IMG/VR virus record: IMGVR_UViG_3300012948_000003
Location: 32,001 to 96,000 of that record
Strand: one strand, 5' to 3'
From: a virus
DNA length: 64,000 nucleotides
The translations under genes were made by a program, and so were the position numbers. Positions within the stretch are counted from its first letter, which is position 1, and the number at the start of each line of letters is the position of its first letter. Below are positions 1 through 64,000 of the stretch, in pieces. The notes beneath the pieces were generated by a model that saw only the letters and a list, made by a program, of their open reading frames with translations, was not told where the DNA came from and did not search any database.

Positions 1-3000
1 GAATGGATAATTTGTCGGGTCCTCTTCGGGATTCTTGTGAGCATGCACATCTACCATTATCCTGTTCGGAAGCATTACCGCTTCATTGGTTGGCAGGCTG
101 ATCTCTTTGACGAACTGCGGCAAGCCGTTATTCAATACTTGTACGCGACCTAAGTACTGTGGGCTCATTTCATCAGAGCCGTAAATTTCTATATCAGCAC
201 CGGGTACTGTCATACTGCGTATTAGCTTGACAGGGATATTGTCGGGATGCCTTGCATCTTCCGCTGTGATCTGCTTCCCGTTGATATTCATATCGAAGTC
301 ATACGGAAGTCGATGACGCGCCAAAAACTCAGCTGCTTGAGTTGCCAGACCGTTAGTTCCGGTTTCCTCCATCTGGAACTTTGTATTCTCAGCTTCCTGA
401 AAAGGCTCGCGTACTTGCAGCCGCAGGAGCGTACCTGTTGGTTCCGGTTTGTCTAAAACGCGAGTCTCAAACTTCAAGCCTCCTTCCATCGGACGAGACC
501 ATTGCATATACGCTGGTCGGTCATCGCGGTGCAGGCTAGTAACAATAGACTCGTGGTACTTCCCAGTTTCAGGATCGCGATAGACCGTACGTACGTCTGC
601 CTTTTCAGCATTCCCCATCAACGCGGCTATCGCGATGCCGAGTCCGCCTGAAGCGCCTTGCTCCTTTCCCCACGTGCCACCTATGTTGACGAATTGATTC
701 TTTACGACATCTGGAGGCATTCCAGTGCCGTTATCTTGAATCCGTATCATTCGGTTAGCTGTATTGACAGTGAGTTCAATGTGTCCTCGTTCACCTTCCT
801 TGAAGTCCATTCTGCGAAGCGCGTCTACTGCATTCTGTAATCCCTCCTTTACCATCGTCCGGGGAAGATTACCCTTGTAGAGTCCGCCTATCATAATCGC
901 TTGCAGGCGTGGCTCAATCCCCATCCCGATCTCGCCCTCACGGACCTCGATCTTCGAAGGACGCTCCGGGAATGCTCTACTGAGAAGGACATTTTCTTCT
1001 GATGGATCGTAGGTGCCTATATTGCCAGTGGCGCTCTTGATCTGTTTAGGATCGAAGGCAATATAGGAATCTTCGGCTGTCGGCCACCGCTTCTTGAAAT
1101 CGGCATCAGTCATCCGGTTGCCAAACATGAAAGCAGCCATTAGGTCCCGGTTAACGCCTTCGCGACGATTCAGGTAAACGATTCCATCATAGCCTGAGTC
1201 AGTAATAATCTTTCTCAGCTTCTCATTGAGTCTTTGATGAACCGCTCCGCCTATTCCGGTTTTGGCATATACCCTGTCGAGCAGCTTATCGTGCTCGCGA
1301 TCCGAAATCAGTCCTGCATCGTAGAGCTGTGGGATTATTTCCTCTGGTCTGAAGTTACCGTTATCGACCATGCGCAACGGGTTCTTCATCGAGAGATAGA
1401 CGGGCATTACATTTGTTCCTTCGCCCTCTATTCCTTTTCTGCCCTGCTTCAACATCATTGTTTCGGCAAGGTCGTTGACTTGATTTTGAGTTCCGAAATG
1501 CGTACCTATTTCATCTGTATCGGCTCTTCGACCTTTCGTGTCGAAGGTATGGAAGTCTTCATTCGTGACGTGTTGCAGAACTTTCGGCGAACCATCGGGC
1601 TCCTTCAACCCTTCATAGTTACCTTCAGTGAATTTCTCCAGCGGTGTTCCTAACGCCTCTGCGCCCATTGGAACCTCTCTCATGAAAGGTCCGAGCTTAA
1701 GCCGTTCTTCCTTCTTCTTCGGGAATCTCTTCGCGAGTAGAGTACCCTCCTTTTCGTCTGGATGCGCAATCAGCGCAAGTTTTAGTTGTCTTTGTGCCTC
1801 CTGCGGAAATTCTTTTAAAAGAAAAGGGTGTTCTCCACGAACAGAGTCATATGCATCTTTCAGATAATCGACAGCAGCGGTCGCTTCTGGCGTCATCCGT
1901 CCAGCCTGAGCCCCCTCCAGACCTTTTGCCAGCGATCCAATAGGGTTCTCGTGAGACGCAAGAATGGACTTGACTGTGTCTATTGTATCTTCAAGGTCAT
2001 GTCCCGGCTTACGTGTAGGTAGGATTACTTTCGATATCTCTTCGATTGCGTCATCCAGCATCTTACGACGATCAGGCGTAGTCGTGTGATAGTCTCTCCA
2101 GAACTGAGTCCGTCGTTCTTCGACATCGGCAGGTACCTGACCAATCCTTCTAAATGGAGCTGTGGTCTTGAATGCTTTGACCTTCTTTGAAAGCAGAGGT
2201 TCGTCTTCGGTCGGATGCACTATTTGGTTCCGGTTGAAGATCAGCATCTCTTCTCGCGGACCCGGTCTCATATTCCGCATGATGATCGCGTCGTGACCTT
2301 CCGACTCTGCCCAGTCTCGTAGACCTTGAAGATCATTGCTATCCCGAACTTCATACTTGTTTCCATTATGCGAGTAGACGTCGAACGGTAAGGTCTGCGT
2401 GTTGGCAATAGGATCGACAAACATTCCCTCCGGTGTTTCATCGATTATGTTTAATCGCGGACTCAGCTTGCCATTAACTGTTTGCAGGACCTCTTCGGGA
2501 TCGATAATCAGCGGGTTCCTGACGCGGACCTGCGTACTAACGACGTGACGTCCGTAGTATCGCGCAGTGTCTTCATCCTGACCAAAGTAAATTCCCTTCC
2601 CGAGACTACCGGGATAGCCGGGCTCGCGCTCTTCGAGATTCTCTGGAGTAAGAGTGTCGTCGTCGCTGCCGTGATGCGCTTCGAGTATTTGTTCGTCCGG
2701 GAATCGTCTTGACAGTTCTGGTTCTTCGCCGGGCTTAGGCACGAGTGAGAGCTTCCGCGTCTTCGGAGTCAGTTGATCAAGAGTTTCTTCGACTAGGTTA
2801 CGTCCGACTGATCGATGCGAGCGTCCAGTGTTGATCGGTACTAGCTCGCCGTATTTCCGAACGTACTCTTCCTTGAGTCTATCAACTCCGCCGCGATAGC
2901 CTTCCTTGTATCGTTGATCGGCGTACCTGTCGAATGTCAAGAGGTATTGATTGTCTAGTTCTTTTAAGTCTTCAGGTGAGAGTGAGGCGAGCTTATCCTC

Positions 3001-6000
3001 TAAGCGCTTCTTTAAGAACTTCGCTCTACCGGGTAGGACTTTGCCACCGAAGCGCTTTGCGAGCTGAGGATTGTCCTCGTAGAACTGGTTTAGTTCTTCC
3101 TGCTCGTTGCGTTCCATTTCTTCAAGGTCTGCTTCGAGCGGAGACTTCCCGTAGGGATACGCTGGCTCAGTCGCTCCGTGATCTTGAGGAAATTCGCGAG
3201 ACTCGAATGGTAACTCTAGCTGTTCTGCCTGCGGTACTCCTCCTCGACCGCGCTGTCCCCGCCTTGTCGGTACGCCTCCAGCAATCGGTGGAGGCGATCC
3301 AGAGACTCCGGGGTAAGGCTCGACTCCGGTTGGTTGAACAGATCGGGGAGGTCCTCCTTCAGTCGCTGCTGTACTTCCTCCCGGCTCAAGATTTGCATAT
3401 CCTCTTTCCGTAGCGGATTCGGTCTGTAGACGCGCCCTCTTCTCTTCATAAAACCTCCGGTTCTCTTGTCTGACTTCTAACGCGGCTCGCTGTAATACGC
3501 TTTCTGCCGCATCGCCATAATGTTCGTTAAGAGTCCTGATAACATGTTTCACTAATCGCGCCTGTTCGTCAAGGGAAAGACGGAAATTTGGCGGCGCGGT
3601 AGGTTCGGCTAAATTTCTACTGCCGCCACCTACATGGCCTATTACTTCCATTGCTCGGACTATTGGATCATTGTCGTAACCTTTGGCGGCAAGTATCATA
3701 TCCATTTTTAAAGCCGCCAATTCGTCATGTGTCAGGTCGTTAATATCTTCTTTTTCAAACCCGAACAGTGCATTAGTAAAGCTCGCAACTCGTTCCCGAT
3801 CCTCAAGTCTCGGAAACGAATTACGAAGCACTGTCATTGCGGAATGAGTACCCTCATGACGAATAGTTGTAATAAACGCTCGTAATCCCTTCGCGCCTTC
3901 CATCCCCGGTTCTGTACCTGTATACGGGCTTACTATTTCATACGCTGGTTCGTTCTTTTGATAAGCGTCCACTAGATCGCGGTAAAGCGTATAAAGAGGA
4001 CTACTGGGAGGAAGATCGAAGAACTGTATTGTCTTCCCTAGTTCGTATGCCAGCTTACCGTAGCCATCGCGCTTCATACTTGCGCCGTCCGCCTCTTGAA
4101 CGTCCATTATCGTACCAAGAACTCGACCAGCAGCATCGTTCAGAAAAGCTCGACGTATTCGCCCCGGTCGTGGCGACTCTTCCGCCTGTCGCCTCTGTGC
4201 GAACTTCACCGATATTCTGCGAGAAGTGACATCGCGATCATCCAGCGCTCTGTCGGAAGTACTATTAAGCGATAGCAGCGGAGGCTCTGACGGTTCGCCT
4301 GCGAGATAGCCCGGCAGGTCTCGCTCAAGGTCATCCTGATTAATGAGCCGCTCACCAACCGGGACGCCTTGCGACGTATAACCTAATCCTCTCGCTTCGC
4401 TATGGCCCAGTGCCGCATACGCTACTCGCTCCGCATCCCACATGCGCTCTTGAACTTCAGCAGGCTTGATACGGAGCTGCCGTGCAACCTGTCGCCACGC
4501 TTCATCAGCGAGACGTCGCATCTTGATATTCTCTTGATTTAGTTTACCTCCCCACGGTTGATCGCTGATCGGTCTGCCGAAGTATCGCGCCATCGTGCGA
4601 GCATACCAGAGGTCCTTCGTGATCGGTCCGAACTCTCCCCAGCGATTCAAGATATAGCTTCCCTGCTTTGGAGAACTATCCCCTAACGCAAACACGCCGA
4701 AGGACGGATTGACTTTATCAAGATACTCGTGCTTCTTGATCTTCTTAGCAGCGTCCTTCCCGATCATATCAACGATCTCGCTCCACGGATGCTTTGTAGC
4801 CATCCAGTCGATTGCTGCACCGAGATCGCCATCGAACCTTGTAGTCAGTAGCTCATTGAACCGATTAAGGCTTCGGATATTGAATGCCTTCGTCAGCTTT
4901 GCCCGTTTCGTTGGATGACGTAATTCCTCATTGCCCTTCCGGATGAAAGTCTTCTTCCCGGTCGCTGCATCGATGTAGACTGGTTGCCTTATTTCTTTCC
5001 CGGTCACGGGATCGAACTTCAATCCTGCTTCTCTTCTAGGTACCCACTCTGTCGGAATCCAGTCTGCTTTCTGTCGCGTTCGAGTATAGTAATCGTATAC
5101 TGGCTTAAGTCCGCCGAGTCCGGTAGCTGTGCCTGTACGTACATATTCATCGAACGCTCGCATCCCGTATGCGGTGTCCATACCGGGAGGCTGAGCGCCG
5201 GATGCATACGCAGAAAGCATATGAAGGAAAGAAATCTCCGGATCGGTTAACTGACGATCATAGCGACCTTCCGCCCACTTCTGAAGCAACGGATTAGTTC
5301 TTTCGGTGATATCTGTCGAATAGAACGGCACATAGTCTCGTGCGATCCTTCTCCACGCTCTTATTTCAGCGAGTGTATGCTTGACGATTGCTTCTATTGC
5401 ACGGCGCTGACCAGAAGGCGTATTTAGATTCATTCCACGGGTAACAACCGGACGTCTCGCCCCGTATGCACCGAGCCACTCCTTTGATTTCTTCAGCGCC
5501 TGCTTCGCTCGACCTGTCCCAACGACCGGGAATGGAGGCTCACCTCGTAGGAAGCGCTCGATCTGTAGAAGCGGTGGTTCGATATCGGGTTCGGGTTCTT
5601 CGACCTCAGCCCATTGAGAGTCTCTCTCTGGCATAACAGGTCTGAAGTGTTTCATGAATAGGATATTGCCTTCGTCATCCCTCAGTTCCTGTTGTGCTCG
5701 CTTGTAGGCTTCGGGGAAATGCTCCTTTGCGACGTCTGGATAATTGGCAAGTAACTGCTCCCAGTCGGTCGGGTATTCCGGTTGCCCTGCATCCCGACGT
5801 CCTACGTTAATCGAATCCATGATTGACTTGAATTTCTCGGGACTAAAGAACGCAGGACCTTCAATGCCGATATCTGCCCACTCGACACGTGGCAGGTCTA
5901 AGTTCTTACCTCTCGCCGTCCAGTGGGATCGTCCTTGTTCATCACGAACAAGAGTCTCGCCATTAGGCAATCGTCCGATAGCAGTGACATTGCCCCAGTC

Positions 6001-9000
6001 TTTCCGCCAGCCCGGAATCATAGGAGCGTTCTCGCCCAGTTCACCATGACGTTGCTCAGCGAAAGCATCCTGTTGCTCTTTGGGCGTCATCGCCTTCGCT
6101 GGTGCTTCCGCTGGCTTCGGTGCTCCGACGAAGGCAGGGATACCTTTCTCGATCAGCTCTTCGCCGGGTATTACTGGCGGAGCTGGCGGAGGCAATGTTA
6201 CCGCTGGTGCTCTTGCTGCCGCCTCTGCCTCTTCGGCTGTCGGCTCACCTCGACCTCTGAATTCTTCTGGCTCCTCCCAGCCTTCGGGCAGCGGTCGTTC
6301 CGGTACTTCATATGATCGCGGAGTAAAGCCCAACGAAGCCATACGAGCCCTGTAGTCTTCCGGTGATTCACCCGCGAGACGGTACCCGGCAGTTGACACA
6401 CGTCGTTCAGGACCCGCGTAAGGTGCAGGAACCGTTTCGGGTCCTTGTATTACTTGAGGAGCTGCTGGCGTAGGCTCTTCCCATGCTCCGTACTGCTGAC
6501 GAAGATGTTCGAGCTGCTCCGGTGTTGCTACTGGTTCTTCCGGTGGAGGCACTGCGGGAACTTCTTCCGGAGCTGGCGCACGACGACCCGCTTCGAGTTC
6601 TTCTCTGCTACGCCATCGGACTTGATAGCCAGTTATGTAGTTTGGTACTGCGCCTCTTCTGGTGGTTCGCGTGACGATCTCGCCTCTAGCGCCTTCTGGC
6701 AGATTCGCTAGGAACCTTTCAGCTGATTCTCTGCTGTTGCGTCCATAGACAGGACTCATTCTGTAATCCGGGCGCACGTCGGTCACATCTGAGATATCAT
6801 AGCTTCGTAGGGTTCCGTCTTCACCGATTACCTGTACCTTACTTCCTCTTCGTCTGACTACTTGTAGCGGCTCACCAGTGCCTCTTGTAGTTCTTCCAGT
6901 GTAGTAGACGACCTGCCCTTGTAATGCTGGAGTAGGAGTCTTGATTCTCTCTGGTCCTACGAGCGCTACTGGAATATCCGGACGACCCGGAGACCTCCAG
7001 ACATTATCTTCTCTCTGATACGGATACCATTTGCCTCCCACTTCTATGAAGGTGGTCGGCGTTGGAACTGGCGAGACGAATGGTTCACGGGCTCCCGGAA
7101 GCTCTTCGCCCGGTAGAGGTCTCGCTTCGAAACCTCTCTCTGCTACTTCAGGAGGAGCTGGAGCTGGCGGAGGTGGACCTGTCGGTGGCATTATTCCACG
7201 ACCGCGCATGATGTGATGCAGCTCTTCGAGATTCAGCGGCGGAGTATCATCAGGCAATGAATGAAAGACCTGTCGCTCGACATCATGCAATGGTCGTCCG
7301 AACTGTTCTCGTTCGAGATTCTCCGCTTCCGCATGTGCGCGTTCTTCTGCTCGTGCTCGATGCCATGCTGGAGTCGCTACTTGTAGACGTGCCGTACCGG
7401 GAACTACTTCGAAGCCGCGACCAGCTTCTTCAGCTGCACGGGGTCCACGTATCCTTGCCTCTTCCGCTCGGAACGCATCAGCGAGTTGCTGCTTTCTCTC
7501 GATTGGAAGCGCTGCCGCTTCTGCTGGCGTAATTCCTTGCCCGGCGAGAAACTCATTGAGCCGATTCCTCAGCCTTAGCTGTGCGGCAGACGGAGGTCCG
7601 ACTCCCGGTTCTGGAACACCGTACGCCGCAAAGCCCGGACCTTGTATTGGAGCTTGCTCAGCTATTGCCCTGCCTCGCTCACGGGCTTCATAAGCGGGAC
7701 CATGTGGGCCAGCTAATGCTTCAGTACCGTACATTAGGATGGCGTTCATCAGAGCCTGACGTTGACCTTCCGGCGTTGATAGATCAGGTAATCGACCTGA
7801 TACGATTGCTTGTGGAAGTTCAAATCCTCCGGTTGCTAATGCACCTCGTGCCGCTAATCCTCTTATTCCTCCCCACGGTACTTCGCTGGTAAGAGCGCCT
7901 GCGAGTTTCGCCCCGGCAGCGGTCGTTATACCATGCATGACCGCTTCTCTGTACGGCAGTCCCTGACCGAGAGCTTGCGTAAAGCTCATAATGCCAAGTC
8001 CGACGTTACCACCTCCAGCAGCGAACAACGGAATCAGCTCCGCAGCTGCACCAGCTACTTGTTCTGGTGTAAGCGGACCGGGCTGAGGAGCGCCGGGTCC
8101 TGTTGCTCCGACTTCCTGCCACGCTCGACCTGCCGTGCCCAATGCTCGACCTAACGGAGCAAGCGGTCTCATCTGAGAATACCCCAGCCGAGCATCCTCT
8201 AATAATCTCCCTGCGCCAGACAGCATAGCTCCGCCACCGCGACCCATCGCACCACCTATAAGCTCCAACGGCCAATCTAGTACATCTCCGCCTCTTGCCG
8301 CCAATTGCTCTATGTATGGTAATGCTGCTCGACGTCGTTGCTCTGCTGCGGCAGCAGCTTCCTGCGCCTGTCGCGCTTGCGTTGCTTGCTGTTCTGCGGC
8401 TAGCCATTGCTCACGGCGAGCGGCGATTGCTTCCGGCGTCATCTCGGGCGCACCAGCAGCAGCCATTCGACGAAGCGTTCTGCTTATCGGTTGGGTTACA
8501 CCACTCAGTGCTTGAACTGCTTGAAGCGCAGTCTGATATTCAGGAGATGTTAAGAGCTTTCGAACATCAGGAGGGAGCTTTTGGAGGGAGGTAGGAATCT
8601 TAAAAGGTTTCTTCGGGGCAGTTATCGACGGCCATTGTATTCCGGTGTTAGGATCAGTATCATATCGTACAGAGTAACCCCACTCCTGCTTGAGTTGATC
8701 GGCAACATTCGCTGCACCTTCGAGATCGCCTCGGGCTTTTAAGCTCTCGAAGTTCTGCGCTACGAGTTCGTCGGGACGTGGTTTCCATGCTGGAGCAGGA
8801 GCTGCTGGCGGAGGTGCAACAGGCGGAGCCGCTGGCGGAGCAGCGCCTTCATCCGGTAAGGCATCAGGGCTGATAGACCCCATTGCCGCGACATGTACAT
8901 GATTAGAATGTTTACCTATAGCACCTACCGATTGACCGCCTCGCCATCCACCAACAGGATCGTGATACAGTTCTGCCAGATTCGGACCGTAAGTATCCCG

Positions 9001-9270
9001 GAGATGCTCGGTGAATGCTCTCATCGACTCGGGCGCACCTGTAAAGTCCCAGCCCTCACCAGCGACGTGCATCGAACCCGGTCTACCACCTACGGCGCGA
9101 TTATGCGCAGGCGTACGCTTTGCCGACGAGAGAGTCAGACCATAACCCTGAGCTTCTCGCGTCAGCGTCTCTTGAGGATTAGCCCCGAGGTCTGCCCACT
9201 GCGGCAAGTCCTCTGGATTAATCGGCGCTAATGCCTGCGGGTTTTGTTGGAATTGTGATGGGTCTTCCAT
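1..9270 (-). CDS. Giant polyvalent virion/ejection protein (>3090 aa, 3' end outside window): N-terminal M15-like peptidase, HhH-GPD/DUF7178-like domain, zincin metallopeptidase, two ART-PolyVal-like ADP-ribosyltransferase domains
   Basis: ATG at 9270 (MEDPSQFQQNPQ). No closed ORF in this frame appears in the track and hand-translated blocks are open, so it runs off position 1. Motifs: SAKRTPAHNRAVGGRPGSMHVAGEGWDF..HSNHVHV (~8890-9130); SPKQGSYILNRWGEFGPITKDLWYAR..EVQERMWDAER (~4400-4700); HEGTH (3844-3858); AHHGS..GKGIYFG..ARYYG..NPL..GHDAII..EMLIFNRNQI (~2220-2690); DGSPKVLQHVT..HFGT..NVMPVYLSMKNPL..GYDGIVYLN..SYIAFDPKQIKSATGN (~990-1610). Confidence 0.88.
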   Translation of the reverse strand, partial: MEDPSQFQQNPQALAPINPEDLPQWADLGANPQETLTREAQGYGLTLSSAKRTPAHNRAVGGRPGSMHVAGEGWDFTGAPESMRAFTEHLRDTYGPNLAELYHDPVGGWRGGQSVGAIGKHSNHVHVAAMGSISPDALPDEGAAPPAAPPVAPPPAAPAPAWKPRPDELVAQNFESLKARGDLEGAANVADQLKQEWGYSVRYDTDPNTGIQWPSITAPKKPFKIPTSLQKLPPDVRKLLTSPEYQTALQAVQALSGVTQPISRTLRRMAAAGAPEMTPEAIAARREQWLAAEQQATQARQAQEAAAAAEQRRRAALPYIEQLAARGGDVLDWPLELIGGAMGRGGGAMLSGAGRLLEDARLGYSQMRPLAPLGRALGTAGRAWQEVGATGPGAPQPGPLTPEQVAGAAAELIPLFAAGGGNVGLGIMSFTQALGQGLPYREAVMHGITTAAGAKLAGALTSEVPWGGIRGLAARGALATGGFELPQAIVSGRLPDLSTPEGQRQALMNAILMYGTEALAGPHGPAYEARERGRAIAEQAPIQGPGFAAYGVPEPGVGPPSAAQLRLRNRLNEFLAGQGITPAEAAALPIERKQQLADAFRAEEARIRGPRAAEEAGRGFEVVPGTARLQVATPAWHRARAEERAHAEAENLEREQFGRPLHDVERQVFHSLPDDTPPLNLEELHHIMRGRGIMPPTGPPPPAPAPPEVAERGFEARPLPGEELPGAREPFVSPVPTPTTFIEVGGKWYPYQREDNVWRSPGRPDIPVALVGPERIKTPTPALQGQVVYYTGRTTRGTGEPLQVVRRRGSKVQVIGEDGTLRSYDISDVTDVRPDYRMSPVYGRNSRESAERFLANLPEGARGEIVTRTTRRGAVPNYITGYQVRWRSREELEAGRRAPAPEEVPAVPPPEEPVATPEQLEHLRQQYGAWEEPTPAAPQVIQGPETVPAPYAGPERRVSTAGYRLAGESPEDYRARMASLGFTPRSYEVPERPLPEGWEEPEEFRGRGEPTAEEAEAAARAPAVTLPPPAPPVIPGEELIEKGIPAFVGAPKPAEAPAKAMTPKEQQDAFAEQRHGELGENAPMIPGWRKDWGNVTAIGRLPNGETLVRDEQGRSHWTARGKNLDLPRVEWADIGIEGPAFFSPEKFKSIMDSINVGRRDAGQPEYPTDWEQLLANYPDVAKEHFPEAYKRAQQELRDDEGNILFMKHFRPVMPERDSQWAEVEEPEPDIEPPLLQIERFLRGEPPFPVVGTGRAKQALKKSKEWLGAYGARRPVVTRGMNLNTPSGQRRAIEAIVKHTLAEIRAWRRIARDYVPFYSTDITERTNPLLQKWAEGRYDRQLTDPEISFLHMLSAYASGAQPPGMDTAYGMRAFDEYVRTGTATGLGGLKPVYDYYTRTRQKADWIPTEWVPRREAGLKFDPVTGKEIRQPVYIDAATGKKTFIRKGNEELRHPTKRAKLTKAFNIRSLNRFNELLTTRFDGDLGAAIDWMATKHPWSEIVDMIGKDAAKKIKKHEYLDKVNPSFGVFALGDSSPKQGSYILNRWGEFGPITKDLWYARTMARYFGRPISDQPWGGKLNQENIKMRRLADEAWRQVARQLRIKPAEVQERMWDAERVAYAALGHSEARGLGYTSQGVPVGERLINQDDLERDLPGYLAGEPSEPPLLSLNSTSDRALDDRDVTSRRISVKFAQRRQAEESPRPGRIRRAFLNDAAGRVLGTIMDVQEADGASMKRDGYGKLAYELGKTIQFFDLPPSSPLYTLYRDLVDAYQKNEPAYEIVSPYTGTEPGMEGAKGLRAFITTIRHEGTHSAMTVLRNSFPRLEDRERVASFTNALFGFEKEDINDLTHDELAALKMDMILAAKGYDNDPIVRAMEVIGHVGGGSRNLAEPTAPPNFRLSLDEQARLVKHVIRTLNEHYGDAAESVLQRAALEVRQENRRFYEEKRARLQTESATERGYANLEPGGSTAATEGGPPRSVQPTGVEPYPGVSGSPPPIAGGVPTRRGQRGRGGVPQAEQLELPFESREFPQDHGATEPAYPYGKSPLEADLEEMERNEQEELNQFYEDNPQLAKRFGGKVLPGRAKFLKKRLEDKLASLSPEDLKELDNQYLLTFDRYADQRYKEGYRGGVDRLKEEYVRKYGELVPINTGRSHRSVGRNLVEETLDQLTPKTRKLSLVPKPGEEPELSRRFPDEQILEAHHGSDDDTLTPENLEEREPGYPGSLGKGIYFGQDEDTARYYGRHVVSTQVRVRNPLIIDPEEVLQTVNGKLSPRLNIIDETPEGMFVDPIANTQTLPFDVYSHNGNKYEVRDSNDLQGLRDWAESEGHDAIIMRNMRPGPREEMLIFNRNQIVHPTEDEPLLSKKVKAFKTTAPFRRIGQVPADVEERRTQFWRDYHTTTPDRRKMLDDAIEEISKVILPTRKPGHDLEDTIDTVKSILASHENPIGSLAKGLEGAQAGRMTPEATAAVDYLKDAYDSVRGEHPFLLKEFPQEAQRQLKLALIAHPDEKEGTLLAKRFPKKKEERLKLGPFMREVPMGAEALGTPLEKFTEGNYEGLKEPDGSPKVLQHVTNEDFHTFDTKGRRADTDEIGTHFGTQNQVNDLAETMMLKQGRKGIEGEGTNVMPVYLSMKNPLRMVDNGNFRPEEIIPQLYDAGLISDREHDKLLDRVYAKTGIGGAVHQRLNEKLRKIITDSGYDGIVYLNRREGVNRDLMAAFMFGNRMTDADFKKRWPTAEDSYIAFDPKQIKSATGNIGTYDPSEENVLLSRAFPERPSKIEVREGEIGMGIEPRLQAIMIGGLYKGNLPRTMVKEGLQNAVDALRRMDFKEGERGHIELTVNTANRMIRIQDNGTGMPPDVVKNQFVNIGGTWGKEQGASGGLGIAIAALMGNAEKADVRTVYRDPETGKYHESIVTSLHRDDRPAYMQWSRPMEGGLKFETRVLDKPEPTGTLLRLQVREPFQEAENTKFQMEETGTNGLATQAAEFLARHRLPYDFDMNINGKQITAEDARHPDNIPVKLIRSMTVPGADIEIYGSDEMSPQYLGRVQVLNNGLPQFVKEISLPTNEAVMLPNRIMVDVHAHKNPEEDPTNYPF
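1810..1823. repeat. Palindrome TTCTTTTAAAAGAA copy 1 (inside giant ORF)
   Basis: Exact match. Confidence 0.9.
3216..3449 (-). CDS. Small helical protein nested out of frame inside the giant ORF
   Basis: 77-aa ORF preceded by GGAGG-TTTT-ATG; protein-like composition while the host frame becomes G/P/R-rich low complexity. Confidence 0.5.
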   Translation of the reverse strand: MKRRGRVYRPNPLRKEDMQILSREEVQQRLKEDLPDLFNQPESSLTPESLDRLHRLLEAYRQGGDSAVEEEYRRQNS

Positions 9271-9287
9271 TTTCTTTTAAAAGAAAA
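9270..9287. repeat. Palindrome copy 2 (18-bp form, fills the TAA-ATG gap)
   Basis: TTTTCTTTTAAAAGAAAA. Confidence 0.95.
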
Positions 9288-10958
9288 TTATTGTTGAACT
9301 GGCACAGGCACGAGCTGTCCATTTGCTCCGGGCCTGAAGACCACTACAAGCGTCTTCCCCGTGTTAGGATCACGGTAGAGGTGAGGCTGTCCATCACCCG
9401 CATTCTGGCGCGTTGCTGGCGTTGGTTGAGCTGCGCCTTGAGGTGCGCCTTGCGCTCCGCCTTTCGGTGGAGTTGGTGCGGCTTTTTGTAATTCGTTTAA
9501 TTTAGCGGCTCGATCCGCTTTCTGTCTCGCAATCTCGGCTTGAATCCTCCCTTCTAACTCTTGCTCCTGCTGCTCCTTTGTCGGACCGCCAGTCTTCGAT
9601 TTATCGCGGAATCCTAGCAGCGGAGGCTTCAAGTCTTTTCGATCTCGGACCTGTTTCTCAATCTTCGCATCGGAGTTCGCTTCATTAAAAGCCGCCACTC
9701 TATTCTGATGCGCTATCTGCGCGTCATGGTATCGTTGCTGCTCCGCAAGACTCGCCCCGGCACGTTGAGCCTTTCCTGCCTCAGCTGCCGCAGCGCGTTG
9801 TGTTTTTCCTGCTTCAACCGTTTTCTGAGCCGAGACAAGCGGTTTACCTTCATCGTCGGTTGCTAGTTCGCCCGATGTCACATCTCTAAAGTTGAAGTTT
9901 TCATCAACCTTAATAGCGCCGTTTATGAACTTCCGGCGAAGCCTACCCGGAATACCTAATTGAGCTGCGGCATACTCCAGCTGTTCCGGAGTAGTTAGCA
10001 TCCCGGCATTGTAGTCCGCTCTGATCGAATGCTTTCGATCTCTTTCATTCATCTGATCCCAGCGAGCGATCCTTGCTTTAGTCTGTTCTTCCGTTATATC
10101 GACCTTTCTCTCTGCGAGTCGCTGTTGCTGTTGCTTCAACAATTCGTAGTATTGCTGCTGTTCGGTCTTCGGAGTCATCAGACCTGTTATCGGATCGACT
10201 CCGGTCAGTTGTGCTATGTGCGCAGCGTTAGCAAGACGAGCATTTCTTATCTGCTGCTCCGCTGCTGCTGGTCCTGCGTGGTACTGAGCTTGCTGATTAT
10301 ACCAAGCTCTCGTGGTCATATTCGGATCGACAGCTCCGAGAATAGCGCCACCAATATTACCGAGCGCAAGACCCTTCAACGCTCCCATCAAGTGACCCTT
10401 AAAACCATGTACTGGTTCTGGCGTATGCGAGATCGCATCTAGATAGCGCTGCGTTAACGGACCCACTCCGGTAGCCTGTCGGACAGCTGCAAGCTGAGCA
10501 AGAGTCTCTGGCGGTAACGGTGAACCCCACGGCGTAGTCTGCCTGCCCATTAGACCATACTGAAGACGTGCTCGCGCTAAATCGTTCTCGTCATGAATTC
10601 CATAAGCACCGTAATCAAGCGGTGCTGGAGGAGTTCCGATATCAGGCATGGGAACAGTAGTAGGCATACCAGTAGGAGCGCCACCGATATTCATAGCAGC
10701 AGGGAATGCTGGCAGAGCTGGAGGACCTGCTTCGCCCGATGCTGCTTTAGCTCGCATTCCTACTTCTTCAGGCGATAGGGCTCCGCTAGCCAGCGCAGCT
10801 TTAACCCCCATCCCCACTTCTGGCGCTGCTGGCGCTGGAGCTATTGCTCGTTGATCGGGCTCTGGTTCTGGCGTATAGGTTGCCGCAAGGTCAGCGCCCG
10901 GCTCGTAGGCTTGCGCTAGCGCAGCCAGTGTGTATGGATTTAAGGTAGGAGGTGTCAT
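9288..10958 (-). CDS. Probable internal virion/ejection protein
   Basis: 556 aa, A/Q/P-rich with coiled-coil stretches, directly upstream of the giant protein. Confidence 0.55.
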   Translation of the reverse strand: MTPPTLNPYTLAALAQAYEPGADLAATYTPEPEPDQRAIAPAPAAPEVGMGVKAALASGALSPEEVGMRAKAASGEAGPPALPAFPAAMNIGGAPTGMPTTVPMPDIGTPPAPLDYGAYGIHDENDLARARLQYGLMGRQTTPWGSPLPPETLAQLAAVRQATGVGPLTQRYLDAISHTPEPVHGFKGHLMGALKGLALGNIGGAILGAVDPNMTTRAWYNQQAQYHAGPAAAEQQIRNARLANAAHIAQLTGVDPITGLMTPKTEQQQYYELLKQQQQRLAERKVDITEEQTKARIARWDQMNERDRKHSIRADYNAGMLTTPEQLEYAAAQLGIPGRLRRKFINGAIKVDENFNFRDVTSGELATDDEGKPLVSAQKTVEAGKTQRAAAAEAGKAQRAGASLAEQQRYHDAQIAHQNRVAAFNEANSDAKIEKQVRDRKDLKPPLLGFRDKSKTGGPTKEQQEQELEGRIQAEIARQKADRAAKLNELQKAAPTPPKGGAQGAPQGAAQPTPATRQNAGDGQPHLYRDPNTGKTLVVVFRPGANGQLVPVPVQQ

Positions 10959-10959
10959 C

Positions 10960-13293
10960 TTACACTCCTTGCGGTCGTGTATAGTAATCCGGAATGGTGA
11001 ATCCGAATTCCTTCGCCCGTTCCTGTAAGAGCGTTAGGTCCTGCTTCATGTTTTCGGTATCGTAAGCTAAGCGGTAGACGTCATCCATGTCTTTGTCTTG
11101 AAAACCGGACTGCACAGGATGATCGTGATAGACCACTGCGTCCTCAGCCCAAATGTATCTGCTGATCATCTTGCAGCGTTCTGTCAGTTCGTTGTCACAT
11201 CCGAGATGCTTGTAGCCAGTATGAAAGAACTCACCACCTAGCATCGGCAGGAGCTTCTTTGATGCAAGCCAGTGCGTTGCAAATTCTCCGTGCCAGTACT
11301 TGTCGTTCAATCCAACTAGTCCATCCATATCAGGGAAGTTCTTAATCATCGCCTTCAGTGCATTCAGTAAGAAGTTCGGTCGCGGAACGCAGTCATTACC
11401 GAGAAACATCACAAGGCTTCCCGTGGAACGATCAACGCCGCGCTTGAGCATCTTCGGTGCGCCTTGACGATCTTCGAAGGAATCATTCTCCACTAAGACT
11501 TCGTAATTTGGGTAGCCTGCGTGAGTATCGATCAGTTTCGCGAGACGCTTGAGTTTCTCTGGACGTCCGAGCGTAGGGATTACGATTGATATCTTCGGAC
11601 CGCATACACAGACGAGATACTGGAATTCGTTCATCACCCGTCTGATTCTATCTGATTGCTGACAGAAGAATACCGGGTCCTCCCAGTATTGCTTTATTAG
11701 ATTCTTTGCTTCTTGTTCTGTGTAAACAACGTGATGAAACTCGGACGGCATATTCAACGGGATTGATGCAATAAACAGCTTCGAGTTCCTTGATGCCCAA
11801 ATAAGAAAAGGTCTCGGATCATGTAGGTGTTCGATTGTTTCAAAACTGACGACCGCATCAACCTGACAACTGTCCGGGAGACCCTGTTCGAGATCGGCAA
11901 TCCAGTAGCCGGGACCATACTTTTCCTCGGCAACCTTAATCGCTACAGGCTCTATATCGCATCCTTGATATTCGCTCGCAGCCAGAATCGTCTTTCCGTA
12001 GCCATCACCAGAAGCCGCATCAAGCACCTTTAACCCCGAGGTGAACGACGCGGCAAAGTTATATCGTGCAAGATGCTCAGTCTCGACATCTTCAAGAGGT
12101 GTCTTGCCCGGAATATAGCGCTCACCAGTCCATTCCAGCTCGGTCGGATAGAACCACTTCTTTTCAGAGAGATACTTCGGATTGTTCGGCTGATAAGCAA
12201 GCGCTTGATCGTAATGGAGCTTTGCGCCTTCCTTATCTCCGAGACGCCAGAGCGCCCAGTACAACATCTCGTGCGGGATGTGTTGGTAGTGCGCGAGATT
12301 GTTCGCATAGAACCCGTGCCACTTTACTGTTAATGCGGCTGAGGCGTATGCCGCTGTCTTTTGAAAGTCGTCTTTTCTCCACCAGTACTCCGCCAGCCTG
12401 ATAAGAGGCTCACGCCGGGTCCCGTCAGTATCGAAAGCACGGTGATACCAAACAAGCGCTTCCTTCTCTCGTTCCAACATTATCAGCGCGTCACCGATGT
12501 AGATCATGCTCTGCGCTTGTTCCGGGACCCAGCGATTCATTGCAATGTGTCGTGAGAATTCCTTGATCGCTGAGAGTGGTCGCTTGCTCCAAAGTAGCTC
12601 GCGAGCAAAGTAATGACTATTACGGTCCTTCTCTGGATTCAAATGACAATCAAGCGCGAGCCCGGCGAGATATCGTCCCCTACGCTCAGAGGGTTCCTGA
12701 AAGTGCTCTAAGAGAACCTCGTTCGTCGGCAAGAATGCAGTCTTTCCTTCGCCAGCTAGAACTTCATGCACGATCCCGGCCCAGTGAAACTTTCGGCGAT
12801 CATAGCACTTTGAGTGAGTAAATCTTATCGCTGGATTACCATACTGATCATGCGAGAATATGAAGTCGTACTCCAGACGCTCAGCGCCTTCCTTGAAGGC
12901 TTTTACTATTGGTAATAGATGAAAGTTAGTGAATGCTTCATCGCAGTCTGGCATCCAGACGATATCATTCGATGCCAATCCTGCCGCATAGTTACGCGCA
13001 GCTGAATAATCGAAGAGCTGAGTTCCTTCGTGTACTATTTCTTCTTCTGGCTCAACTATGCACGTCTGATTAATAGATGCAGCGAGATCGGCATCTATCG
13101 TTGTAATAAACTTCTCGCCAACTTCGTCAACAACGCAACCCAGCCCGGTCGCTACTGCAACAGTATCGTCGGTGGACCCGGTATCCACCAGAACTACCTC
13201 TCCGCCTAAGACGCGGAATTCCTCCAGCGATGCTAGTAATCGCGGGAGCGTCTGTGATTCATTCCGGGCAATAAGAACTATCGAGAAATTCAT
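10960..13293 (-). CDS. Multidomain glycosyltransferase: GT2 + TPR + SAM methyltransferase + GT2
   Basis: LIARNE..VDTGSTD..ARN..PDCDE..VHE (GT2/TPR type); HLARY..VLDAASGDGYG..SFETIEH (methyltransferase); IVIPTLGR..FLGNDC..CDNEL (second GT2). Confidence 0.88.
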   Translation of the reverse strand: MNFSIVLIARNESQTLPRLLASLEEFRVLGGEVVLVDTGSTDDTVAVATGLGCVVDEVGEKFITTIDADLAASINQTCIVEPEEEIVHEGTQLFDYSAARNYAAGLASNDIVWMPDCDEAFTNFHLLPIVKAFKEGAERLEYDFIFSHDQYGNPAIRFTHSKCYDRRKFHWAGIVHEVLAGEGKTAFLPTNEVLLEHFQEPSERRGRYLAGLALDCHLNPEKDRNSHYFARELLWSKRPLSAIKEFSRHIAMNRWVPEQAQSMIYIGDALIMLEREKEALVWYHRAFDTDGTRREPLIRLAEYWWRKDDFQKTAAYASAALTVKWHGFYANNLAHYQHIPHEMLYWALWRLGDKEGAKLHYDQALAYQPNNPKYLSEKKWFYPTELEWTGERYIPGKTPLEDVETEHLARYNFAASFTSGLKVLDAASGDGYGKTILAASEYQGCDIEPVAIKVAEEKYGPGYWIADLEQGLPDSCQVDAVVSFETIEHLHDPRPFLIWASRNSKLFIASIPLNMPSEFHHVVYTEQEAKNLIKQYWEDPVFFCQQSDRIRRVMNEFQYLVCVCGPKISIVIPTLGRPEKLKRLAKLIDTHAGYPNYEVLVENDSFEDRQGAPKMLKRGVDRSTGSLVMFLGNDCVPRPNFLLNALKAMIKNFPDMDGLVGLNDKYWHGEFATHWLASKKLLPMLGGEFFHTGYKHLGCDNELTERCKMISRYIWAEDAVVYHDHPVQSGFQDKDMDDVYRLAYDTENMKQDLTLLQERAKEFGFTIPDYYTRPQGV

Positions 13294-13294
13294 A

Positions 13295-15232
13295 TTACGC
13301 TTGCAACTTAACGATAAGTGCTCTTCTAGTCGAAGAAGTAAACGTACCTAAAGTGGAAGGCAAGGCACCGCCGCTGATATTGTTTGAGGTTGTAAATTTT
13401 ACGGGGACCGACCCTTGAGCAACATTCATGTACGACGTATTCTCGGTAAAGAAATTCACCGCTACCACAGCGGTGTCGTCGCAGGCAACGGCTTGAATGT
13501 ACCATCCGGGCTCAAGGGTCACGTCCGCGCCGAGCGTAGTGGTCTTCACTGCGACAGCTCCGGTACCTACGTCGATTTGTCCACTATTAATAAGCAGGCT
13601 TGTTCCGTCATGGTTGTATATGCCAATGTACGCCTTCTTTCCGGCAGACGCCTGCTGCAACCAGAAACATAATTGATGCACAACCAGCTTTAAAGGTAAC
13701 CAAAATCTGACAGCTGTTATATTATTCGCCGATTCAAACTGCGTCTGAGTTACTGCCGCAGTATCACCTATTTCTAGTGCTGGTATAAACCACGACTCTG
13801 ACGAGTTAGATGCATTCGTGCCAGTCGCCCCAGTATAACCCGTGTAACCCGTGTATCCGGTCGCACCTCCAGCACCTCCGGAGCCAGCAGGCCCAGTATA
13901 TCCGGTATATCCGGTATATCCCGTATATCCTGTGTATCCGGTTGGTCCGGTATAGCCCGTGTAACCCGTATAGCCTGTAAAGCCACTATTCGGTCCAGTG
14001 TACCCGGTATAGCCTGTTGCTCCGGTGTTTGTTGCTACCCCGGAAGGACCAGTGTAGCCAGTGTAGCCCGTTGGTCCAGTGTAACCCGTATAGCCTGTGT
14101 ACCCCGTGTACCCAGTCGCCCCGGTGTTTGTTGCCGAACCCGCAGTGCCTGTGTATCCAGTATAACCAGTGTAGCCTGTGTAGCCAGTTGCACCTGTATT
14201 CGTCGCGGAACCAGCAGTGCCAGTATACCCTGTATATCCGCTGTACCCGGTTGGACCCGTGTACCCGGTTGGACCCGTGTAGCCAGTGTACCCGGTCGGT
14301 CCGGTGTAGCCAGTTGCTCCAGTGTATACTGCTGTGCCCGGAACTCCGGTGTAACCAGTATAACCTGTCGGTCCGGTTCGACCAGTGAAGCCAGTATAAC
14401 CAGTATAGCCTGTATATCCGCTAGGCCCGGTGTAACCAGTGTATCCCGTGTACCCAGTCGGTCCAGTGACAGTAGACGCAGCTCCACCTGCGCCTGTGTA
14501 ACCCGTATAGCCCGTGTATCCGGTATAACCCGTCCTGCCAGTGTAGCCCGTGTACCCTGTGTAACCAGTGTAACCGGACGGACCCGTGTAACCAGTCGTT
14601 CCAGTATAACCAGTCGGACCAGTTACCGTCGAAGCAGCTCCACCCGGCCCAGTGGGACCTGTCGGTCCAGTTACGGTAGATGCAGAACCTGTCGGTCCAG
14701 TGTAACCAGTAGGACCCGCAGGTCCTGTAGCGCCGAGACTTACAGCTGCTATTTTAGCATCAATTTGCGTTTTTGTATAGGTAGCAAGGTCTAAGTTAAC
14801 AGCTACAGCGACTGTATAAATACTTAAGTCCGCCCATGTCGCGCAGGTCCCCGCTGGAGCGCAGGAAGTAGTGCTGATGATTACTGGCGGGACCTCGATG
14901 TCCTGCATCCCGGCAACTACACCGATAAGAGCACCGCTATCTCTGTACCAGTAGAAAGTGTATGTTGCTAACTGAGTGATGGCGGTAGCATCCGTAGTTG
15001 ACTTAAGCGTGAACGCAGGAACCGTTACAGTACTGACGCCATCGAATGTACAAGGGATATCGAGATAGTATTGTCCGTTCTCAGGAGACCCACCCGGAAC
15101 ATAAACTGGCGAAGCATCGCTCGTCAGGAAAGACGTAGAAGCAAACACGCGAAGGCGTGGTGGCGCAGCAGCCGTCACACCAACTGCGTGAAAGTCCAAA
15201 ACAGTTTGAGCCTGTACGTGGATGTCAGCCAT
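13295..15232 (-). CDS. Collagen-like (G-Y-T/G-P-T) fibre/spike protein
   Basis: ~300 aa of Gly-X-Thr triplets between globular ends; N-domain paralogous to 33978-37046. Confidence 0.85.
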
Positions 15233-15249
15233 TTTCTTTTAAAAGAAAA
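15232..15249. repeat. Palindrome copy 3 (fills the TGA-ATG gap)
   Basis: 18-bp form. Confidence 0.95.
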
Positions 15250-15594
15250 TCAAGAGCTTCGATATGCGACTACCTTCTGAAGGAATGCACGGGCTCGCAT
15301 GATCTCAGCATCGAAATCATTCCCGTTAACGACTGGCGCATAGATATGGTGACACATGAATCCACCGAGAGAGTAACTCTGCAAAGTACATGTGCTGGTG
15401 TCGCTAGGAATATCGCAAACGAAGATCACATTCCGGGAGAAACCGGGAATACCGAGTTCGACCGCATCGAGTTCAAGAGGCTCTAGTGCATCTACATCTG
15501 TTTCGTCGCCACTGAGAGATAAAATATTCACGTTCGCCGACGTTCCCGTCACGAACATATACGCACTTGCTGTAACGTGATCATAGCCTGCCAT
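15250..15594 (-). CDS. Hypothetical tail-region protein
   Basis: 114-aa ORF tightly packed in operon. Confidence 0.55.
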   Translation of the reverse strand: MAGYDHVTASAYMFVTGTSANVNILSLSGDETDVDALEPLELDAVELGIPGFSRNVIFVCDIPSDTSTCTLQSYSLGGFMCHHIYAPVVNGNDFDAEIMRARAFLQKVVAYRSS

Positions 15595-16625
15595 TAGTAT
15601 GCCGCTGCTAACTGTGGGTTAGTAATGTCGTCAATCGTTACGAAGTACACATTGTCACCCGCAGCAATTGCCAGAGTTGTGTTAATCAGTTCGAGATCGG
15701 TCGGTGGATTATCCAACACAAGTTGAGCAACTAAGGACGGCGAAGTAGGAGTCCCGACATTGTAAATCTTTAATTTCGAGTTTGCCTGATCGGCAATAAA
15801 TAAATACGAACCCACTACGCGACAGGCAGCATACTGACTCTCAACGACCGGAGGCGGAGGCGTGACCATAAACGCTGTGACGGACTTATCCGAGTCCATC
15901 GTCAGCGATTGGGGATTAGTCGAACCTCCTAAGTCTCCTTCCCAATGATCAAAGTCATACGGACCTCCGGGAACTGCCGTTACTTCAACTACCGTGTCGG
16001 GAACATACGATCCACCCGGAGGAGAAAGTGTCACTGAACCGGAGCCTAACGGATCAACTCCGGTAGCTAAGTTATAAGCCGTCGTTGAAGTAAAGTACGC
16101 TGTAACGGCTTTAGGTGCGTCCACCAGCAGCGTCTGAGGATTAGTTGTGCCAGTTAAATCTCCGTCCCAGTGATCAAACGTATATCCCGGCGCAGGCGTA
16201 GCTGTTATTACGACATTAGTACCATCATCCGAAAAAGGCGGCGATACGCTGGAGATAGCTCCATAAAAGTGATTAGCACCACAGGTTCCTAGAGGAGAAA
16301 AGGCAATCGACCCTCCACCTACGGGAGCTACCGTTTTTGTAACCTCTACGCATTCTCTAAAATAAGCATAAATAGTGATTACTCTTTCAGTGTCAGGATT
16401 GGGAGGACTCGTAAAAAAGGATACAGGATTACTATTGTCCTCGTAATAACCAGTCCCGCTAAAAATCGGATCATTAATTAAACAAGTTGTAAACACCCAC
16501 CCGCTTGCGGCGATATAGGACTCGGAGACCCCATCTGTGTCTAGTACCGTTTGATCGCCGGGACTAGCTGACCCTGATCCGACTATGTGGACGGTTACAT
16601 AAAAATTTCTACCGAGATCAGACAT
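15594..16625 (-). CDS. Tail-associated protein with InlB B-repeat-like domains and an LVIVD-like repeat
   Basis: Two repeats TA(T/V)P..GY.FDHW.GDL.G.TNPQ.L..D..K.VTA.F; YLFIAD..LKIYNV. Confidence 0.7.
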   Translation of the reverse strand: MSDLGRNFYVTVHIVGSGSASPGDQTVLDTDGVSESYIAASGWVFTTCLINDPIFSGTGYYEDNSNPVSFFTSPPNPDTERVITIYAYFRECVEVTKTVAPVGGGSIAFSPLGTCGANHFYGAISSVSPPFSDDGTNVVITATPAPGYTFDHWDGDLTGTTNPQTLLVDAPKAVTAYFTSTTAYNLATGVDPLGSGSVTLSPPGGSYVPDTVVEVTAVPGGPYDFDHWEGDLGGSTNPQSLTMDSDKSVTAFMVTPPPPVVESQYAACRVVGSYLFIADQANSKLKIYNVGTPTSPSLVAQLVLDNPPTDLELINTTLAIAAGDNVYFVTIDDITNPQLAAAY

Positions 16626-16634
16626 CGCGCTTCC

Positions 16635-17258
16635 TTACGGATATACCTGTACCATCGCTGAAGGATCACTTACATTAACAATCGCTATCTTGCCGCTGCT
16701 ACTACCGCCGACTACGTAAACATAGACTCCTTGCGCATCGAGCCCACTTGCCACGAATCCTACGTCGAGCTGTTGAAGCGATTGCGGATTCCACGGATCA
16801 AATACAGAGAGTGAGATTAGGTTCTGTCCGACATCACCGTCATTGCAACCGAAGATATAAGGACCATGCAATATAAATCGACGTATAGCTTGCGGAAGGA
16901 TCAGTTCACTAAGCAGACTGAAATTTCCGTCACCCTTCACCCTGTATATCTTCAGCGCTGCCTGTCCACTGTCTAGCCCCGCAACATACACGAACTCGTT
17001 CATAGCGCGAGTCGTGTAGCATTCCGTCATTTCCGTATCAATAGTAGCGATTGCCGATAAAGCATCGGATACAGGTACGCAGGTATCGCCGCTGTCGCCC
17101 GGCGGTTCTCCTCCTGTTCCGGGCTTGATCTTCGTTACGTTCGTTATGTCCTGTTGGGTGAGCTTCAGATCACTCAGTGCAGACTCGATCATGTTCTGCA
17201 CTGTCGGATAGTCAATACTGCCGCCTCTGTCGCCAGTCTTAGAACCCTGTCGTCCCAT
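16635..17258 (-). CDS. LVIVD-repeat (beta-propeller-like) protein
   Basis: FVYVAG, YVYVVG..IAIVNVSDPS repeats; start moved to ATG 17258 next to the upstream stop. Confidence 0.65.
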   Translation of the reverse strand: MGRQGSKTGDRGGSIDYPTVQNMIESALSDLKLTQQDITNVTKIKPGTGGEPPGDSGDTCVPVSDALSAIATIDTEMTECYTTRAMNEFVYVAGLDSGQAALKIYRVKGDGNFSLLSELILPQAIRRFILHGPYIFGCNDGDVGQNLISLSVFDPWNPQSLQQLDVGFVASGLDAQGVYVYVVGGSSSGKIAIVNVSDPSAMVQVYP

Positions 17259-17259
17259 T

Positions 17260-18972
17260 TTATACTCGTACTGGATGCACGATTTCTTCGCATTCGACGC
17301 CGTACAGCTCGGTACCTCCTGAATCGGAGCCACTCAGACCTACTGCATAGCTCTTGACGTCAGGGATATTGAGATGATGAAACGTCCCGTGACTGGTACC
17401 TGCTACAAGATTGGAGCCGTAACCACTCGGTGTCGTAATATCAAGATCGGTAAAGATATCGAGTCGGCAACTCGCGCTCACCATTGCACGAGCACCAATG
17501 ACGGTCTTTATGAACGCGGCAAAGTTATCACTCTGGAGCTGACTGACGATTGACCACGTTGTTCCGCTCCCAGTCTCCAGCTGGTAGAGATCGCCACCAG
17601 CATTAGAGAACAGCGCTCGACCGCCAACCGTGTCTGTAACAGCAGTTACAATCGACGCGGGGAAAGTGAACGGCGTATGCCACTGCCGCAGGTACCGACA
17701 ATAACCAATACCAATTGTGCCCTTGACATAGAAAACAGAATCGCTAGCAGGATCATAAACAACAATGCAATTCGAAGCATTGTATCCGTTTGTATCGAAG
17801 AACTTCATTACTGGTTCGGCGAATGCTGTCGCTTCGTCACCCGGATCGCCACCACCAGCAAGACTATCTCGTACGGGACCTCTCGTGCCGACCCATGCGA
17901 AGATTTCAGGACCGACAACGCAGAGTTGATTGGCCGATACCAATCCAGTCGTCGGCCAGATCGGACGAATGTTTAAAGGTGAGATGTCGCTTTGGCTAGC
18001 GGTCACAAGGTTCAGCGATGAAGCAGTCGCGATCAGTACAGCTCCTTCAATACCGCTTCCCTTCACCGCTGTTACTGTGCCGCCACCCGGAACAAACACA
18101 ACAAACCGGGCCGGGAACGACTCGGGCTTATTCGGATACGAAGGTGATAGTCCTGCCCCGCCATAGCAACCAACAGCAACAATGACTGCATTGATAGCGC
18201 AGCAGAATGTACACGGAGGCGGGAGATCATTATCCAACGGCGCAAGATCGCCGAGCATTCCGTCTGTCCATCCAGCGTGAGGATAACCGTCTACTTGAAG
18301 ATTGAATGGAACAACGAGATCGACAAGGTCTACATCCATCAAATGATATAGTGGACCAATCTCACCGAAGCCTTGCTTTGTAGCGTAGATTCCAACTCGG
18401 TCCGTGCCTGTCGGGAACGACGGTAGCGCCGTGATCTGAATAGTATGATAACGAGTGAAGACCGCATTGGACGGCGGACCAACTGAACTCTCGCCACCAG
18501 TAATCGATCTGATAGCAGTGAGCCCAATCGAGTATAGACCTTTGGTGAATGCCTCTTTCGGTGAGGCGAGATTAACTTCTATTGTAGGTGCGCCCGGTGC
18601 AGCCATCCCGGCTTGCACTGCCGACGCGCCAGTCCAGATCGTAATCGTCCCGCCCATCACTGAGCCGACCGATGATCCATCAACGAACGCTTCGCCAGCT
18701 CCCGCGTAGAAGTAGATGCCGTCACCGAACGCCTGTACAATACTTCCGCCACCCGTGAGACCACCCCATGTATCAGCAACGTTCAGTAAAGGATTAACAC
18801 CTCCGCTATTTGCAACAGAGCTGCCAAAGCCTCTAGCACTGACCAGAAGACCCGAGCCGCGATTCCAGACATTTTGACCTCCCAGCAGACACTCCGGGAC
18901 TCCCATGACTTTCGCCGTGGTCGGCCAGTATCCTCGCGGCCATGCGAATCTCGACTGTGAACGTTCAGGCAA
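17260..18972 (-). CDS. Probable tail nozzle/DNA-stabilization protein
   Basis: 570 aa beta-rich protein after adaptor genes, as in podoviral tail gene order. Confidence 0.5.
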   Translation of the reverse strand: MPERSQSRFAWPRGYWPTTAKVMGVPECLLGGQNVWNRGSGLLVSARGFGSSVANSGGVNPLLNVADTWGGLTGGGSIVQAFGDGIYFYAGAGEAFVDGSSVGSVMGGTITIWTGASAVQAGMAAPGAPTIEVNLASPKEAFTKGLYSIGLTAIRSITGGESSVGPPSNAVFTRYHTIQITALPSFPTGTDRVGIYATKQGFGEIGPLYHLMDVDLVDLVVPFNLQVDGYPHAGWTDGMLGDLAPLDNDLPPPCTFCCAINAVIVAVGCYGGAGLSPSYPNKPESFPARFVVFVPGGGTVTAVKGSGIEGAVLIATASSLNLVTASQSDISPLNIRPIWPTTGLVSANQLCVVGPEIFAWVGTRGPVRDSLAGGGDPGDEATAFAEPVMKFFDTNGYNASNCIVVYDPASDSVFYVKGTIGIGYCRYLRQWHTPFTFPASIVTAVTDTVGGRALFSNAGGDLYQLETGSGTTWSIVSQLQSDNFAAFIKTVIGARAMVSASCRLDIFTDLDITTPSGYGSNLVAGTSHGTFHHLNIPDVKSYAVGLSGSDSGGTELYGVECEEIVHPVRV

Positions 18973-19399
18973 CGTTTATATCCTCGTCGGCTGTCGCGTT
19001 AGTGTGTCCGCACATAAAACAGACGTACTGCCAAACTACTTTGCCATAGCGCGGACTCCAGTAACGAAACTGCTTGAGATAGTTTTTACCGCGTTCGAAC
19101 TTTGGTTTTGCGTTCTCGTTTCGGGTGTAATCAGCCCTGTCGATCATGTATTCACAGTTGCATCGCGCTGCGTCGTCTGCCCTCTCTGCGATCATCAACT
19201 TCTTGATCCACTCTTGTTCAGGATCACCTGCAACCTTTAGCGCGTCTTCAAAGCGACCTAGTCTACAGAGCGACTGGACAAGCGTTACTCGCGCATGTGC
19301 TTCCTGTCGTTGCGCAAGCAAGAGCATTGTCTCGTCGCGTGTAAGACCCTTCATTTGAGCCGGGGAATGCGGTTCTTCTACTGGAGTGTAGGTATGCAT
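18965..19399 (-). CDS. Hypothetical protein with CxC/CxxC
   Basis: ORF track; RCNC..CFMCGH; start inferred at MHTYT. Confidence 0.5.
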   Translation of the reverse strand: MHTYTPVEEPHSPAQMKGLTRDETMLLLAQRQEAHARVTLVQSLCRLGRFEDALKVAGDPEQEWIKKLMIAERADDAARCNCEYMIDRADYTRNENAKPKFERGKNYLKQFRYWSPRYGKVVWQYVCFMCGHTNATADEDINVA

Positions 19400-19400
19400 A

Positions 19401-20012
19401 TTAACCTGTCGGCTGAGCAAGAGCTTCGGTTGTCTGAGAAGGCGTTTCCGCTTGTCTTATTACTTCCGCTAGGCTGGATGTTTCTAGCATCATAGCAACG
19501 CCTATATCGATCAAGTTGTCATAGAGCTGACCAGCTACAGTCAGGTTAGCATCAGTGATCTCAGGCGACTGATTAGCGTAGAGCTGCACTGCTGTTTCAG
19601 AGGGAATAGCGCCACCGCTATCCCTGACAATTAGCTTTCTGTTAAACACCGTATAGAAGTAGAAGTCCGAAGTCGGTGGCGGATTCTCTAAGTCGTGCAT
19701 ATTCGGTAGGAACTGAAGCGAGTAAGTTACACTGGTCATTGTTATTCGCCAACGCTGCCGGGCTGATTCGGACAACAGAATAACCGGACTTTGCGAAACG
19801 AGATCGACCTCTCCGCCGACGAGCGTCAGAGACCATTGGTGAAACAGAGTCGGATAGATTCCGTCATCAGCGGCTACGCGATCACCGAGACGCTGCAATG
19901 CCGCATTTAACGTACTCTGGATCGCGACTCGCCAGATTCCGGCAGCAGGCTGCGGTGCGCCCTTCGTTAGCCTGAACCAGACATTGTCAACATACTGTGC
20001 GCTTGTAGCCAT
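19401..20012 (-). CDS. Probable head-tail adaptor/tail tubular protein
   Basis: 203 aa, helical N-terminus (LNAALQRL), beta core, helical C-terminus; position. Confidence 0.5.
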   Translation of the reverse strand: MATSAQYVDNVWFRLTKGAPQPAAGIWRVAIQSTLNAALQRLGDRVAADDGIYPTLFHQWSLTLVGGEVDLVSQSPVILLSESARQRWRITMTSVTYSLQFLPNMHDLENPPPTSDFYFYTVFNRKLIVRDSGGAIPSETAVQLYANQSPEITDANLTVAGQLYDNLIDIGVAMMLETSSLAEVIRQAETPSQTTEALAQPTG

Positions 20013-20013
20013 C

Positions 20014-20700
20014 TTATGCCGCCTTTGCTGCTACTGCTTCACTTGCTGCTTCAAGCGCTCCGATATCGCCAGCTGCGATTGCCTGAAGCATCGCTTGAAA
20101 CTGCTGTCCCCATGTTCCCTGTGGACCTGCGTTCTCACCTTCGACTGGAACTAGCATTGCCATAGCGCCGACCGTCACTGCCCAGCGAGATTCATCGGGA
20201 GCCTGACATGCGCTTGTCTGAGTATAGTTCGGAGCTTCTACATCGACACTGACTGTGCCACCACCGCTCTGTGCGGCAATCGCTGCTCCGTTATGGAATA
20301 TCCTGCGCCCTTCGATTCGATAGTGCGGATCAAAGTCCAGCGAGAGCACGTTATCAATCTCGTGCTGAATCTCTGACAACTCCCATGCAACACCTGCTCG
20401 TGTTCCCGGTGAGGTACCACCAGTAACCACAAACCTGACGTCTCCAATCGGACCAGCTGTGCCAGTGATCAATCCGCCATGCGCGACACCAGTCTGGATC
20501 GCATAGTACGATGAAGCGCGAGCATTGTTACGGTTCTTCATATACGCTGCTACAACAGCATCGTCGGCGCTCAGGACAGCATCGACGATCTGCTGTGTTG
20601 CCCAGCGTGGATCGATCACCGTAGCCGAGTAAGCTCCGGGTGTACCAGCGTTCAACAGTAGAACGCAGTCAGTACTGACTACCGACAGAGAGACACTCAT
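20014..20700 (-). CDS. Probable adaptor/virion structural protein
   Basis: ATGA overlap with upstream gene; adaptor-like layout. Confidence 0.45.
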   Translation of the reverse strand: MSVSLSVVSTDCVLLLNAGTPGAYSATVIDPRWATQQIVDAVLSADDAVVAAYMKNRNNARASSYYAIQTGVAHGGLITGTAGPIGDVRFVVTGGTSPGTRAGVAWELSEIQHEIDNVLSLDFDPHYRIEGRRIFHNGAAIAAQSGGGTVSVDVEAPNYTQTSACQAPDESRWAVTVGAMAMLVPVEGENAGPQGTWGQQFQAMLQAIAAGDIGALEAASEAVAAKAA

Positions 20701-21023
20701 TGTTTCACCTTCGCAACAGAGGACGGCACAACGAAAGCTGTCCCGCATTCCTTACAGGTCTCAATGAAACATCCAGTCTCTTTCAGGTACTGGACGTGCG
20801 CTTCATAATCACTTTGAAAGTCCTGTATCTCGCGTATTGCTGCGACTCTGCGACGATAGCGCTCGTCGAACATCGGCGGCTCCCACTCGGAAGCTGCCTT
20901 TCCACACTTCGGGCAGGTACCCGGAGCAGCTGGCTTCATAGCGCCTTCCGGATACACTGTTGTATTTGCAACGTTCAGGAATCCGTCGCCGTGCGGTTCG
21001 AGATTTGGATTTTCTTTTGACAT
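20697..21023 (-). CDS. Hypothetical zinc-ribbon protein
   Basis: CPKC..CKEC. Confidence 0.55.
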   Translation of the reverse strand: MSKENPNLEPHGDGFLNVANTTVYPEGAMKPAAPGTCPKCGKAASEWEPPMFDERYRRRVAAIREIQDFQSDYEAHVQYLKETGCFIETCKECGTAFVVPSSVAKVKQ

Positions 21024-21025
21024 GG

Positions 21026-21043
21026 TTTTCTTTTAAAAGAAAA
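21026..21043. repeat. Palindrome copy 4 (between a minus-strand ATG and the antisense -35 box)
   Basis: 18-bp form. Confidence 0.95.
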
Positions 21044-21046
21044 TGC

Positions 21047-21075
21047 TTGACATCAGGGATGTCTCGGGTTACTAT
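21047..21075 (+). promoter_or_regulatory. Sigma70-type promoter, antisense to the structural operon
   Basis: TTGACA (21047-52), 17 nt, TACTAT (21070-75); palindrome immediately upstream. Confidence 0.7.
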
Positions 21076-21169
21076 GCTGCCTACGGTAACGGGCTCCTGA
21101 TTTTCACAATACAAACGAGCGAAGCTATACCTTGTTCTGTGGAGCCCGTTGCCTTATAAGGAGACCTCA

Positions 21170-21502
21170 ATGTCCACAATCGGCAAAATCGTTCAAATTG
21201 CAACTACTGTTGGGCGCGGCGTACACGGTGAGCCTGCGCTCATTATGCATGCGCTCGACGAAAACGGCATCCTTTGGCGGAAGACAGAGTGTGTCAATGC
21301 CGTTGATGCGTGGTTCCCTGTCAACCTTTCCACCCCGCCTCTTCCGGGCGGACCTCTCGGGACCGTCAACAACTACGAGTACGGCATCTATCAGGACGGC
21401 GAAGTCTTCATCCAGACCACGCCTGATCAGATGCGAGCCAACGACGGCAAGGTCTATTTGACTTACGGTGAACTCCTGTCCTTACTCAGCCTGATCAGCT
21501 AA
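21170..21502 (+). CDS. Hypothetical protein (counter-oriented)
   Basis: AAGGAG 6 nt before ATG 21170; downstream of the promoter. Confidence 0.7.
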   Translation: MSTIGKIVQIATTVGRGVHGEPALIMHALDENGILWRKTECVNAVDAWFPVNLSTPPLPGGPLGTVNNYEYGIYQDGEVFIQTTPDQMRANDGKVYLTYGELLSLLSLIS

Positions 21503-21831
21503 TGCCGGATTCTCTGTCCAATCTCCGCGAGCTGCAACGTCAGCGTAATAAGGCACGTCTGCTCTGGCGAGCGGTCAAACGTCTTCAGGGACCCTGCAAA
21601 AAAGGTGTTCCCAACCATATTGTCGCACGTAGGAAGATCGGCGGCATATGGTTTTCAGCAGAGGATCGTGCTGGTTCGCATTGCACCATGTATCTCGACA
21701 CATCGGGCTGGTGTTCAGTCTGCCTGCGAGCATGGGATCAGTGGAAGCGGTACTTCGATTCCGTAGAACGTATCCATCGACTTCTGAACGACGACGAACA
21801 CGGGACCACGATTACTTATAGTCAGTTCTGA
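21502..21831 (+). CDS. Hypothetical basic Cys/His protein
   Basis: TAATG coupling; HC..CSVC. Confidence 0.55.
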   Translation: MPDSLSNLRELQRQRNKARLLWRAVKRLQGPCKKGVPNHIVARRKIGGIWFSAEDRAGSHCTMYLDTSGWCSVCLRAWDQWKRYFDSVERIHRLLNDDEHGTTITYSQF

Positions 21832-22573
21832 TATTGCTCGCCCGGCTCTGTCCGAATACCCGCCTTCGCATTGGCTGCTCTCTCCTGAATCCTTCCCAGC
21901 GCTGCGCTTCGAATACCGGGAGCCACTGATCGCACTTCTTCTTCGCTGTCAACGCAAGGAGCTTTTGTCGTTCGTCTAATCCCTTCGCGGGATCGGCAAT
22001 CGACGCGAATAAGTTCTGTGCGATATCTGCTATAAGGAAGAAGTTCTGTTCTTCGATAGGAAATGCCGTTGTATCATCGAAGACAGGCGGAACGATTGAT
22101 GCACCTCGCGTGTAGTACACTCGATACGTACAGGCTTGCAGATGTGCCGGGAGCCACGCCATCTTCCAGACTCCTGATTCATTGAAAGGCGCAAATCCCA
22201 TTGCCACGTGAGGACTCCACCATGAGCCGCCGATTTGAAGCGTGTCTGGTCCGTGCCAATACATACTTAGCTGCTCCAACTTGATAATGTCTACTGTGCG
22301 TCGTATGTGGTACGGATTGTTATCGTCGATGCTATGAATCAGGAACGCCTGCTCGAAACCATCGGCAGTAATGTTCATCTCTGTCGTTGGTCCAGCCGGG
22401 ATATTCATGTCCCAACGACCGATGACCCATGCTTCATTCGTGAGGTTCAGTAAGGCGCGGTAGTACGATACCACTTGCCAGATTTCCATTAGGATATCTG
22501 CGTCGTGGATCACTGCTTCATTCGGCTTACCGAGAGCACGTCTGACCTCTGAGATCATCGTCGCAATTTGCAT
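21812..22573 (-). CDS. Probable head-tail connector/adaptor
   Basis: MQIATMISEVRRALG-type N-terminus typical of adaptors; AAAGGA RBS. Confidence 0.55.
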   Translation of the reverse strand: MQIATMISEVRRALGKPNEAVIHDADILMEIWQVVSYYRALLNLTNEAWVIGRWDMNIPAGPTTEMNITADGFEQAFLIHSIDDNNPYHIRRTVDIIKLEQLSMYWHGPDTLQIGGSWWSPHVAMGFAPFNESGVWKMAWLPAHLQACTYRVYYTRGASIVPPVFDDTTAFPIEEQNFFLIADIAQNLFASIADPAKGLDERQKLLALTAKKKCDQWLPVFEAQRWEGFRREQPMRRRVFGQSRASNIRTDYK

Positions 22574-22586
22574 AGCGTTCCTTTGT

Positions 22587-22617
22587 AAAAACGGGATAGG
22601 CGCGAAGCACCTATCCC
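22587..22617 (-). terminator. Probable intrinsic terminator
   Basis: GGGATAGGTGC-TTC-GCGCCTATCCC followed by GTTTTT on the minus strand. Confidence 0.6.
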
Positions 22618-22766
22618 AGTGATAGTGGTACTTGTCCCTACCTCATATGACCGTTCATACAAAGCTGGACCCCGTTTGCTGATGAGTCGTATTGCAGGAA
22701 CTCATCAAGTTGTGTGTACGCATAAAGAACACCGGACTTGCGTCCGTCTACCTAGTTACAGGCAGC

Positions 22767-23939
22767 TCATTGATGTTTGGCTTGTATCTTCTCCACCAAC
22801 GCATCGAGATCGATTTCGGGTTCTCCGTTGTTGCTTTCGACTATCGTGGCCGCTGAGGGATCGACAGGACTCGCTGCATCGAGCATTGAGGCTGCTGCTG
22901 CTGCTGCGACACGCGGACCAACGATTGAATCCGGTACTGGAGCGCTCGGTCTGAATTCATACGAGCAGAATCGACACCTGCGCGGAGGTCCACCAGCTAT
23001 CGTGTTCAAGTATTCACCACACTCGGGGCACTGGACTTTTTCTCCAGCAGGAGCAGCAGCGACATTTGCTCCTGCAACGCCACCGACAATCTCCCGGACA
23101 AGAGTTCGAATCTCTTCGACGCCGATAGGATTCTTTCCAACTCCCTCCAGTGTACGCGACAATGCGGTACGTTCCGGCTTACGACCGAGCAGCCACATAA
23201 GCGTCTGGTCATAAGTGTCGTAGACTTGTTTCTGCCCGGCGCGGATCGCTTCCTCTTTCTGAGCAAGAATCGAGTTCGCTTGCGCTTCAAAGATATCGAT
23301 TGCCGGAATTAGCTTTGACACGATTGCATCGAGCCAAAGTTCCCTCAGATGTGGCTTTGCGCTCAGAATCGGCATCGCTCGCTCTGCGCTGATATTCGTT
23401 GACAGCGTTTCCGCTGCTTCCATCAGCCATTGACGACGCAGAACCAGCATTCCACGTTGCTCCAGAATGCTCCTGAACTCGGTCGGAAAGGTCCGCTCAA
23501 GAACTTTTGACGGTTCGATCAGCCTGTTCAGCTGCTCGTGCTCGACTTCGTTTGTATCAAAGCTCTCGATTCGAGTGAGCCCATGCATGATCATAATCCG
23601 ATCTGCCAGCAATGTGTCCAGAGTCGTCTGAGCCGGAATCTCGATTGACTCGTGCTGATCGGTTGTGATCCCGAAGAAATTCTTGATCTCTCGGGTCTTT
23701 CGAGCAGCGCCCTCTGGTAACAGACCTCGCCGGGTCCAGTGCTGCGTGTTACCAATCGCAAAGACCTCGCCAGCCCGGATCGAGTCAAACGAAAGCGTCA
23801 TACGTCGCAGGTCATCAATCGACAAACCGGGCAAGTACACATAGTACGGACCCGGTCCGCTCGTGTTCACGTCTCGCTCGATAATTGTCCGCATCGGCAT
23901 ATCGGGCGGACCTTGTTGTATTACTTCATGAGTCGCCAT
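22767..23939 (-). CDS. Hypothetical protein with C-terminal zinc ribbon
   Basis: 390 aa, AAGGAG RBS, CPEC..CRFC. Confidence 0.7.
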   Translation of the reverse strand: MATHEVIQQGPPDMPMRTIIERDVNTSGPGPYYVYLPGLSIDDLRRMTLSFDSIRAGEVFAIGNTQHWTRRGLLPEGAARKTREIKNFFGITTDQHESIEIPAQTTLDTLLADRIMIMHGLTRIESFDTNEVEHEQLNRLIEPSKVLERTFPTEFRSILEQRGMLVLRRQWLMEAAETLSTNISAERAMPILSAKPHLRELWLDAIVSKLIPAIDIFEAQANSILAQKEEAIRAGQKQVYDTYDQTLMWLLGRKPERTALSRTLEGVGKNPIGVEEIRTLVREIVGGVAGANVAAAPAGEKVQCPECGEYLNTIAGGPPRRCRFCSYEFRPSAPVPDSIVGPRVAAAAAASMLDAASPVDPSAATIVESNNGEPEIDLDALVEKIQAKHQ

Positions 23940-23947
23940 AAGTCTCC

Positions 23948-23976
23948 TTGCTTTTAAAGTAAATGGTGGTTACTAT
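23948..23976 (+). promoter_or_regulatory. Second antisense sigma70-type promoter
   Basis: TTGCTT, 17 nt, TACTAT; ATG 8 nt downstream. Confidence 0.55.
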
Positions 23977-23984
23977 TCTTGTAG

Positions 23985-24194
23985 ATGCGCTACACGAAAG
24001 CACAACAAGAACAGATTAGACGTGCGACAGAGCGCCTTTTAAATCCCGAAGGTCCACTTCCTGAGAAACATACCTGTAGTCACCCCGAACGCGACTGGAA
24101 CGAACTAACGTACAAGCAGAAGTCTAAGCGAGATGCCTGTGCGCGTTGCCGCTGGTTCAGACGAGTTGCCCGGCAGCACCGGGTCTATGAATAA
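23985..24194 (+). CDS. Small Cys/His protein, probably near-leaderless
   Basis: HTCSH..CARC; no SD; ATG right after the -10 box. Confidence 0.5.
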   Translation: MRYTKAQQEQIRRATERLLNPEGPLPEKHTCSHPERDWNELTYKQKSKRDACARCRWFRRVARQHRVYE

Positions 24195-25041
24195 TGAAGG
24201 TGTCTACTCCCTTGCGACTGGTAAACTTTGCCTTATGCGATTTGTAGGCATCACGGATTCGCAATCTCATTTCCTCGCGTTCTTTCTCGGATCGCTTCTC
24301 GTGAGCATCTGCTAGCCGCTTCAAGTTCTGATACATCGTCAATTCATCGGGAGCCTCGGTCCAATCATGTCGGTAAGGCTCGTCAAGATTCTTTCTCCAT
24401 AAGCTCTCGACATAAAGCATATCCAGATCGGAAGGTGGACGAAAGAGACCAAAGCATTTCCGGCGCTCCTCCTTTGCCTTGTCACAACACCTTCGACCGC
24501 GTTCGTGTACCCAAATCGGATGAAACCCGAGATAGTAGATTCCTTCCCGAGGGAAAGCGCCCATGTCAGCGGCGGGATTCCTTACTTCATCAAGTACACG
24601 TCTGCGAGCTTCCTCCCACGAACCGATAAGAGTCGGAGCGAACCATTGCGAAATCCAGAAACGCGGGATGCCGATCTCTTCTTTGTAAAGCATCAGCGGA
24701 TACGGAAGACCTGCCACTTCGCCGAGCTTTACTTCGGTCCGAGCCCGATCCATTGTATTCGATCCTACTTTCAGATCGAACTTACGCGTACGTATCCAAC
24801 GTCCTGTATCACGATCCGTGTAGTCGATTGCCCACCCGACTTGTCTATCGCGAGAATAGGCAAGATATTTCAGCGCGGAAGTATAAGGCGTCCACGTTGC
24901 AGTTGATCCCCATTCTAGTCGCAGCTTAGGCAGACCGTTTGGTGTTAATCCGGCTATGCGGACTAACTCACGCTGCCATCGATCTGTGATTGGTGGTGGC
25001 GAGAAGTTCTGCTGTGGAGGCCAAATGTCGAGTGGATTCAT
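24157..25041 (-). CDS. Hypothetical protein
   Basis: 294-aa ORF coupled (ATGA) to the GT gene. Confidence 0.7.
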   Translation of the reverse strand: MNPLDIWPPQQNFSPPPITDRWQRELVRIAGLTPNGLPKLRLEWGSTATWTPYTSALKYLAYSRDRQVGWAIDYTDRDTGRWIRTRKFDLKVGSNTMDRARTEVKLGEVAGLPYPLMLYKEEIGIPRFWISQWFAPTLIGSWEEARRRVLDEVRNPAADMGAFPREGIYYLGFHPIWVHERGRRCCDKAKEERRKCFGLFRPPSDLDMLYVESLWRKNLDEPYRHDWTEAPDELTMYQNLKRLADAHEKRSEKEREEMRLRIRDAYKSHKAKFTSRKGVDTFIIHRPGAAGQLV

Positions 25042-26051
25042 ACAGCTACCTTTTCTTTTAAAAGAAAACGAGCAAGCAGCTCTGAGTCGTTAGCAGGATC
25101 GTATGTTGCTTCAAAGATATCGCGTATCGTCAAACACATTCGTTCATAGTGGTCTTCTGGCATTTCAGTGATCATCTTCGCTGCTTCCTCTACGGAATGC
25201 TTGTCGAGATCGATACAGGAGATGCCGTCGCTCCAGAAGATCGAAGCACGTTGTCCTTGATAATAGCTGGCGTGACCTATCAGGGGTCTACCTATCGCTG
25301 CCCAGCAATGCAAAACATGTCCGAATCCGTCACCTGTCGGCTTGTCGTGATAGGCCCAGTCAGCAAGCGTCATCTCTTCTGCTATTGCTGCCACTGGGGT
25401 CAGGAATCCGTCCGGGCAATCGTGACCATAAGACCGGAACATAAATTTAGGCATCAGCGCTCGAAGCCTACAGAACGGTTCCCAGCATTCCGGAATCAAT
25501 GGAAGCAGATTCAGGAACGATGTCACACGCTGCGTGTATCGCGGTGAGCGATAACGGAAAATCGAATCGGAGTCAAACTCCTGACTAATATGCAATCCAC
25601 GTCCGCCGAGAGGTATCATTGTCGAATCAAGCGCGAGTGGATCGAGCTGCCAGTTCACTGCCTGACGTGCATTACCGATATGATAGAGATACTTTGCGCC
25701 GATCTCATTTGCGAAGATACGGAACCCGAGCTGATTCTCCTGTACGGTTGCGATAACACAGTCCCACCTCATACTCCGCGCCCGACTAAGAGTAATGCCG
25801 TAGATCGGACGTTCAGGGTGGCACGAATCAAAGGTCAGGAAGATTCCGGGCTCAATCTCACGGAAAGCAGCGGTATTCAAAAACTGCTTCGCTAATCTAT
25901 CGTCACCGTATGCCTGACCAAACTTCCAGTAGTCCGCATCCCACCAATCGCGACCGACAGGCACATAGAGTCGATAATTCAGTCTGTCTTCGAAGAGCCG
26001 CTGTAATGAGTACAGCAAGTCTGCGTGATGTCTATCCGCTAGAACATTCAT
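25038..26051 (-). CDS. GT-B-fold glycosyltransferase-like protein
   Basis: DGFGHVLHCWAAIGRPLI, a variant of the E-x-F-G-x4-E-A-x3-G-x-P motif. Confidence 0.65.
   Translation of the reverse strand: MNVLADRHHADLLYSLQRLFEDRLNYRLYVPVGRDWWDADYWKFGQAYGDDRLAKQFLNTAAFREIEPGIFLTFDSCHPERPIYGITLSRARSMRWDCVIATVQENQLGFRIFANEIGAKYLYHIGNARQAVNWQLDPLALDSTMIPLGGRGLHISQEFDSDSIFRYRSPRYTQRVTSFLNLLPLIPECWEPFCRLRALMPKFMFRSYGHDCPDGFLTPVAAIAEEMTLADWAYHDKPTGDGFGHVLHCWAAIGRPLIGHASYYQGQRASIFWSDGISCIDLDKHSVEEAAKMITEMPEDHYERMCLTIRDIFEATYDPANDSELLARFLLKEKVAV
25051..25068. repeat. Palindrome copy 5 (3' end of GT gene, encodes FLLKEK)
   Basis: 18-bp form. Confidence 0.95.
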
Positions 26052-27055
26052 CCTAAGAATTCCTTCCACTGCTTTGCTATGGTTTCCTTACCGAACAGCT
26101 CGATTGCACGAGCACGTTGCGCTGCGGACACCTTTGCGGAGTACTCCGATGAAGAAAGTAACTCCACCAGCATATCGTGCGCATTGGTCGGACTATTCGC
26201 CCAGTGTCGTGCTATTTCATGTCCTTCGAATAACTGCGGACTGTAAGGAAAGACCTGCATACGTAACGGACCAATAGAGACAACCGGGATACCAGTCATC
26301 ATCGCTTCTACCAAACCGAGTGTATAGGCTGCTGGCTGCGTTCCAGTGTACAAATAGGCTCGATAGAGCCGAAGCGCAGCCTTCATCTCTTGCAAGGAAA
26401 TCTCACCCGGTCCTTCAATGAACTCCGATCCCGGTCCGATTGCTTTATGAGGAAGACCACGTGTTGCTTCGTCCCAAAAGCTCCAGTTCGTAAAGGGCTC
26501 GCGCTGACGGAGCTGCTGCGTAATATTAATAACGCATTCATACTCGCCGCCGCCCCAACCTGTCCATTCATCCGGGTCCTTATAGAAACGAATCAATGCG
26601 TCACGACCAGCATAGGAAGGGATGTTTTCTTCCTTCGGCGAATAGCGCACAATCTGTAAGCCTTGCTCGCGGAACGGCTTCATCATTTTCTCGTTGTTCT
26701 CTACCGACTGCCCGACTGTTCGCCAGATCACTCGCTTGTGTTTTATGCGATCCCACTGCGGGACCAACCACGTATGTTCCCGATGGTGAATGATGATTGT
26801 CTCGCACCAGTCGAGTACCGCATCCGGGACGTGCTGCTTCGCTGCTTCGAGATTGTCAGGAGTTCTTAGTGTATCAACTACCTCCTTCAAGTCGGGATGA
26901 TAAGGCGCATCAGGTATCGCCGGGCGCTTTGGATCATGCGGCATATGCGGATTAATATAGCCTCCCAGTGAGAACACATCGTAGCCCAGCTCGGATAGAA
27001 GTTTTACCTGATCGTATTCTTCTATCGAGTGAGCCAGCATCAAGAGAACTCTCAT
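26048..27055 (-). CDS. GT-B (GT4-like) glycosyltransferase
   Basis: YTLGLVEAMMTGIPVVS..F...IAKQWKEFL. Confidence 0.8.
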   Translation of the reverse strand: MRVLLMLAHSIEEYDQVKLLSELGYDVFSLGGYINPHMPHDPKRPAIPDAPYHPDLKEVVDTLRTPDNLEAAKQHVPDAVLDWCETIIIHHREHTWLVPQWDRIKHKRVIWRTVGQSVENNEKMMKPFREQGLQIVRYSPKEENIPSYAGRDALIRFYKDPDEWTGWGGGEYECVINITQQLRQREPFTNWSFWDEATRGLPHKAIGPGSEFIEGPGEISLQEMKAALRLYRAYLYTGTQPAAYTLGLVEAMMTGIPVVSIGPLRMQVFPYSPQLFEGHEIARHWANSPTNAHDMLVELLSSSEYSAKVSAAQRARAIELFGKETIAKQWKEFLG

Positions 27056-27056
27056 A

Positions 27057-28043
27057 TTATTCCTTCCAGTTGACGAGCGCTTGAAATGCGCTATCCCAGT
27101 AGTTGTAATGATCCATACCGAACGACAGGTCCTGAATAAATCGGCTGAGCGCTTGACCGTAATCGCGATGAAGTTGTTCTATGCCGCCGCGATGCGTTCG
27201 CCACGCTCGTCGCCAGAACGCGCAGCGCTTAGGGTAATCCGTGGTGTCTGTCAGGGCATCTCGCAGTCGTTGCTGGTAAACTGCTTCGGGTTGACCACTA
27301 AGAAATTGATTACCGTAGCCGGATGAAAGCGAGCCAACGTGAAACCACGGTATATTTCCCCAGTGGGTGATACACCAACCGTCAGCACGATACTGTGGTC
27401 TGTGTTCAATGCGTACGCCCATGTCTCGGAGTTGAAAACTGGCGGACACGAAGGTATCCCCACTGACAGGTTCCACGGGTACATAACCGAGACCTCCTAT
27501 TTTCTCACCCGGTTTCCAGTTACGAGCATCGAAGAAGTGATCCGTCTTCAGCAGGATGTCGCGGCTCGCAAACAGGAAGCAAGGCCAGAGCGCATGACCA
27601 GTGTCGCCTGATCCATCCGTCGTTGGCGGATCACCCCATTTACTGTTCGCCGCATCAAGTATCTGAGCACTGGCGCAAGTACGTGGACTCCCGACGACGT
27701 CGGCTCTACCGGATTCGATTATCTCGAACGCATCACGAATCGCTTCTGGTTGCCGCACGTACGCATCGTCTTCACAGAACATTACGTGATCCGCTTTGGT
27801 GTTTTCTACCAGCTCAGTGATAATCCTGCCGTGAGCTACGCGGATCGGATCGTGTCGTATCATTGTGGCATGTGGCGTTTCGGCAACCAGCTTGTACATG
27901 TAATCAATCACTTCAGGATCGGATTGACCACACATAATGACTTCGAGCTGATCGACTTCATTAGCCCAAACCTCTGCGTAGTTGCGTAGCCAGTAAGCGT
28001 TCAGGAACGGGTCCTGACCTAACGGAAGCAGCGCTGCTCTCAT
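27057..28043 (-). CDS. GT-A (GT2-like) glycosyltransferase
   Basis: HVMFCEDDAYV DxD-like motif; WFHVG. Confidence 0.7.
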   Translation of the reverse strand: MRAALLPLGQDPFLNAYWLRNYAEVWANEVDQLEVIMCGQSDPEVIDYMYKLVAETPHATMIRHDPIRVAHGRIITELVENTKADHVMFCEDDAYVRQPEAIRDAFEIIESGRADVVGSPRTCASAQILDAANSKWGDPPTTDGSGDTGHALWPCFLFASRDILLKTDHFFDARNWKPGEKIGGLGYVPVEPVSGDTFVSASFQLRDMGVRIEHRPQYRADGWCITHWGNIPWFHVGSLSSGYGNQFLSGQPEAVYQQRLRDALTDTTDYPKRCAFWRRAWRTHRGGIEQLHRDYGQALSRFIQDLSFGMDHYNYWDSAFQALVNWKE

Positions 28044-28774
28044 CGTTTTATCGCCGTGAATCCACCGGGTCCTGCTTCCGGTCCATCGAATGTAATATCA
28101 TGCGAAGGCTCAAGCAGTGCTCTGAACTGATCTTGAGTTCTGCCTCCAATCGGATGCCATTCGCCGACAATGATCGACAGGTCTTTTACTGCCGGATCAA
28201 GCAACGTAGACCACTCGCCACCTTCGGAGTCGATCTTCACGAGACAGAGCGGACCATATTCTTCAACAATCGAGGCAATCGAACGACACGGAATAATGCC
28301 CTCTTCGTAAGTAAGACCTTCTCCTGCCGCATCGTACATCAGTGTCGAATTACCGACGAACGCATGATGCTCAGCATTAGTGTTTCCGCGAAACCGCCAG
28401 CGGACTTTTACCGAGTCAATGCCCGGCGCTGCTGATGCTTCGTGAAGCACCGAGACTCGATCTGTTAATCCATTGGCGTAGATATTCAGCCGGATCATCT
28501 CTGCGTTCTCGGGAACTGGCTCCTGACAGATCACTTTCAGCTTTGGATTGTCGAGCGCTAATGCAATCGCTACCGATCCGACATACGCTCCGATATCAAG
28601 CGCAGTCCCTTCCAGCGTCAGCTTACCAACGTGATATTCGTCTACTGACATTGAAGAATAAATCGTGTTCCAGTCGTTTGTATCCTTGCGGTAGTGTATC
28701 CACGCGGGATTCCACCGGGGCGTCCGGAACTCAGCAGCGGCTTGAGCATAGTAGAGACGCGGAGTTGCCGTCAT
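28040..28774 (-). CDS. FkbM-family methyltransferase
   Basis: LDIGAYVG..EPVPEN..VKIDSEGGE..GEWH. Confidence 0.9.
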   Translation of the reverse strand: MTATPRLYYAQAAAEFRTPRWNPAWIHYRKDTNDWNTIYSSMSVDEYHVGKLTLEGTALDIGAYVGSVAIALALDNPKLKVICQEPVPENAEMIRLNIYANGLTDRVSVLHEASAAPGIDSVKVRWRFRGNTNAEHHAFVGNSTLMYDAAGEGLTYEEGIIPCRSIASIVEEYGPLCLVKIDSEGGEWSTLLDPAVKDLSIIVGEWHPIGGRTQDQFRALLEPSHDITFDGPEAGPGGFTAIKR

Positions 28775-29934
28775 ACTATCCTCCCCATTGCCATCTCTCC
28801 TGCTTGATCGATACTATTCAGGAAGGGCTTCCAGTAGTGATCGCGTACATACGGTTCAGAGAGTTCCGCCTTCACGCGTTCGTACGTCCTTTGTCCCTCT
28901 TGCAGGCACTTCCGGTTCAAGTACAGCTCGCGTAATGCTTCGTAGATTCCCTTGATACTCGGGATTGCTTGCCAGCAGCCAAGCAGATTCCAGAACGGTT
29001 GGCTTGAAGGAACCTTAATACCATTGAAAAGGTATTCAGGGCTCGCGCCAAAGTCGTGAACGATGATCGGTACGCCGCAAGCCTGCGCCTCCATCTGCAT
29101 CAGACCAAACCCCTCAGCGAAGCTCGCACCGAGCAATACATCGGCACAGCGATACATCTGCGCCATCCGTCCATCTGAGAGTCCCATCGCGATATCGTAC
29201 TCAGGAGTATTCGCTGTGCAGTCTTCTAAGCCGAGACTGAGCACGAGATCGTTCATATCCAGCCCACCTTGCCCGGTCGTAGGTTGCAGCGCTGTATGCA
29301 AGAGAAGCTGTGAGTCAGGAAACTCTTTGTGAAATTCGGCGAATGCTGCCATCTGTTCCGGGAATGCTTTTCTCGACGGATAGTAGTAGTTCGCCGCAGC
29401 AATGAGCACCGTGAACTTGTCCTTGACGCCCATCTCTTCTCGCGCTGCTGTTTTATCGCCGGGACAATAGATGTCCGTATTGATCGCATGAGGAATATAC
29501 GTGCTTCGTATACCCGCTCTCGACATCTCGCGTTCTCCGAAACGAGACATCGCTAACACGTACCGCGCTTCGCTGAGAATCATCTGCAATCTGCGCGGTA
29601 CTGGAATGGAATCGACCGGGCTATAGGTGATCCACGGAACTCCAGCAAAGCTCTGAGGAAACTCTGGAGACAATGTCCATACATCATGGAATGACAGGAC
29701 CACATCGATCTTGTATGTTCGGACGTGATCTCCAACGATGTCGTGGCCCCACGGGTCTCTGAAGATCGGGAGATGTAGAATTCCGTTGATTGTTGTCGGG
29801 CCACCTTGTATTCCAAAGTGAGGCATGCATAGGACTGTGTGACCTAATTCCTGAAATGCCTTAATCAAGTATCGCGACTGACTACCGTAGCCCGTGTTGA
29901 CGTGAGCACCATTGCTCGATAAAAGTATTCGCAT
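28771..29934 (-). CDS. GT4-family glycosyltransferase
   Basis: TGYG..IPHAINTDIY..RK..AEGFGLMQMEAQACGVPII. Confidence 0.9.
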   Translation of the reverse strand: MRILLSSNGAHVNTGYGSQSRYLIKAFQELGHTVLCMPHFGIQGGPTTINGILHLPIFRDPWGHDIVGDHVRTYKIDVVLSFHDVWTLSPEFPQSFAGVPWITYSPVDSIPVPRRLQMILSEARYVLAMSRFGEREMSRAGIRSTYIPHAINTDIYCPGDKTAAREEMGVKDKFTVLIAAANYYYPSRKAFPEQMAAFAEFHKEFPDSQLLLHTALQPTTGQGGLDMNDLVLSLGLEDCTANTPEYDIAMGLSDGRMAQMYRCADVLLGASFAEGFGLMQMEAQACGVPIIVHDFGASPEYLFNGIKVPSSQPFWNLLGCWQAIPSIKGIYEALRELYLNRKCLQEGQRTYERVKAELSEPYVRDHYWKPFLNSIDQAGEMAMGRIV

Positions 29935-29950
29935 AAACCTCTATTTAGGA

Positions 29951-29968
29951 GAGGGGCCGAAGCCCCTC
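29951..29968 (-). terminator. C(UUCG)G hairpin after the decoration gene
   Basis: GAGGGGC-TTCG-GCCCCTC; weak U-tract. Confidence 0.45.
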
Positions 29969-29972
29969 CCGG

Positions 29973-30254
29973 TTAGCTGTATCTGCTTTCCAACCTGATC
30001 TGATACGTTGTCGCAGTTGTCGTGCCGGGCAGCTTCATAATCAGCTTGCTGCCAACAACCCAACAACTCGAAGGAGGGCTCCCACCGAACGACTGCACGA
30101 TAAAGTCAGTGATAGTCGTCAAGTGTCGTGCTTGAATCGTACCAGTGCCTATATCAGCAGCGAGAGCGGTGGCAGTCCAACGTTCGATTTTCCGCGAGCC
30201 TGCATAATCCGGCTGAAGCGCAGAGTCAGGAGAAATCGAAGAAGCAAAAGCCAT
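29973..30254 (-). CDS. Probable capsid decoration/cement protein
   Basis: 93-aa beta-rich ORF right after the capsid gene; GGAGG RBS. Confidence 0.55.
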   Translation of the reverse strand: MAFASSISPDSALQPDYAGSRKIERWTATALAADIGTGTIQARHLTTITDFIVQSFGGSPPSSCWVVGSKLIMKLPGTTTATTYQIRLESRYS

Positions 30255-30289
30255 AATGTTTTCCTCCAGCCCAAAGGGCAGTTGACTCC

Positions 30290-30315
30290 TTGAGGCTGGC
30301 CGAAGCCAGCCTCAA
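30290..30315 (-). other. 11-bp C(UUCG)G hairpin after the capsid stop
   Basis: TTGAGGCTGGC-TTCG-GCCAGCCTCAA. Confidence 0.6.
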
Positions 30316-30323
30316 TTACCGAA

Positions 30324-31583
30324 CTACGCAAACGCGATTGCCGGGCTCGGAAGATTGGTGATGTCAGTGTTGGTAATAACCCAGTGACATCCGAATCTCG
30401 TTGCCCCGAGGTCGTACTTACAGCCAATGAACCCGGTCCATTGATCGTAGTACGTGCCGCCAGAGGTATACATTCTGGTCGTCAAACCGTCCTCAGCGTA
30501 TGCGCCGAATTTCTTCAGCTCATACACATTGATTTCGGCTGGATTGATCCCGTAGGTTCGATCCGGATCGATTGAAACGTAATCCTCCCATGCGAGGTCG
30601 CCAAACTGAACGTCCTTGAAATCCATGCGAAGGACCCCGCCTCCGCCTTCGTAACGAAGCAGGTTGTAGCCATTGCTCATGAAGCCTGCCTTGTTGGTCG
30701 GCGAAGAAAGGATCGTTGTGTTGCCTGCCTGCTCGGTCCTGTAACGGAGCGAGTAGTGAATCTCAACGAGCAGCGCAACCTGAAGACGCTGAGTTGTGGC
30801 GTTCAGCACGACAGCTTTGAGATAAGGTCTGTTCGAACGAAGCTGACCCTGAATCTCGCCGCTATCATTGTTTACGATATCAGTCAACCCGTGCGGAGCT
30901 TTTAGTGCGGAGTTCTCGTAAACGATGTAATCACCGCTCTGCCACGCGGCGTTCACTGTATCGCAAGTTACAACATTGGTGGAGCGGTTGTTGCCGCCCG
31001 GATCGGCGACTACCGAAGTACCCGCTCGGGCAACGCCAGTGGTCGGGTTAACCGCATTCAGACGAGCACCTTCTTTGATCTTGAAAGACCCAAAGGTTGA
31101 TCCGCCTGTTACGGTTGTGGAGCACGTGAAGTTGCCGTTGGAGCCCGAGGTCGGCGCTCCAGAGATGTACGCAATCGCACCAGTGCGCGTACCCGCGATC
31201 TGGAAATCGAGCGTCTTCTTCGCAGCTTCGGTCTGAAGCAAGAAGAGATCGCTGATTTTGTCGATCAACGCATCACCGCTGATATTATTGAATACATCAC
31301 CGCTGATTAAGAAGGATGTCGCATACCGAGCTGGGAACACCCGCATGTCGTTGAACTGTGGATTGTCCGCAGTTGGGAATGCGCCACCTTCACCCATGTA
31401 TCCGTCTGACGCCGGGGGACGGTCGTAGAACGGGATACGGTAACCCCGTTGATTCACTTCTATTGGTTTGCCCTTATAGAAGCGATTGTACAGTGTGTGA
31501 GCCTGCTCGAACTGTTGCTCGATCTCAGGATTCACTGCTGTACGGACAACGGCTTCAAACTGACTGAATACCATTTCGGCCAT
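30324..31583 (-). CDS. Major capsid protein (419 aa)
   Basis: Follows scaffold; AAGGAG before ATG 31583; GEGGAFPTA..PHGLTDIV..HWVITN pattern of HK97-fold capsids. Confidence 0.85.
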   Translation of the reverse strand: MAEMVFSQFEAVVRTAVNPEIEQQFEQAHTLYNRFYKGKPIEVNQRGYRIPFYDRPPASDGYMGEGGAFPTADNPQFNDMRVFPARYATSFLISGDVFNNISGDALIDKISDLFLLQTEAAKKTLDFQIAGTRTGAIAYISGAPTSGSNGNFTCSTTVTGGSTFGSFKIKEGARLNAVNPTTGVARAGTSVVADPGGNNRSTNVVTCDTVNAAWQSGDYIVYENSALKAPHGLTDIVNNDSGEIQGQLRSNRPYLKAVVLNATTQRLQVALLVEIHYSLRYRTEQAGNTTILSSPTNKAGFMSNGYNLLRYEGGGGVLRMDFKDVQFGDLAWEDYVSIDPDRTYGINPAEINVYELKKFGAYAEDGLTTRMYTSGGTYYDQWTGFIGCKYDLGATRFGCHWVITNTDITNLPSPAIAFA

Positions 31584-31602
31584 GATCCGTATCTCCTTAT
31601 AC

Positions 31603-33132
31603 CTAGAAACGGGGCAGACCCGGCATACCGCGATTCTGCGCTTCACGTAGTCGCGCTCGGACCGCATCGCGGGTCGCCTGAATATCTCCCGATGGAGCCG
31701 GAGGACGGTTCGTAACCGGAGGTATTGCCGTACCACCTGTTATCTCGCGCCTGCCGTGTTGTAAGTCCTTTGTCTTCTGGTCCTGCCTTTGCGTTGTCCT
31801 TCGAATCGGACCGAGTAATCGATCAGCTGCTTGCGATATCGCTTGAGCGCGATAGTTGGTGACCACCGTGAGCGCATCGAGACCCGACTTGTCCCAGCGA
31901 TCTCGATCTCTCGGGTCCTTCGCAGCTGCCGCTTGCTTGAACCACTTTTCAGCTCTCGCTGTAGCGTTTTTGTAATCCGGGTTAGCTTCCAAAGCAGCCT
32001 TAGCGATAGTCTTTATGTCGCCCAGCAATCCCGGTCGGTCCTTCGGAATGGCATTTCCATAGCGAGTTTGGATATCGGAATCCAGCGAAGACTCTAGTTG
32101 CTCATTGAGGCGAGTTGCAGCTCGACGTTGAGCATCTTCGGACGACTGATCCCGTAATCCTTCCTGATCTTGATTGATTCGACTAACTTCGTTTTGCAAG
32201 CGCTGAATCTGCATGTCACGCTGCGCTAGTTCGCGCTGCCGCTGCGTCTGTTCAGCCTGTCGTTGCTGCTGAGCCATCTGCGTCTGATAGATTATTTGCT
32301 GATGACCAGCGTCAGTTAGATCGAGTCCATACTGATCCGCTATTGCTTCAGCGGTCTGGACACCTTGCGGCTGTCCGTAGCCGGGCTGCTGATAGCCCTG
32401 CTGAAAACCCGGCTGCTGCTGCCCTTGCGGTGGCATTGGTCCTTGCGCACCGCTCAAGCGAGCAATGATGACCGACTGAAGGTCTGGAGAGTTCTCCAGA
32501 ATGGTTAGCACATCGTAGAGGGAATCGCCGTCGAGCTGACCTCTGGTCATTCGACGCGCCAATGAATCCCACACGACGCCTAAGCTCTCCAGCTTTTCAT
32601 TATCAGCTGGAAGATTCGGATCAAGCGGAACACCTTCGAGAGAACGAACCTGATCGCCGATATCAGACCAGAAGTGAGTATCCATTACGTCAGCGGCAAC
32701 TGACTCATAGTACTCAGGCTCCTCTTCGGCCATCTTGATGAAGCTCTCTCGCGGATTGAAATCATCCAACGGGATATCAGTCGTGATGTAAACGCCCCTG
32801 TCCTGTGCTGCACGAAACGTTTGCATCTCTTGCTGGATCGCGTCTCGTGCTCGCACTGCCTCATCCCGTTCGAACTTGACCTTGTCGTACGAACTACGAA
32901 ACTGTCGAAGGTTCTCGGGTTGAGTTAGGTCTAGCTGTGTTACGTCCGTTTCCGGAGCTGGCGCTTGCGCGGTTTCTTGTGTTTGGGGTTGCTGCCCCGC
33001 TTCCCCAGCGCCTTCCGCTGGTGACTGCTCTGGTTCGACCGATGAATCAGGTTGAGCGACTTCCCCGCTGCTCGCGGCAGCTACATCTTCAACACCAGTT
33101 GATGTTCCGGTGTCACCTAGCATAGAACTCAT
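31603..33132 (-). CDS. Probable capsid scaffolding protein
   Basis: Acidic disordered N-terminus, coiled coil, basic C-terminal helix; directly upstream of capsid. Confidence 0.7.
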   Translation of the reverse strand: MSSMLGDTGTSTGVEDVAAASSGEVAQPDSSVEPEQSPAEGAGEAGQQPQTQETAQAPAPETDVTQLDLTQPENLRQFRSSYDKVKFERDEAVRARDAIQQEMQTFRAAQDRGVYITTDIPLDDFNPRESFIKMAEEEPEYYESVAADVMDTHFWSDIGDQVRSLEGVPLDPNLPADNEKLESLGVVWDSLARRMTRGQLDGDSLYDVLTILENSPDLQSVIIARLSGAQGPMPPQGQQQPGFQQGYQQPGYGQPQGVQTAEAIADQYGLDLTDAGHQQIIYQTQMAQQQRQAEQTQRQRELAQRDMQIQRLQNEVSRINQDQEGLRDQSSEDAQRRAATRLNEQLESSLDSDIQTRYGNAIPKDRPGLLGDIKTIAKAALEANPDYKNATARAEKWFKQAAAAKDPRDRDRWDKSGLDALTVVTNYRAQAISQAADRLLGPIRRTTQRQDQKTKDLQHGRREITGGTAIPPVTNRPPAPSGDIQATRDAVRARLREAQNRGMPGLPRF

Positions 33133-33224
33133 ACGTCACCTCTTCTCCGGTGAGCGAAGCCGGATATGCGCTCAAGTATAGGAGATACGGTCCACGAGCC
33201 GTGTATACGTGGATGAAATAGATT

Positions 33225-33238
33225 TTCTTTTAAAAGAA
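33225..33238. repeat. Palindrome copy 6
   Basis: Core, just after stop at 33240. Confidence 0.95.
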
Positions 33239-33239
33239 T

Positions 33240-33557
33240 TTACTTCAGTGCGATCTGAATAGTTCGTGCTGCTGCTTGCAACGAACTCAGGACGAATCTG
33301 AAATGAGTAAATGGCTGCAACTCTGGCGGGAGAAGATATGCTCGTCCCGGCGATACCGACTGTCCTACTGGACCCGATGCATTAAAAAGCGTTCCATATG
33401 TTTGACCGCCATCGGCGCTAACGGAATAAGATACTGAACTGACTGTTACATTAAAGGGGACAAAGAACCCACCTGTCAGATGACCGCCATAAGGAACACC
33501 ATCAGAGATTGCGCTATTTATCGGTACTGTACATGGTCTCCAGTTTTCGAATGCCAT
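33240..33557 (-). CDS. Small beta-sandwich virion protein
   Basis: AAGGAG RBS; VSADGGQTY..FTHFRFV. Confidence 0.55.
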   Translation of the reverse strand: MAFENWRPCTVPINSAISDGVPYGGHLTGGFFVPFNVTVSSVSYSVSADGGQTYGTLFNASGPVGQSVSPGRAYLLPPELQPFTHFRFVLSSLQAAARTIQIALK

Positions 33558-33567
33558 CTTTGTCTCC

Positions 33568-33975
33568 TTATGCAGAGGTCGCTTCCGCTTCCTCTTCGCG
33601 AATGACGAATCCGCTAAATGCCTCGGCTTCGATAGGTGTTAGATCACTCGGAAGTTCCGTAGCATAGTAAGGCTCGATTTCTACTTCGCTCCGGAACAGT
33701 TTTCGTCGTGCTTGATCACGTGCTTTCAGGTCTTCTTTTGTATATTCAAGCTCACCTTGTGCGTTACGCCGTACAATCCCGTTGTCGTCAGTAGCGCAGA
33801 AGTCAATGTCAAGATCGTCACGCTTCTCGCGGAAGCGGTCCATCAGTTTGTTAGCCCGGATACTGATTCGCATAATCGCGTAGCCCATCTTCGTATTGCG
33901 GTGCTCGCGATCTCTGCTGAGCCAGCTCTGTGCTACATTTAAAAAGAGTGATACATTCTCGTATGTGGTTTTCAT
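33568..33975 (-). CDS. Hypothetical protein (fibre-associated)
   Basis: Follows the fibre gene; start inferred at MKTTY. Confidence 0.55.
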   Translation of the reverse strand: MKTTYENVSLFLNVAQSWLSRDREHRNTKMGYAIMRISIRANKLMDRFREKRDDLDIDFCATDDNGIVRRNAQGELEYTKEDLKARDQARRKLFRSEVEIEPYYATELPSDLTPIEAEAFSGFVIREEEAEATSA

Positions 33976-33977
33976 AA

Positions 33978-36900
33978 CTATGGTGCTGTAGTTGACCAGC
34001 TCCACGCTGTTGTTGCGCCGTCCAGCGGAATAGTAAGATAATTGACAGTGCCGCTCCTGTTCACTGCGAATACCAGCTTGTCGTTCTTCATATAGAAGCC
34101 GAGTCTGTCTTCGACGTTGGAACCGGAAGTCAAGTTTGCCGCTGTTGGGTCCGTTGAAGTCTCAGTGAGAATCTGATGAGCCCCTCTGTCTATTACAAGC
34201 GCAAGAGCCGCACTGCCAGTGTAAAACAGGATGTCCCTTGTCGCGCCCGAGGGTCGGCTTTGAATAATTAAATTACCTGCTTCGAGAAAAGGATAAGCTG
34301 CGCCACCTGAGCTAGTACCGTATATCGTCGGTGCAGTATTAGTCGCATCTACAGCAGTAGCGTTATTGTTCAGCTTTAGCTTATTGATTATATCTACAGT
34401 CCCCGCTGTAGCAGGAATCTGAAGCTGCGTTGCGGCGTCCGAAGATCGCAAATCAACAATACCGTTTGTTCCACCAGCACCTGCTACGCCTCCTCTGATA
34501 ATAACGTTGCCGCCATTGCCACCAGCATTCACACCTCCGCTCGTTCCTACGGCTCCAGCGCCCCCGGTAATATTGATCGCTCCGCCTGCGCCACCTGTAT
34601 TTGTTCCGCTAGTAGATGTCGAAGGAGCGCCGCCTGTACCTCCTGTAAAACTAAGAGCACCGCCTGCGCCTCCCGTGTTATTAACCGATCCACCTAGAGC
34701 AGGGACGCCACCTGTCCCTGCCGTCATGGAAGTCGTCCCGCCAACGCCTCCTATTCCGGTTGCGGTCGCCGCTGTCGGTATACCTCCAGCACCAAACGTC
34801 CAGCTTATTCCGCCTCCATTCGGACCAGTAACGGAACCCGAAGAAGTAGGATTTTGACCACCTGCACCTGTTATAAAACTTATAGTCCCGCCGCTCTGAT
34901 TACCAAAAGATGGCCGCGCAGTCAGGGTAATGGAACCTCCTATTTGCGCGGCAGTATGATTCCCCGATGAGGTTCCACCATTGATCGAGATATTTCCGCC
35001 TGTGCCTCCCGCGCCAGTACAACCACTGTTGCCGCCTTGCACCGTTGCGTTACCACCAGCGCGTACCACGGTACCGTCACCGTTACTAGCGCCTCCTGTT
35101 AGAGCAACCGCGCCTCCCGCGCCTCCGCTACCAGTGCTAGACCCAGCACCTCCGGTAACATTACTTTGCCCTCCAGCGCTAGTAGCCACTGCCGCACCTA
35201 CGCCGCCTCTTAACAAGGCTGCTCCACCAGTTCCCGGAGCAGTACCTGCGCCTGCCGTACCTGCAATAAAGTTAAGTGCACCTCCGTTGCCTGACACACT
35301 AGAGCCGCCACCATTCGACGCAACGCCTCCGGGACCAGCAGTAAGATTTATCGCGCCTCCGTTGCCGCCAGTGTTTGTATTTGAGGTCGCTCCGCTTGCT
35401 GCTCCGCCTGTCCCGCCAGTAATATTGCAAGCTCCCCCTGCACCACCAGTATTAGTACCAGACCCCGCGACCGCGCCTGCGCCACCTGTCCCCATTTGGA
35501 CGGTGAAGCCTCCGCCTATGCCTCCAGTTGATGAAGTAGCCGCCGCTGTTGCTTGTCCACCATCCGCAGTATTAAGTGAAATGCCTCCACCATTGCCACC
35601 TGTCCCGGTAGTAGCTATTGTCGTATTGCCGCCAGTCAATCCAGCAGTGCCAGAACGGAGATAGTTTGCTGCATTTGTTCCGGTAGCAGTTCCGACAGAT
35701 GCGGTGGATTGACCTTCACCGTCAAGATGTAACATTGAGGTGGGCGTTGCTCGACCAATCCCTACAAACCCCGAAGGAAGTACAGTGAATCGCAGGGTAA
35801 AGCTCGCAGTATTTGAAATATTGAAACTACCCGTAGCATTCGGGATAACAATATTAATATTTCCGCTGGCAGCAGGTGCTGCGACTTGCAGGTTATTCGA
35901 AGTTGTAATTGACAGGATACTCGTTGCGTTGCCAGCATTATCGTACTGACGGTAAGACGCGTTACAGGGAATAAGAATTGATCCGCTCTGCATTTCATAA
36001 CCGAGCATTCGGCCAGTATTCGTCGTTGGGATGCCAGCGCCGAGACCAGAGTCAGCTACGTTGTCCGTAAAGGATGCAGTAGCAAATCCTGATGAGCTTC
36101 CGACGAGTTTATAATTTCCGGTATCACCCGCAACGGTTCGATAGACCTTACGCGTCGTTACCGTACTCGGACCAGAGGGTATTGTAACTGTTACTTGTCC
36201 GTTTACTGTTTTATCGGTAACGTTGATCTGTGACGAAGTAGTTCCACCGTCTGTCTCGCCGCTCGCGGTAACATAGGTGACTTTCCACGAATGCAGGCCA
36301 TTATCTATGTTTCCCGCGCCAGCACCAGCTAAAGCCACAGTCGGCGCATTAATAGGAGCAATCTGCTGATAGATATTCAGTGTCGAGCCTGAGCCGTTTA
36401 AAGCAACAGAATTTGGACCCGTCTCGAAATCGATATAACGAGTCGCACCTGAATCGTAGTGCCTCAAATACGATCCGTTATCAACCAGAGATGATTCAGT
36501 TATACTCGGGTCCGTTCCAAACTTCGTAATATAGTTTAGCGTCCCGCTTGTATCGACAGCGGCGATCTTATTGTCAATTTGTTCCTTTGTGTATGTACTT
36601 AGATCGATATTCGGAATGAGAACCATTGAATAGTTCTCTAGATCAGCCCACGTAGCACATGTTCCTATCGGAGTACACGCGCTCGCAGATGCAATCTCAG
36701 GCGGAACGAGAATCCGCTCCATTCCGTCCACTGGCCCAATGTATTGTCCATTACTCCGATACCAGTAAAAAGTGTAATAAGAGGTCACCGTGAGAGCGAC
36801 AGCGTCTGTCGTTGATTTCACTGTGAATGTCGGCACAGTTACTACGCTGACACCATCGTATGTGCAGGCGATATCGAGATAATACTGTCCACCATTCGGT

Positions 36901-37046
36901 CCGCCTTCGGGAACATAGATTGGATTCGTATCATTCGAGAAGAAAGCATTCGAGCAAAAGATACGGAGACGCGGCGGCGATCCTGCCGTCACTCCGTGGA
37001 CGTGGAAATCTTGAACCGTTTGTGGCTGAACGACGATATCTGCCAT
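33978..37046 (-). CDS. Gly-rich tail fibre/spike protein
   Basis: 1022 aa with repeated GGxGG.I.(I/L)T.G.GG beta-solenoid-like units; N-domain shared with 13295-15232. Confidence 0.8.
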   Translation of the reverse strand: MADIVVQPQTVQDFHVHGVTAGSPPRLRIFCSNAFFSNDTNPIYVPEGGPNGGQYYLDIACTYDGVSVVTVPTFTVKSTTDAVALTVTSYYTFYWYRSNGQYIGPVDGMERILVPPEIASASACTPIGTCATWADLENYSMVLIPNIDLSTYTKEQIDNKIAAVDTSGTLNYITKFGTDPSITESSLVDNGSYLRHYDSGATRYIDFETGPNSVALNGSGSTLNIYQQIAPINAPTVALAGAGAGNIDNGLHSWKVTYVTASGETDGGTTSSQINVTDKTVNGQVTVTIPSGPSTVTTRKVYRTVAGDTGNYKLVGSSSGFATASFTDNVADSGLGAGIPTTNTGRMLGYEMQSGSILIPCNASYRQYDNAGNATSILSITTSNNLQVAAPAASGNINIVIPNATGSFNISNTASFTLRFTVLPSGFVGIGRATPTSMLHLDGEGQSTASVGTATGTNAANYLRSGTAGLTGGNTTIATTGTGGNGGGISLNTADGGQATAAATSSTGGIGGGFTVQMGTGGAGAVAGSGTNTGGAGGACNITGGTGGAASGATSNTNTGGNGGAINLTAGPGGVASNGGGSSVSGNGGALNFIAGTAGAGTAPGTGGAALLRGGVGAAVATSAGGQSNVTGGAGSSTGSGGAGGAVALTGGASNGDGTVVRAGGNATVQGGNSGCTGAGGTGGNISINGGTSSGNHTAAQIGGSITLTARPSFGNQSGGTISFITGAGGQNPTSSGSVTGPNGGGISWTFGAGGIPTAATATGIGGVGGTTSMTAGTGGVPALGGSVNNTGGAGGALSFTGGTGGAPSTSTSGTNTGGAGGAINITGGAGAVGTSGGVNAGGNGGNVIIRGGVAGAGGTNGIVDLRSSDAATQLQIPATAGTVDIINKLKLNNNATAVDATNTAPTIYGTSSGGAAYPFLEAGNLIIQSRPSGATRDILFYTGSAALALVIDRGAHQILTETSTDPTAANLTSGSNVEDRLGFYMKNDKLVFAVNRSGTVNYLTIPLDGATTAWSWSTTAP

Positions 37047-37047
37047 T

Positions 37048-37061
37048 TTCTTTTAAAAGAA
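37048..37061. repeat. Palindrome copy 7 (portal stop to fibre ATG)
   Basis: Core. Confidence 0.95.
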
Positions 37062-37062
37062 A

Positions 37063-40011
37063 TTAGATCGCTGGCTGAGGAGGTATATCCGCAACGCCGT
37101 ACTGGGAGCCGGGTAAGCCGGGGATTTGCCTTGCACCTGAAACAAGACTTCCCTGCTCACCTGCCTGACTTAGGCCGGGTGTCATCATACCTTTCGCTAA
37201 TGCCTCACGTACTCGATGTGTATGCGTGAGACCCAGCTCTTGCAGTTTATGCTGGTGCGTTTGATCTGCCTTCGCGGCTTCGATTGCTGCCTGTACTACT
37301 TTATCGCGCACAGCATTGTCTGGTTCCGGTGGCGGAGGAGCTGCTACTGGAGCGGGAGGTTCCATTGGCTTCGATGCCTGAAGCGCCTGATCAACCTGTC
37401 CCTTCGCGCCGATCTCAGCCAATCGTCCTTGACCACGTGCTTGTTCGACTGCGATCTGAGATTGGGCTCGCGCTTGCTCCTGCGCTTGCATCATCTGCAT
37501 TTGCATCTGCATTTGCTGCTGTTGTTGTTTCTGCTGCATGTCGGAATACATCTTGAATTGAGTTTTAACCGCAGAACGCAGGATCGGATTCGCGTTTTTA
37601 CCTTCGTCGCCTTTTAACCAGACCCGGAAGTAATCCATATAGGGTTCTGGCGTATCTAGGTCTTCATCTGGAGGAACCATTCGCGCAAGAAGTTGGCCCA
37701 TCAGCTCAGCAGGATCAGGCGGACCCTGCTCCTCTGGCGGGGAACCCTGCTCCGGTTGGGGTGGGCCTTGAGGACCCTGTGGCTGAGGACCTGCCGGGGT
37801 GGCTTGCTGTACAGCACTTTGTTGGAGTTCCGGTGGTGCTTGTTGAGGAGCTGCCAGAGCGGTCGGGGCGGCTTGTATTGGCTGATTAGCCATTTGTGTT
37901 AAATACCACTGAGCTAATTTCATCGCTTGTGGTATCAATGCTTCGAGTTGGTCAATTCGGAGCATCGCATCTCGTGTTTCTTGATTGTAGTCGTCGAGAT
38001 CGATGCCTTCGATACCGTAGACTTCGAGTATTTTGTCTTTTAACGAAGTTGGGGCTTGAGGATTCAGTAATATTTGTCCAAAAACAGTAAATGCGTTCTG
38101 TAATGCAGCTTGCTGTTCTTCTCGGGGATGCGGAAGCCAGCTTTTCGGTTTCGGATAGATCGCAAAATCGCCTTCGAGGTCACTTCCGTTCAACATGAAC
38201 CATTCTGGCTCGCCTGTTTTCCCTTTTAGAGGTATTGGAACGTCATCAACGACATTTTCTCGGAATAATTCGATCCATTGAGTTACTGCCATCGCTTGTC
38301 CGAACGCCAAAGGCATCAATTTCGGTCCCTGAAGTCCCTGAGCCTTTGAGTTCATGATCATCATGCCACGCGCAGTGTCTGTTCCACCCATTTCTTGAGC
38401 AGATGGATCGCCAGTAGTCGTCGGAGAGACCACTTGCGCCATTATTTGCATCTCGCCGCTCATTCGATTGGCGTAGCCTGTTAGATTTGGATCGGCTGGA
38501 GGGAATGCAGGCTGGAAAAACAGCTCTTCGGGCTTCGGAGAACCCTGCGGAAGGCGTGTAATCGTTGCTGGAGACCCGTCAAAGTCGGTTTCTGAGAGTG
38601 GCGACTTGATTATTGTCGGTGCGCCACCGCTGCGAGCCTTCAAATAGAGATAAAGCAGCGAATTTATCTCGATCATTTCTCTTTGCGGCTCGACCATTGC
38701 AGTAACTGTCGTGCCACCATCGGCTTTATGAGGCTGATAGACATAAGGAATGTACACCCACTTCTTTCTGAAGTCTTCTTCGCCGTGATCGAGCCAATCA
38801 TTGCCGATTTTTAAGAGGTATAGACCCTTCGGAAAGACCTCACCGAGCCTTGTATGCGGTGGAATGACTGTTTCGTCTTCGCCAATGAATCGAACTTCGC
38901 TCTCGAACTCGACGTGTTCATATTTGCAAGGCTGGAGCCACCATTGCTTCACCACTACATCTGATGCTTCTCGGTCAACTGCACCGACCGGAGCTGCTGA
39001 AGTGCTGCTTCCACCTACCGGGCGTCGTGCCAGCTCTTCTGCTCGCAGTCCGTAATCATCACTACCAATCCCCTGTCCGCCTTTTCGCTCCGAATCCCAC
39101 CACGGAATCATTTGAGCAATGAGATCGCGATCCACCAGACGCGTTCTGCAAAGGTAATTGCCTTTCATGTAGTGCCCGGCGCGTCTATCGCCTTTCATCT
39201 GGAGCGGAGTAACGCATTCAAGGACCGGGAATCCAACAGGTACCTTCTTATAGCCAGTGATCTTGTGAACTGTTACCTGCGGAGCTTCGATTATCTGTAG
39301 CTGATCACTTCTGCCACATTTCGGACACTTCGGACCGACCATGCTCGGGATTAATCGTTCGGCTGGACCCATGTTGTCGCAGTTCGGACTCCCGCAGATG
39401 AATGCATCGCCACCGTGCTGCTCAGTTGACTCCTCAAAGATTGGTCGTGACGCGAAGAGTTTGCCTGCATCGAGACTCCAGTACGAATACCACCAGACTC
39501 CGCAGTAGAGCTGGCGGAGTTTCTCTGATTCAAGCCGGAATTCCTCTGTCAACAACTCCGCTTCGCCATAGTCGCCTGTCTTCTGAGCCGCACGAGCCGC
39601 AGCAACGTTATGATCATCTTCACTGCTTGGATCGATCACTATGTCCGGACTAGCTTCCAGTGCAGCACTAACCGAGAGATCGACGAAGTAGGCAAACCAG
39701 TTGTGCGGATAGAACGGGTCTTCATCCGTATGCGGTAGGTCCCTGACGAGACCCGTTTGATCCGAGAAGTGCCAGAAGAATGCACCTTCATAGTAACGCT
39801 GATTACGTACTCCTTCACGGTATTTCATCCAATCGTGGTTACGTTCTTCGTTCTCCAGCTTCCCTGTCATCTCAGTGAAATACTGGCTCCAGTCACCCTT
39901 GATAACACGGCTACGGCGCTTCGTTTGCTCGTAGGCTTCAGGCGTAGCGCCACTGCCGGGTATCATACCGGGTTGATGTAAGTCAGAGAGCGGATGAACA
40001 GATGAACCCAT
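37063..40011 (-). CDS. Portal protein
   Basis: 982 aa between terminase and scaffold/capsid; PDIVIDPSSEDDHNVAAARAA, EPQREMIEINS, TARGMMIM as in P22-like portals. Confidence 0.8.
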   Translation of the reverse strand: MGSSVHPLSDLHQPGMIPGSGATPEAYEQTKRRSRVIKGDWSQYFTEMTGKLENEERNHDWMKYREGVRNQRYYEGAFFWHFSDQTGLVRDLPHTDEDPFYPHNWFAYFVDLSVSAALEASPDIVIDPSSEDDHNVAAARAAQKTGDYGEAELLTEEFRLESEKLRQLYCGVWWYSYWSLDAGKLFASRPIFEESTEQHGGDAFICGSPNCDNMGPAERLIPSMVGPKCPKCGRSDQLQIIEAPQVTVHKITGYKKVPVGFPVLECVTPLQMKGDRRAGHYMKGNYLCRTRLVDRDLIAQMIPWWDSERKGGQGIGSDDYGLRAEELARRPVGGSSTSAAPVGAVDREASDVVVKQWWLQPCKYEHVEFESEVRFIGEDETVIPPHTRLGEVFPKGLYLLKIGNDWLDHGEEDFRKKWVYIPYVYQPHKADGGTTVTAMVEPQREMIEINSLLYLYLKARSGGAPTIIKSPLSETDFDGSPATITRLPQGSPKPEELFFQPAFPPADPNLTGYANRMSGEMQIMAQVVSPTTTGDPSAQEMGGTDTARGMMIMNSKAQGLQGPKLMPLAFGQAMAVTQWIELFRENVVDDVPIPLKGKTGEPEWFMLNGSDLEGDFAIYPKPKSWLPHPREEQQAALQNAFTVFGQILLNPQAPTSLKDKILEVYGIEGIDLDDYNQETRDAMLRIDQLEALIPQAMKLAQWYLTQMANQPIQAAPTALAAPQQAPPELQQSAVQQATPAGPQPQGPQGPPQPEQGSPPEEQGPPDPAELMGQLLARMVPPDEDLDTPEPYMDYFRVWLKGDEGKNANPILRSAVKTQFKMYSDMQQKQQQQQMQMQMQMMQAQEQARAQSQIAVEQARGQGRLAEIGAKGQVDQALQASKPMEPPAPVAAPPPPEPDNAVRDKVVQAAIEAAKADQTHQHKLQELGLTHTHRVREALAKGMMTPGLSQAGEQGSLVSGARQIPGLPGSQYGVADIPPQPAI

Positions 40012-40013
40012 GA

Positions 40014-40451
40014 TTATCCTATTACGACTCCGTCGAACGGCGAGTCAGGAGGCATCTCTGCTAATCGAACTTCGAGCCGTTTCAAGATTTCTTTATCACG
40101 AGCACGATTGCTCTTTGTCAGGTCCTCAACCTTTGCTTCCATTTCTTGCGGATCGTAGAACATCAGTTCGACTAGCTTGTCGGCTTCGATCTCGACTGCC
40201 AGCGATTCCGCTCTACCGATCACTCGCGTTGGCTGCTCTAGTGGCGGAGGCGGAGCCTCTGCTACTGTCGGTTTGTTACCTCGTGATAACAGAAAACTAT
40301 CCTGAAGAGCGATATTCTGCTGGCGATACCATTCGATATCGCTCTTCAGGCGCTCGATCACTGCATCACGGTCGGCAATACGCGCTTCGAGGTCACGCGT
40401 ATTGCCGAACAACAAGCCCAGTATTCGAGGCAGTGATTGGTTGGCAAACAT
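40014..40451 (-). CDS. Hypothetical coiled-coil protein
   Basis: TAATG-coupled ORF. Confidence 0.6.
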   Translation of the reverse strand: MFANQSLPRILGLLFGNTRDLEARIADRDAVIERLKSDIEWYRQQNIALQDSFLLSRGNKPTVAEAPPPPLEQPTRVIGRAESLAVEIEADKLVELMFYDPQEMEAKVEDLTKSNRARDKEILKRLEVRLAEMPPDSPFDGVVIG

Positions 40452-40774
40452 TAAGCCACCATGCTGTACTGATCAGTTGCGACCAGCGATGCGTCATTAC
40501 CTGTAAAGAGTGTCCGCAGACCCGCCACGGTGTCTGCGGCAGCGACGTTCGCATTGGTCAACGTCCCGATTGCCTGTGCGTAATCGATCTGCTTTTGATA
40601 TTGCTCGTAGAATCGCAGATCGGTCTCGTAGGGAGGCGCGGTTACCGCACGGAGCCCGGCCACTGTCGTCAGTGGGTTGATGATCGCATTCGTCAACACG
40701 CCCATGTCTACCATCTTGTTGACGTAGGTGAGCGCATGACGATTAAAACCATAAGTGGTTTCTGGAATTGCCAT
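40451..40774 (-). CDS. Hypothetical protein with internal duplication
   Basis: G(V/T)LTNA..TVAGLR occurs twice; AAGGAG RBS. Confidence 0.7.
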   Translation of the reverse strand: MAIPETTYGFNRHALTYVNKMVDMGVLTNAIINPLTTVAGLRAVTAPPYETDLRFYEQYQKQIDYAQAIGTLTNANVAAADTVAGLRTLFTGNDASLVATDQYSMVA

Positions 40775-40835
40775 GACTATTCTCCTTTAAGATCGGGGAA
40801 CCGGGGACGAATGTCCGGGGATTTGCTGGAGGGGG

Positions 40836-41276
40836 TTAGAAGCCGCCGAGGCGACCGCCTTGTTTCATTCGCTCACGGGCGCGTTTACCTTGCGATGCGA
40901 CCTCTCCTTCATTGAAAGGCTGATGGCGCAATTGAGCTGGACGATTCTCTTTGTAATTACGAATAGCTTCCATATCGGAGGCAGAGCGACCCGTTACCGG
41001 GGAGGTTGGCGGAGCCGTTTCTTCTGGCGGAGCTTCTTCGCCCGGCTGAGGTCCACCTGCCAGCTCCGCTGTTTCATCGTGCGGACCTTCCGCTGCCTCT
41101 GCCGGGGCTAGCGCTTGAGTAATTTCATCCGCTTCCTCTTGTGGTACTTGACCAGCGCCTTGACAGGCTGGACACGTTACCATTTGAGGCTCATTGCCGC
41201 CGCCCGGCGCAACCATCTTACCATCTTCGTTGCCGAGCGCTGGACCGAGTGAATCCGAACTCGCCATTGGTGGCAT
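40836..41276 (-). CDS. Hypothetical acidic/Pro-rich protein
   Basis: AAGGAGG RBS; CPACQGAG. Confidence 0.65.
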   Translation of the reverse strand: MPPMASSDSLGPALGNEDGKMVAPGGGNEPQMVTCPACQGAGQVPQEEADEITQALAPAEAAEGPHDETAELAGGPQPGEEAPPEETAPPTSPVTGRSASDMEAIRNYKENRPAQLRHQPFNEGEVASQGKRARERMKQGGRLGGF

Positions 41277-41287
41277 CGCTGCCTCCT

Positions 41288-41301
41288 TTCTTTTAAAAGA
41301 A
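41288..41301. repeat. Palindrome copy 8
   Basis: Core, abuts SD. Confidence 0.95.
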
Positions 41302-41309
41302 TTTTGTAT

Positions 41310-41729
41310 TTAGTAGTTTGTCATTCGTGGAATGCGCCAGCCGGGAGCGTTTGTACCACCGGGACCGAGACCACCTACGTTTGTTCGGCGATACGGCATA
41401 CCACCGATGTTCTGCGTTCCTTCCATCGGCTCAAGCTCCTCACGCTGCGCCTGCCATGCTCTGCCCTGATACGGAGGCACTGGTCTTATCGGCTGCATTC
41501 GTTGACTCGCCTGCGTACGGGCTTGCGCTGCTTCAAGTTCCTGTCTTGCGGCAGGTGACATGATCGGCGCTCGCGCAGGCGGAGGTTCCGGTGTTGGCGC
41601 AGGCGCGGGACGTGCAGGCCGTTCATTCATCTTCTGCATGTACTTGTAGGACTGTCCCCACTGAGTCGGAGGATTCTCGGGCTCCTGCTGCGCCTGCGCT
41701 AGACGTTGCATTGCATATCTTCCGGCCAT
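41310..41729 (-). CDS. Hypothetical low-complexity protein
   Basis: AAGGAG RBS. Confidence 0.6.
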   Translation of the reverse strand: MAGRYAMQRLAQAQQEPENPPTQWGQSYKYMQKMNERPARPAPAPTPEPPPARAPIMSPAARQELEAAQARTQASQRMQPIRPVPPYQGRAWQAQREELEPMEGTQNIGGMPYRRTNVGGLGPGGTNAPGWRIPRMTNY

Positions 41730-41740
41730 TGGTTTGCTCC

Positions 41741-41971
41741 TTACTTGCAGCCTCTGCCGCCGATGTTCGGTTCACAATTACTGCCCCAACTCGTTCCACC
41801 CATCTTAGGCTTCGAAGTTGGGAAGTCCTTCGGTACTGGCATTGCTCCGCCAGTATCGCCGTCTCCGAGATTGCCACCCTCCATATCCGGCATAGTCGCA
41901 CGTCTGTCTTCTACACGCGGAGGCTCAGGCATTACTCTATTGCTGTAATCTCCACAACCACCCATTTTCAT
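41741..41971 (-). CDS. Hypothetical Gly/Pro-rich protein
   Basis: AAGGAG RBS. Confidence 0.55.
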   Translation of the reverse strand: MKMGGCGDYSNRVMPEPPRVEDRRATMPDMEGGNLGDGDTGGAMPVPKDFPTSKPKMGGTSWGSNCEPNIGGRGCK

Positions 41972-41981
41972 GATGATCTCC

Positions 41982-42137
41982 TTATGCTTTTACTTTTCCA
42001 CACCGAACACAGAATTCAAGAGACACCGGAGCCTCATTGATATTCTTGCCAGACACCTTCTTCCAGTCGTGTCCGCCTTGCAGCTCGCACGGGATGTGCG
42101 GATTATGAGGTTCGTATTTGATCGGCTCGGCTGTCAT
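41982..42137 (-). CDS. Small Zn-finger-like protein (51 aa, below ORF-track cutoff)
   Basis: MTAEPIKY..C..GHDW..CVRCGK. Confidence 0.5.
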   Translation of the reverse strand: MTAEPIKYEPHNPHIPCELQGGHDWKKVSGKNINEAPVSLEFCVRCGKVKA

Positions 42138-42328
42138 TTCGTTATGTTGTAACGACGTCTCACTTCAGGGATTTCCCGATAGTAATTTGCGTTACCGCTC
42201 GTCATTTTATCCGGAGGCGCGTTCCATACATCAGGACTCGCGTTCTTCGGAATCCCGAGTCTCCCTTGATCCCGACTCGGAACCTTCTGCATTTGTGCTT
42301 TCCTCTTTCGCTGCTCGACGTATTTCAT
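42134..42328 (-). CDS. Small basic protein
   Basis: GGGAG RBS; MKYVEQRK. Confidence 0.5.
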   Translation of the reverse strand: MKYVEQRKRKAQMQKVPSRDQGRLGIPKNASPDVWNAPPDKMTSGNANYYREIPEVRRRYNITK

Positions 42329-42436
42329 TTCTTCTCCCTAATACGCCGATGATAACGAGTGTAATCATCACCACCAGCAAAATTAAGATCGCAAGTCCGA
42401 TCACAACTAAATCCGAGAGGTCAAAGGGCTCGACCA

Positions 42437-42637
42437 TCATCCTTTATGGAAACCTCGCAGTGTCAGTGCCAGTCGCGCTCGCTGACCAGTCTTGCCGCTA
42501 TCATGCTTATGCGCTGCGGCGAATTCCATCGGAGACTGACCTGCTTTCTTCGCCGATGCAGTCAGCGCTCCCGGATGTTTGATAGCGCCAGCGATCCACT
42601 TCTTTTTGCTCTTGCGTTGTTCAGCGTACTTTGCCAT
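42437..42637 (-). CDS. Small basic phage protein (WIxGAIKxPGAL..RARLAxTL type)
   Basis: AAGGAG before MAKYAEQRK; motif recognised from other phage proteins. Confidence 0.65.
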   Translation of the reverse strand: MAKYAEQRKSKKKWIAGAIKHPGALTASAKKAGQSPMEFAAAHKHDSGKTGQRARLALTLRGFHKG

Positions 42638-42845
42638 TTCAGTCTCCTTTCTCGTTTGCGAAGCAACGTTCGCAGAGCTTTTCGAAGCCTGCTTCGTTTG
42701 CCTCCTCAACACTATTGAATGTATAACGGTTGCCCGGACGGATTAGAACTGCGCGGCAATCTTCGCCGGGCTTATCCTTCTTATGAATCTTTTTAGTGCG
42801 CTTGTTAACGTAGACTCGGCCATTCCATTTCATCTCTTACTTCTT

Positions 42846-43220
42846 TCAGTGTGGTATCTGCCAAAGTAAGTCTGCCATTACTTCGCTGGCGGGTCCTTGT
42901 ATCTCGCTGCGAATCTTAAGATTGCATCTGCCGCACGTAGCTTCCGTGATCCCGTCGCCGATCTCCGGTTTACCCCAAAGATGCGTCGTCGGAGTACAAG
43001 GTCCTTCCACTGGTGTTATCGTGACGGCAGCTGCTGGTTCAGCGACGATTATGTTCGGTACTTGATCCAGCTTAGCGAGAGTCTCGGGGTCTAGCTTTTT
43101 ATACTCGATTGCCTTAGCCGGGATCGGGACTCGCCCGGACATCAACGTGCCGACAATGCGAGCCATCTCCATTGCTTCTTCGATAGCTTCTTCAGAGTAG
43201 TCTCCGCCACCTATTTTCAT
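42846..43220 (-). CDS. Hypothetical protein
   Basis: C..HLW..CGRC. Confidence 0.5.
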   Translation of the reverse strand: MKIGGGDYSEEAIEEAMEMARIVGTLMSGRVPIPAKAIEYKKLDPETLAKLDQVPNIIVAEPAAAVTITPVEGPCTPTTHLWGKPEIGDGITEATCGRCNLKIRSEIQGPASEVMADLLWQIPH

Positions 43221-43402
43221 TTCTTGCCCTTCTTCTGGCGTTGCGCTGCGTATCGCGGCAACGGCTTCTCTTTCACGGCAGCAAAGTCGTGGAGCTGTCC
43301 GTGGCTCATCTTGAGTACGCCTCTGTTCTTCGAGTACACCTGCTCGGGGTGATGCTCAGCGATAGCCATTAGTCTGCGTTGCGCTTTTGATGTTGCTGGC
43401 AT
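43217..43402 (-). CDS. DUF3008-like small basic protein
   Basis: MPATSKAQRRLM..MS..QLHDFA..K.K.LP. Confidence 0.65.
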   Translation of the reverse strand: MPATSKAQRRLMAIAEHHPEQVYSKNRGVLKMSHGQLHDFAAVKEKPLPRYAAQRQKKGKK

Positions 43403-43791
43403 AGTGGCTCCTCAAGGATCATAGAATGGATCGTCGTCATCCTCGTGGCATTGTTCGCACAGACATCCTTCGACGTGCGCCGTATTTACTAAGCGAGCCG
43501 TTGCTTCGAGCCCGACCAATGCGGTCCTGAGCGCATCCGCAAAGAGTTCTTCAGGACCATAAACTATTTCACCGATCAGCACTGCCGTCGTCTTGATCTC
43601 TGCTACCGGGAACGAAACGGTTTGACCATCTCGTGCGGACCCAGTGATCCAGAAATCAAGACGGTGAATCGGATCATAGGAATTCGACCAATTCAACCTT
43701 ACGTGAGAAACACACCGCTCGCGTTCCTCGAAAACCTTCCGGAGAATATTTCCGACGTTATCAACACCTAAACTGTAATCATTAAAACCGC

Positions 43792-43980
43792 TCACAATCC
43801 TCCTGCCATTTGAATCAACACCGCTAATGCCCAACAGAACAATCCCGCAGCAACGAACTTATTCCACGGTGGAGTGGGAGGATTCCAGAACGTAGCAATA
43901 CCGAACAAGATCACTGCTGCAATCATCAGTATCAACGGGATAATCGCAGTCAAGCCACCTGTCGCGAGTAGTAAAGCCAT
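43792..43980 (-). CDS. Small two-TM membrane protein
   Basis: AAGGAGG RBS; two hydrophobic segments. Confidence 0.6.
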   Translation of the reverse strand: MALLLATGGLTAIIPLILMIAAVILFGIATFWNPPTPPWNKFVAAGLFCWALAVLIQMAGGL

Positions 43981-44531
43981 GCTACCTCCTTGCGCTCATC
44001 AATCGAGCTGTCGCTTCGAGTATTTGCAGTGCGTCCGCCATAACGGATTCAACATCTTTCTGCGTTGAATCTTCATCGATCACCAGTGGCGCATTGATCA
44101 GCATCTCCTTAATGTCTACGTGTTCCACATCGATAATAGCTACTAACCAGAGTCCTTTAATCAGGAGACGATGACCTCGTAACCGACGTACTACTGAATG
44201 CTCATCGACCACAGAAAGATTGTGTAGCCGCCCACTTCCCTTGTAGTTCAGCGTTTCTAAATATCGCTCCAGTATTCGTTTTAGTAAGGCGTTGCTAATC
44301 GTCCCATCACTCTCTGCCCGAAAGGCATTGGCGCATTCGCTCCATACTGCGGAGGCGTTAACGTATTAAACGGCGTCACAGGCACATACTCAGAACCCGT
44401 GCCCGGCATATAGGGCTGGGCATTCTTCTGCATCTGCTCTTCGTATGGAGTTGCTGTTGGCCCGAGCTTGAGAGGTGGCAAGCCGAGATTGCCACCTCCC
44501 CCAGCAAGAGCTGCTCGAATATCAGCTCTCA

Positions 44532-44774
44532 CTATGCTCCTTCTGCTGGCGCGTCTGCTGGCGCTGCTGGTGCCTCTGGAGGAGTCGGAATTACTACTTC
44601 ATGCAGCCGCACGTGCCGCTGCGCTCCTTCTCCTGCGATTGTCTTAAGTCCTTCAACGGTCGCTCCGGTCCCAGTCCGAGTCTCGACAGTTACTTCTTGA
44701 TCGCCGCGTGTAACTGTGCGTGGTTCGGGTGTAACAGGGATTACTTCGTTCTTATCGACTATCTCGTCTGCCAT
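44532..44774 (-). CDS. Hypothetical acidic protein
   Basis: AAGGAG RBS next to palindrome. Confidence 0.6.
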   Translation of the reverse strand: MADEIVDKNEVIPVTPEPRTVTRGDQEVTVETRTGTGATVEGLKTIAGEGAQRHVRLHEVVIPTPPEAPAAPADAPAEGA

Positions 44775-44785
44775 TGTTTTACTCC

Positions 44786-44803
44786 TTTTCTTTTAAAAGA
44801 AAA
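44786..44803. repeat. Palindrome copy 9
   Basis: 18-bp form after collagen stop. Confidence 0.95.
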
Positions 44804-46654
44804 TTACGCAATTGCGAACTCCATAAAGGAACCCGCCAACACGACTGCTCCCGTATCGTTCACTGCTGTATTCTGGCTGAACTGGAATGCAAGCTGTCCA
44901 CTCGCACCTGCGGTATATACTATGTCGAAACGAATGTAGCCACCTGCCGTTCCTGTGCCAGTCAGCGCCACGTTCGTTGGCATCGTAACGTCTATTGCCA
45001 GCTCGGCAGGTGTACCCGTTGCGGCAATGTGAGTTCGTTCACTTCTCCATCGTGTTTGCGCTGGAGCAGAGAATCCATACTTGAAATCTCCGTTCGCTGT
45101 CGTATCGAAGAAGACCGTGCCGCGTATGCGATACTTCGCACCATTGACAACGTTAAACACAAGCGTGTTGCTGTTTTGTAAAACGTTGCTGTTGATGACC
45201 GCTTGATCGGATGCTTGACTGAGCGTTGTCCAATTCGAAGGTCCCGTTGGTCCCGTGATGCCTGTCGGTCCAGTCGGACCCGTTGCTCCTGCTGCGCCAG
45301 CGGGACCCGTTGCTCCACCCGGTCCTGTTGCGCCTTGAGGACCAGCTGATCCAGCCGGGCCAGTAGGACCTTGTGAACCCGCTGTGCCCTGTGGGCCAGT
45401 CGGACCCTCTGGCCCGGCTGCACCTGTTGGTCCGGTATCGCCTGTACCAGTCGGACCCGTTGGACCAATAGCTCCTTGCGGACCAGCAACACCTGTCGGA
45501 CCAATCGGGCCAACGTCGCCCTGCTGACCCGGCTGGCCTTGTGGTCCTTGTTGACCCTGTGCGCCTTGAGGACCTTGCGGACCGACAGCACCTTGTGGAC
45601 CGGGATCGCCCTGCTGGCCGGGTTGACCCTGTGGTCCCTGTTGGCCCGGTTGACCCTGTGGACCCTCCGCTCCTTGTGGACCTTGCTGACCCTGTGGACC
45701 AGTATCGCCTTGAGGACCTGCCGAACCCGTAGGTCCTGTGTCGCCTATTGGGCCTGCCGGGCCTGCTGCACCTGTTGCGCCGTCCGCGCCGTCCTTACCC
45801 GGAGCGCCTTCAACTCCCTTTGGACCTGTTGGTCCAGTATCACCTGCAATACCTTGTGGACCAGTATCGCCAGCAATCCCCTGCGGACCAGTTGATCCTG
45901 CGGGACCCGTGTCACCCATCGGACCTGTCGGACCAGTATCGCCACCTCCCGGACCCATTGGACCCGTTGGTCCTGTTGGGCCAGTATCGCCTCCACCGGG
46001 ACCCATCGGTCCAGTTGGACCTTCCGGTCCCGCTGGTCCAGTATCACCAGTCGGTCCTGCCGATCCCGCTACGCCTTGAGGTCCTGTTGCTCCATCTGCT
46101 CCAGCAGGACCCGCAGCGCCAGTCTCGCCGATTGCACCTGCGGGACCAGCTGCTCCCTGCGGACCTGCTGGACCAGTATCGCCAGCAGGTCCAGCCGCGC
46201 CAGTGTCTCCAGTAGCGCCAGCTGATCCCGCTGGGCCAGCATCACCCTGTGGACCCGCTGGTCCTTGTAATCCTTGCGCACCAGCAGGACCTGTATCGCC
46301 TGCTGGACCAGTGGGACCCGTTACTCCGTCGCCTCCGCCTCCCGAAGGTCCCGTTGGTCCCGCTGGTCCAGTCGGACCCGTTGGTCCCATGCCGCCGCCA
46401 CCCTCAGCCGTGATTATTGCCTGCCCCGGATCAGGACCGAGGTTCACATTGAACCCTTCATCAAAGCTAATGATGCTGACAGCACCGATCTCAACTCCGT
46501 AATGTTTAATACCGAGAGGCTGAGCAACGCCTGCGGGAGGAGCCGCCTGACCCGCAACGGTCTTCATCCCGATTATCGGTGCTCCTGTGCCAGTTTTTAT
46601 TTCTTCTGCATTGGCAAGTTCAATGAGTCGCTGATCGATATCGAATTCAGGCAT
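44804..46654 (-). CDS. Collagen-like fibre protein
   Basis: ~380 aa of G-P-X/G-D-T triplets with a C-terminal beta domain. Confidence 0.88.
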
Positions 46655-46656
46655 GT

Positions 46657-48279
46657 CTACCCCCGTAGCTTCTGCATAAAGTGTTGTTGGTTGCTGCGCT
46701 GCAATCGCTTCATGTTAGTTGCGAGCCAGTACTGTTGACTGTTCGCCGCCATAGGGTGTGGATTCTTGTCGATATTATCGAACTGCAATGATTCGTCGAG
46801 CATTCTCATTGCTTGTATTTTTAGTGGCAGAGCCTCCTTGCTCATGTAACGCCGGGCTCTGTACCAACCTTCCGCCAAACTCATAACGCAATCATCGTGC
46901 TCGCCTTCGGGAGCAGCGTACCGGAACCGCCCTGACGGGAGTCGTTCCATTCCGAAGACCTCAAGCTCCTGTAGGAGCTGCGGCTCGCGTGGAATGGTTA
47001 TGTCTGTGCGTTCGAAGGCGAGCACTAACGCCTGAATCGCCTCTTCCTTCGATGCATTCGTTGCAGTGAATTCACTGATGGGTAGATTAGCTCTGTGGGT
47101 CACGCCAACGGAGCTGAGCAACCTCGCTACTGCTGCGGCTGCTTCCTCTGCTTCTTCTTTGGTATATAGGCCAATACGAACTCCGTCTTCGATAGTCGGC
47201 ATCTTGATGCTTTTCGGAGCCGGGCCAATCTTGTTATAGGACGTCTGCAATAACATCTCGATGAGAGCTTCATTCGCATTCGTCTCCACTACTACTTCTG
47301 TCGGTTGAAAGGCTTCAGCGAGCGCAACTAGCCGGGGAACTTGCAACAAATAGTTTACTTGATTAAAGCGATCTATCTTGACGATTGTTTTTGTAGTGCA
47401 GTCGATCACTGTCATTACGCTGAAGTCCTCTTTCTTTGCGAGGTCCCAGCTAATAACGTAGACATGATATGGATCGAGTTTATCGCGCCAGACTGCTTCC
47501 TTCTCGCGAGTACAGGCAGCGATGTTACGGAACACCGCGCCACCGTCTTCGAGAAACTCGGCAAGATATTCTTGTCTGAAAACTGAATCGGGATACCGGG
47601 CTTGCGCTCCGAGTATCTCGTCGTACGGGATATACGGGTTAGCGCTGGTCGGCATCTGCCAGCTCATCCATTCCTTCTGCGCTGCGTCCTGCCCCTTCAA
47701 CCAGAGCCGATAGAAAGCGCCTTTACCGGAAGGCGTTGACGCGAACCATGCATCCCCACGGAGATCAATGAGGGTTGGCGCAATAGCATAATCAAAGACC
47801 TGTTCGAGATTCTGTATGAGGGCTGCTTCGTCGATTGCAACGCGTTTGTACTTTCGGGAGCGTCCTGCTTTGTAACGCTTCCTACCTGTGCCGCCGCCTT
47901 CGTTGTCAAGCGACCACGCTTCGATTATTCCTCCAGTGTATAGCTCGATGCGGTGCTCTGAGTCATTGCTCGTTTTAATCAGCGGCTCGACTATTTCTTT
48001 GATGTCGCGCCAACCCTCAAGGAGGAATTTGTATGTTGGAGCGAAGTAGCCTGCCGGGTATCCTGCTTCAGCTACTTCCGCTAGTGCATCACCGAGAAAG
48101 ATGCTCTTGCCGAATCGCCGACCGCAGTCAAGCACATTGAAGCGCTTTGCTTCGGCTTTGATCTGTTTTTGTGCTGGATGTAAGTTAAGTCGTCTGGAGT
48201 AGACAGGCGTCTTGCCTATCGCCGCGAAGGCTGCTAAGTGAGACTGTAAAATAGAATACGCACCTTGTAGACTAGCCAC
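46657..48279 (-). CDS. terL: Terminase large subunit
   Basis: CGRRFGKS (Walker A), VAIDEAA (Walker B), [32 protein letters not shown]. Confidence 0.95.
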
Positions 48280-57465: not shown

Positions 57466-57944
57466 AGTTCATCCCAATGCTCTCGCATATACTTCTCGAT
57501 GCCTGCCGCAGGCATAAAGCGTTCATACATCGCTGCGAATTCATTGCGAGCCTTATCGTAAGATTCATCACTGATCACGTGGAGGTCTTTCGCAAGGAAG
57601 AGCATCGCGAGTGAAGGCGCTCGCGATGCTCCTTGATTACAATGCACCAATACGTTGTCACCCGCATTGTAATGATCTCGTACGAACTGGCGGAACATCT
57701 GAAAGCTCTGCTGCTTGAACAGCGGCACCGGAGGATCGATCATATTCAGAAAGAGATCGTTCCGGTATTGCGCAGCGAGATACTGCGGATGCGTTGTTGG
57801 CAAGTTGCCTTTGTAACCAACTGTACGTTTGTGACAGGGGTCCTTGACGCAATGCACAACTGCTTCGCCCGGCGCAAGGCAGAGCCCTAACGCACAGTCG
57901 TCCTGATCACCGATGTGTAATCGTTCATACACCTTCGTGCTCAC
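57462..57944 (-). CDS. Dual-specificity phosphatase
   Basis: VLVHCNQGASRAPS (CX5R). Confidence 0.88.
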   Translation of the reverse strand: MSTKVYERLHIGDQDDCALGLCLAPGEAVVHCVKDPCHKRTVGYKGNLPTTHPQYLAAQYRNDLFLNMIDPPVPLFKQQSFQMFRQFVRDHYNAGDNVLVHCNQGASRAPSLAMLFLAKDLHVISDESYDKARNEFAAMYERFMPAAGIEKYMREHWDEL

Positions 57945-58461
57945 CTAACTTCTCCTTTGCTTGAAGGAATAACCATGCGTCTCTTGTCCATCGCGCATCA
58001 GCAAGAGCGTGATGCTCTTTGTCTTGCTTTGGCAGACGCGGATTACCAATACTGTCGCACCATTGCTTGAGATCGCGGCAATACATCGGCCAGCCTTTAG
58101 GAAGATCGATCATTCGTCCGTAGAGCTGACAGAGCGCAACCCAATCATAGTCAGCGTAGTAAGCCCAAAACTCAGGCTTGTCGTGACCGACGAAAGAAAG
58201 AATACCGTTCGCAATCTCTTGACGATGCCAGAATCCACCGCAGCCTCCCTCACGTAGCCACTGATTACCTTCGCGCTTGTCAGCTTGCTGTGACCAGAGC
58301 TGCGATATAACGTTGTCGCGTACCCAATCATTCGCTCTAAACAAATCGGCTTCAATTGATTCAGCGTAGAACTCTCGATCATCCTCAGCGATGATACCAA
58401 TACTGATTAGATCAATCGTCTTGCCGTCCTCGATAAACTCAGTGTCGTACCAGTATTTCAT
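57925..58461 (-). CDS. DEDDh 3'-5' exoribonuclease (RNase AS/Rv2179c-like)
   Basis: YDTEFIEDG.TIDLISIG..ADYDWV..HHALADARW. Confidence 0.9.
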   Translation of the reverse strand: MKYWYDTEFIEDGKTIDLISIGIIAEDDREFYAESIEADLFRANDWVRDNVISQLWSQQADKREGNQWLREGGCGGFWHRQEIANGILSFVGHDKPEFWAYYADYDWVALCQLYGRMIDLPKGWPMYCRDLKQWCDSIGNPRLPKQDKEHHALADARWTRDAWLFLQAKEKLGEHEGV

Positions 58462-58879
58462 GCGTCGTAATAGTTCCCCAGCTTCAATGTCTCGATTGCA
58501 AGACCGATCAGCATCAGTCTCTGATCATTATCCATTGGATTCATCGGAGACAGCATTAATGCGCTCTTTCCGGCAAGCTGAGCAGCAACGCGCATCACTC
58601 GATCAGTGAGGCGATCCTCTTCTTCTCGATGCTGCTGAAGCTCCTTCTCAGCTAAGTTCTCTGCGTACTTGTCGATGTCCACGACTCATTGCCTCGCGAA
58701 TGTATTCGTCCATTACTTCGATCTGTATTTGACGAGCTTCGCTGCATTCACTACAGAGACCCGGATACTGCGGCGATATCAATCCGTTGATCAATCGTGC
58801 CATTCCTCGTATATGCTTCCACGGGTGTTCGTGCTGCGGTAACGGATCAGCATGCCTCTGTCCTGATGAAAGATAATAC

Positions 58880-59014
58880 TTAGTCACGCTTGATCAGTCT
58901 CCAAAGTCTTTCAAGGATCGAGCGTTTGCGAACGAGATAGAAACACAAATCAGTAACGATGAATACCGGGACAAACCCGATGGCAAACGATATCCAAAAG
59001 TGTTTCCAGTCCAT
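58880..59014 (-). CDS. 44-aa membrane peptide (below ORF-track cutoff)
   Basis: MDWKHFWISFAIGFVPVFIVTDLCFYLVRKR..; ATG abuts palindrome. Confidence 0.45.
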   Translation of the reverse strand: MDWKHFWISFAIGFVPVFIVTDLCFYLVRKRSILERLWRLIKRD

Positions 59015-59015
59015 T

Positions 59016-59029
59016 TTCTTTTAAAAGAA
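59016..59029. repeat. Palindrome copy 12
   Basis: Core, contains a stop codon. Confidence 0.95.
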
Positions 59030-59308
59030 TTCCTGATCCCTTGCGAAGTTCAATGCGTCAACAATAAGACAGGCGTCGTCTTCGTTCTCGCTGATTGCAA
59101 TGCAACGCCCGTCCTCTTTGATATGATACTCGCCGAACTTGTTCACATAGCTGTATGGACGCTTCGTTGCTCTTATGAGACCGGAGTACTTTCGCTGATC
59201 GATCTTCACGACCTTCATTTCCGTAGCAGGTACCTCGTCATAAATCTTCGCGGCAACTCCCTCAGTGTTCTGATTGAAGTGCTTCGCTAGCATTGACCGC
59301 AGGCTCAT
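59021..59308 (-). CDS. Hypothetical protein
   Basis: ORF track; its stop codon is inside the palindrome. Confidence 0.55.
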   Translation of the reverse strand: MSLRSMLAKHFNQNTEGVAAKIYDEVPATEMKVVKIDQRKYSGLIRATKRPYSYVNKFGEYHIKEDGRCIAISENEDDACLIVDALNFARDQEFF

Positions 59309-59309
59309 A

Positions 59310-59924
59310 TTATTCCTTGTTGCCGTTTGTAGGCTTAATCACAAGGTCCTCGCCTCGAAGCAGCTTTACGTCTTCAGCCGGAATACCAAGCTGAATCATA
59401 TGCGCCAGAGCTACCTTTAGCTCCCAGCCATTATTTAAGAGTTCTTGGGCCATCATAGTAACTGCTACTCGCTTCTGCTCTGTTACATCAATTACTATCG
59501 GTGCGCCATTCAATCCAGTCAGCTCATTGCGTTGAGTTATGCGATAGGTCTCCGGGATGTGAGCTTCGAGCATTCGTATTGTAAGCTGTGTCTCGTGCTG
59601 AGTTGTCTTCGCGACGCTTGTGATATTGCCTTTGTTATCGTAGAACTCCCGGACAGATTCAGTTCCATTCACTGCTCGCTCATATGCTGATGCTTGTAGT
59701 TTCTCCTTTGCTGCGTTGTATGCATTCTCGATCATCTCTGCGAATGCAGGATCGTTCTGAAGATATCTGTAATAGGTTTGCCGACTGATGCCAACCTTTC
59801 TGCAAGCCGCTGTTGGACTCAATGTGCGCTCGTATTCCTCTGCAACAATCTCTTGCCAATTGTCACAAAGGATCGGTCCCTTCGGAAGACTGACCCGACC
59901 GTTTCCATTTGGATGACTACTCAT
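59310..59924 (-). CDS. terS: Terminase small subunit
   Basis: HTH TAACRKVGISRQTYYRY..DPAFAE..A.ERAVNG..L.IRMLEAH.PE.Y..ELTG.NGAPI. Confidence 0.85.
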   Translation of the reverse strand: MSSHPNGNGRVSLPKGPILCDNWQEIVAEEYERTLSPTAACRKVGISRQTYYRYLQNDPAFAEMIENAYNAAKEKLQASAYERAVNGTESVREFYDNKGNITSVAKTTQHETQLTIRMLEAHIPETYRITQRNELTGLNGAPIVIDVTEQKRVAVTMMAQELLNNGWELKVALAHMIQLGIPAEDVKLLRGEDLVIKPTNGNKE

Positions 59925-60261
59925 GTACGCTCGCGTTGGGAAGTCTAAGAAGGGAACTGTAAGTCTGATAACTCTCAAAGCTCAGACCTTCTCCCGGATT
60001 CCTATAGACTGGAACTCTATAACCTCTGCTACTGATCTTTACTTCGCCGTCTCGTAAGAAGGCTTGATAGAGAGTTGCGTGTCGTTCGAACTGCTCTACA
60101 ATGGCCGGGTTGATCACTTTGCTTATAACCGCTTCGATCTCGTTGAGACAGAGACTGACAGTAGGCTCAGGCTTGAAGATACGAACGAAGGGCATTGCTG
60201 GCGCTATTGCAATCCCAGCCAGTCCTGCTCCTAATGTTCGAAGGAAATTACGCCTGTTCAT
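59917..60261 (-). CDS. Twin-arginine-signal protein carrying a capsid N-terminus homolog
   Basis: MNRRNFLRTLGAGLAGIAIAP, then a segment 20/51 identical to this phage's capsid residues 6-56. Confidence 0.75.
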   Translation of the reverse strand: MNRRNFLRTLGAGLAGIAIAPAMPFVRIFKPEPTVSLCLNEIEAVISKVINPAIVEQFERHATLYQAFLRDGEVKISSRGYRVPVYRNPGEGLSFESYQTYSSLLRLPNASVHE

Positions 60262-60384
60262 CTTTACTTCGCCAATGTCCTCAAGTCTTCAACCTTCTTA
60301 AGGCAGTCATCGCAGAGCGCTTTATATCGTTCGCCTGCGTGGCAATGAGTAAGAATAGGACAATCGTACGTTGCCCCGCATTGC

Positions 60385-60843
60385 TCACATTGGTGCTGAT
60401 GAAGACCGCTCTGCATCGTAGTGGCTCCGCTGCAACATCGATCTACCTATTAAAGGCTCTGGTAAGACTCCGCCTTCATCGAAGGGCGCTGCTAAGTCAG
60501 GGAAACATAATACTGCTTTCCTTACTCGAACGCAGAGAATGCAACCGCATTCCTCCGGTGATAGACATTCAAGAGTTTCTAGCTCATCTCCAGACCAGCG
60601 AATCCCTACTGCGAATCGTTGATTAACTTCGCCGTCCTGATTAAGTATCTTAGCGAAGACCCATGCCTGTGCGAGATCAGTGTAATAACTATTACTGTCT
60701 TTACGAAGAGTAACATGAATAGTATCCATCGGACCGCGAATGGTCCAAATGTTAAACTCTTCGCCAACCTCCGGAGGTCGCGGTAAGAGATTGAAAGCAT
60801 CTTCTACGTGCTTCTGTATCACGTCAAAACTATTGTTCGACAT
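60385..60843 (-). CDS. Hypothetical protein
   Basis: ORF track. Confidence 0.5.
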   Translation of the reverse strand: MSNNSFDVIQKHVEDAFNLLPRPPEVGEEFNIWTIRGPMDTIHVTLRKDSNSYYTDLAQAWVFAKILNQDGEVNQRFAVGIRWSGDELETLECLSPEECGCILCVRVRKAVLCFPDLAAPFDEGGVLPEPLIGRSMLQRSHYDAERSSSAPM

Positions 60844-61002
60844 TCAATTCGACTCTCACTGCCAATGTCATATAGTAGCGAAGGTACTTCCTGAGTATTG
60901 GAGCGCACATTACAATGTGTCCACGCTCGATCAGAAACCCGGCGCAGAAGACTTTGGTCGTAACTTGATAGAGTCCGTCTTGCATTGTGAACAGATCGCT
61001 TC

Positions 61003-61020
61003 TTTTCTTTTAAAAGAAAA
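61003..61020. repeat. Palindrome copy 13 (inside an ORF, read as FSFKRK)
   Basis: 18-bp form. Confidence 0.95.
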
Positions 61021-61069
61021 TATTGCCCAGCGATACCTGCACTTCTCGCAGACCATAAAGACTACTGGT

Positions 61070-61480
61070 TCAGGCGGATCGAGTGGAACTTGCGCCATGA
61101 TCACACACCAGATGTCCGCATACTTCACAAGCAGGTAACAGCTCGATGCGCTTGCCGCCTTTGATATCTATTCGCTCTCCTACCTTCGTGAAGAACTCGA
61201 AGTCAATGCGATGTCGTTCTGCTGCGCGTTCTTCTAAAAGAAAAATCATCATCCGAGCGTGATAGATAGCTTTCTGATTCGCCGCGTGTGGCTTCTGCTT
61301 GTCAACATAGTTCAAGCGATCTATTAACATCCTGAGAACTTCTTGAACTTGTATTCCGCCGTGATGACCACGATTCCACGGGTAACCTTTGCCGTTTCGT
61401 TTAACGAATGCCACGTGCTGCAACGGACCATTGTCGATTGCTTCAAGCAAATAAGAATGCCCGGCGCTCAGTACTTTCAT
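61070..61480 (-). CDS. Possible divergent Tad1/Acb2-like protein with C-terminal CxxC
   Basis: GHSY.L..Q.VAFVKR..G.QVQEVLRMLIDRL.Y..P..AN..AI..LEERA..R. Confidence 0.5.
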   Translation of the reverse strand: MKVLSAGHSYLLEAIDNGPLQHVAFVKRNGKGYPWNRGHHGGIQVQEVLRMLIDRLNYVDKQKPHAANQKAIYHARMMIFLLEERAAERHRIDFEFFTKVGERIDIKGGKRIELLPACEVCGHLVCDHGASSTRSA

Positions 61481-61758
61481 TTCGCTCGTGCTTTCATTTC
61501 CGCTTTAAGCCTTCCCTTACGCTCTTCGAGAGACTGGTCGTGTTCTGGATGTGATTTTAACCACACCTGCATCTGTCTTGCGCAACGTCGAGCTTCGTCT
61601 ATCTTTTCGTTGGGACCAAAGACAGCTTGTCGTTCATCTGCCCAACGTAATATCAACGCAGGAGCCGCAGGGTCTTTAGCGCGAAGCACAAAGAACGGCT
61701 CGTCATCTTCGAGCTTCGCATAGCAATCATACTTACCGGGGTTATCTTTCGTGCCCAC
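61477..61758 (-). CDS. Hypothetical phage protein (DEPFFVLRAKD type)
   Basis: YAK..DEPFFVLRAKDPAAP..W. Confidence 0.65.
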   Translation of the reverse strand: MGTKDNPGKYDCYAKLEDDEPFFVLRAKDPAAPALILRWADERQAVFGPNEKIDEARRCARQMQVWLKSHPEHDQSLEERKGRLKAEMKARAK

Positions 61759-62059
61759 TATTTGTATTCTCCGTTCGGTTTTGGCATATCGTAATCGCCG
61801 ACAGCTTCTTTCAGTTCTTCGATGAACTCTCTGTTCGTGTGATACTTGTATTCGCTGTTGTGCTCAACGATCTCAACAAGGCATTGAGCTAGCAGCCTGC
61901 GGTACTTACCGTTCTCTTCGACTGTATGATCCAGCAGACTATGATCTGCTTCGTGCTGTTGTTTCTGTTTGCGATTAGCTTCAATCGCTTCTCGGGTTAA
62001 TAGCTCAATCTGCGCTAACGATTGTTGGAAGTGATCTATTACGCTGACTGTCTCGTCAC

Positions 62060-62263
62060 TCATTGTGTACTGTTCTCGCAGCCGGAAACGCATTGATCAT
62101 ACTTGCTCAGGCAATAGTCAATATCTCCGGTGAAGCAAATACTTAATTCGGTAATGCATCTTGTACGACACCAAATGCCAGCTTGCGCTACTGCTTGCTT
62201 GTTGAATGCTGGCATCACCAGTAGCAGTGCCCCTGCTAAAACGAGCGACAATCTTTTCTTCAC
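62060..62263 (-). CDS. Secreted Cys-rich peptide
   Basis: AAGGAG + GTG start; signal peptide ending AVA; six Cys. Confidence 0.6.
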   Translation of the reverse strand: MKKRLSLVLAGALLLVMPAFNKQAVAQAGIWCRTRCITELSICFTGDIDYCLSKYDQCVSGCENSTQ

Positions 62264-62435
62264 AGCTTTCTCCTTTGTCTGGTATATGGACTTAGGTGTT
62301 CAGCTAGCAGAACAATTGCTATGCTCAGCACGAAAATGAATTCAATCATCATTGGGGCCTTGCCTTTTCTCGCGTTCCAGTCTTTCCATTCCAATAGCGC
62401 CGTATCTGTAACAACTATCACATCCGCAGATCGGG

Positions 62436-62795
62436 CTATGCTTTTTCGCTATCGGTTCGAGGCGCTGCTCCTCCGACTCCAATGCTTCGTTTGACATCTC
62501 TCGCGGCTGCTTCATGCTTTCGGAACCTGCGAACGAATTGGTTTACGCGTGACATCTCACGACGTATATTCAGAGCCTGAGCGTTAAGCTCCTCTATTGT
62601 AGCTGGCACAACATCTAGCGTGTCTGTGAACTTCATCCACTTCCCACAGTGCAGACACGCAGTGAAGTCACCGGGTGAAGGAACCTCGCCGCCTCGAAAA
62701 GTACTAGCAGCGTCTAACGCGTGGCCGCAGCTCGGACAGGATGTCTTTGGCGTTATCGCCGTCTTTCCGTCTTCGTAGAATTCAGGACTGCTCAT
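62436..62795 (-). CDS. Zinc-ribbon protein
   Basis: CPSCG..P.PGD...CLHCG. Confidence 0.6.
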   Translation of the reverse strand: MSSPEFYEDGKTAITPKTSCPSCGHALDAASTFRGGEVPSPGDFTACLHCGKWMKFTDTLDVVPATIEELNAQALNIRREMSRVNQFVRRFRKHEAAARDVKRSIGVGGAAPRTDSEKA

Positions 62796-63165
62796 ATTCC
62801 TTGATCACCGTCATCGTAATCATGCCGTCAACAAGATCGAAGTTGCATATGACGCGTTTGCCATCACCGAAGTACATACCGATCCAGAATGCACCTGCTG
62901 TCATTCGCTCGACGTGAACCGTCTTGACATCATCGACGATTACTTCTTCAGGTCCGAGTTCATCGTGCCTGACTTCCACGCGATACTGCGGTCTCGTTTT
63001 CTTCTTCGATTTGGTCATGAAATAGATGACAGTTTCCGCAATACTTATTCTTGATGTCGCCCGGATTGTAGGATGTCATACCACATCTCGGGCAGATGAT
63101 TCTGTCCTGTCCATCTCTGAATGGAAGCTCTGGTAAGAGCCCGTAGCCGTCATTGATCTCGCTCA

Positions 63166-63405
63166 TCATTTCCTCGGATAATGTCTTCCAAGTTGGTCGT
63201 AGTGACTTGGGTTGTGTTCAGGCAGGCATAAGAAGGCGTCACACCTAACTGCATTAACCAGTGTGACAGAGTTATCAGTTCGCAGGACCCCGAGACGCTC
63301 ACCACTCGCCTTCCAATAGTAGCCCTCCGTTGGGTCGTATCCGAGTTCTTCTTGTTCTTCAAGGCGATCACATAGCTCCCGGCAGATTTGATTTACGTCT
63401 TTCAT
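63166..63405 (-). CDS. Hypothetical protein
   Basis: ATG abuts palindrome. Confidence 0.45.
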   Translation of the reverse strand: MKDVNQICRELCDRLEEQEELGYDPTEGYYWKASGERLGVLRTDNSVTLVNAVRCDAFLCLPEHNPSHYDQLGRHYPRK

Positions 63406-63629
63406 TTTTCTTTTAAAAGAAATTCACTGAGTTCTTCGTTGCGTCTTGCCTGTGCTGCAATCATTGGATGCTTCGCAAGGAACTTCTCCCAACAATCGTT
63501 GCAGCATTCCGAGAGATCACCTGAACTTAACAACGACATCTCTCGAAGTGGCTTCGCTGCTCCGCAATGTAAGCAATGATACCGTGCCTCGTATTCTTCC
63601 GTCTGGTGCTTACGTCGCGGCATATTCAA
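63402..63629 (-). CDS. Small zinc-finger protein
   Basis: CLHC..CNDC; ends FLLKEK, encoded by the palindrome. Confidence 0.5.
   Translation of the reverse strand: MNMPRRKHQTEEYEARYHCLHCGAAKPLREMSLLSSGDLSECCNDCWEKFLAKHPMIAAQARRNEELSEFLLKEK
63408..63421. repeat. Palindrome copy 14
   Basis: Core. Confidence 0.95.
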
Positions 63630-63680
63630 GGGTCCCGGCTCGGTGGATCAGACCGAGCCGGGCAGGGATTCCCTGTGCTC

Positions 63681-64000
63681 TTATGGAGCGCAGAGACCTA
63701 CAGTCTTACTCGTTGCTCCAGTGCAGCCCTTCGAGTCTGTCACTGTTACTGAGTAAGAGCCTGTCGCGTTGACTGACCTCGTGGCATTCGTTGAACCGTC
63801 ATCCCAAAGGAATGTGTATGGTCCAGTGCCACCGCTAGGTGTAGCCGTTAAGTTAATGCTCGATGCTGTGCTGCAAGTTACAGCAGCAATCGAGACTGTT
63901 GGTTTCGCATTGACCGTCAGTACGCCGCTATTGCCTGCTGAACATCCATAGGAGTCAGTCACGACCACACTGTAGGTCCCTGCTACTGTTACACTGATGC
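63681..64000 (-). CDS. SprB/PKD-like Ig-repeat protein, 3' part only
   Basis: GGTGPYTFLW..GSYSVTVTDSKGC and a preceding GTYSVVVTDSYGC repeat; 5' end outside window. Confidence 0.75.
   Translation of the reverse strand, partial: ISVTVAGTYSVVVTDSYGCSAGNSGVLTVNAKPTVSIAAVTCSTASSINLTATPSGGTGPYTFLWDDGSTNATRSVNATGSYSVTVTDSKGCTGATSKTVGLCAP

Follow-up and report, generated by a model that had tools for sequence, protein, structure and literature searches.

Short perfect palindromes that are spread across a replicon and bound by dimeric proteins are known from the parS/ParB and matS/MatP systems, from the Noc-binding sites and from the KorB operators of RK2, the last of which have no set distance from promoters and serve both global repression and partition. 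Dispersed short repeats have also been reported in several phage groups already, with a mechanism known for the stoperators only. The Cluster O mycobacteriophages (Corndog and its relatives) carry more than 30 copies of a 17-bp dyad repeat, TGTTCGG-NNN-CCGAACA, in which 7-bp arms surround a variable 3-bp spacer, and its authors, like us, infer a dimeric regulator (PMC4351075). The stoperators of Cluster A (L5 and Bxb1) are 13-14-bp sites present in about 20-35 copies, which block transcription elongation in addition to repressing promoters and which evolve in specificity together with the DNA-binding protein of the phage itself (PMC9283540, PMC6550527). The start-associated sequences of Cluster K are 13-bp repeats that precede start codons (mostly ATG) by a few nucleotides and often overlap the upstream stop codon (PMC3203893).

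We analysed a stretch of 64,000 nucleotides, called the window, which corresponds to bases 32001-96000 of a 104,444-bp virus record. This genome, labelled G000, is about 100 kb long and has its genes almost entirely on one strand. The initial annotation had reported 14 exact copies of the word TTCTTTTAAAAGAA in the window and a single copy with one mismatch, and each of them was found in its place. Far less than one copy had been expected by chance, in agreement with the 0.01 copies with up to one mismatch that we obtained for the window from 100 dinucleotide-preserving shuffles. The whole genome contains 25 exact copies of this 14-bp palindrome, TTCTT-TTAA-AAGAA. Searches of other viral contigs for the identical word returned single chance matches only, and searches of the literature for the exact motif words returned incidental matches only.

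Two related genomes carry the same arms around a different centre, TTCTT-CCGG-AAGAA in 51-57 copies in G001 and TTCTT-CCAG/CTGG-AAGAA in 19 copies within 29 kb in G003. The pattern TCTT-N4-AAGA was counted 32, 56 and 20 times in G000, G001 and G003, when the shuffles gave means of 1.3, 1.5 and 0.4, respectively. The recurrence of variant forms in two independent assemblies and the presence of copies in frame within long ORFs led us to reject chance or an assembly artefact. A family search by structural-protein alignment and with a motif-plus-promoter pattern indifferent to the centre recovered only G001 and G003, and no cultured relatives were found (best TerL identity 29%). L047, the closest TerL relative, was rejected as the source of a third motif type, its one 16-bp palindrome, CATACGTTAACGTATG, being unrepeated in the contigs examined. 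L070-L077 (335-aa glycosyltransferase-like gene, 65% GC) were rejected as motif relatives, having only a four-gene cassette in common and no palindrome.

Position of the sites relative to genes and promoters

The sites of the window and the features next to them are as follows; all motif copies are exact except that at 61229.

1810-1823, motif: deep within the giant 5243-aa polyvalent-protein ORF, where it is read as FLLKE.
9272-9285, motif: wedged between a 556-aa gene, with its stop at 9288, and the giant ORF, with its ATG at 9270; the minus strand reads TAA-TT-motif-A-ATG, and in G001 a site likewise follows the orthologue of the 556-aa gene.
15234-15247, motif: ahead of a 645-aa collagen-like tail-fibre gene, whose ATG is 1 nt downstream; the G001 fibre gene likewise has an upstream site.
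20700-21023, minus strand: gene of a 108-aa four-Cys zinc-ribbon protein, a weak, purely positional candidate for the binder, found in all three motif-bearing genomes.
21028-21041, motif: in a divergent hub, where the zinc-ribbon gene (minus strand) has its ATG 4 nt downstream of the motif and 7 nt separate the 10-bp core from the -35 box that follows it in a plus-strand promoter.
21047-21075, plus strand: sigma70-type promoter match TTGACA-17-TACTAT (10/12), directly downstream of the motif at 21028.
25053-25066, motif: at the 3' end of a 343-aa gene (protein end ...FLLKEKVAV), with the ATG of a 294-aa gene 11 nt downstream; G001 and G003 keep a site at this junction, there with a promoter after it.
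33225-33238, motif: 1 nt past the stop of a 105-aa ORF; a 509-aa gene begins about 90 nt downstream, and its orthologue in G001 and G003 also has a site upstream.
37048-37061, motif: between the stop of a 982-aa gene and the ATG of a 1022-aa fibre-like gene, with 1 nt on each side; the G001 counterpart lies after the stop of the orthologue.
41288-41301, motif: followed by AGGAGG and, 11 nt downstream, by the ATG of a 146-aa gene (minus strand).
44788-44801, motif: 2 nt past the stop of a 616-aa collagen-like gene, followed by AAGGAG and, 13 nt downstream, by the ATG of an 80-aa gene.
49994-50007, motif: separated by 1 nt from the ATG of the 77-aa DUF1653 gene that follows it.
54306-54319, motif: followed by AGGAG and, 9 nt downstream, by the ATG of a 121-aa ORF.
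59016-59029, motif: immediately followed by an ATG, from which the ORF is shorter than 45 aa.
61005-61018, motif: ahead of a short ORF of 51 aa, whose ATG is 19 nt downstream.
61229-61242, one-mismatch copy, TTCTTCTAAAAGAA on the plus strand: within a 136-aa minus-strand ORF.
63408-63421, motif: across the final codons of the preceding ORF (...EFLLKEK stop), with the ATG of a 79-aa gene 2 nt downstream.

In G000, 15 of the 25 copies are followed within 15 nt by the start of an ORF that begins with ATG and has 50 aa or more, when random placement gave a mean of 3.0 and a maximum of 9 (200 trials), which bears out the earlier statement that most copies are at stop/start junctions. The same association was found for 21 of the 51 sites of G001 (random mean, 6.4). 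The sites near starts, about half of the copies, lie 1-13 nt before the start codon, and the remaining ones are located beside promoters, inside genes or just past an ATG. The Shine-Dalgarno sequence, where present, comes after the motif, which itself contains no AGGAG.

Comparison of the motif with strong sigma70-type matches showed a copy 7-29 nt upstream of the -35 box for three of the six matches of G000 and seven of the 16 of G001. Distances between motif and -35 box vary (4, 7, 10, 13, 14, 19-20 and 29 nt); the exact layout in which the core is followed by 7 nt and a TTGAC(A/T) -35 box, with the dyad near -47.5, was found at some sites in all three genomes and is common to two orthologous promoters of G001 and G003. 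One copy is located between back-to-back divergent promoters and, being upstream of both transcription starts, is absent from those mRNAs. The motif-linked promoters are near-consensus and would not need an activator, which, like the varied distances, speaks against the transcriptional reading given below. The phage NusG paralogue has a promoter with a motif site in both complete genomes. Because the motif is at a fixed distance of 7 nt from sigma70-type -35 boxes in three genomes, a role in transcription is suggested, and we put at about one in two the probability that it is a dispersed, lineage-specific site in duplex DNA for a putative dimeric protein acting on phage transcription.

The initial annotation had proposed that a dimeric protein uses these sites to organise or segregate the whole genome, rather than as a normal operator. 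The dimeric protein and a constraint on nucleic acid are retained here, but the organising role is not supported, in view of the tie to gene starts, the 7-nt spacing from the -35 box, the uneven spacing of the sites in G001 (CV 1.08) and the lack of any ParB, MatP or SMC-loader-type protein by Pfam and PHROGs among the ORFs scanned. This explanation, under which a dimer would organise, condense, segregate or package the genome, as in the parS/ParB, matS/MatP, Noc or KorB systems, with incidental effects on expression, is unlikely, even though copies are present in every module of G000 and parS, matS and Noc-binding sites are palindromes of the same size class. The quasi-regular spacing noted previously also speaks for it, with gaps of 2.0-8.2 kb in the window (2-8 kb in the initial annotation) and a CV of 0.58 genome-wide and 0.38 within the window (uniform-null mean, 0.97; P=0.003), and the spacing is more even than that of random gene junctions as well (P<0.001). 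However, the density of one site per 1.5-4 kb is far above that of known chromosomal systems, the -35 spacing in three genomes and the strong start-codon link would not be expected, and the sites of G000 neither cluster as at an origin, terminus or centromere nor are placed regardless of gene starts.

Sigma70-type promoters are not enriched over tens of kb of one-stranded genes, so that other promoters or very long transcripts must exist. This is in keeping with a motif that is itself a promoter, used by a phage RNA polymerase or sigma-like factor that has escaped recognition, from which transcription starting just after the motif would give leaderless (motif-ATG) or very short-leader (motif-AGGAG) mRNAs; an ATG, or a Shine-Dalgarno sequence and an ATG, indeed follows the motif at once. 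We consider a promoter of this type very improbable, since a perfect palindrome would fire both ways, the GC centre of G001 is poor for melting, and copies are also located deep in genes and ahead of ordinary promoters. Searches for RNA polymerase and sigma domains were negative as well, including in the 5243-aa ORF, which was rejected as a phage RNA polymerase when only Peptidase_M15, ART-PolyVal and HATPase domains were detected in it.

Arms and centres of the motif in three genomes

Each centre is confined to its own genome (TTAA, 25 copies in G000; CCGG, 51 in G001; CCAG/CTGG, 19 in G003), and the central step is pyrimidine-purine in all three (TA, CG and CA/TG, respectively). The motif is a perfect palindrome in G000 and G001; the centre of G003 is asymmetric and has no preferred orientation (12 vs 7, P=0.36; 2:2 at promoters). 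A homodimer gives no obvious account of the asymmetric centre common to all 19 sites of G003.

Comparison of orthologous junctions of G001 and G003 showed that the sites are retained and the flanks have diverged. The two genomes also share sites at two homologous intragenic codon positions, the first reading TCT TCC GGA AGA in one and TCT TCT GGA AGA in the other, which is synonymous, and the second TCC GGA and TCC AGA, at the cost of a change from Gly to Arg. The centres of orthologous sites differ by one transition, on either strand. The persistence of sites in place, at junctions and codons, between diverged flanks therefore indicates that selection acts on the DNA. Absence of the motif from orthologous positions in relatives, which the initial annotation had considered as evidence against a functional site, was thus not observed; the sites are there, in a lineage-specific form. 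Between G000 and G001, four of eight comparable sites are conserved in position, which does not exceed chance (about 3 expected). No homology was detectable around the intragenic copies of the two giant ORFs, which were rejected as homologous positions.

It had been claimed previously that copies within ORFs are read in different frames (FLLKE and FSFKRK) and hence that the constraint is on nucleic acid. The first part does not hold for the credible genes of G000, since all the in-ORF copies checked in credible minus-strand genes are in the FLLKE frame (window positions 1810, 25053 and 63408; genome position 7427) and the FSFKRK frame was confined to ORFs that are short or antisense and improbable as genes. 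The second part still holds because real genes of G001 read the motif in three frames (SSGR, LPEE and FFRK).

Degenerate copies alter one arm at a time, with no compensatory change among the 25 variants at pair 3-16, and compensatory changes within the motif core amounted to 0 of 20. Changes of the T.G type and of the C.A type were equal in these copies (7 and 8). A hairpin, terminator or REP-like repeat in RNA was rejected, as the hairpin of the 14-mers is unstable (-0.5 kcal/mol), no covariation was seen and upstream GC hairpins were not enriched (3/25 in G000 vs 2.6 at random, 3/51 in G001 vs 3.5). No matches to known RNA families were found in Rfam, and no tRNA genes were found. Targeting by TIGR-array spacers was rejected as well, the counts against motif or flanks being at expectation (6 vs 4.7 and 12 vs 11.2). 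These sequence comparisons, with a dyad that persists around an exchanged centre, half-sites that decay independently of each other, an unstable hairpin and conserved intragenic positions, give good, indirect support to the motif being the site of a putative dimeric DNA-binding protein, under a constraint at the level of nucleic acid.

The same comparisons bear on a signal in mRNA, in which the transcribed motif would be a translation-initiation or RNA-processing element of the 5' untranslated region, modelled on the Cluster K start-associated sequences or on a T4 RegA-type translational operator. The location of about half of the copies in or just before the place of the Shine-Dalgarno sequence, the lack of a separate Shine-Dalgarno sequence in genes with the motif directly followed by ATG, and the weak resemblance of the purine-rich 3' arm (GGAAGAA in G001) to such a sequence would all fit. 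Such a signal is nevertheless quite unlikely when RNA does not need palindromy through the centre, as seen in two genomes, and when neither compensatory changes nor a sense-strand wobble bias nor a stable hairpin was found. The asymmetric centre of G003 occurs in both orientations relative to genes, the copies upstream of -35 boxes are outside those mRNAs, and further copies are deep in ORFs or just past an ATG.

An origin as a recombination junction or self-spreading repeat with no dedicated regulator, the words either promoting cassette exchange between co-infecting relatives (ERF/YqaJ/RecA/RusA) or being copied around the genome, is improbable. Evidence for it comes from the collagen-like tail-fibre genes, which are bracketed by copies and non-syntenic between G000 and G001, and from the enrichment of G001 sites at boundaries between conserved and variable genes (23/54 vs 22/101, P=0.009), but no such enrichment was found in G000. 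The uniform centre of each genome, even the asymmetric one of G003, is also as would be expected for copies of a master sequence, and deletions between the Cluster O repeats have been reported (PMC4351075). However, orthologous sites of G001 and G003 have stayed in place with centres changed by one transition and therefore reflect site-by-site selection rather than recent copying; moreover, 14 bp is short for homologous recombination, and the fixed promoter spacing is left without account.

Candidate proteins and proposed action

Pfam and PHROGs scans of nearly all ORFs revealed no repressor, HTH regulator, sigma factor, ParB or integrase. Lysogeny was rejected on the absence of integrase and repressor from these scans and of prophage relatives from 185,579 species genomes. 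The binder might conceivably be a ParB-, MatP- or KorB-type protein that is encoded by the host or unrecognisable. The model of the zinc-ribbon protein is confident (pLDDT 92) and had no fold match (Foldseek E >1; best VIA-align Z 2.8); its scores against ribbon-helix-helix proteins (VIA-align Z 2.0-2.6) are noise. The corresponding ORF of G001 runs to 211 aa by an apparent N-terminal domain fusion, and the motif falls in the linker, an arrangement suggestive of a structural protein. The zinc-ribbon protein is thus probably structural and was rejected as the binder.

For the transcriptional site that we prefer, a two-fold symmetric protein, probably phage-encoded, would bind the dispersed duplex sites with its reading heads on the conserved arms TTCTT(T/C)/(A/G)AAGAA, and the central pyrimidine-purine step would be read in a lineage-specific manner, plausibly through DNA shape, having co-evolved with the protein. 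It would occupy two classes of sites, the first just upstream of sigma70-type promoters (10-bp core, 7 nt, -35 box) and the second at the 5' edge of genes, between the preceding stop and the next ribosome-binding site or ATG. The bound protein may set the boundaries or the activity of transcription units along the one-stranded genome, by promoter control or as a roadblock or insulator. By analogy with stoperators, we favour a block of elongation combined with repression of promoters.

A bolder and rather unlikely version is that a lytic phage lineage has a palindromic counterpart of the stoperators, in which a new dimer invisible to Pfam would act at 25-57 sites and divide the genome into transcription domains (evenly spaced and about 4 kb here). 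This dimer would sit at the 5' edges of genes and at -47.5 of promoters, possibly working with the phage NusG paralogue, and the central step alone (TA, CG or CA) would switch as protein and operator evolve together.

Comparison with known systems

G000, G001 and G003 add an unrelated, uncultured lineage with unusually informative comparative data to the phages known to carry dispersed repeats, and their three centres offer a ready test of specificity by swaps between cognate proteins. The motif is a route to a new DNA-binding regulator and to the transcription of a 100-kb one-stranded genome with few recognisable promoters. It is also useful in annotation, as it marks true gene starts where most proteins lack homologues.

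Unlike the KorB, parS, matS and Noc-binding sites, those of G000 are denser and tied to gene starts, and no ParB- or MatP-family protein was detected among the ORFs scanned. The start-associated sequences of Cluster K are non-palindromic, have one orientation and an AGGAG core and are restricted to the non-structural half of the genome (PMC3203893), whereas the G000 motif is palindromic, has no Shine-Dalgarno core and is found in all modules, including at promoters and in gene interiors. Stoperators and the G000 motif have in common copies throughout the genome, largely in short intergenic gaps. However, a stoperator is an asymmetric site that follows the direction of transcription and is the target of the monomeric immunity repressor of temperate phages (PMC9283540, PMC6550527), whereas the G000 site is palindromic and unoriented, and our scans revealed neither a repressor or integrase nor a prophage relative.

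The motif resembles stoperators more loosely than it does the repeats of Cluster O, which are near-invariant inverted repeats spread by the dozen over a phage genome of 70-100 kb, with a mixture of short-intergenic, 5'-proximal and intragenic copies (about one third intragenic in Cluster O) and an asymmetric centre whose orientation is unrelated to transcription (PMC4351075). Dispersal of this type was found in all three genomes, with 25, 57 and 19 copies in mixed contexts in G000, G001 and G003, respectively. The two repeats differ in sequence and belong to unrelated phage lineages, and here 6-bp arms, TTCTT(T/C), abut a fixed 2-bp centre with no variable spacer. The link to start codons is tighter here, some copies are fixed at -47.5 beside sigma70-type promoters, and the centre varies between related genomes at orthologous sites. 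The Cluster O repeat is thus an analogue of the G000 motif and not its homologue.

Copies of the palindrome in the phage genome

The virus record (G000) is a single contig of 104,444 bp with 51.8% G+C, the window being its bases 32001-96000, and it is the genome of an uncultured tailed phage in which the minus strand holds nearly all long ORFs. No close relative was present among 50,697 phage records, and the best cultured match of its terminase (Thermus and Tunturiibacter phages) had 29% identity. Scans of its ORFs with Pfam and PHROGs yielded no RNA polymerase, sigma factor, integrase, ParB or classical repressor.

Features of G000 (L067 and L068 are pieces of this genome)
Large terminase; collagen-like tail fibres
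RecA, DnaB helicase, beta sliding clamp, ERF and YqaJ recombination proteins
Dam-type and FkbM-type methyltransferases, HNH nucleases, RusA
Window 1-9270, continuing to genome 25,539, minus strand: polyvalent protein of 5243 aa with Peptidase_M15, ART-PolyVal (ADP-ribosyltransferase) and HATPase_c
Window 20700-21023, minus strand: four-Cys zinc-ribbon protein with the motif upstream, at a divergent hub
Window 24157-29934, minus strand: four-gene glycosyltransferase-like cassette
L068:2724-3320 (genome 98,724-99,320), minus strand: NusG-family protein (PF02357, E 3e-9)
L068:3560-4100 (genome ~99,560-100,100): non-coding stretch of ~550 nt
Window 50600-51680 (minus-strand sense), genome 22,500-22,960 (L067:2500-2960) and L068:2560-2740: 18-bp-period arrays

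Genes ~70% identical to the 335-aa member of the cassette occur in L070-L077, viral contigs of 65% GC that are otherwise unrelated, and suggest that the cassette moved by horizontal transfer. The arrays consist of GAGCGAGCCA alternating with GAGAGAACCA, with 8-nt variable spacers and a 36-nt super-period (~59, 24 and 10 units, respectively); a 340-aa protein follows one of them, and another lies after the NusG-like gene. TIGR-array spacers targeting the motif were considered and rejected, the spacers showing no relation to the palindrome. The non-coding stretch has a tRNA-like T-arm, GCGGGTTCGATTCCCGC, ending shortly before a palindrome copy; ARAGORN and Rfam called nothing in this stretch.

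The 14-bp word TTCTTTTAAAAGAA was found at all 14 window positions listed in the initial annotation, with the one-mismatch copy at 61229, and the whole record holds 25 exact copies. Dinucleotide-preserving shuffles gave an expectation of 0.01 copies with at most one mismatch, in agreement with the earlier estimate of far less than one. The placement at stop/start junctions was also borne out: 15 of the 25 copies have an ORF of 50 aa or more, with an ATG start, beginning within 15 nt downstream, compared with a random mean of 3.0 and a maximum of 9 in 200 trials. In the reading direction of the adjacent gene, either ATG comes immediately after the motif, or AGGAG does, with ATG 9-13 nt downstream, and the arrangement is the same for genes of either strand; TAA-TT-motif-A-ATG occurs, for example, at window 9272, 15234 and 37048. 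An ATG or Shine-Dalgarno sequence immediately after the motif would suit a promoter for an unknown polymerase, but such a promoter explains neither the palindromy nor the intragenic copies, and the Pfam and PHROGs scans found no polymerase. Deep intragenic copies are few (window 1810; genome 7427).

Comparison with sigma70-type promoters showed that the motif lies 7-29 nt upstream of the -35 box in three of the six strong matches in G000, while such matches elsewhere in the genome were not commoner than in shuffles. The copy at genome 21858 lies between two back-to-back divergent promoters, upstream of both starts, and at window 21028 the 10-bp core is followed by 7 nt and then TTGACA-17-TACTAT. 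The exact 7-nt gap to the -35 box recurs in six cases across the three genomes compared, other distances of 4-29 nt also being present. With a 7-nt gap the dyad falls near -47.5, a position at which RNA polymerase would be met by a bound protein.

Related genomes and selection on the sites

The motif family was compared in three genomes. G001, reached via terminase homologues, is complete (104,058 bp; TerL 57% identical) and syntenic with G000, with proteins 25-70% identical; G003, reached via a homologue of the small zinc-ribbon protein, is a 29-kb fragment collinear with genome 51-65 kb. The G000 word TTCTTTTAAAAGAA has zero copies in G001, which instead carries TTCTTCCGGAAGAA 30 times, its 12-bp core 51 times and its 10-bp core 57 times, and in G003 TCTTCCAGAAGA or the complementary TCTTCTGGAAGA is present at 19 sites. 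The arms TTCTT(T/C) are common to all three, and the centres are genome-exclusive: TTAA in G000 (25 copies), CCGG in G001 (51) and CCAG/CTGG in G003 (19). The central dinucleotides TA, CG and CA/TG are all three kinds of pyrimidine-purine step. The 2.6-kb contig L047, which has the closest terminase (72% identity), contains at 2358-2373 a single 16-bp perfect palindrome, CATACGTTAACGTATG, possibly with a start codon as its final three bases; the element could take this form in a further lineage.

Two further observations concern G001. Its counterpart of the polyvalent protein has 2887 aa and only a few segments in common with it, and the "direct terminal repeat" at its ends (L060:1-110 and L065:3850-4058) is a 15-bp tandem repeat, CAAGTCCGAGCCGCG, which may be a true terminal array or an assembly effect.

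G001 and G003 have sites in common at several junctions, the flanks having diverged.

Sites shared by G001 and G003
On both sides of the 499/509-aa gene
Downstream of the 91/93-aa gene
Downstream of the 336/343-aa gene
Within codons 3-6 of the 216-aa gene

At two of these junctions the series of stop, motif, 7 nt, TTGAC(A/T), 17 nt and -10 box is kept whole. Of two homologous intragenic sites, one reads GAT TCT TCC GGA AGA versus GAT TCT TCT GGA AGA, a synonymous change of the centre, and the other TCC GGA AGA versus TCC AGA AGA, a change from Gly to Arg; the codons adjoining both vary freely. The initial annotation had described in-ORF copies in different frames. This does not hold in G000, where the checked copies all read FLLKE in credible genes and FSFKRK appears only in doubtful ORFs, but it does in G001, where the motif falls in three different frames of real genes (SSGR, LPEE, FFRK). 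Judged from these alignments, selection on the sites acts at the DNA level and in place, as the proposed constraint on nucleic acid rather than protein had it. For G000 and G001, which are more distant from each other, positions were conserved no more often than by chance (4 of the 8 comparable sites, ~3 expected), so the sites turn over on a longer time-scale.

These comparisons also bear on two other explanations. The genome-organising role first proposed, of the parS/matS kind, draws its only support from the even spacing in G000 (CV 0.58, P=0.003), but G001 lacks even spacing (CV 1.08). A recombination junction or spreading repeat has some support, since copies bracket the fibre genes and are enriched at conserved/variable boundaries in G001 (P=0.009); however, G000 shows no such enrichment, and the G001 and G003 sites stayed in place. 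The palindrome is a genuine DNA element, under strong selection and specific to its lineage. Descriptively it belongs to a known kind, here in a phage lineage that is new, and the comparative evidence is unusually clear.

A proposed symmetric reader of duplex DNA and its candidates

Degenerate copies had a single arm altered each time, and compensatory changes were absent (0 of 25 variants at pair 3-16 in G001; 0 of 20 within the 12-bp core). Changes of the T.G and C.A types were about equal (7 versus 8), which does not favour sense-strand wobble pairing. The predicted RNA hairpin is weak, each of the two 14-mers giving -0.5 kcal/mol and the extended forms -2.4 to -3.3 kcal/mol, and the asymmetric centre of G003 lies either way (12 versus 7, P=0.36; 2:2 at the four promoter-proximal sites). 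Copies upstream of -35 boxes are outside those transcripts, GC-rich hairpins terminating at the T-rich arm were not enriched, and Rfam gave no match for the motif. Together, these results argue against an RNA structure or directional signal and for recognition of duplex DNA by a two-fold symmetric reader, in keeping with the dimeric protein of the initial annotation. After the 91/93-aa gene, the motif lies inside a longer inverted repeat, CCCCTT...AAGGGG (G001 63,590-63,640, L063:3590-3640; G003 14,300-14,350, L195), which might fold into a terminator-like hairpin; at no other junction does an RNA structure look plausible.

Two identical reading heads would contact the conserved arms, and the genome-exclusive central step would reflect lineage-specific recognition, probably shape-based, that co-evolved with the protein. 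A single transition on either strand would convert CG to CA or TG, which would explain the mixed centre orientations in G003. That every one of the 19 G003 sites has an asymmetric centre is not an obvious requirement of a homodimer. Sites away from promoters mark the 5' edge of genes within long one-stranded arrays. We infer a dimer that would bind the palindrome and, given these positions and the dyad near -47.5, favour a role for it as a global transcription regulator, acting at promoters and also, between units, as a roadblock or insulator.

The Pfam and PHROGs scans found no protein binding the motif. The zinc-ribbon protein occurs in all three genomes, and its AlphaFold model is confident (pLDDT 92) and matched no known or solved fold. 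Its family is very small (27 representatives among 1.8 billion proteins), most homologues having 170-225 aa and an additional N-terminal domain; in the G001 ORF such a domain appears to be present, and the motif falls in the linker. The protein is probably structural. The NusG-like gene is preceded by a palindrome copy (genome 99557), a near-consensus promoter and a leader of ~185 nt, and its G001 orthologue (27% identical) also has copies at the promoter and start.

Comparison with known systems

No prophage relatives were found in 185,579 species genomes, and the motif-bearing phage appears to be lytic. The three motif words had no phage-context mention in the searchable literature. Start-associated sequences are likewise placed before ATG but, unlike the motif, are non-palindromic, occur in a single orientation and include AGGAG (PMC3203893). 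Among published elements the nearest analogue is the repeat of Cluster O mycobacteriophages, a 17-bp dyad of unknown function with 34 copies in Corndog (PMC4351075); it shares with the motif its mixed contexts and, as in G003, a central asymmetry without orientation, and its authors also infer a dimeric regulator. Stoperators resemble the motif in their dispersed copies and in a plausible mechanism but differ in being asymmetric and oriented, and the protein that binds them is a monomeric immunity repressor (PMC9283540). The role we favour would be that of a stoperator analogue, but a symmetric one, in a phage that looks lytic.

What the first reader, a model, noticed from the sequence alone, without database searches (positions are those of the whole stretch)
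59917..60261. Tat-signal protein carrying a diverged copy of the phage's own capsid N-terminus
Seen: after MNRRNFL plus a hydrophobic helix, LNEIEAVISKVINPAIVEQFERHATLYQAFLRDGEVKISSRGYRVPVYRNP aligns without gaps to capsid FSQFEAVVRTAVNPEIEQQFEQAHTLYNRFYKGKPIEVNQRGYRIPFYDRP (20/51 identical), encoded ~28 kb away. Known: several defence systems sense capsid protein (e.g. CapRel, Lit). Inference: a membrane-targeted capsid mimic acting as immune decoy, as an assembly anchor, or as a dominant-negative against competing phages.
Basis: partly seen in the sequence, partly recalled or inferred. Interest (0 to 1): 0.7.

Follow-up and report, generated by a model that had tools for sequence, protein, structure and literature searches.

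The report
Exported small protein copying capsid N-arm
A 104-kb uncultured phage encodes, just ahead of its small terminase gene, a 114-residue protein that joins a twin-arginine (Tat) export signal to an old, still-conserved copy of the first ~55 residues of its own major capsid protein; a few other phages have the same rare design and nothing like it has been described.

Summary
ORF 59917-60261(-) encodes 114 aa: MNRRNFLR plus a 14-residue Gly/Ala-rich stretch (above the TIGR01409 cut-off, below Pfam's), a Pro-rich linker, then residues 37-89. These align to capsid residues 4-56 (gene 30324-31583(-), 28 kb away) at BLASTP E 4e-14, z=20 against shuffles.

It is not a relic. Small homologues in the metagenome protein libraries keep the same layout: three clearly (one a three-sequence cluster), two weakly. 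The signal is the best-conserved part. The copy keeps all ten invariant module positions. Third codon positions are random, so the duplication is old and selected at protein level.

The gene is wedged between a Zn-ribbon ORF and TerS, with an ATGAGTAG overlap. The same module also occurs without a signal: fused to an 'HPW-CxxC' domain (two metagenome proteins, and beside TerS in a 104-kb relative) and in a Cys-rich 86-aa protein.

P0002 is no closer to its own capsid than to other capsids, so tracking is not shown.

Function is inferred only. Most likely it is Tat-exported and acts outside the cytoplasm as an N-arm-shaped binding module. The decoy, anchor and dominant-negative roles are untested. 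No described family or paper matches. This scan had noted the same stretch once before.

The parts
59917..60261 (-). Whole gene (114 aa, P0002): Tat signal + Pro-rich linker + capsid N-arm module + short tail
60196..60261 (-). Residues 1-22: twin-arginine signal. MNRRNFLR, then the Gly/Ala-rich stretch TLGAGLAGIAIAPA
   Evidence: TIGR01409 at 19.1/20.8 bits against a cut-off of 16.7. PF10518 at 18.1 bits, below 22.7. N2 R3 R4 F6 are invariant in 5 family members. The uncharged stretches are 13-19 residues long with mean Kyte-Doolittle 1.4-2.0.
60154..60195 (-). Residues 23-36: Pro-rich linker (MPFVRIFKPEPTVS)
   Evidence: Proline-rich in all family members. Resembles the WPFRxxFxP motif of other phage Tat-signal proteins.
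59995..60153 (-). Residues 37-89: copy of the capsid N-terminal module (two predicted helices, then the RGYRVPVY strand)
   Evidence: BLASTP E 4e-14 and z=20. Keeps E, P, I, F, L, F, G-Y-R-x-P, which are invariant in alignment A3. Predicted helices 39-61 and 63-71, from a low-confidence model.
59917..59994 (-). Residues 90-114 plus the TAG stop: tail that weakly resembles the start of the HPW-CxxC domain of signal-less relatives. The last 8 nt (ATGAGTAG) overlap the TerS start.
   Evidence: The P0009 alignment runs through SYTQLMR / TYSSLLR. Junction sequence.
30324..31583 (-). Major capsid protein gene (419 aa), source of the copied module
   Evidence: phrog_14242 and NF033394; homologues P0008 and P0027-P0034
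31416..31574 (-). Capsid residues 4-56: the N-arm module that P0002 copies
   Evidence: Predicted helices 2-15 and 19-36, from a low-confidence model.
31603..33132 (-). Candidate scaffolding protein (509 aa) directly upstream of the capsid gene. Acidic/Q-rich, with coiled-coil-like stretches and a basic C-terminal helix followed by ...GMPGLPRF.
   Evidence: Sequence read; no family hit. The role is inferred from position and composition only.
59310..59924 (-). Small terminase subunit gene, translationally coupled to P0002
   Evidence: phrog_4044 at E 9e-16 and phrog_309 at E 8e-13; ATG 59924 overlaps the P0002 stop
60264..60416 (-). 50-aa Cys/His-rich (Zn-ribbon-like) ORF whose TAA lies 2 nt before the P0002 ATG
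58648..58887 (-). 79-aa ORF carrying the HPW-CxxC domain. In relatives this domain is fused behind the capsid module.
   Evidence: P0009 residues 56-103 match here; alignment A6
59016..59029 (.). Palindrome TTCTTTTAAAAGAA at the downstream edge of the gene block 152-aa / 50-aa / P0002 / TerS / 95-aa
   Evidence: 15 copies in the window, 0.01 expected
61005..61018 (.). Same palindrome at the upstream edge of that block

Best explanation
Shown. This is a real, conserved phage gene. Its product has three parts: a twin-arginine export signal, a proline-rich tether, and an ancient paralogue of the major capsid protein's N-terminal arm (two helices and the first strand, about 55 residues). It is translated in a tight block with the small terminase. 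The N-arm module is a reusable unit in this phage group: it also heads signal-less small proteins next to TerS.

Inferred. The precursor is taken by the host Tat pathway across the inner membrane. The mature ~90-residue protein then works in the periplasm, either free or held by an uncleaved signal. It most likely acts as an N-arm-shaped binding module.

In HK97-fold capsids the N-arm lines the inside of the shell and is the docking site for scaffold-type helices. The most likely ligands outside the cytoplasm are therefore proteins that normally sit against that surface and are released into the periplasm when a related phage ejects its contents. Binding them would block, or report, superinfection. 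This is comparable in logic, not in sequence, to exported exclusion proteins and to the periplasmic T4 RI sensor.

The last step, the ligand and the outcome, is the weakest.
For: The gene is real, with a strong signal.
- Five homologues share the signal, linker and module; N2 R3 R4 F6 are invariant.
- TIGR01409 is passed by P0002, P0004 and P0005.
- The uncharged stretches are 13-19 residues long and only mildly hydrophobic, as in Tat signals rather than membrane anchors.
- It is the only such signal in the genome.

The module is capsid-derived and under protein-level selection.
- E 4e-14 and z=20 against the phage's own capsid.
- P0004 matches this capsid at 57%, E 9e-19.
- P0011's module hits the N-terminus of NF033394 at E 5e-5.
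- Codon-position identity is 51/64/30%.
- All invariant module positions are kept.

The Tat forms share changes at two positions that are acidic in this phage's capsid: NP[AI]I[VAT] instead of NPEIE. This fits a shifted function after the signal was gained.

Context: coupled to TerS, inside a palindrome-bounded block. Secreted and coiled-coil proteins near TerL suggest a host with a periplasm.

N-arm as docking site for scaffold helices: P22 and 80alpha structures (PMC9965877, PMC5644958).
Against: No export, ligand or phenotype has been tested, and the host is unknown.

The Pfam TAT_signal score is below its cut-off. A signal-peptidase site (APA) is present in P0002 but not conserved in the family.

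Placement in a block with TerS suggests late expression, which is a poor time for exclusion.

The signal-less relatives must act in the cytoplasm. The module's ancestral partner is therefore cytoplasmic, and the Tat form might still act before export.

The structure models are too poor to show a binding surface: pLDDT 37 and 57.

The family is tiny: 5-6 clusters among billions of proteins.
Confidence: 0.35

Rival explanations
1. Cytoplasmic-face action, close to the first reader's 'assembly anchor' or 'dominant-negative'. Before or instead of export, the N-arm module binds what the capsid N-arm binds: the scaffold's C-terminal helix or neighbouring capsid subunits. The Tat signal then holds that complex at the TatBC receptor. 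This would tether head assembly or packaging to the membrane, titrate scaffold, or carry a partner across by hitch-hiking.
For: The module keeps every invariant capsid N-arm position. The signal-less versions next to TerS (P0009, P0010, and two in G003) show the module has a cytoplasmic role in this phage group. A scaffold-like protein with a basic C-terminal helix is encoded beside the capsid gene. N-arm/scaffold docking, and competition for it by SaPI1 CpmB, are established (PMC5644958). The gene is coupled to TerS. From general knowledge: T4 proheads start on the inner membrane, and Tat can co-export bound partners.
Against: Conserved Tat signals normally mean full export. With the arginines at the N-terminus, the predicted topology puts the module outside. 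The Tat forms have lost two positions that are acidic in this phage's capsid N-arm helix region. P0002 is not specially matched to its own capsid.
Confidence: 0.2
2. Exapted fold. The helical hairpin was borrowed only as a small stable domain. The exported protein has a periplasmic job unrelated to anything that touches capsids, for example lysis control or envelope modification.
For: Other phages carry small proteins with a very similar signal and linker (MNRRNFLR...WPFRxxFxP) but unrelated C-terminal parts. Two of them lie in tandem just after TerL in G002. The Tat-form modules evolve faster than the capsids: 20-51% identity to each other against 48-88% among the capsids. The conserved positions are mostly hydrophobic and could simply maintain the fold.
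Against: The GYRxP strand and the E of F-E-A are kept in three independent architectures. The copy starts exactly at the capsid's own N-terminus in all forms.
Confidence: 0.2
3. Immune decoy. The copy soaks up, or drags away, a host defence protein that recognises the capsid N-terminus.
For: Capsid-sensing defences exist (CapRel, Lit, PifA; general knowledge and reviews listed). The phage seems rich in counter-defence: an Acb2/Tad1 hairpin hit is present in the window.
Against: Known capsid sensors act in the cytoplasm, whereas this protein carries a conserved export signal. No defence-related family hit. Expression alongside TerS would come at the same time as the capsid, not before it. No paper describing such a decoy was found.
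Confidence: 0.08
4. Relic or mis-called start. Either this is a recombination scar with no function, or translation begins at Met23 so there is no signal.
For: One public gene call starts at Met23. There is no good Shine-Dalgarno close to ATG 60261. The tail looks like a truncated HPW-CxxC domain. The related gene in G003 carries an in-frame TAG.
Against: The first 22 residues are the most conserved part of the family. Met23 has no ribosome site either, and is absent in P0006 and P0011. The upstream stop 2 nt before the ATG allows coupling. Identity by codon position shows protein-level selection.
Confidence: 0.07

Closest known systems
SaPI capsid-redirecting proteins CpmB (scaffold mimic) and Ccm (capsid homologue) (PMC5644958, PMC8569155)
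   Same: Small or accessory proteins derived from, or imitating, a head-assembly component. They act at the capsid N-arm / scaffold interface.
   Different: Those are cytoplasmic, encoded by satellites and have no export signal. Ccm is a full-length capsid homologue, and CpmB imitates the scaffold rather than the capsid. Here only the N-arm is copied, by the phage itself, and it is joined to a Tat signal.
T4 capsid-targeting sequences on internal proteins (general knowledge)
   Same: An N-terminal peptide that directs a cargo to the assembling head. The signal-less relatives (module + HPW-CxxC) have that layout.
   Different: The T4 sequences are about 10 residues long and not capsid-derived. 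In P0002 the module is not N-terminal and the only 'cargo' is an export signal.
Exported phage exclusion and sensing proteins: Ltp lipoprotein of TP-J34 (PMC3952083), T4 RI antiholin (general knowledge)
   Same: Small phage-encoded proteins with an N-terminal export signal and a compact periplasmic or surface domain. They bind components of incoming phages or report superinfection.
   Different: No sequence similarity. Those use Sec, lipoprotein or SAR signals, not Tat. None is derived from a capsid protein. P0002 has no lipobox.
Twin-arginine signal peptides (TIGR01409 / PF10518), including the uncleaved Rieske/PetC anchors
   Same: N-R-R-x-F-L-R followed by a short, mildly hydrophobic stretch. 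Weak PetC-anchor hits for the related phage proteins in L001 and L002.
   Different: The passenger is not a cofactor enzyme but a ~90-residue capsid fragment. Cleavage versus anchoring is unknown.
Major capsid proteins of the NF033394 (capsid_maj_Podo) type
   Same: Residues 37-89 are homologous to the first ~55 residues of such capsids.
   Different: All of the HK97 body (spine helix, P and A domains) is absent, so it cannot be a shell subunit.

Membership tests
Twin-arginine (Tat) signal peptide | Consensus S/T-R-R-x-F-L-K near the N-terminus | tested here: met
   N-R-R-N-F-L-R at residues 2-8. The same motif occurs in P0004, P0005, P0006, P0011 and P0026.
Twin-arginine (Tat) signal peptide | Curated HMM score above cut-off | tested here: inconclusive
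   TIGR01409 at 19.1 and 20.8 bits is above its cut-off of 16.7. Pfam PF10518 at 18.1 bits is below its cut-off of 22.7.
Twin-arginine (Tat) signal peptide | Short, weakly hydrophobic h-region followed by a c-region with A-x-A | tested here: inconclusive
   The h-region criterion is met: 13-19 uncharged residues, mean Kyte-Doolittle 1.4-2.0. A-P-A is present in P0002 but a cleavage motif is not conserved across the family.
Twin-arginine (Tat) signal peptide | Export depends on TatABC and on the two arginines | not testable with these tools
   Needs reporter fusions in wild-type and tat-deficient laboratory strains.
HK97-fold major capsid protein (NF033394 type) | Full fold: N-arm, E-loop, spine helix/P domain, A domain | tested here: not met
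   Only capsid residues ~4-56 (up to 71 with a gap) have a counterpart; the protein ends at residue 114. It is a fragment paralogue, not a capsid protein.
i-spanin | N-terminal transmembrane helix, long periplasmic coiled coil, partner o-spanin lipoprotein gene embedded or adjacent | tested here: not met
   The hydrophobic stretch is short and Gly/Ala-rich, and no lipoprotein ORF is embedded. A better candidate lies at 49249-49746, with an N-terminal hydrophobic segment and coiled-coil hits.
Exported lipoprotein exclusion proteins (Ltp/Llp type) | Lipobox L-[AS]-[GA]-C at the end of the signal | tested here: not met
   V-S-L-C in P0002 and P0004 has Leu at position -1 and lies after the linker. 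The Cys is absent in P0005, P0006 and P0011.
Capsid-targeting-sequence cargo proteins (T4 type) | Targeting peptide at the extreme N-terminus; presence in proheads; removal by the prohead protease | tested here: not met
   In P0002 the module is preceded by 36 residues of signal and linker. The signal-less relatives P0009 and P0010 do start with the module. Virion content cannot be tested here.
Decoys for capsid-sensing defence systems | Binds or inactivates a capsid sensor in the cytoplasm | not testable with these tools
   No sequence criterion exists. The conserved export signal argues against a cytoplasmic site of action.

The most novel reading that the evidence does not exclude
The capsid N-arm is used in this phage group as a portable docking handle. 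The Tat-signal version uses it to pull whatever binds that handle to or through the Tat translocon. The bound partner could be a head-assembly partner, an ejected internal protein of a rival phage, or a host capsid sensor. This would be a previously unknown way of coupling a virion-derived recognition module to a host export pathway, for exclusion, counter-defence or assembly control.
Probability: 0.15. Interest if true: 0.85.

Novelty: categorically new. Interest (0 to 1): 0.6.

Why it matters
Phage capsid proteins are now known to be major targets of bacterial immunity, and their N-arms are the handles by which scaffolds build heads. A phage that keeps a separate, selected copy of just that handle and sends it out of the cytoplasm by the Tat pathway points to a use of capsid-derived recognition that nobody has looked for.

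The same handle on signal-less proteins beside the terminase suggests a small toolkit of 'N-arm adaptor' proteins. If the ligand is found, it would give either a new exclusion or lysis-timing mechanism, a new route of counter-defence, or a new control step in head assembly.

It is also one of the very few candidate Tat substrates encoded by a tailed phage. The claim is directly testable with simple export reporters and pull-downs in laboratory strains.

Tried and rejected
Tracking of own capsids and dN/dS between orthologues could therefore not be done.
- Collection scans with P0002, P0004, P0005, P0011, the capsid, TerS and alignments gave only two relatives of this phage, G003 and G004. These covered viral contigs, metagenome contigs and genome contigs. 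One search failed for lack of conserved columns.
- GenBank phages: no match for P0002, the capsid, P0011 or P0009.
- Spurious hits set aside: P0007, a 2408-aa repeat protein whose score is a sum of six 3-8-bit pieces; L006 and L007, bacterial Tat enzymes; L020, a chance match. P0026 shares only the signal.
- Structure: both AlphaFold models are poor (pLDDT 37 and 57), so no fold search was run. A profile search of the PDB found nothing. The Atlas look-ups gave no usable lead.
- Ideas rejected:
  - Lipoprotein: no lipobox.
  - i-spanin: a better candidate lies elsewhere.
  - TatA-like or holin role for P0002 itself.
  - TAG recoding in G003: its TerL frame is open with the standard code, so the TAG in its module gene is a true stop.
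  - DNA-level element shared with the capsid 5' end: third-position identity is only 30%.
  - C-terminal parts of the L001 and L002 Tat-signal proteins copying their own capsids: no match within their genomes at E <= 1.
- Literature searches found no precedent.

Full report
**1. The observation**

ORF 59917..60261 on the minus strand encodes 114 residues. The layout is:
- residues 1-8, MNRRNFLR;
- residues 9-22, a Gly/Ala-rich uncharged stretch;
- residues 23-36, a proline-rich linker;
- a 25-residue tail.

The capsid segment lies in the ORF listed as 30324..31736(-). The true start is ATG 31583, which has an AAGGAGA ribosome site, and homologues begin with the same MAEMVFSQ.

BLASTP gives E 4e-14. 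A local alignment scores 123 against 29.9 +/- 4.6 for 1000 shuffles, z = 20. No other frame of the window scores above noise.

The target is a genuine major capsid protein. It hits phrog_14242 at E 7.7e-6. It also matches NF033394 capsid_maj_Podo over its whole length at E 3.3e-8, below the cut-off.

**2. The signal**

TIGR01409 is passed: 19.1 bits for the protein and 20.8 bits in a scan of the whole 104,444-bp virus record, where it is the only hit. Pfam's TAT_signal model scores 18.1 bits, below its cut-off.

The uncharged stretch is short and only mildly hydrophobic. That is typical of Tat signals and too short for a stable membrane anchor.

One public gene call starts at Met23 and another gives the full 114 residues. 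Three things favour the long form:
- the upstream 50-aa Zn-ribbon-like ORF stops 2 nt before ATG 60261;
- Met23 has no ribosome site;
- the first 22 residues are the best-conserved part of the family.

**3. It is a family, not a scar**

An exhaustive HMMER search of 1.84 billion representatives found small proteins with the same three-part layout:
- P0004, 108 aa, 52% identical, a cluster of three near-identical sequences;
- P0006, 96 aa;
- P0011, 96 aa;
- P0005, 74 aa.

A profile search added only P0026, which shares the signal alone. N2, R3, R4 and F6 are invariant.

P0004's module matches this phage's capsid at 57% identity, E 9e-19. P0011's module instead hits the N-terminus of the general NF033394 capsid model at E 5e-5. 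P0011 and P0005 align to capsid residues 5-53 in the right register, but weakly.

Between P0002 and its own capsid, identity by codon position is 51%, 64% and 30%. The duplication is therefore old, and the similarity is held at the protein level. There is no shared DNA element.

P0002 keeps all ten positions (E, P, I, F, L, F, G-Y-R-x-P) that are invariant in an alignment built without it.

**4. No sign that P0002 tracks its own capsid**

Over the 50-column module, P0002 is 38% identical to its own capsid, 34-44% to the capsids of seven relatives, and 51% to P0004. P0004, P0006 and the signal-less P0010 are 56-66% identical to the capsid of this phage.

The small-protein copies evolve faster than the capsids: 20-51% identity to each other, against 48-88% among the capsids.

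The clearest Tat forms (P0002, P0004, P0006) share NP[AI]I[VAT] where this phage's capsid has NPEIE. This suggests one origin and a change of binding surface.

**5. The module is a reusable unit**

P0009 and P0010 (140 and 143 aa) begin exactly like a capsid (MA.L.FS.FEA...GYRIPFY). They continue into a different domain with HPW, LMRGE, LPH and CxxC motifs.

In the only complete relative found, G003 (104,058 bp with terminal repeats), such a gene lies directly after TerS. It carries an in-frame TAG at a position where P0009 has Gln. G003 otherwise uses the standard code, so this TAG is a real stop.

G003 also has two further related proteins. One is a 157-aa paralogue with the HPW-CxxC domain only. 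The other is an 86-aa Cys-rich protein ending in the second half of the module...QKIYDR...SRGIRIPFY, at E 3e-5 against this capsid. G003 has no Tat form.

In the present phage the HPW-CxxC domain is a separate 79-aa ORF at 58648..58887. The tail of P0002 still aligns weakly with the start of that domain.

The likely history is a capsid 5' duplication, then module + HPW-CxxC, then Tat signal + module with the second domain truncated. The direction is inferred.

**6. Context**

The P0002 stop and the TerS start overlap in ATGAGTAG. TerS is supported by phrog_4044 at E 9e-16.

The block 152-aa / 50-aa / P0002 / TerS / 95-aa is bracketed by two copies of the genome-wide palindrome TTCTTTTAAAAGAA, at 61005 and 59016. 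This palindrome was also noted by earlier readers. TerL lies at 46657..48279.

Just upstream of TerL are several secreted or membrane proteins, including one with an N-terminal hydrophobic segment and a long coiled coil. They look like a lysis cluster and suggest a host with a periplasm.

Directly upstream of the capsid gene is a 509-aa acidic, Q-rich protein ending in a basic helix and ...GMPGLPRF. It is a plausible scaffold with a helix-and-hook end (role inferred).

**7. A wider set of phage Tat-signal proteins**

Three other viral contigs encode small proteins starting MNRRNFLR/MNRRSFLR. In G001 and G002 they also carry a WPFRxxFxP motif after the hydrophobic stretch, but have unrelated C-terminal parts. 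In G002 two lie in tandem after TerL, at the genome end. Their C-terminal parts match nothing else in their own genomes. The capsid copy is therefore special to the P0002 subgroup.

**8. Mechanism**

In P22 and 80alpha procapsids the N-arm helix is where the scaffold's C-terminal helix docks, and SaPI1 CpmB competes for that site (PMC9965877, PMC5644958). A free N-arm is thus a natural binding handle.

Conserved Tat signals almost always mean export. I therefore rate as most likely (0.35) that the mature protein acts outside the cytoplasm as such a handle. Its most probable ligands are proteins that normally lie against the inside of the shell and reach the periplasm when a related phage ejects its contents. 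The outcome would be exclusion or superinfection sensing.

The rivals are:
- action at the cytoplasmic face, as tether, titration or hitch-hiking (0.2);
- an exapted fold with an unrelated periplasmic job (0.2);
- an immune decoy (0.08);
- a relic or a wrong start (0.07).

None of these was tested functionally. The structure models were too poor to help: pLDDT 37 and 57.

**9. Comparison with what is known**

No Pfam, PHROG, NCBIfam or PDB match exists apart from the signal and the capsid N-terminus. Literature searches returned no description of a Tat-signal capsid fragment.

The nearest analogies are:
- satellite proteins that imitate head-assembly parts (CpmB, Ccm);
- T4 capsid-targeting peptides;
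- exported exclusion or sensing proteins (Ltp, RI).

P0002 is not a member of any of these (see the membership table).

**10. Verdict**

This is a real, rare and undescribed protein architecture with conserved parts and unknown function. It is worth a bench test, which would be simple. Interest 0.6.

Noticed in passing
L012 (G003) about 8400-12940; G003 capsid gene: The capsid gene of the 104-kb relative is broken into several pieces. The gaps hold ORFs of 214-233 aa with HNH-type homing-endonuclease motifs (L012:8960-9661(-), 10644-11333(+), 12294-12938(-)). The first break falls inside the N-arm module, between ...QFEESQTL and LYNRFHKGK. Many public 'capsid' gene calls of this group are fragments or fusions, and one carries an AP2 domain. 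This looks like multiple group I introns, but splice sites were not mapped.
   Followed up: partly
L014:1231-1614(-) (G003:99635-100018): The signal-less module + HPW-CxxC gene next to TerS in G003 has an in-frame TAG exactly where P0009 has Gln (DGL*SYTQLMRGE). G003's TerL frame is open under the standard code, so this is a nonsense codon or a natural split, not recoding.
   Followed up: partly
window 58648-58887(-); L014:755-1228(-); P0009, P0010: An undescribed small domain with conserved HPW ... LMRGE..LPH.P..C..C..AF motifs, possibly a His/Cys metal site. It is found alone, behind the capsid module, or behind another N-terminal part, always near TerS. No family hit.
   Followed up: partly
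L001:5001-5444(+); L002:4998-5339(+) and 5317-end(+): Other phages encode small proteins with nearly the same Tat-type signal and a WPFRxxFxP motif but unrelated C-terminal parts. There are weak hits to the Rieske/PetC membrane-anchor model. Two lie in tandem right after TerL at the end of a 67-kb genome. The Atlas lists viral clusters of about 98 and 146 aa as nearest by features (score 0.88, a lead only).
   Followed up: partly
window 48272-49746(-): A cluster of secreted or membrane proteins directly upstream of TerL. It contains a 165-aa protein with an N-terminal hydrophobic segment and a long coiled coil (i-spanin-like), a 144-aa ORF with an internal hydrophobic segment, and a 128-aa protein with a Sec-type signal. 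Probably the lysis region.
   Followed up: partly
window 58880-59014(-): A 44-aa ORF with one hydrophobic helix and a highly basic C-terminus, two genes after TerS and next to a palindrome copy. Holin-like in shape; no family hit.
   Followed up: no
window, 15 sites (e.g. 59016, 61005, 33225, 37048): The palindrome TTCTTTTAAAAGAA occurs 14 times exactly, plus once with one mismatch (0.01 expected). Most copies lie in gaps between genes, including both edges of the TerS block. Probably a transcription signal of this phage.
   Followed up: partly
window, among the 53 minus-strand ORFs of alignment A5 (exact ORFs not identified): Pfam hits among these ORFs include an Acb2/Tad1 hairpin domain (E 2e-5; a family of anti-CBASS/anti-Thoeris sponges), two dual-specificity phosphatase domains, Peptidase_M15_4 (likely the endolysin), Dam, DUF1653 (49759-49992) and an FkbM methyltransferase.
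   Followed up: no
window 31603-33132(-): A 509-aa protein upstream of the capsid gene. It has an acidic, low-complexity N-terminus, a Gln-rich centre and a basic C-terminal helix ending in GMPGLPRF. It is a likely scaffolding protein with a helix-and-hook end like that of phage 80alpha.
   Followed up: no
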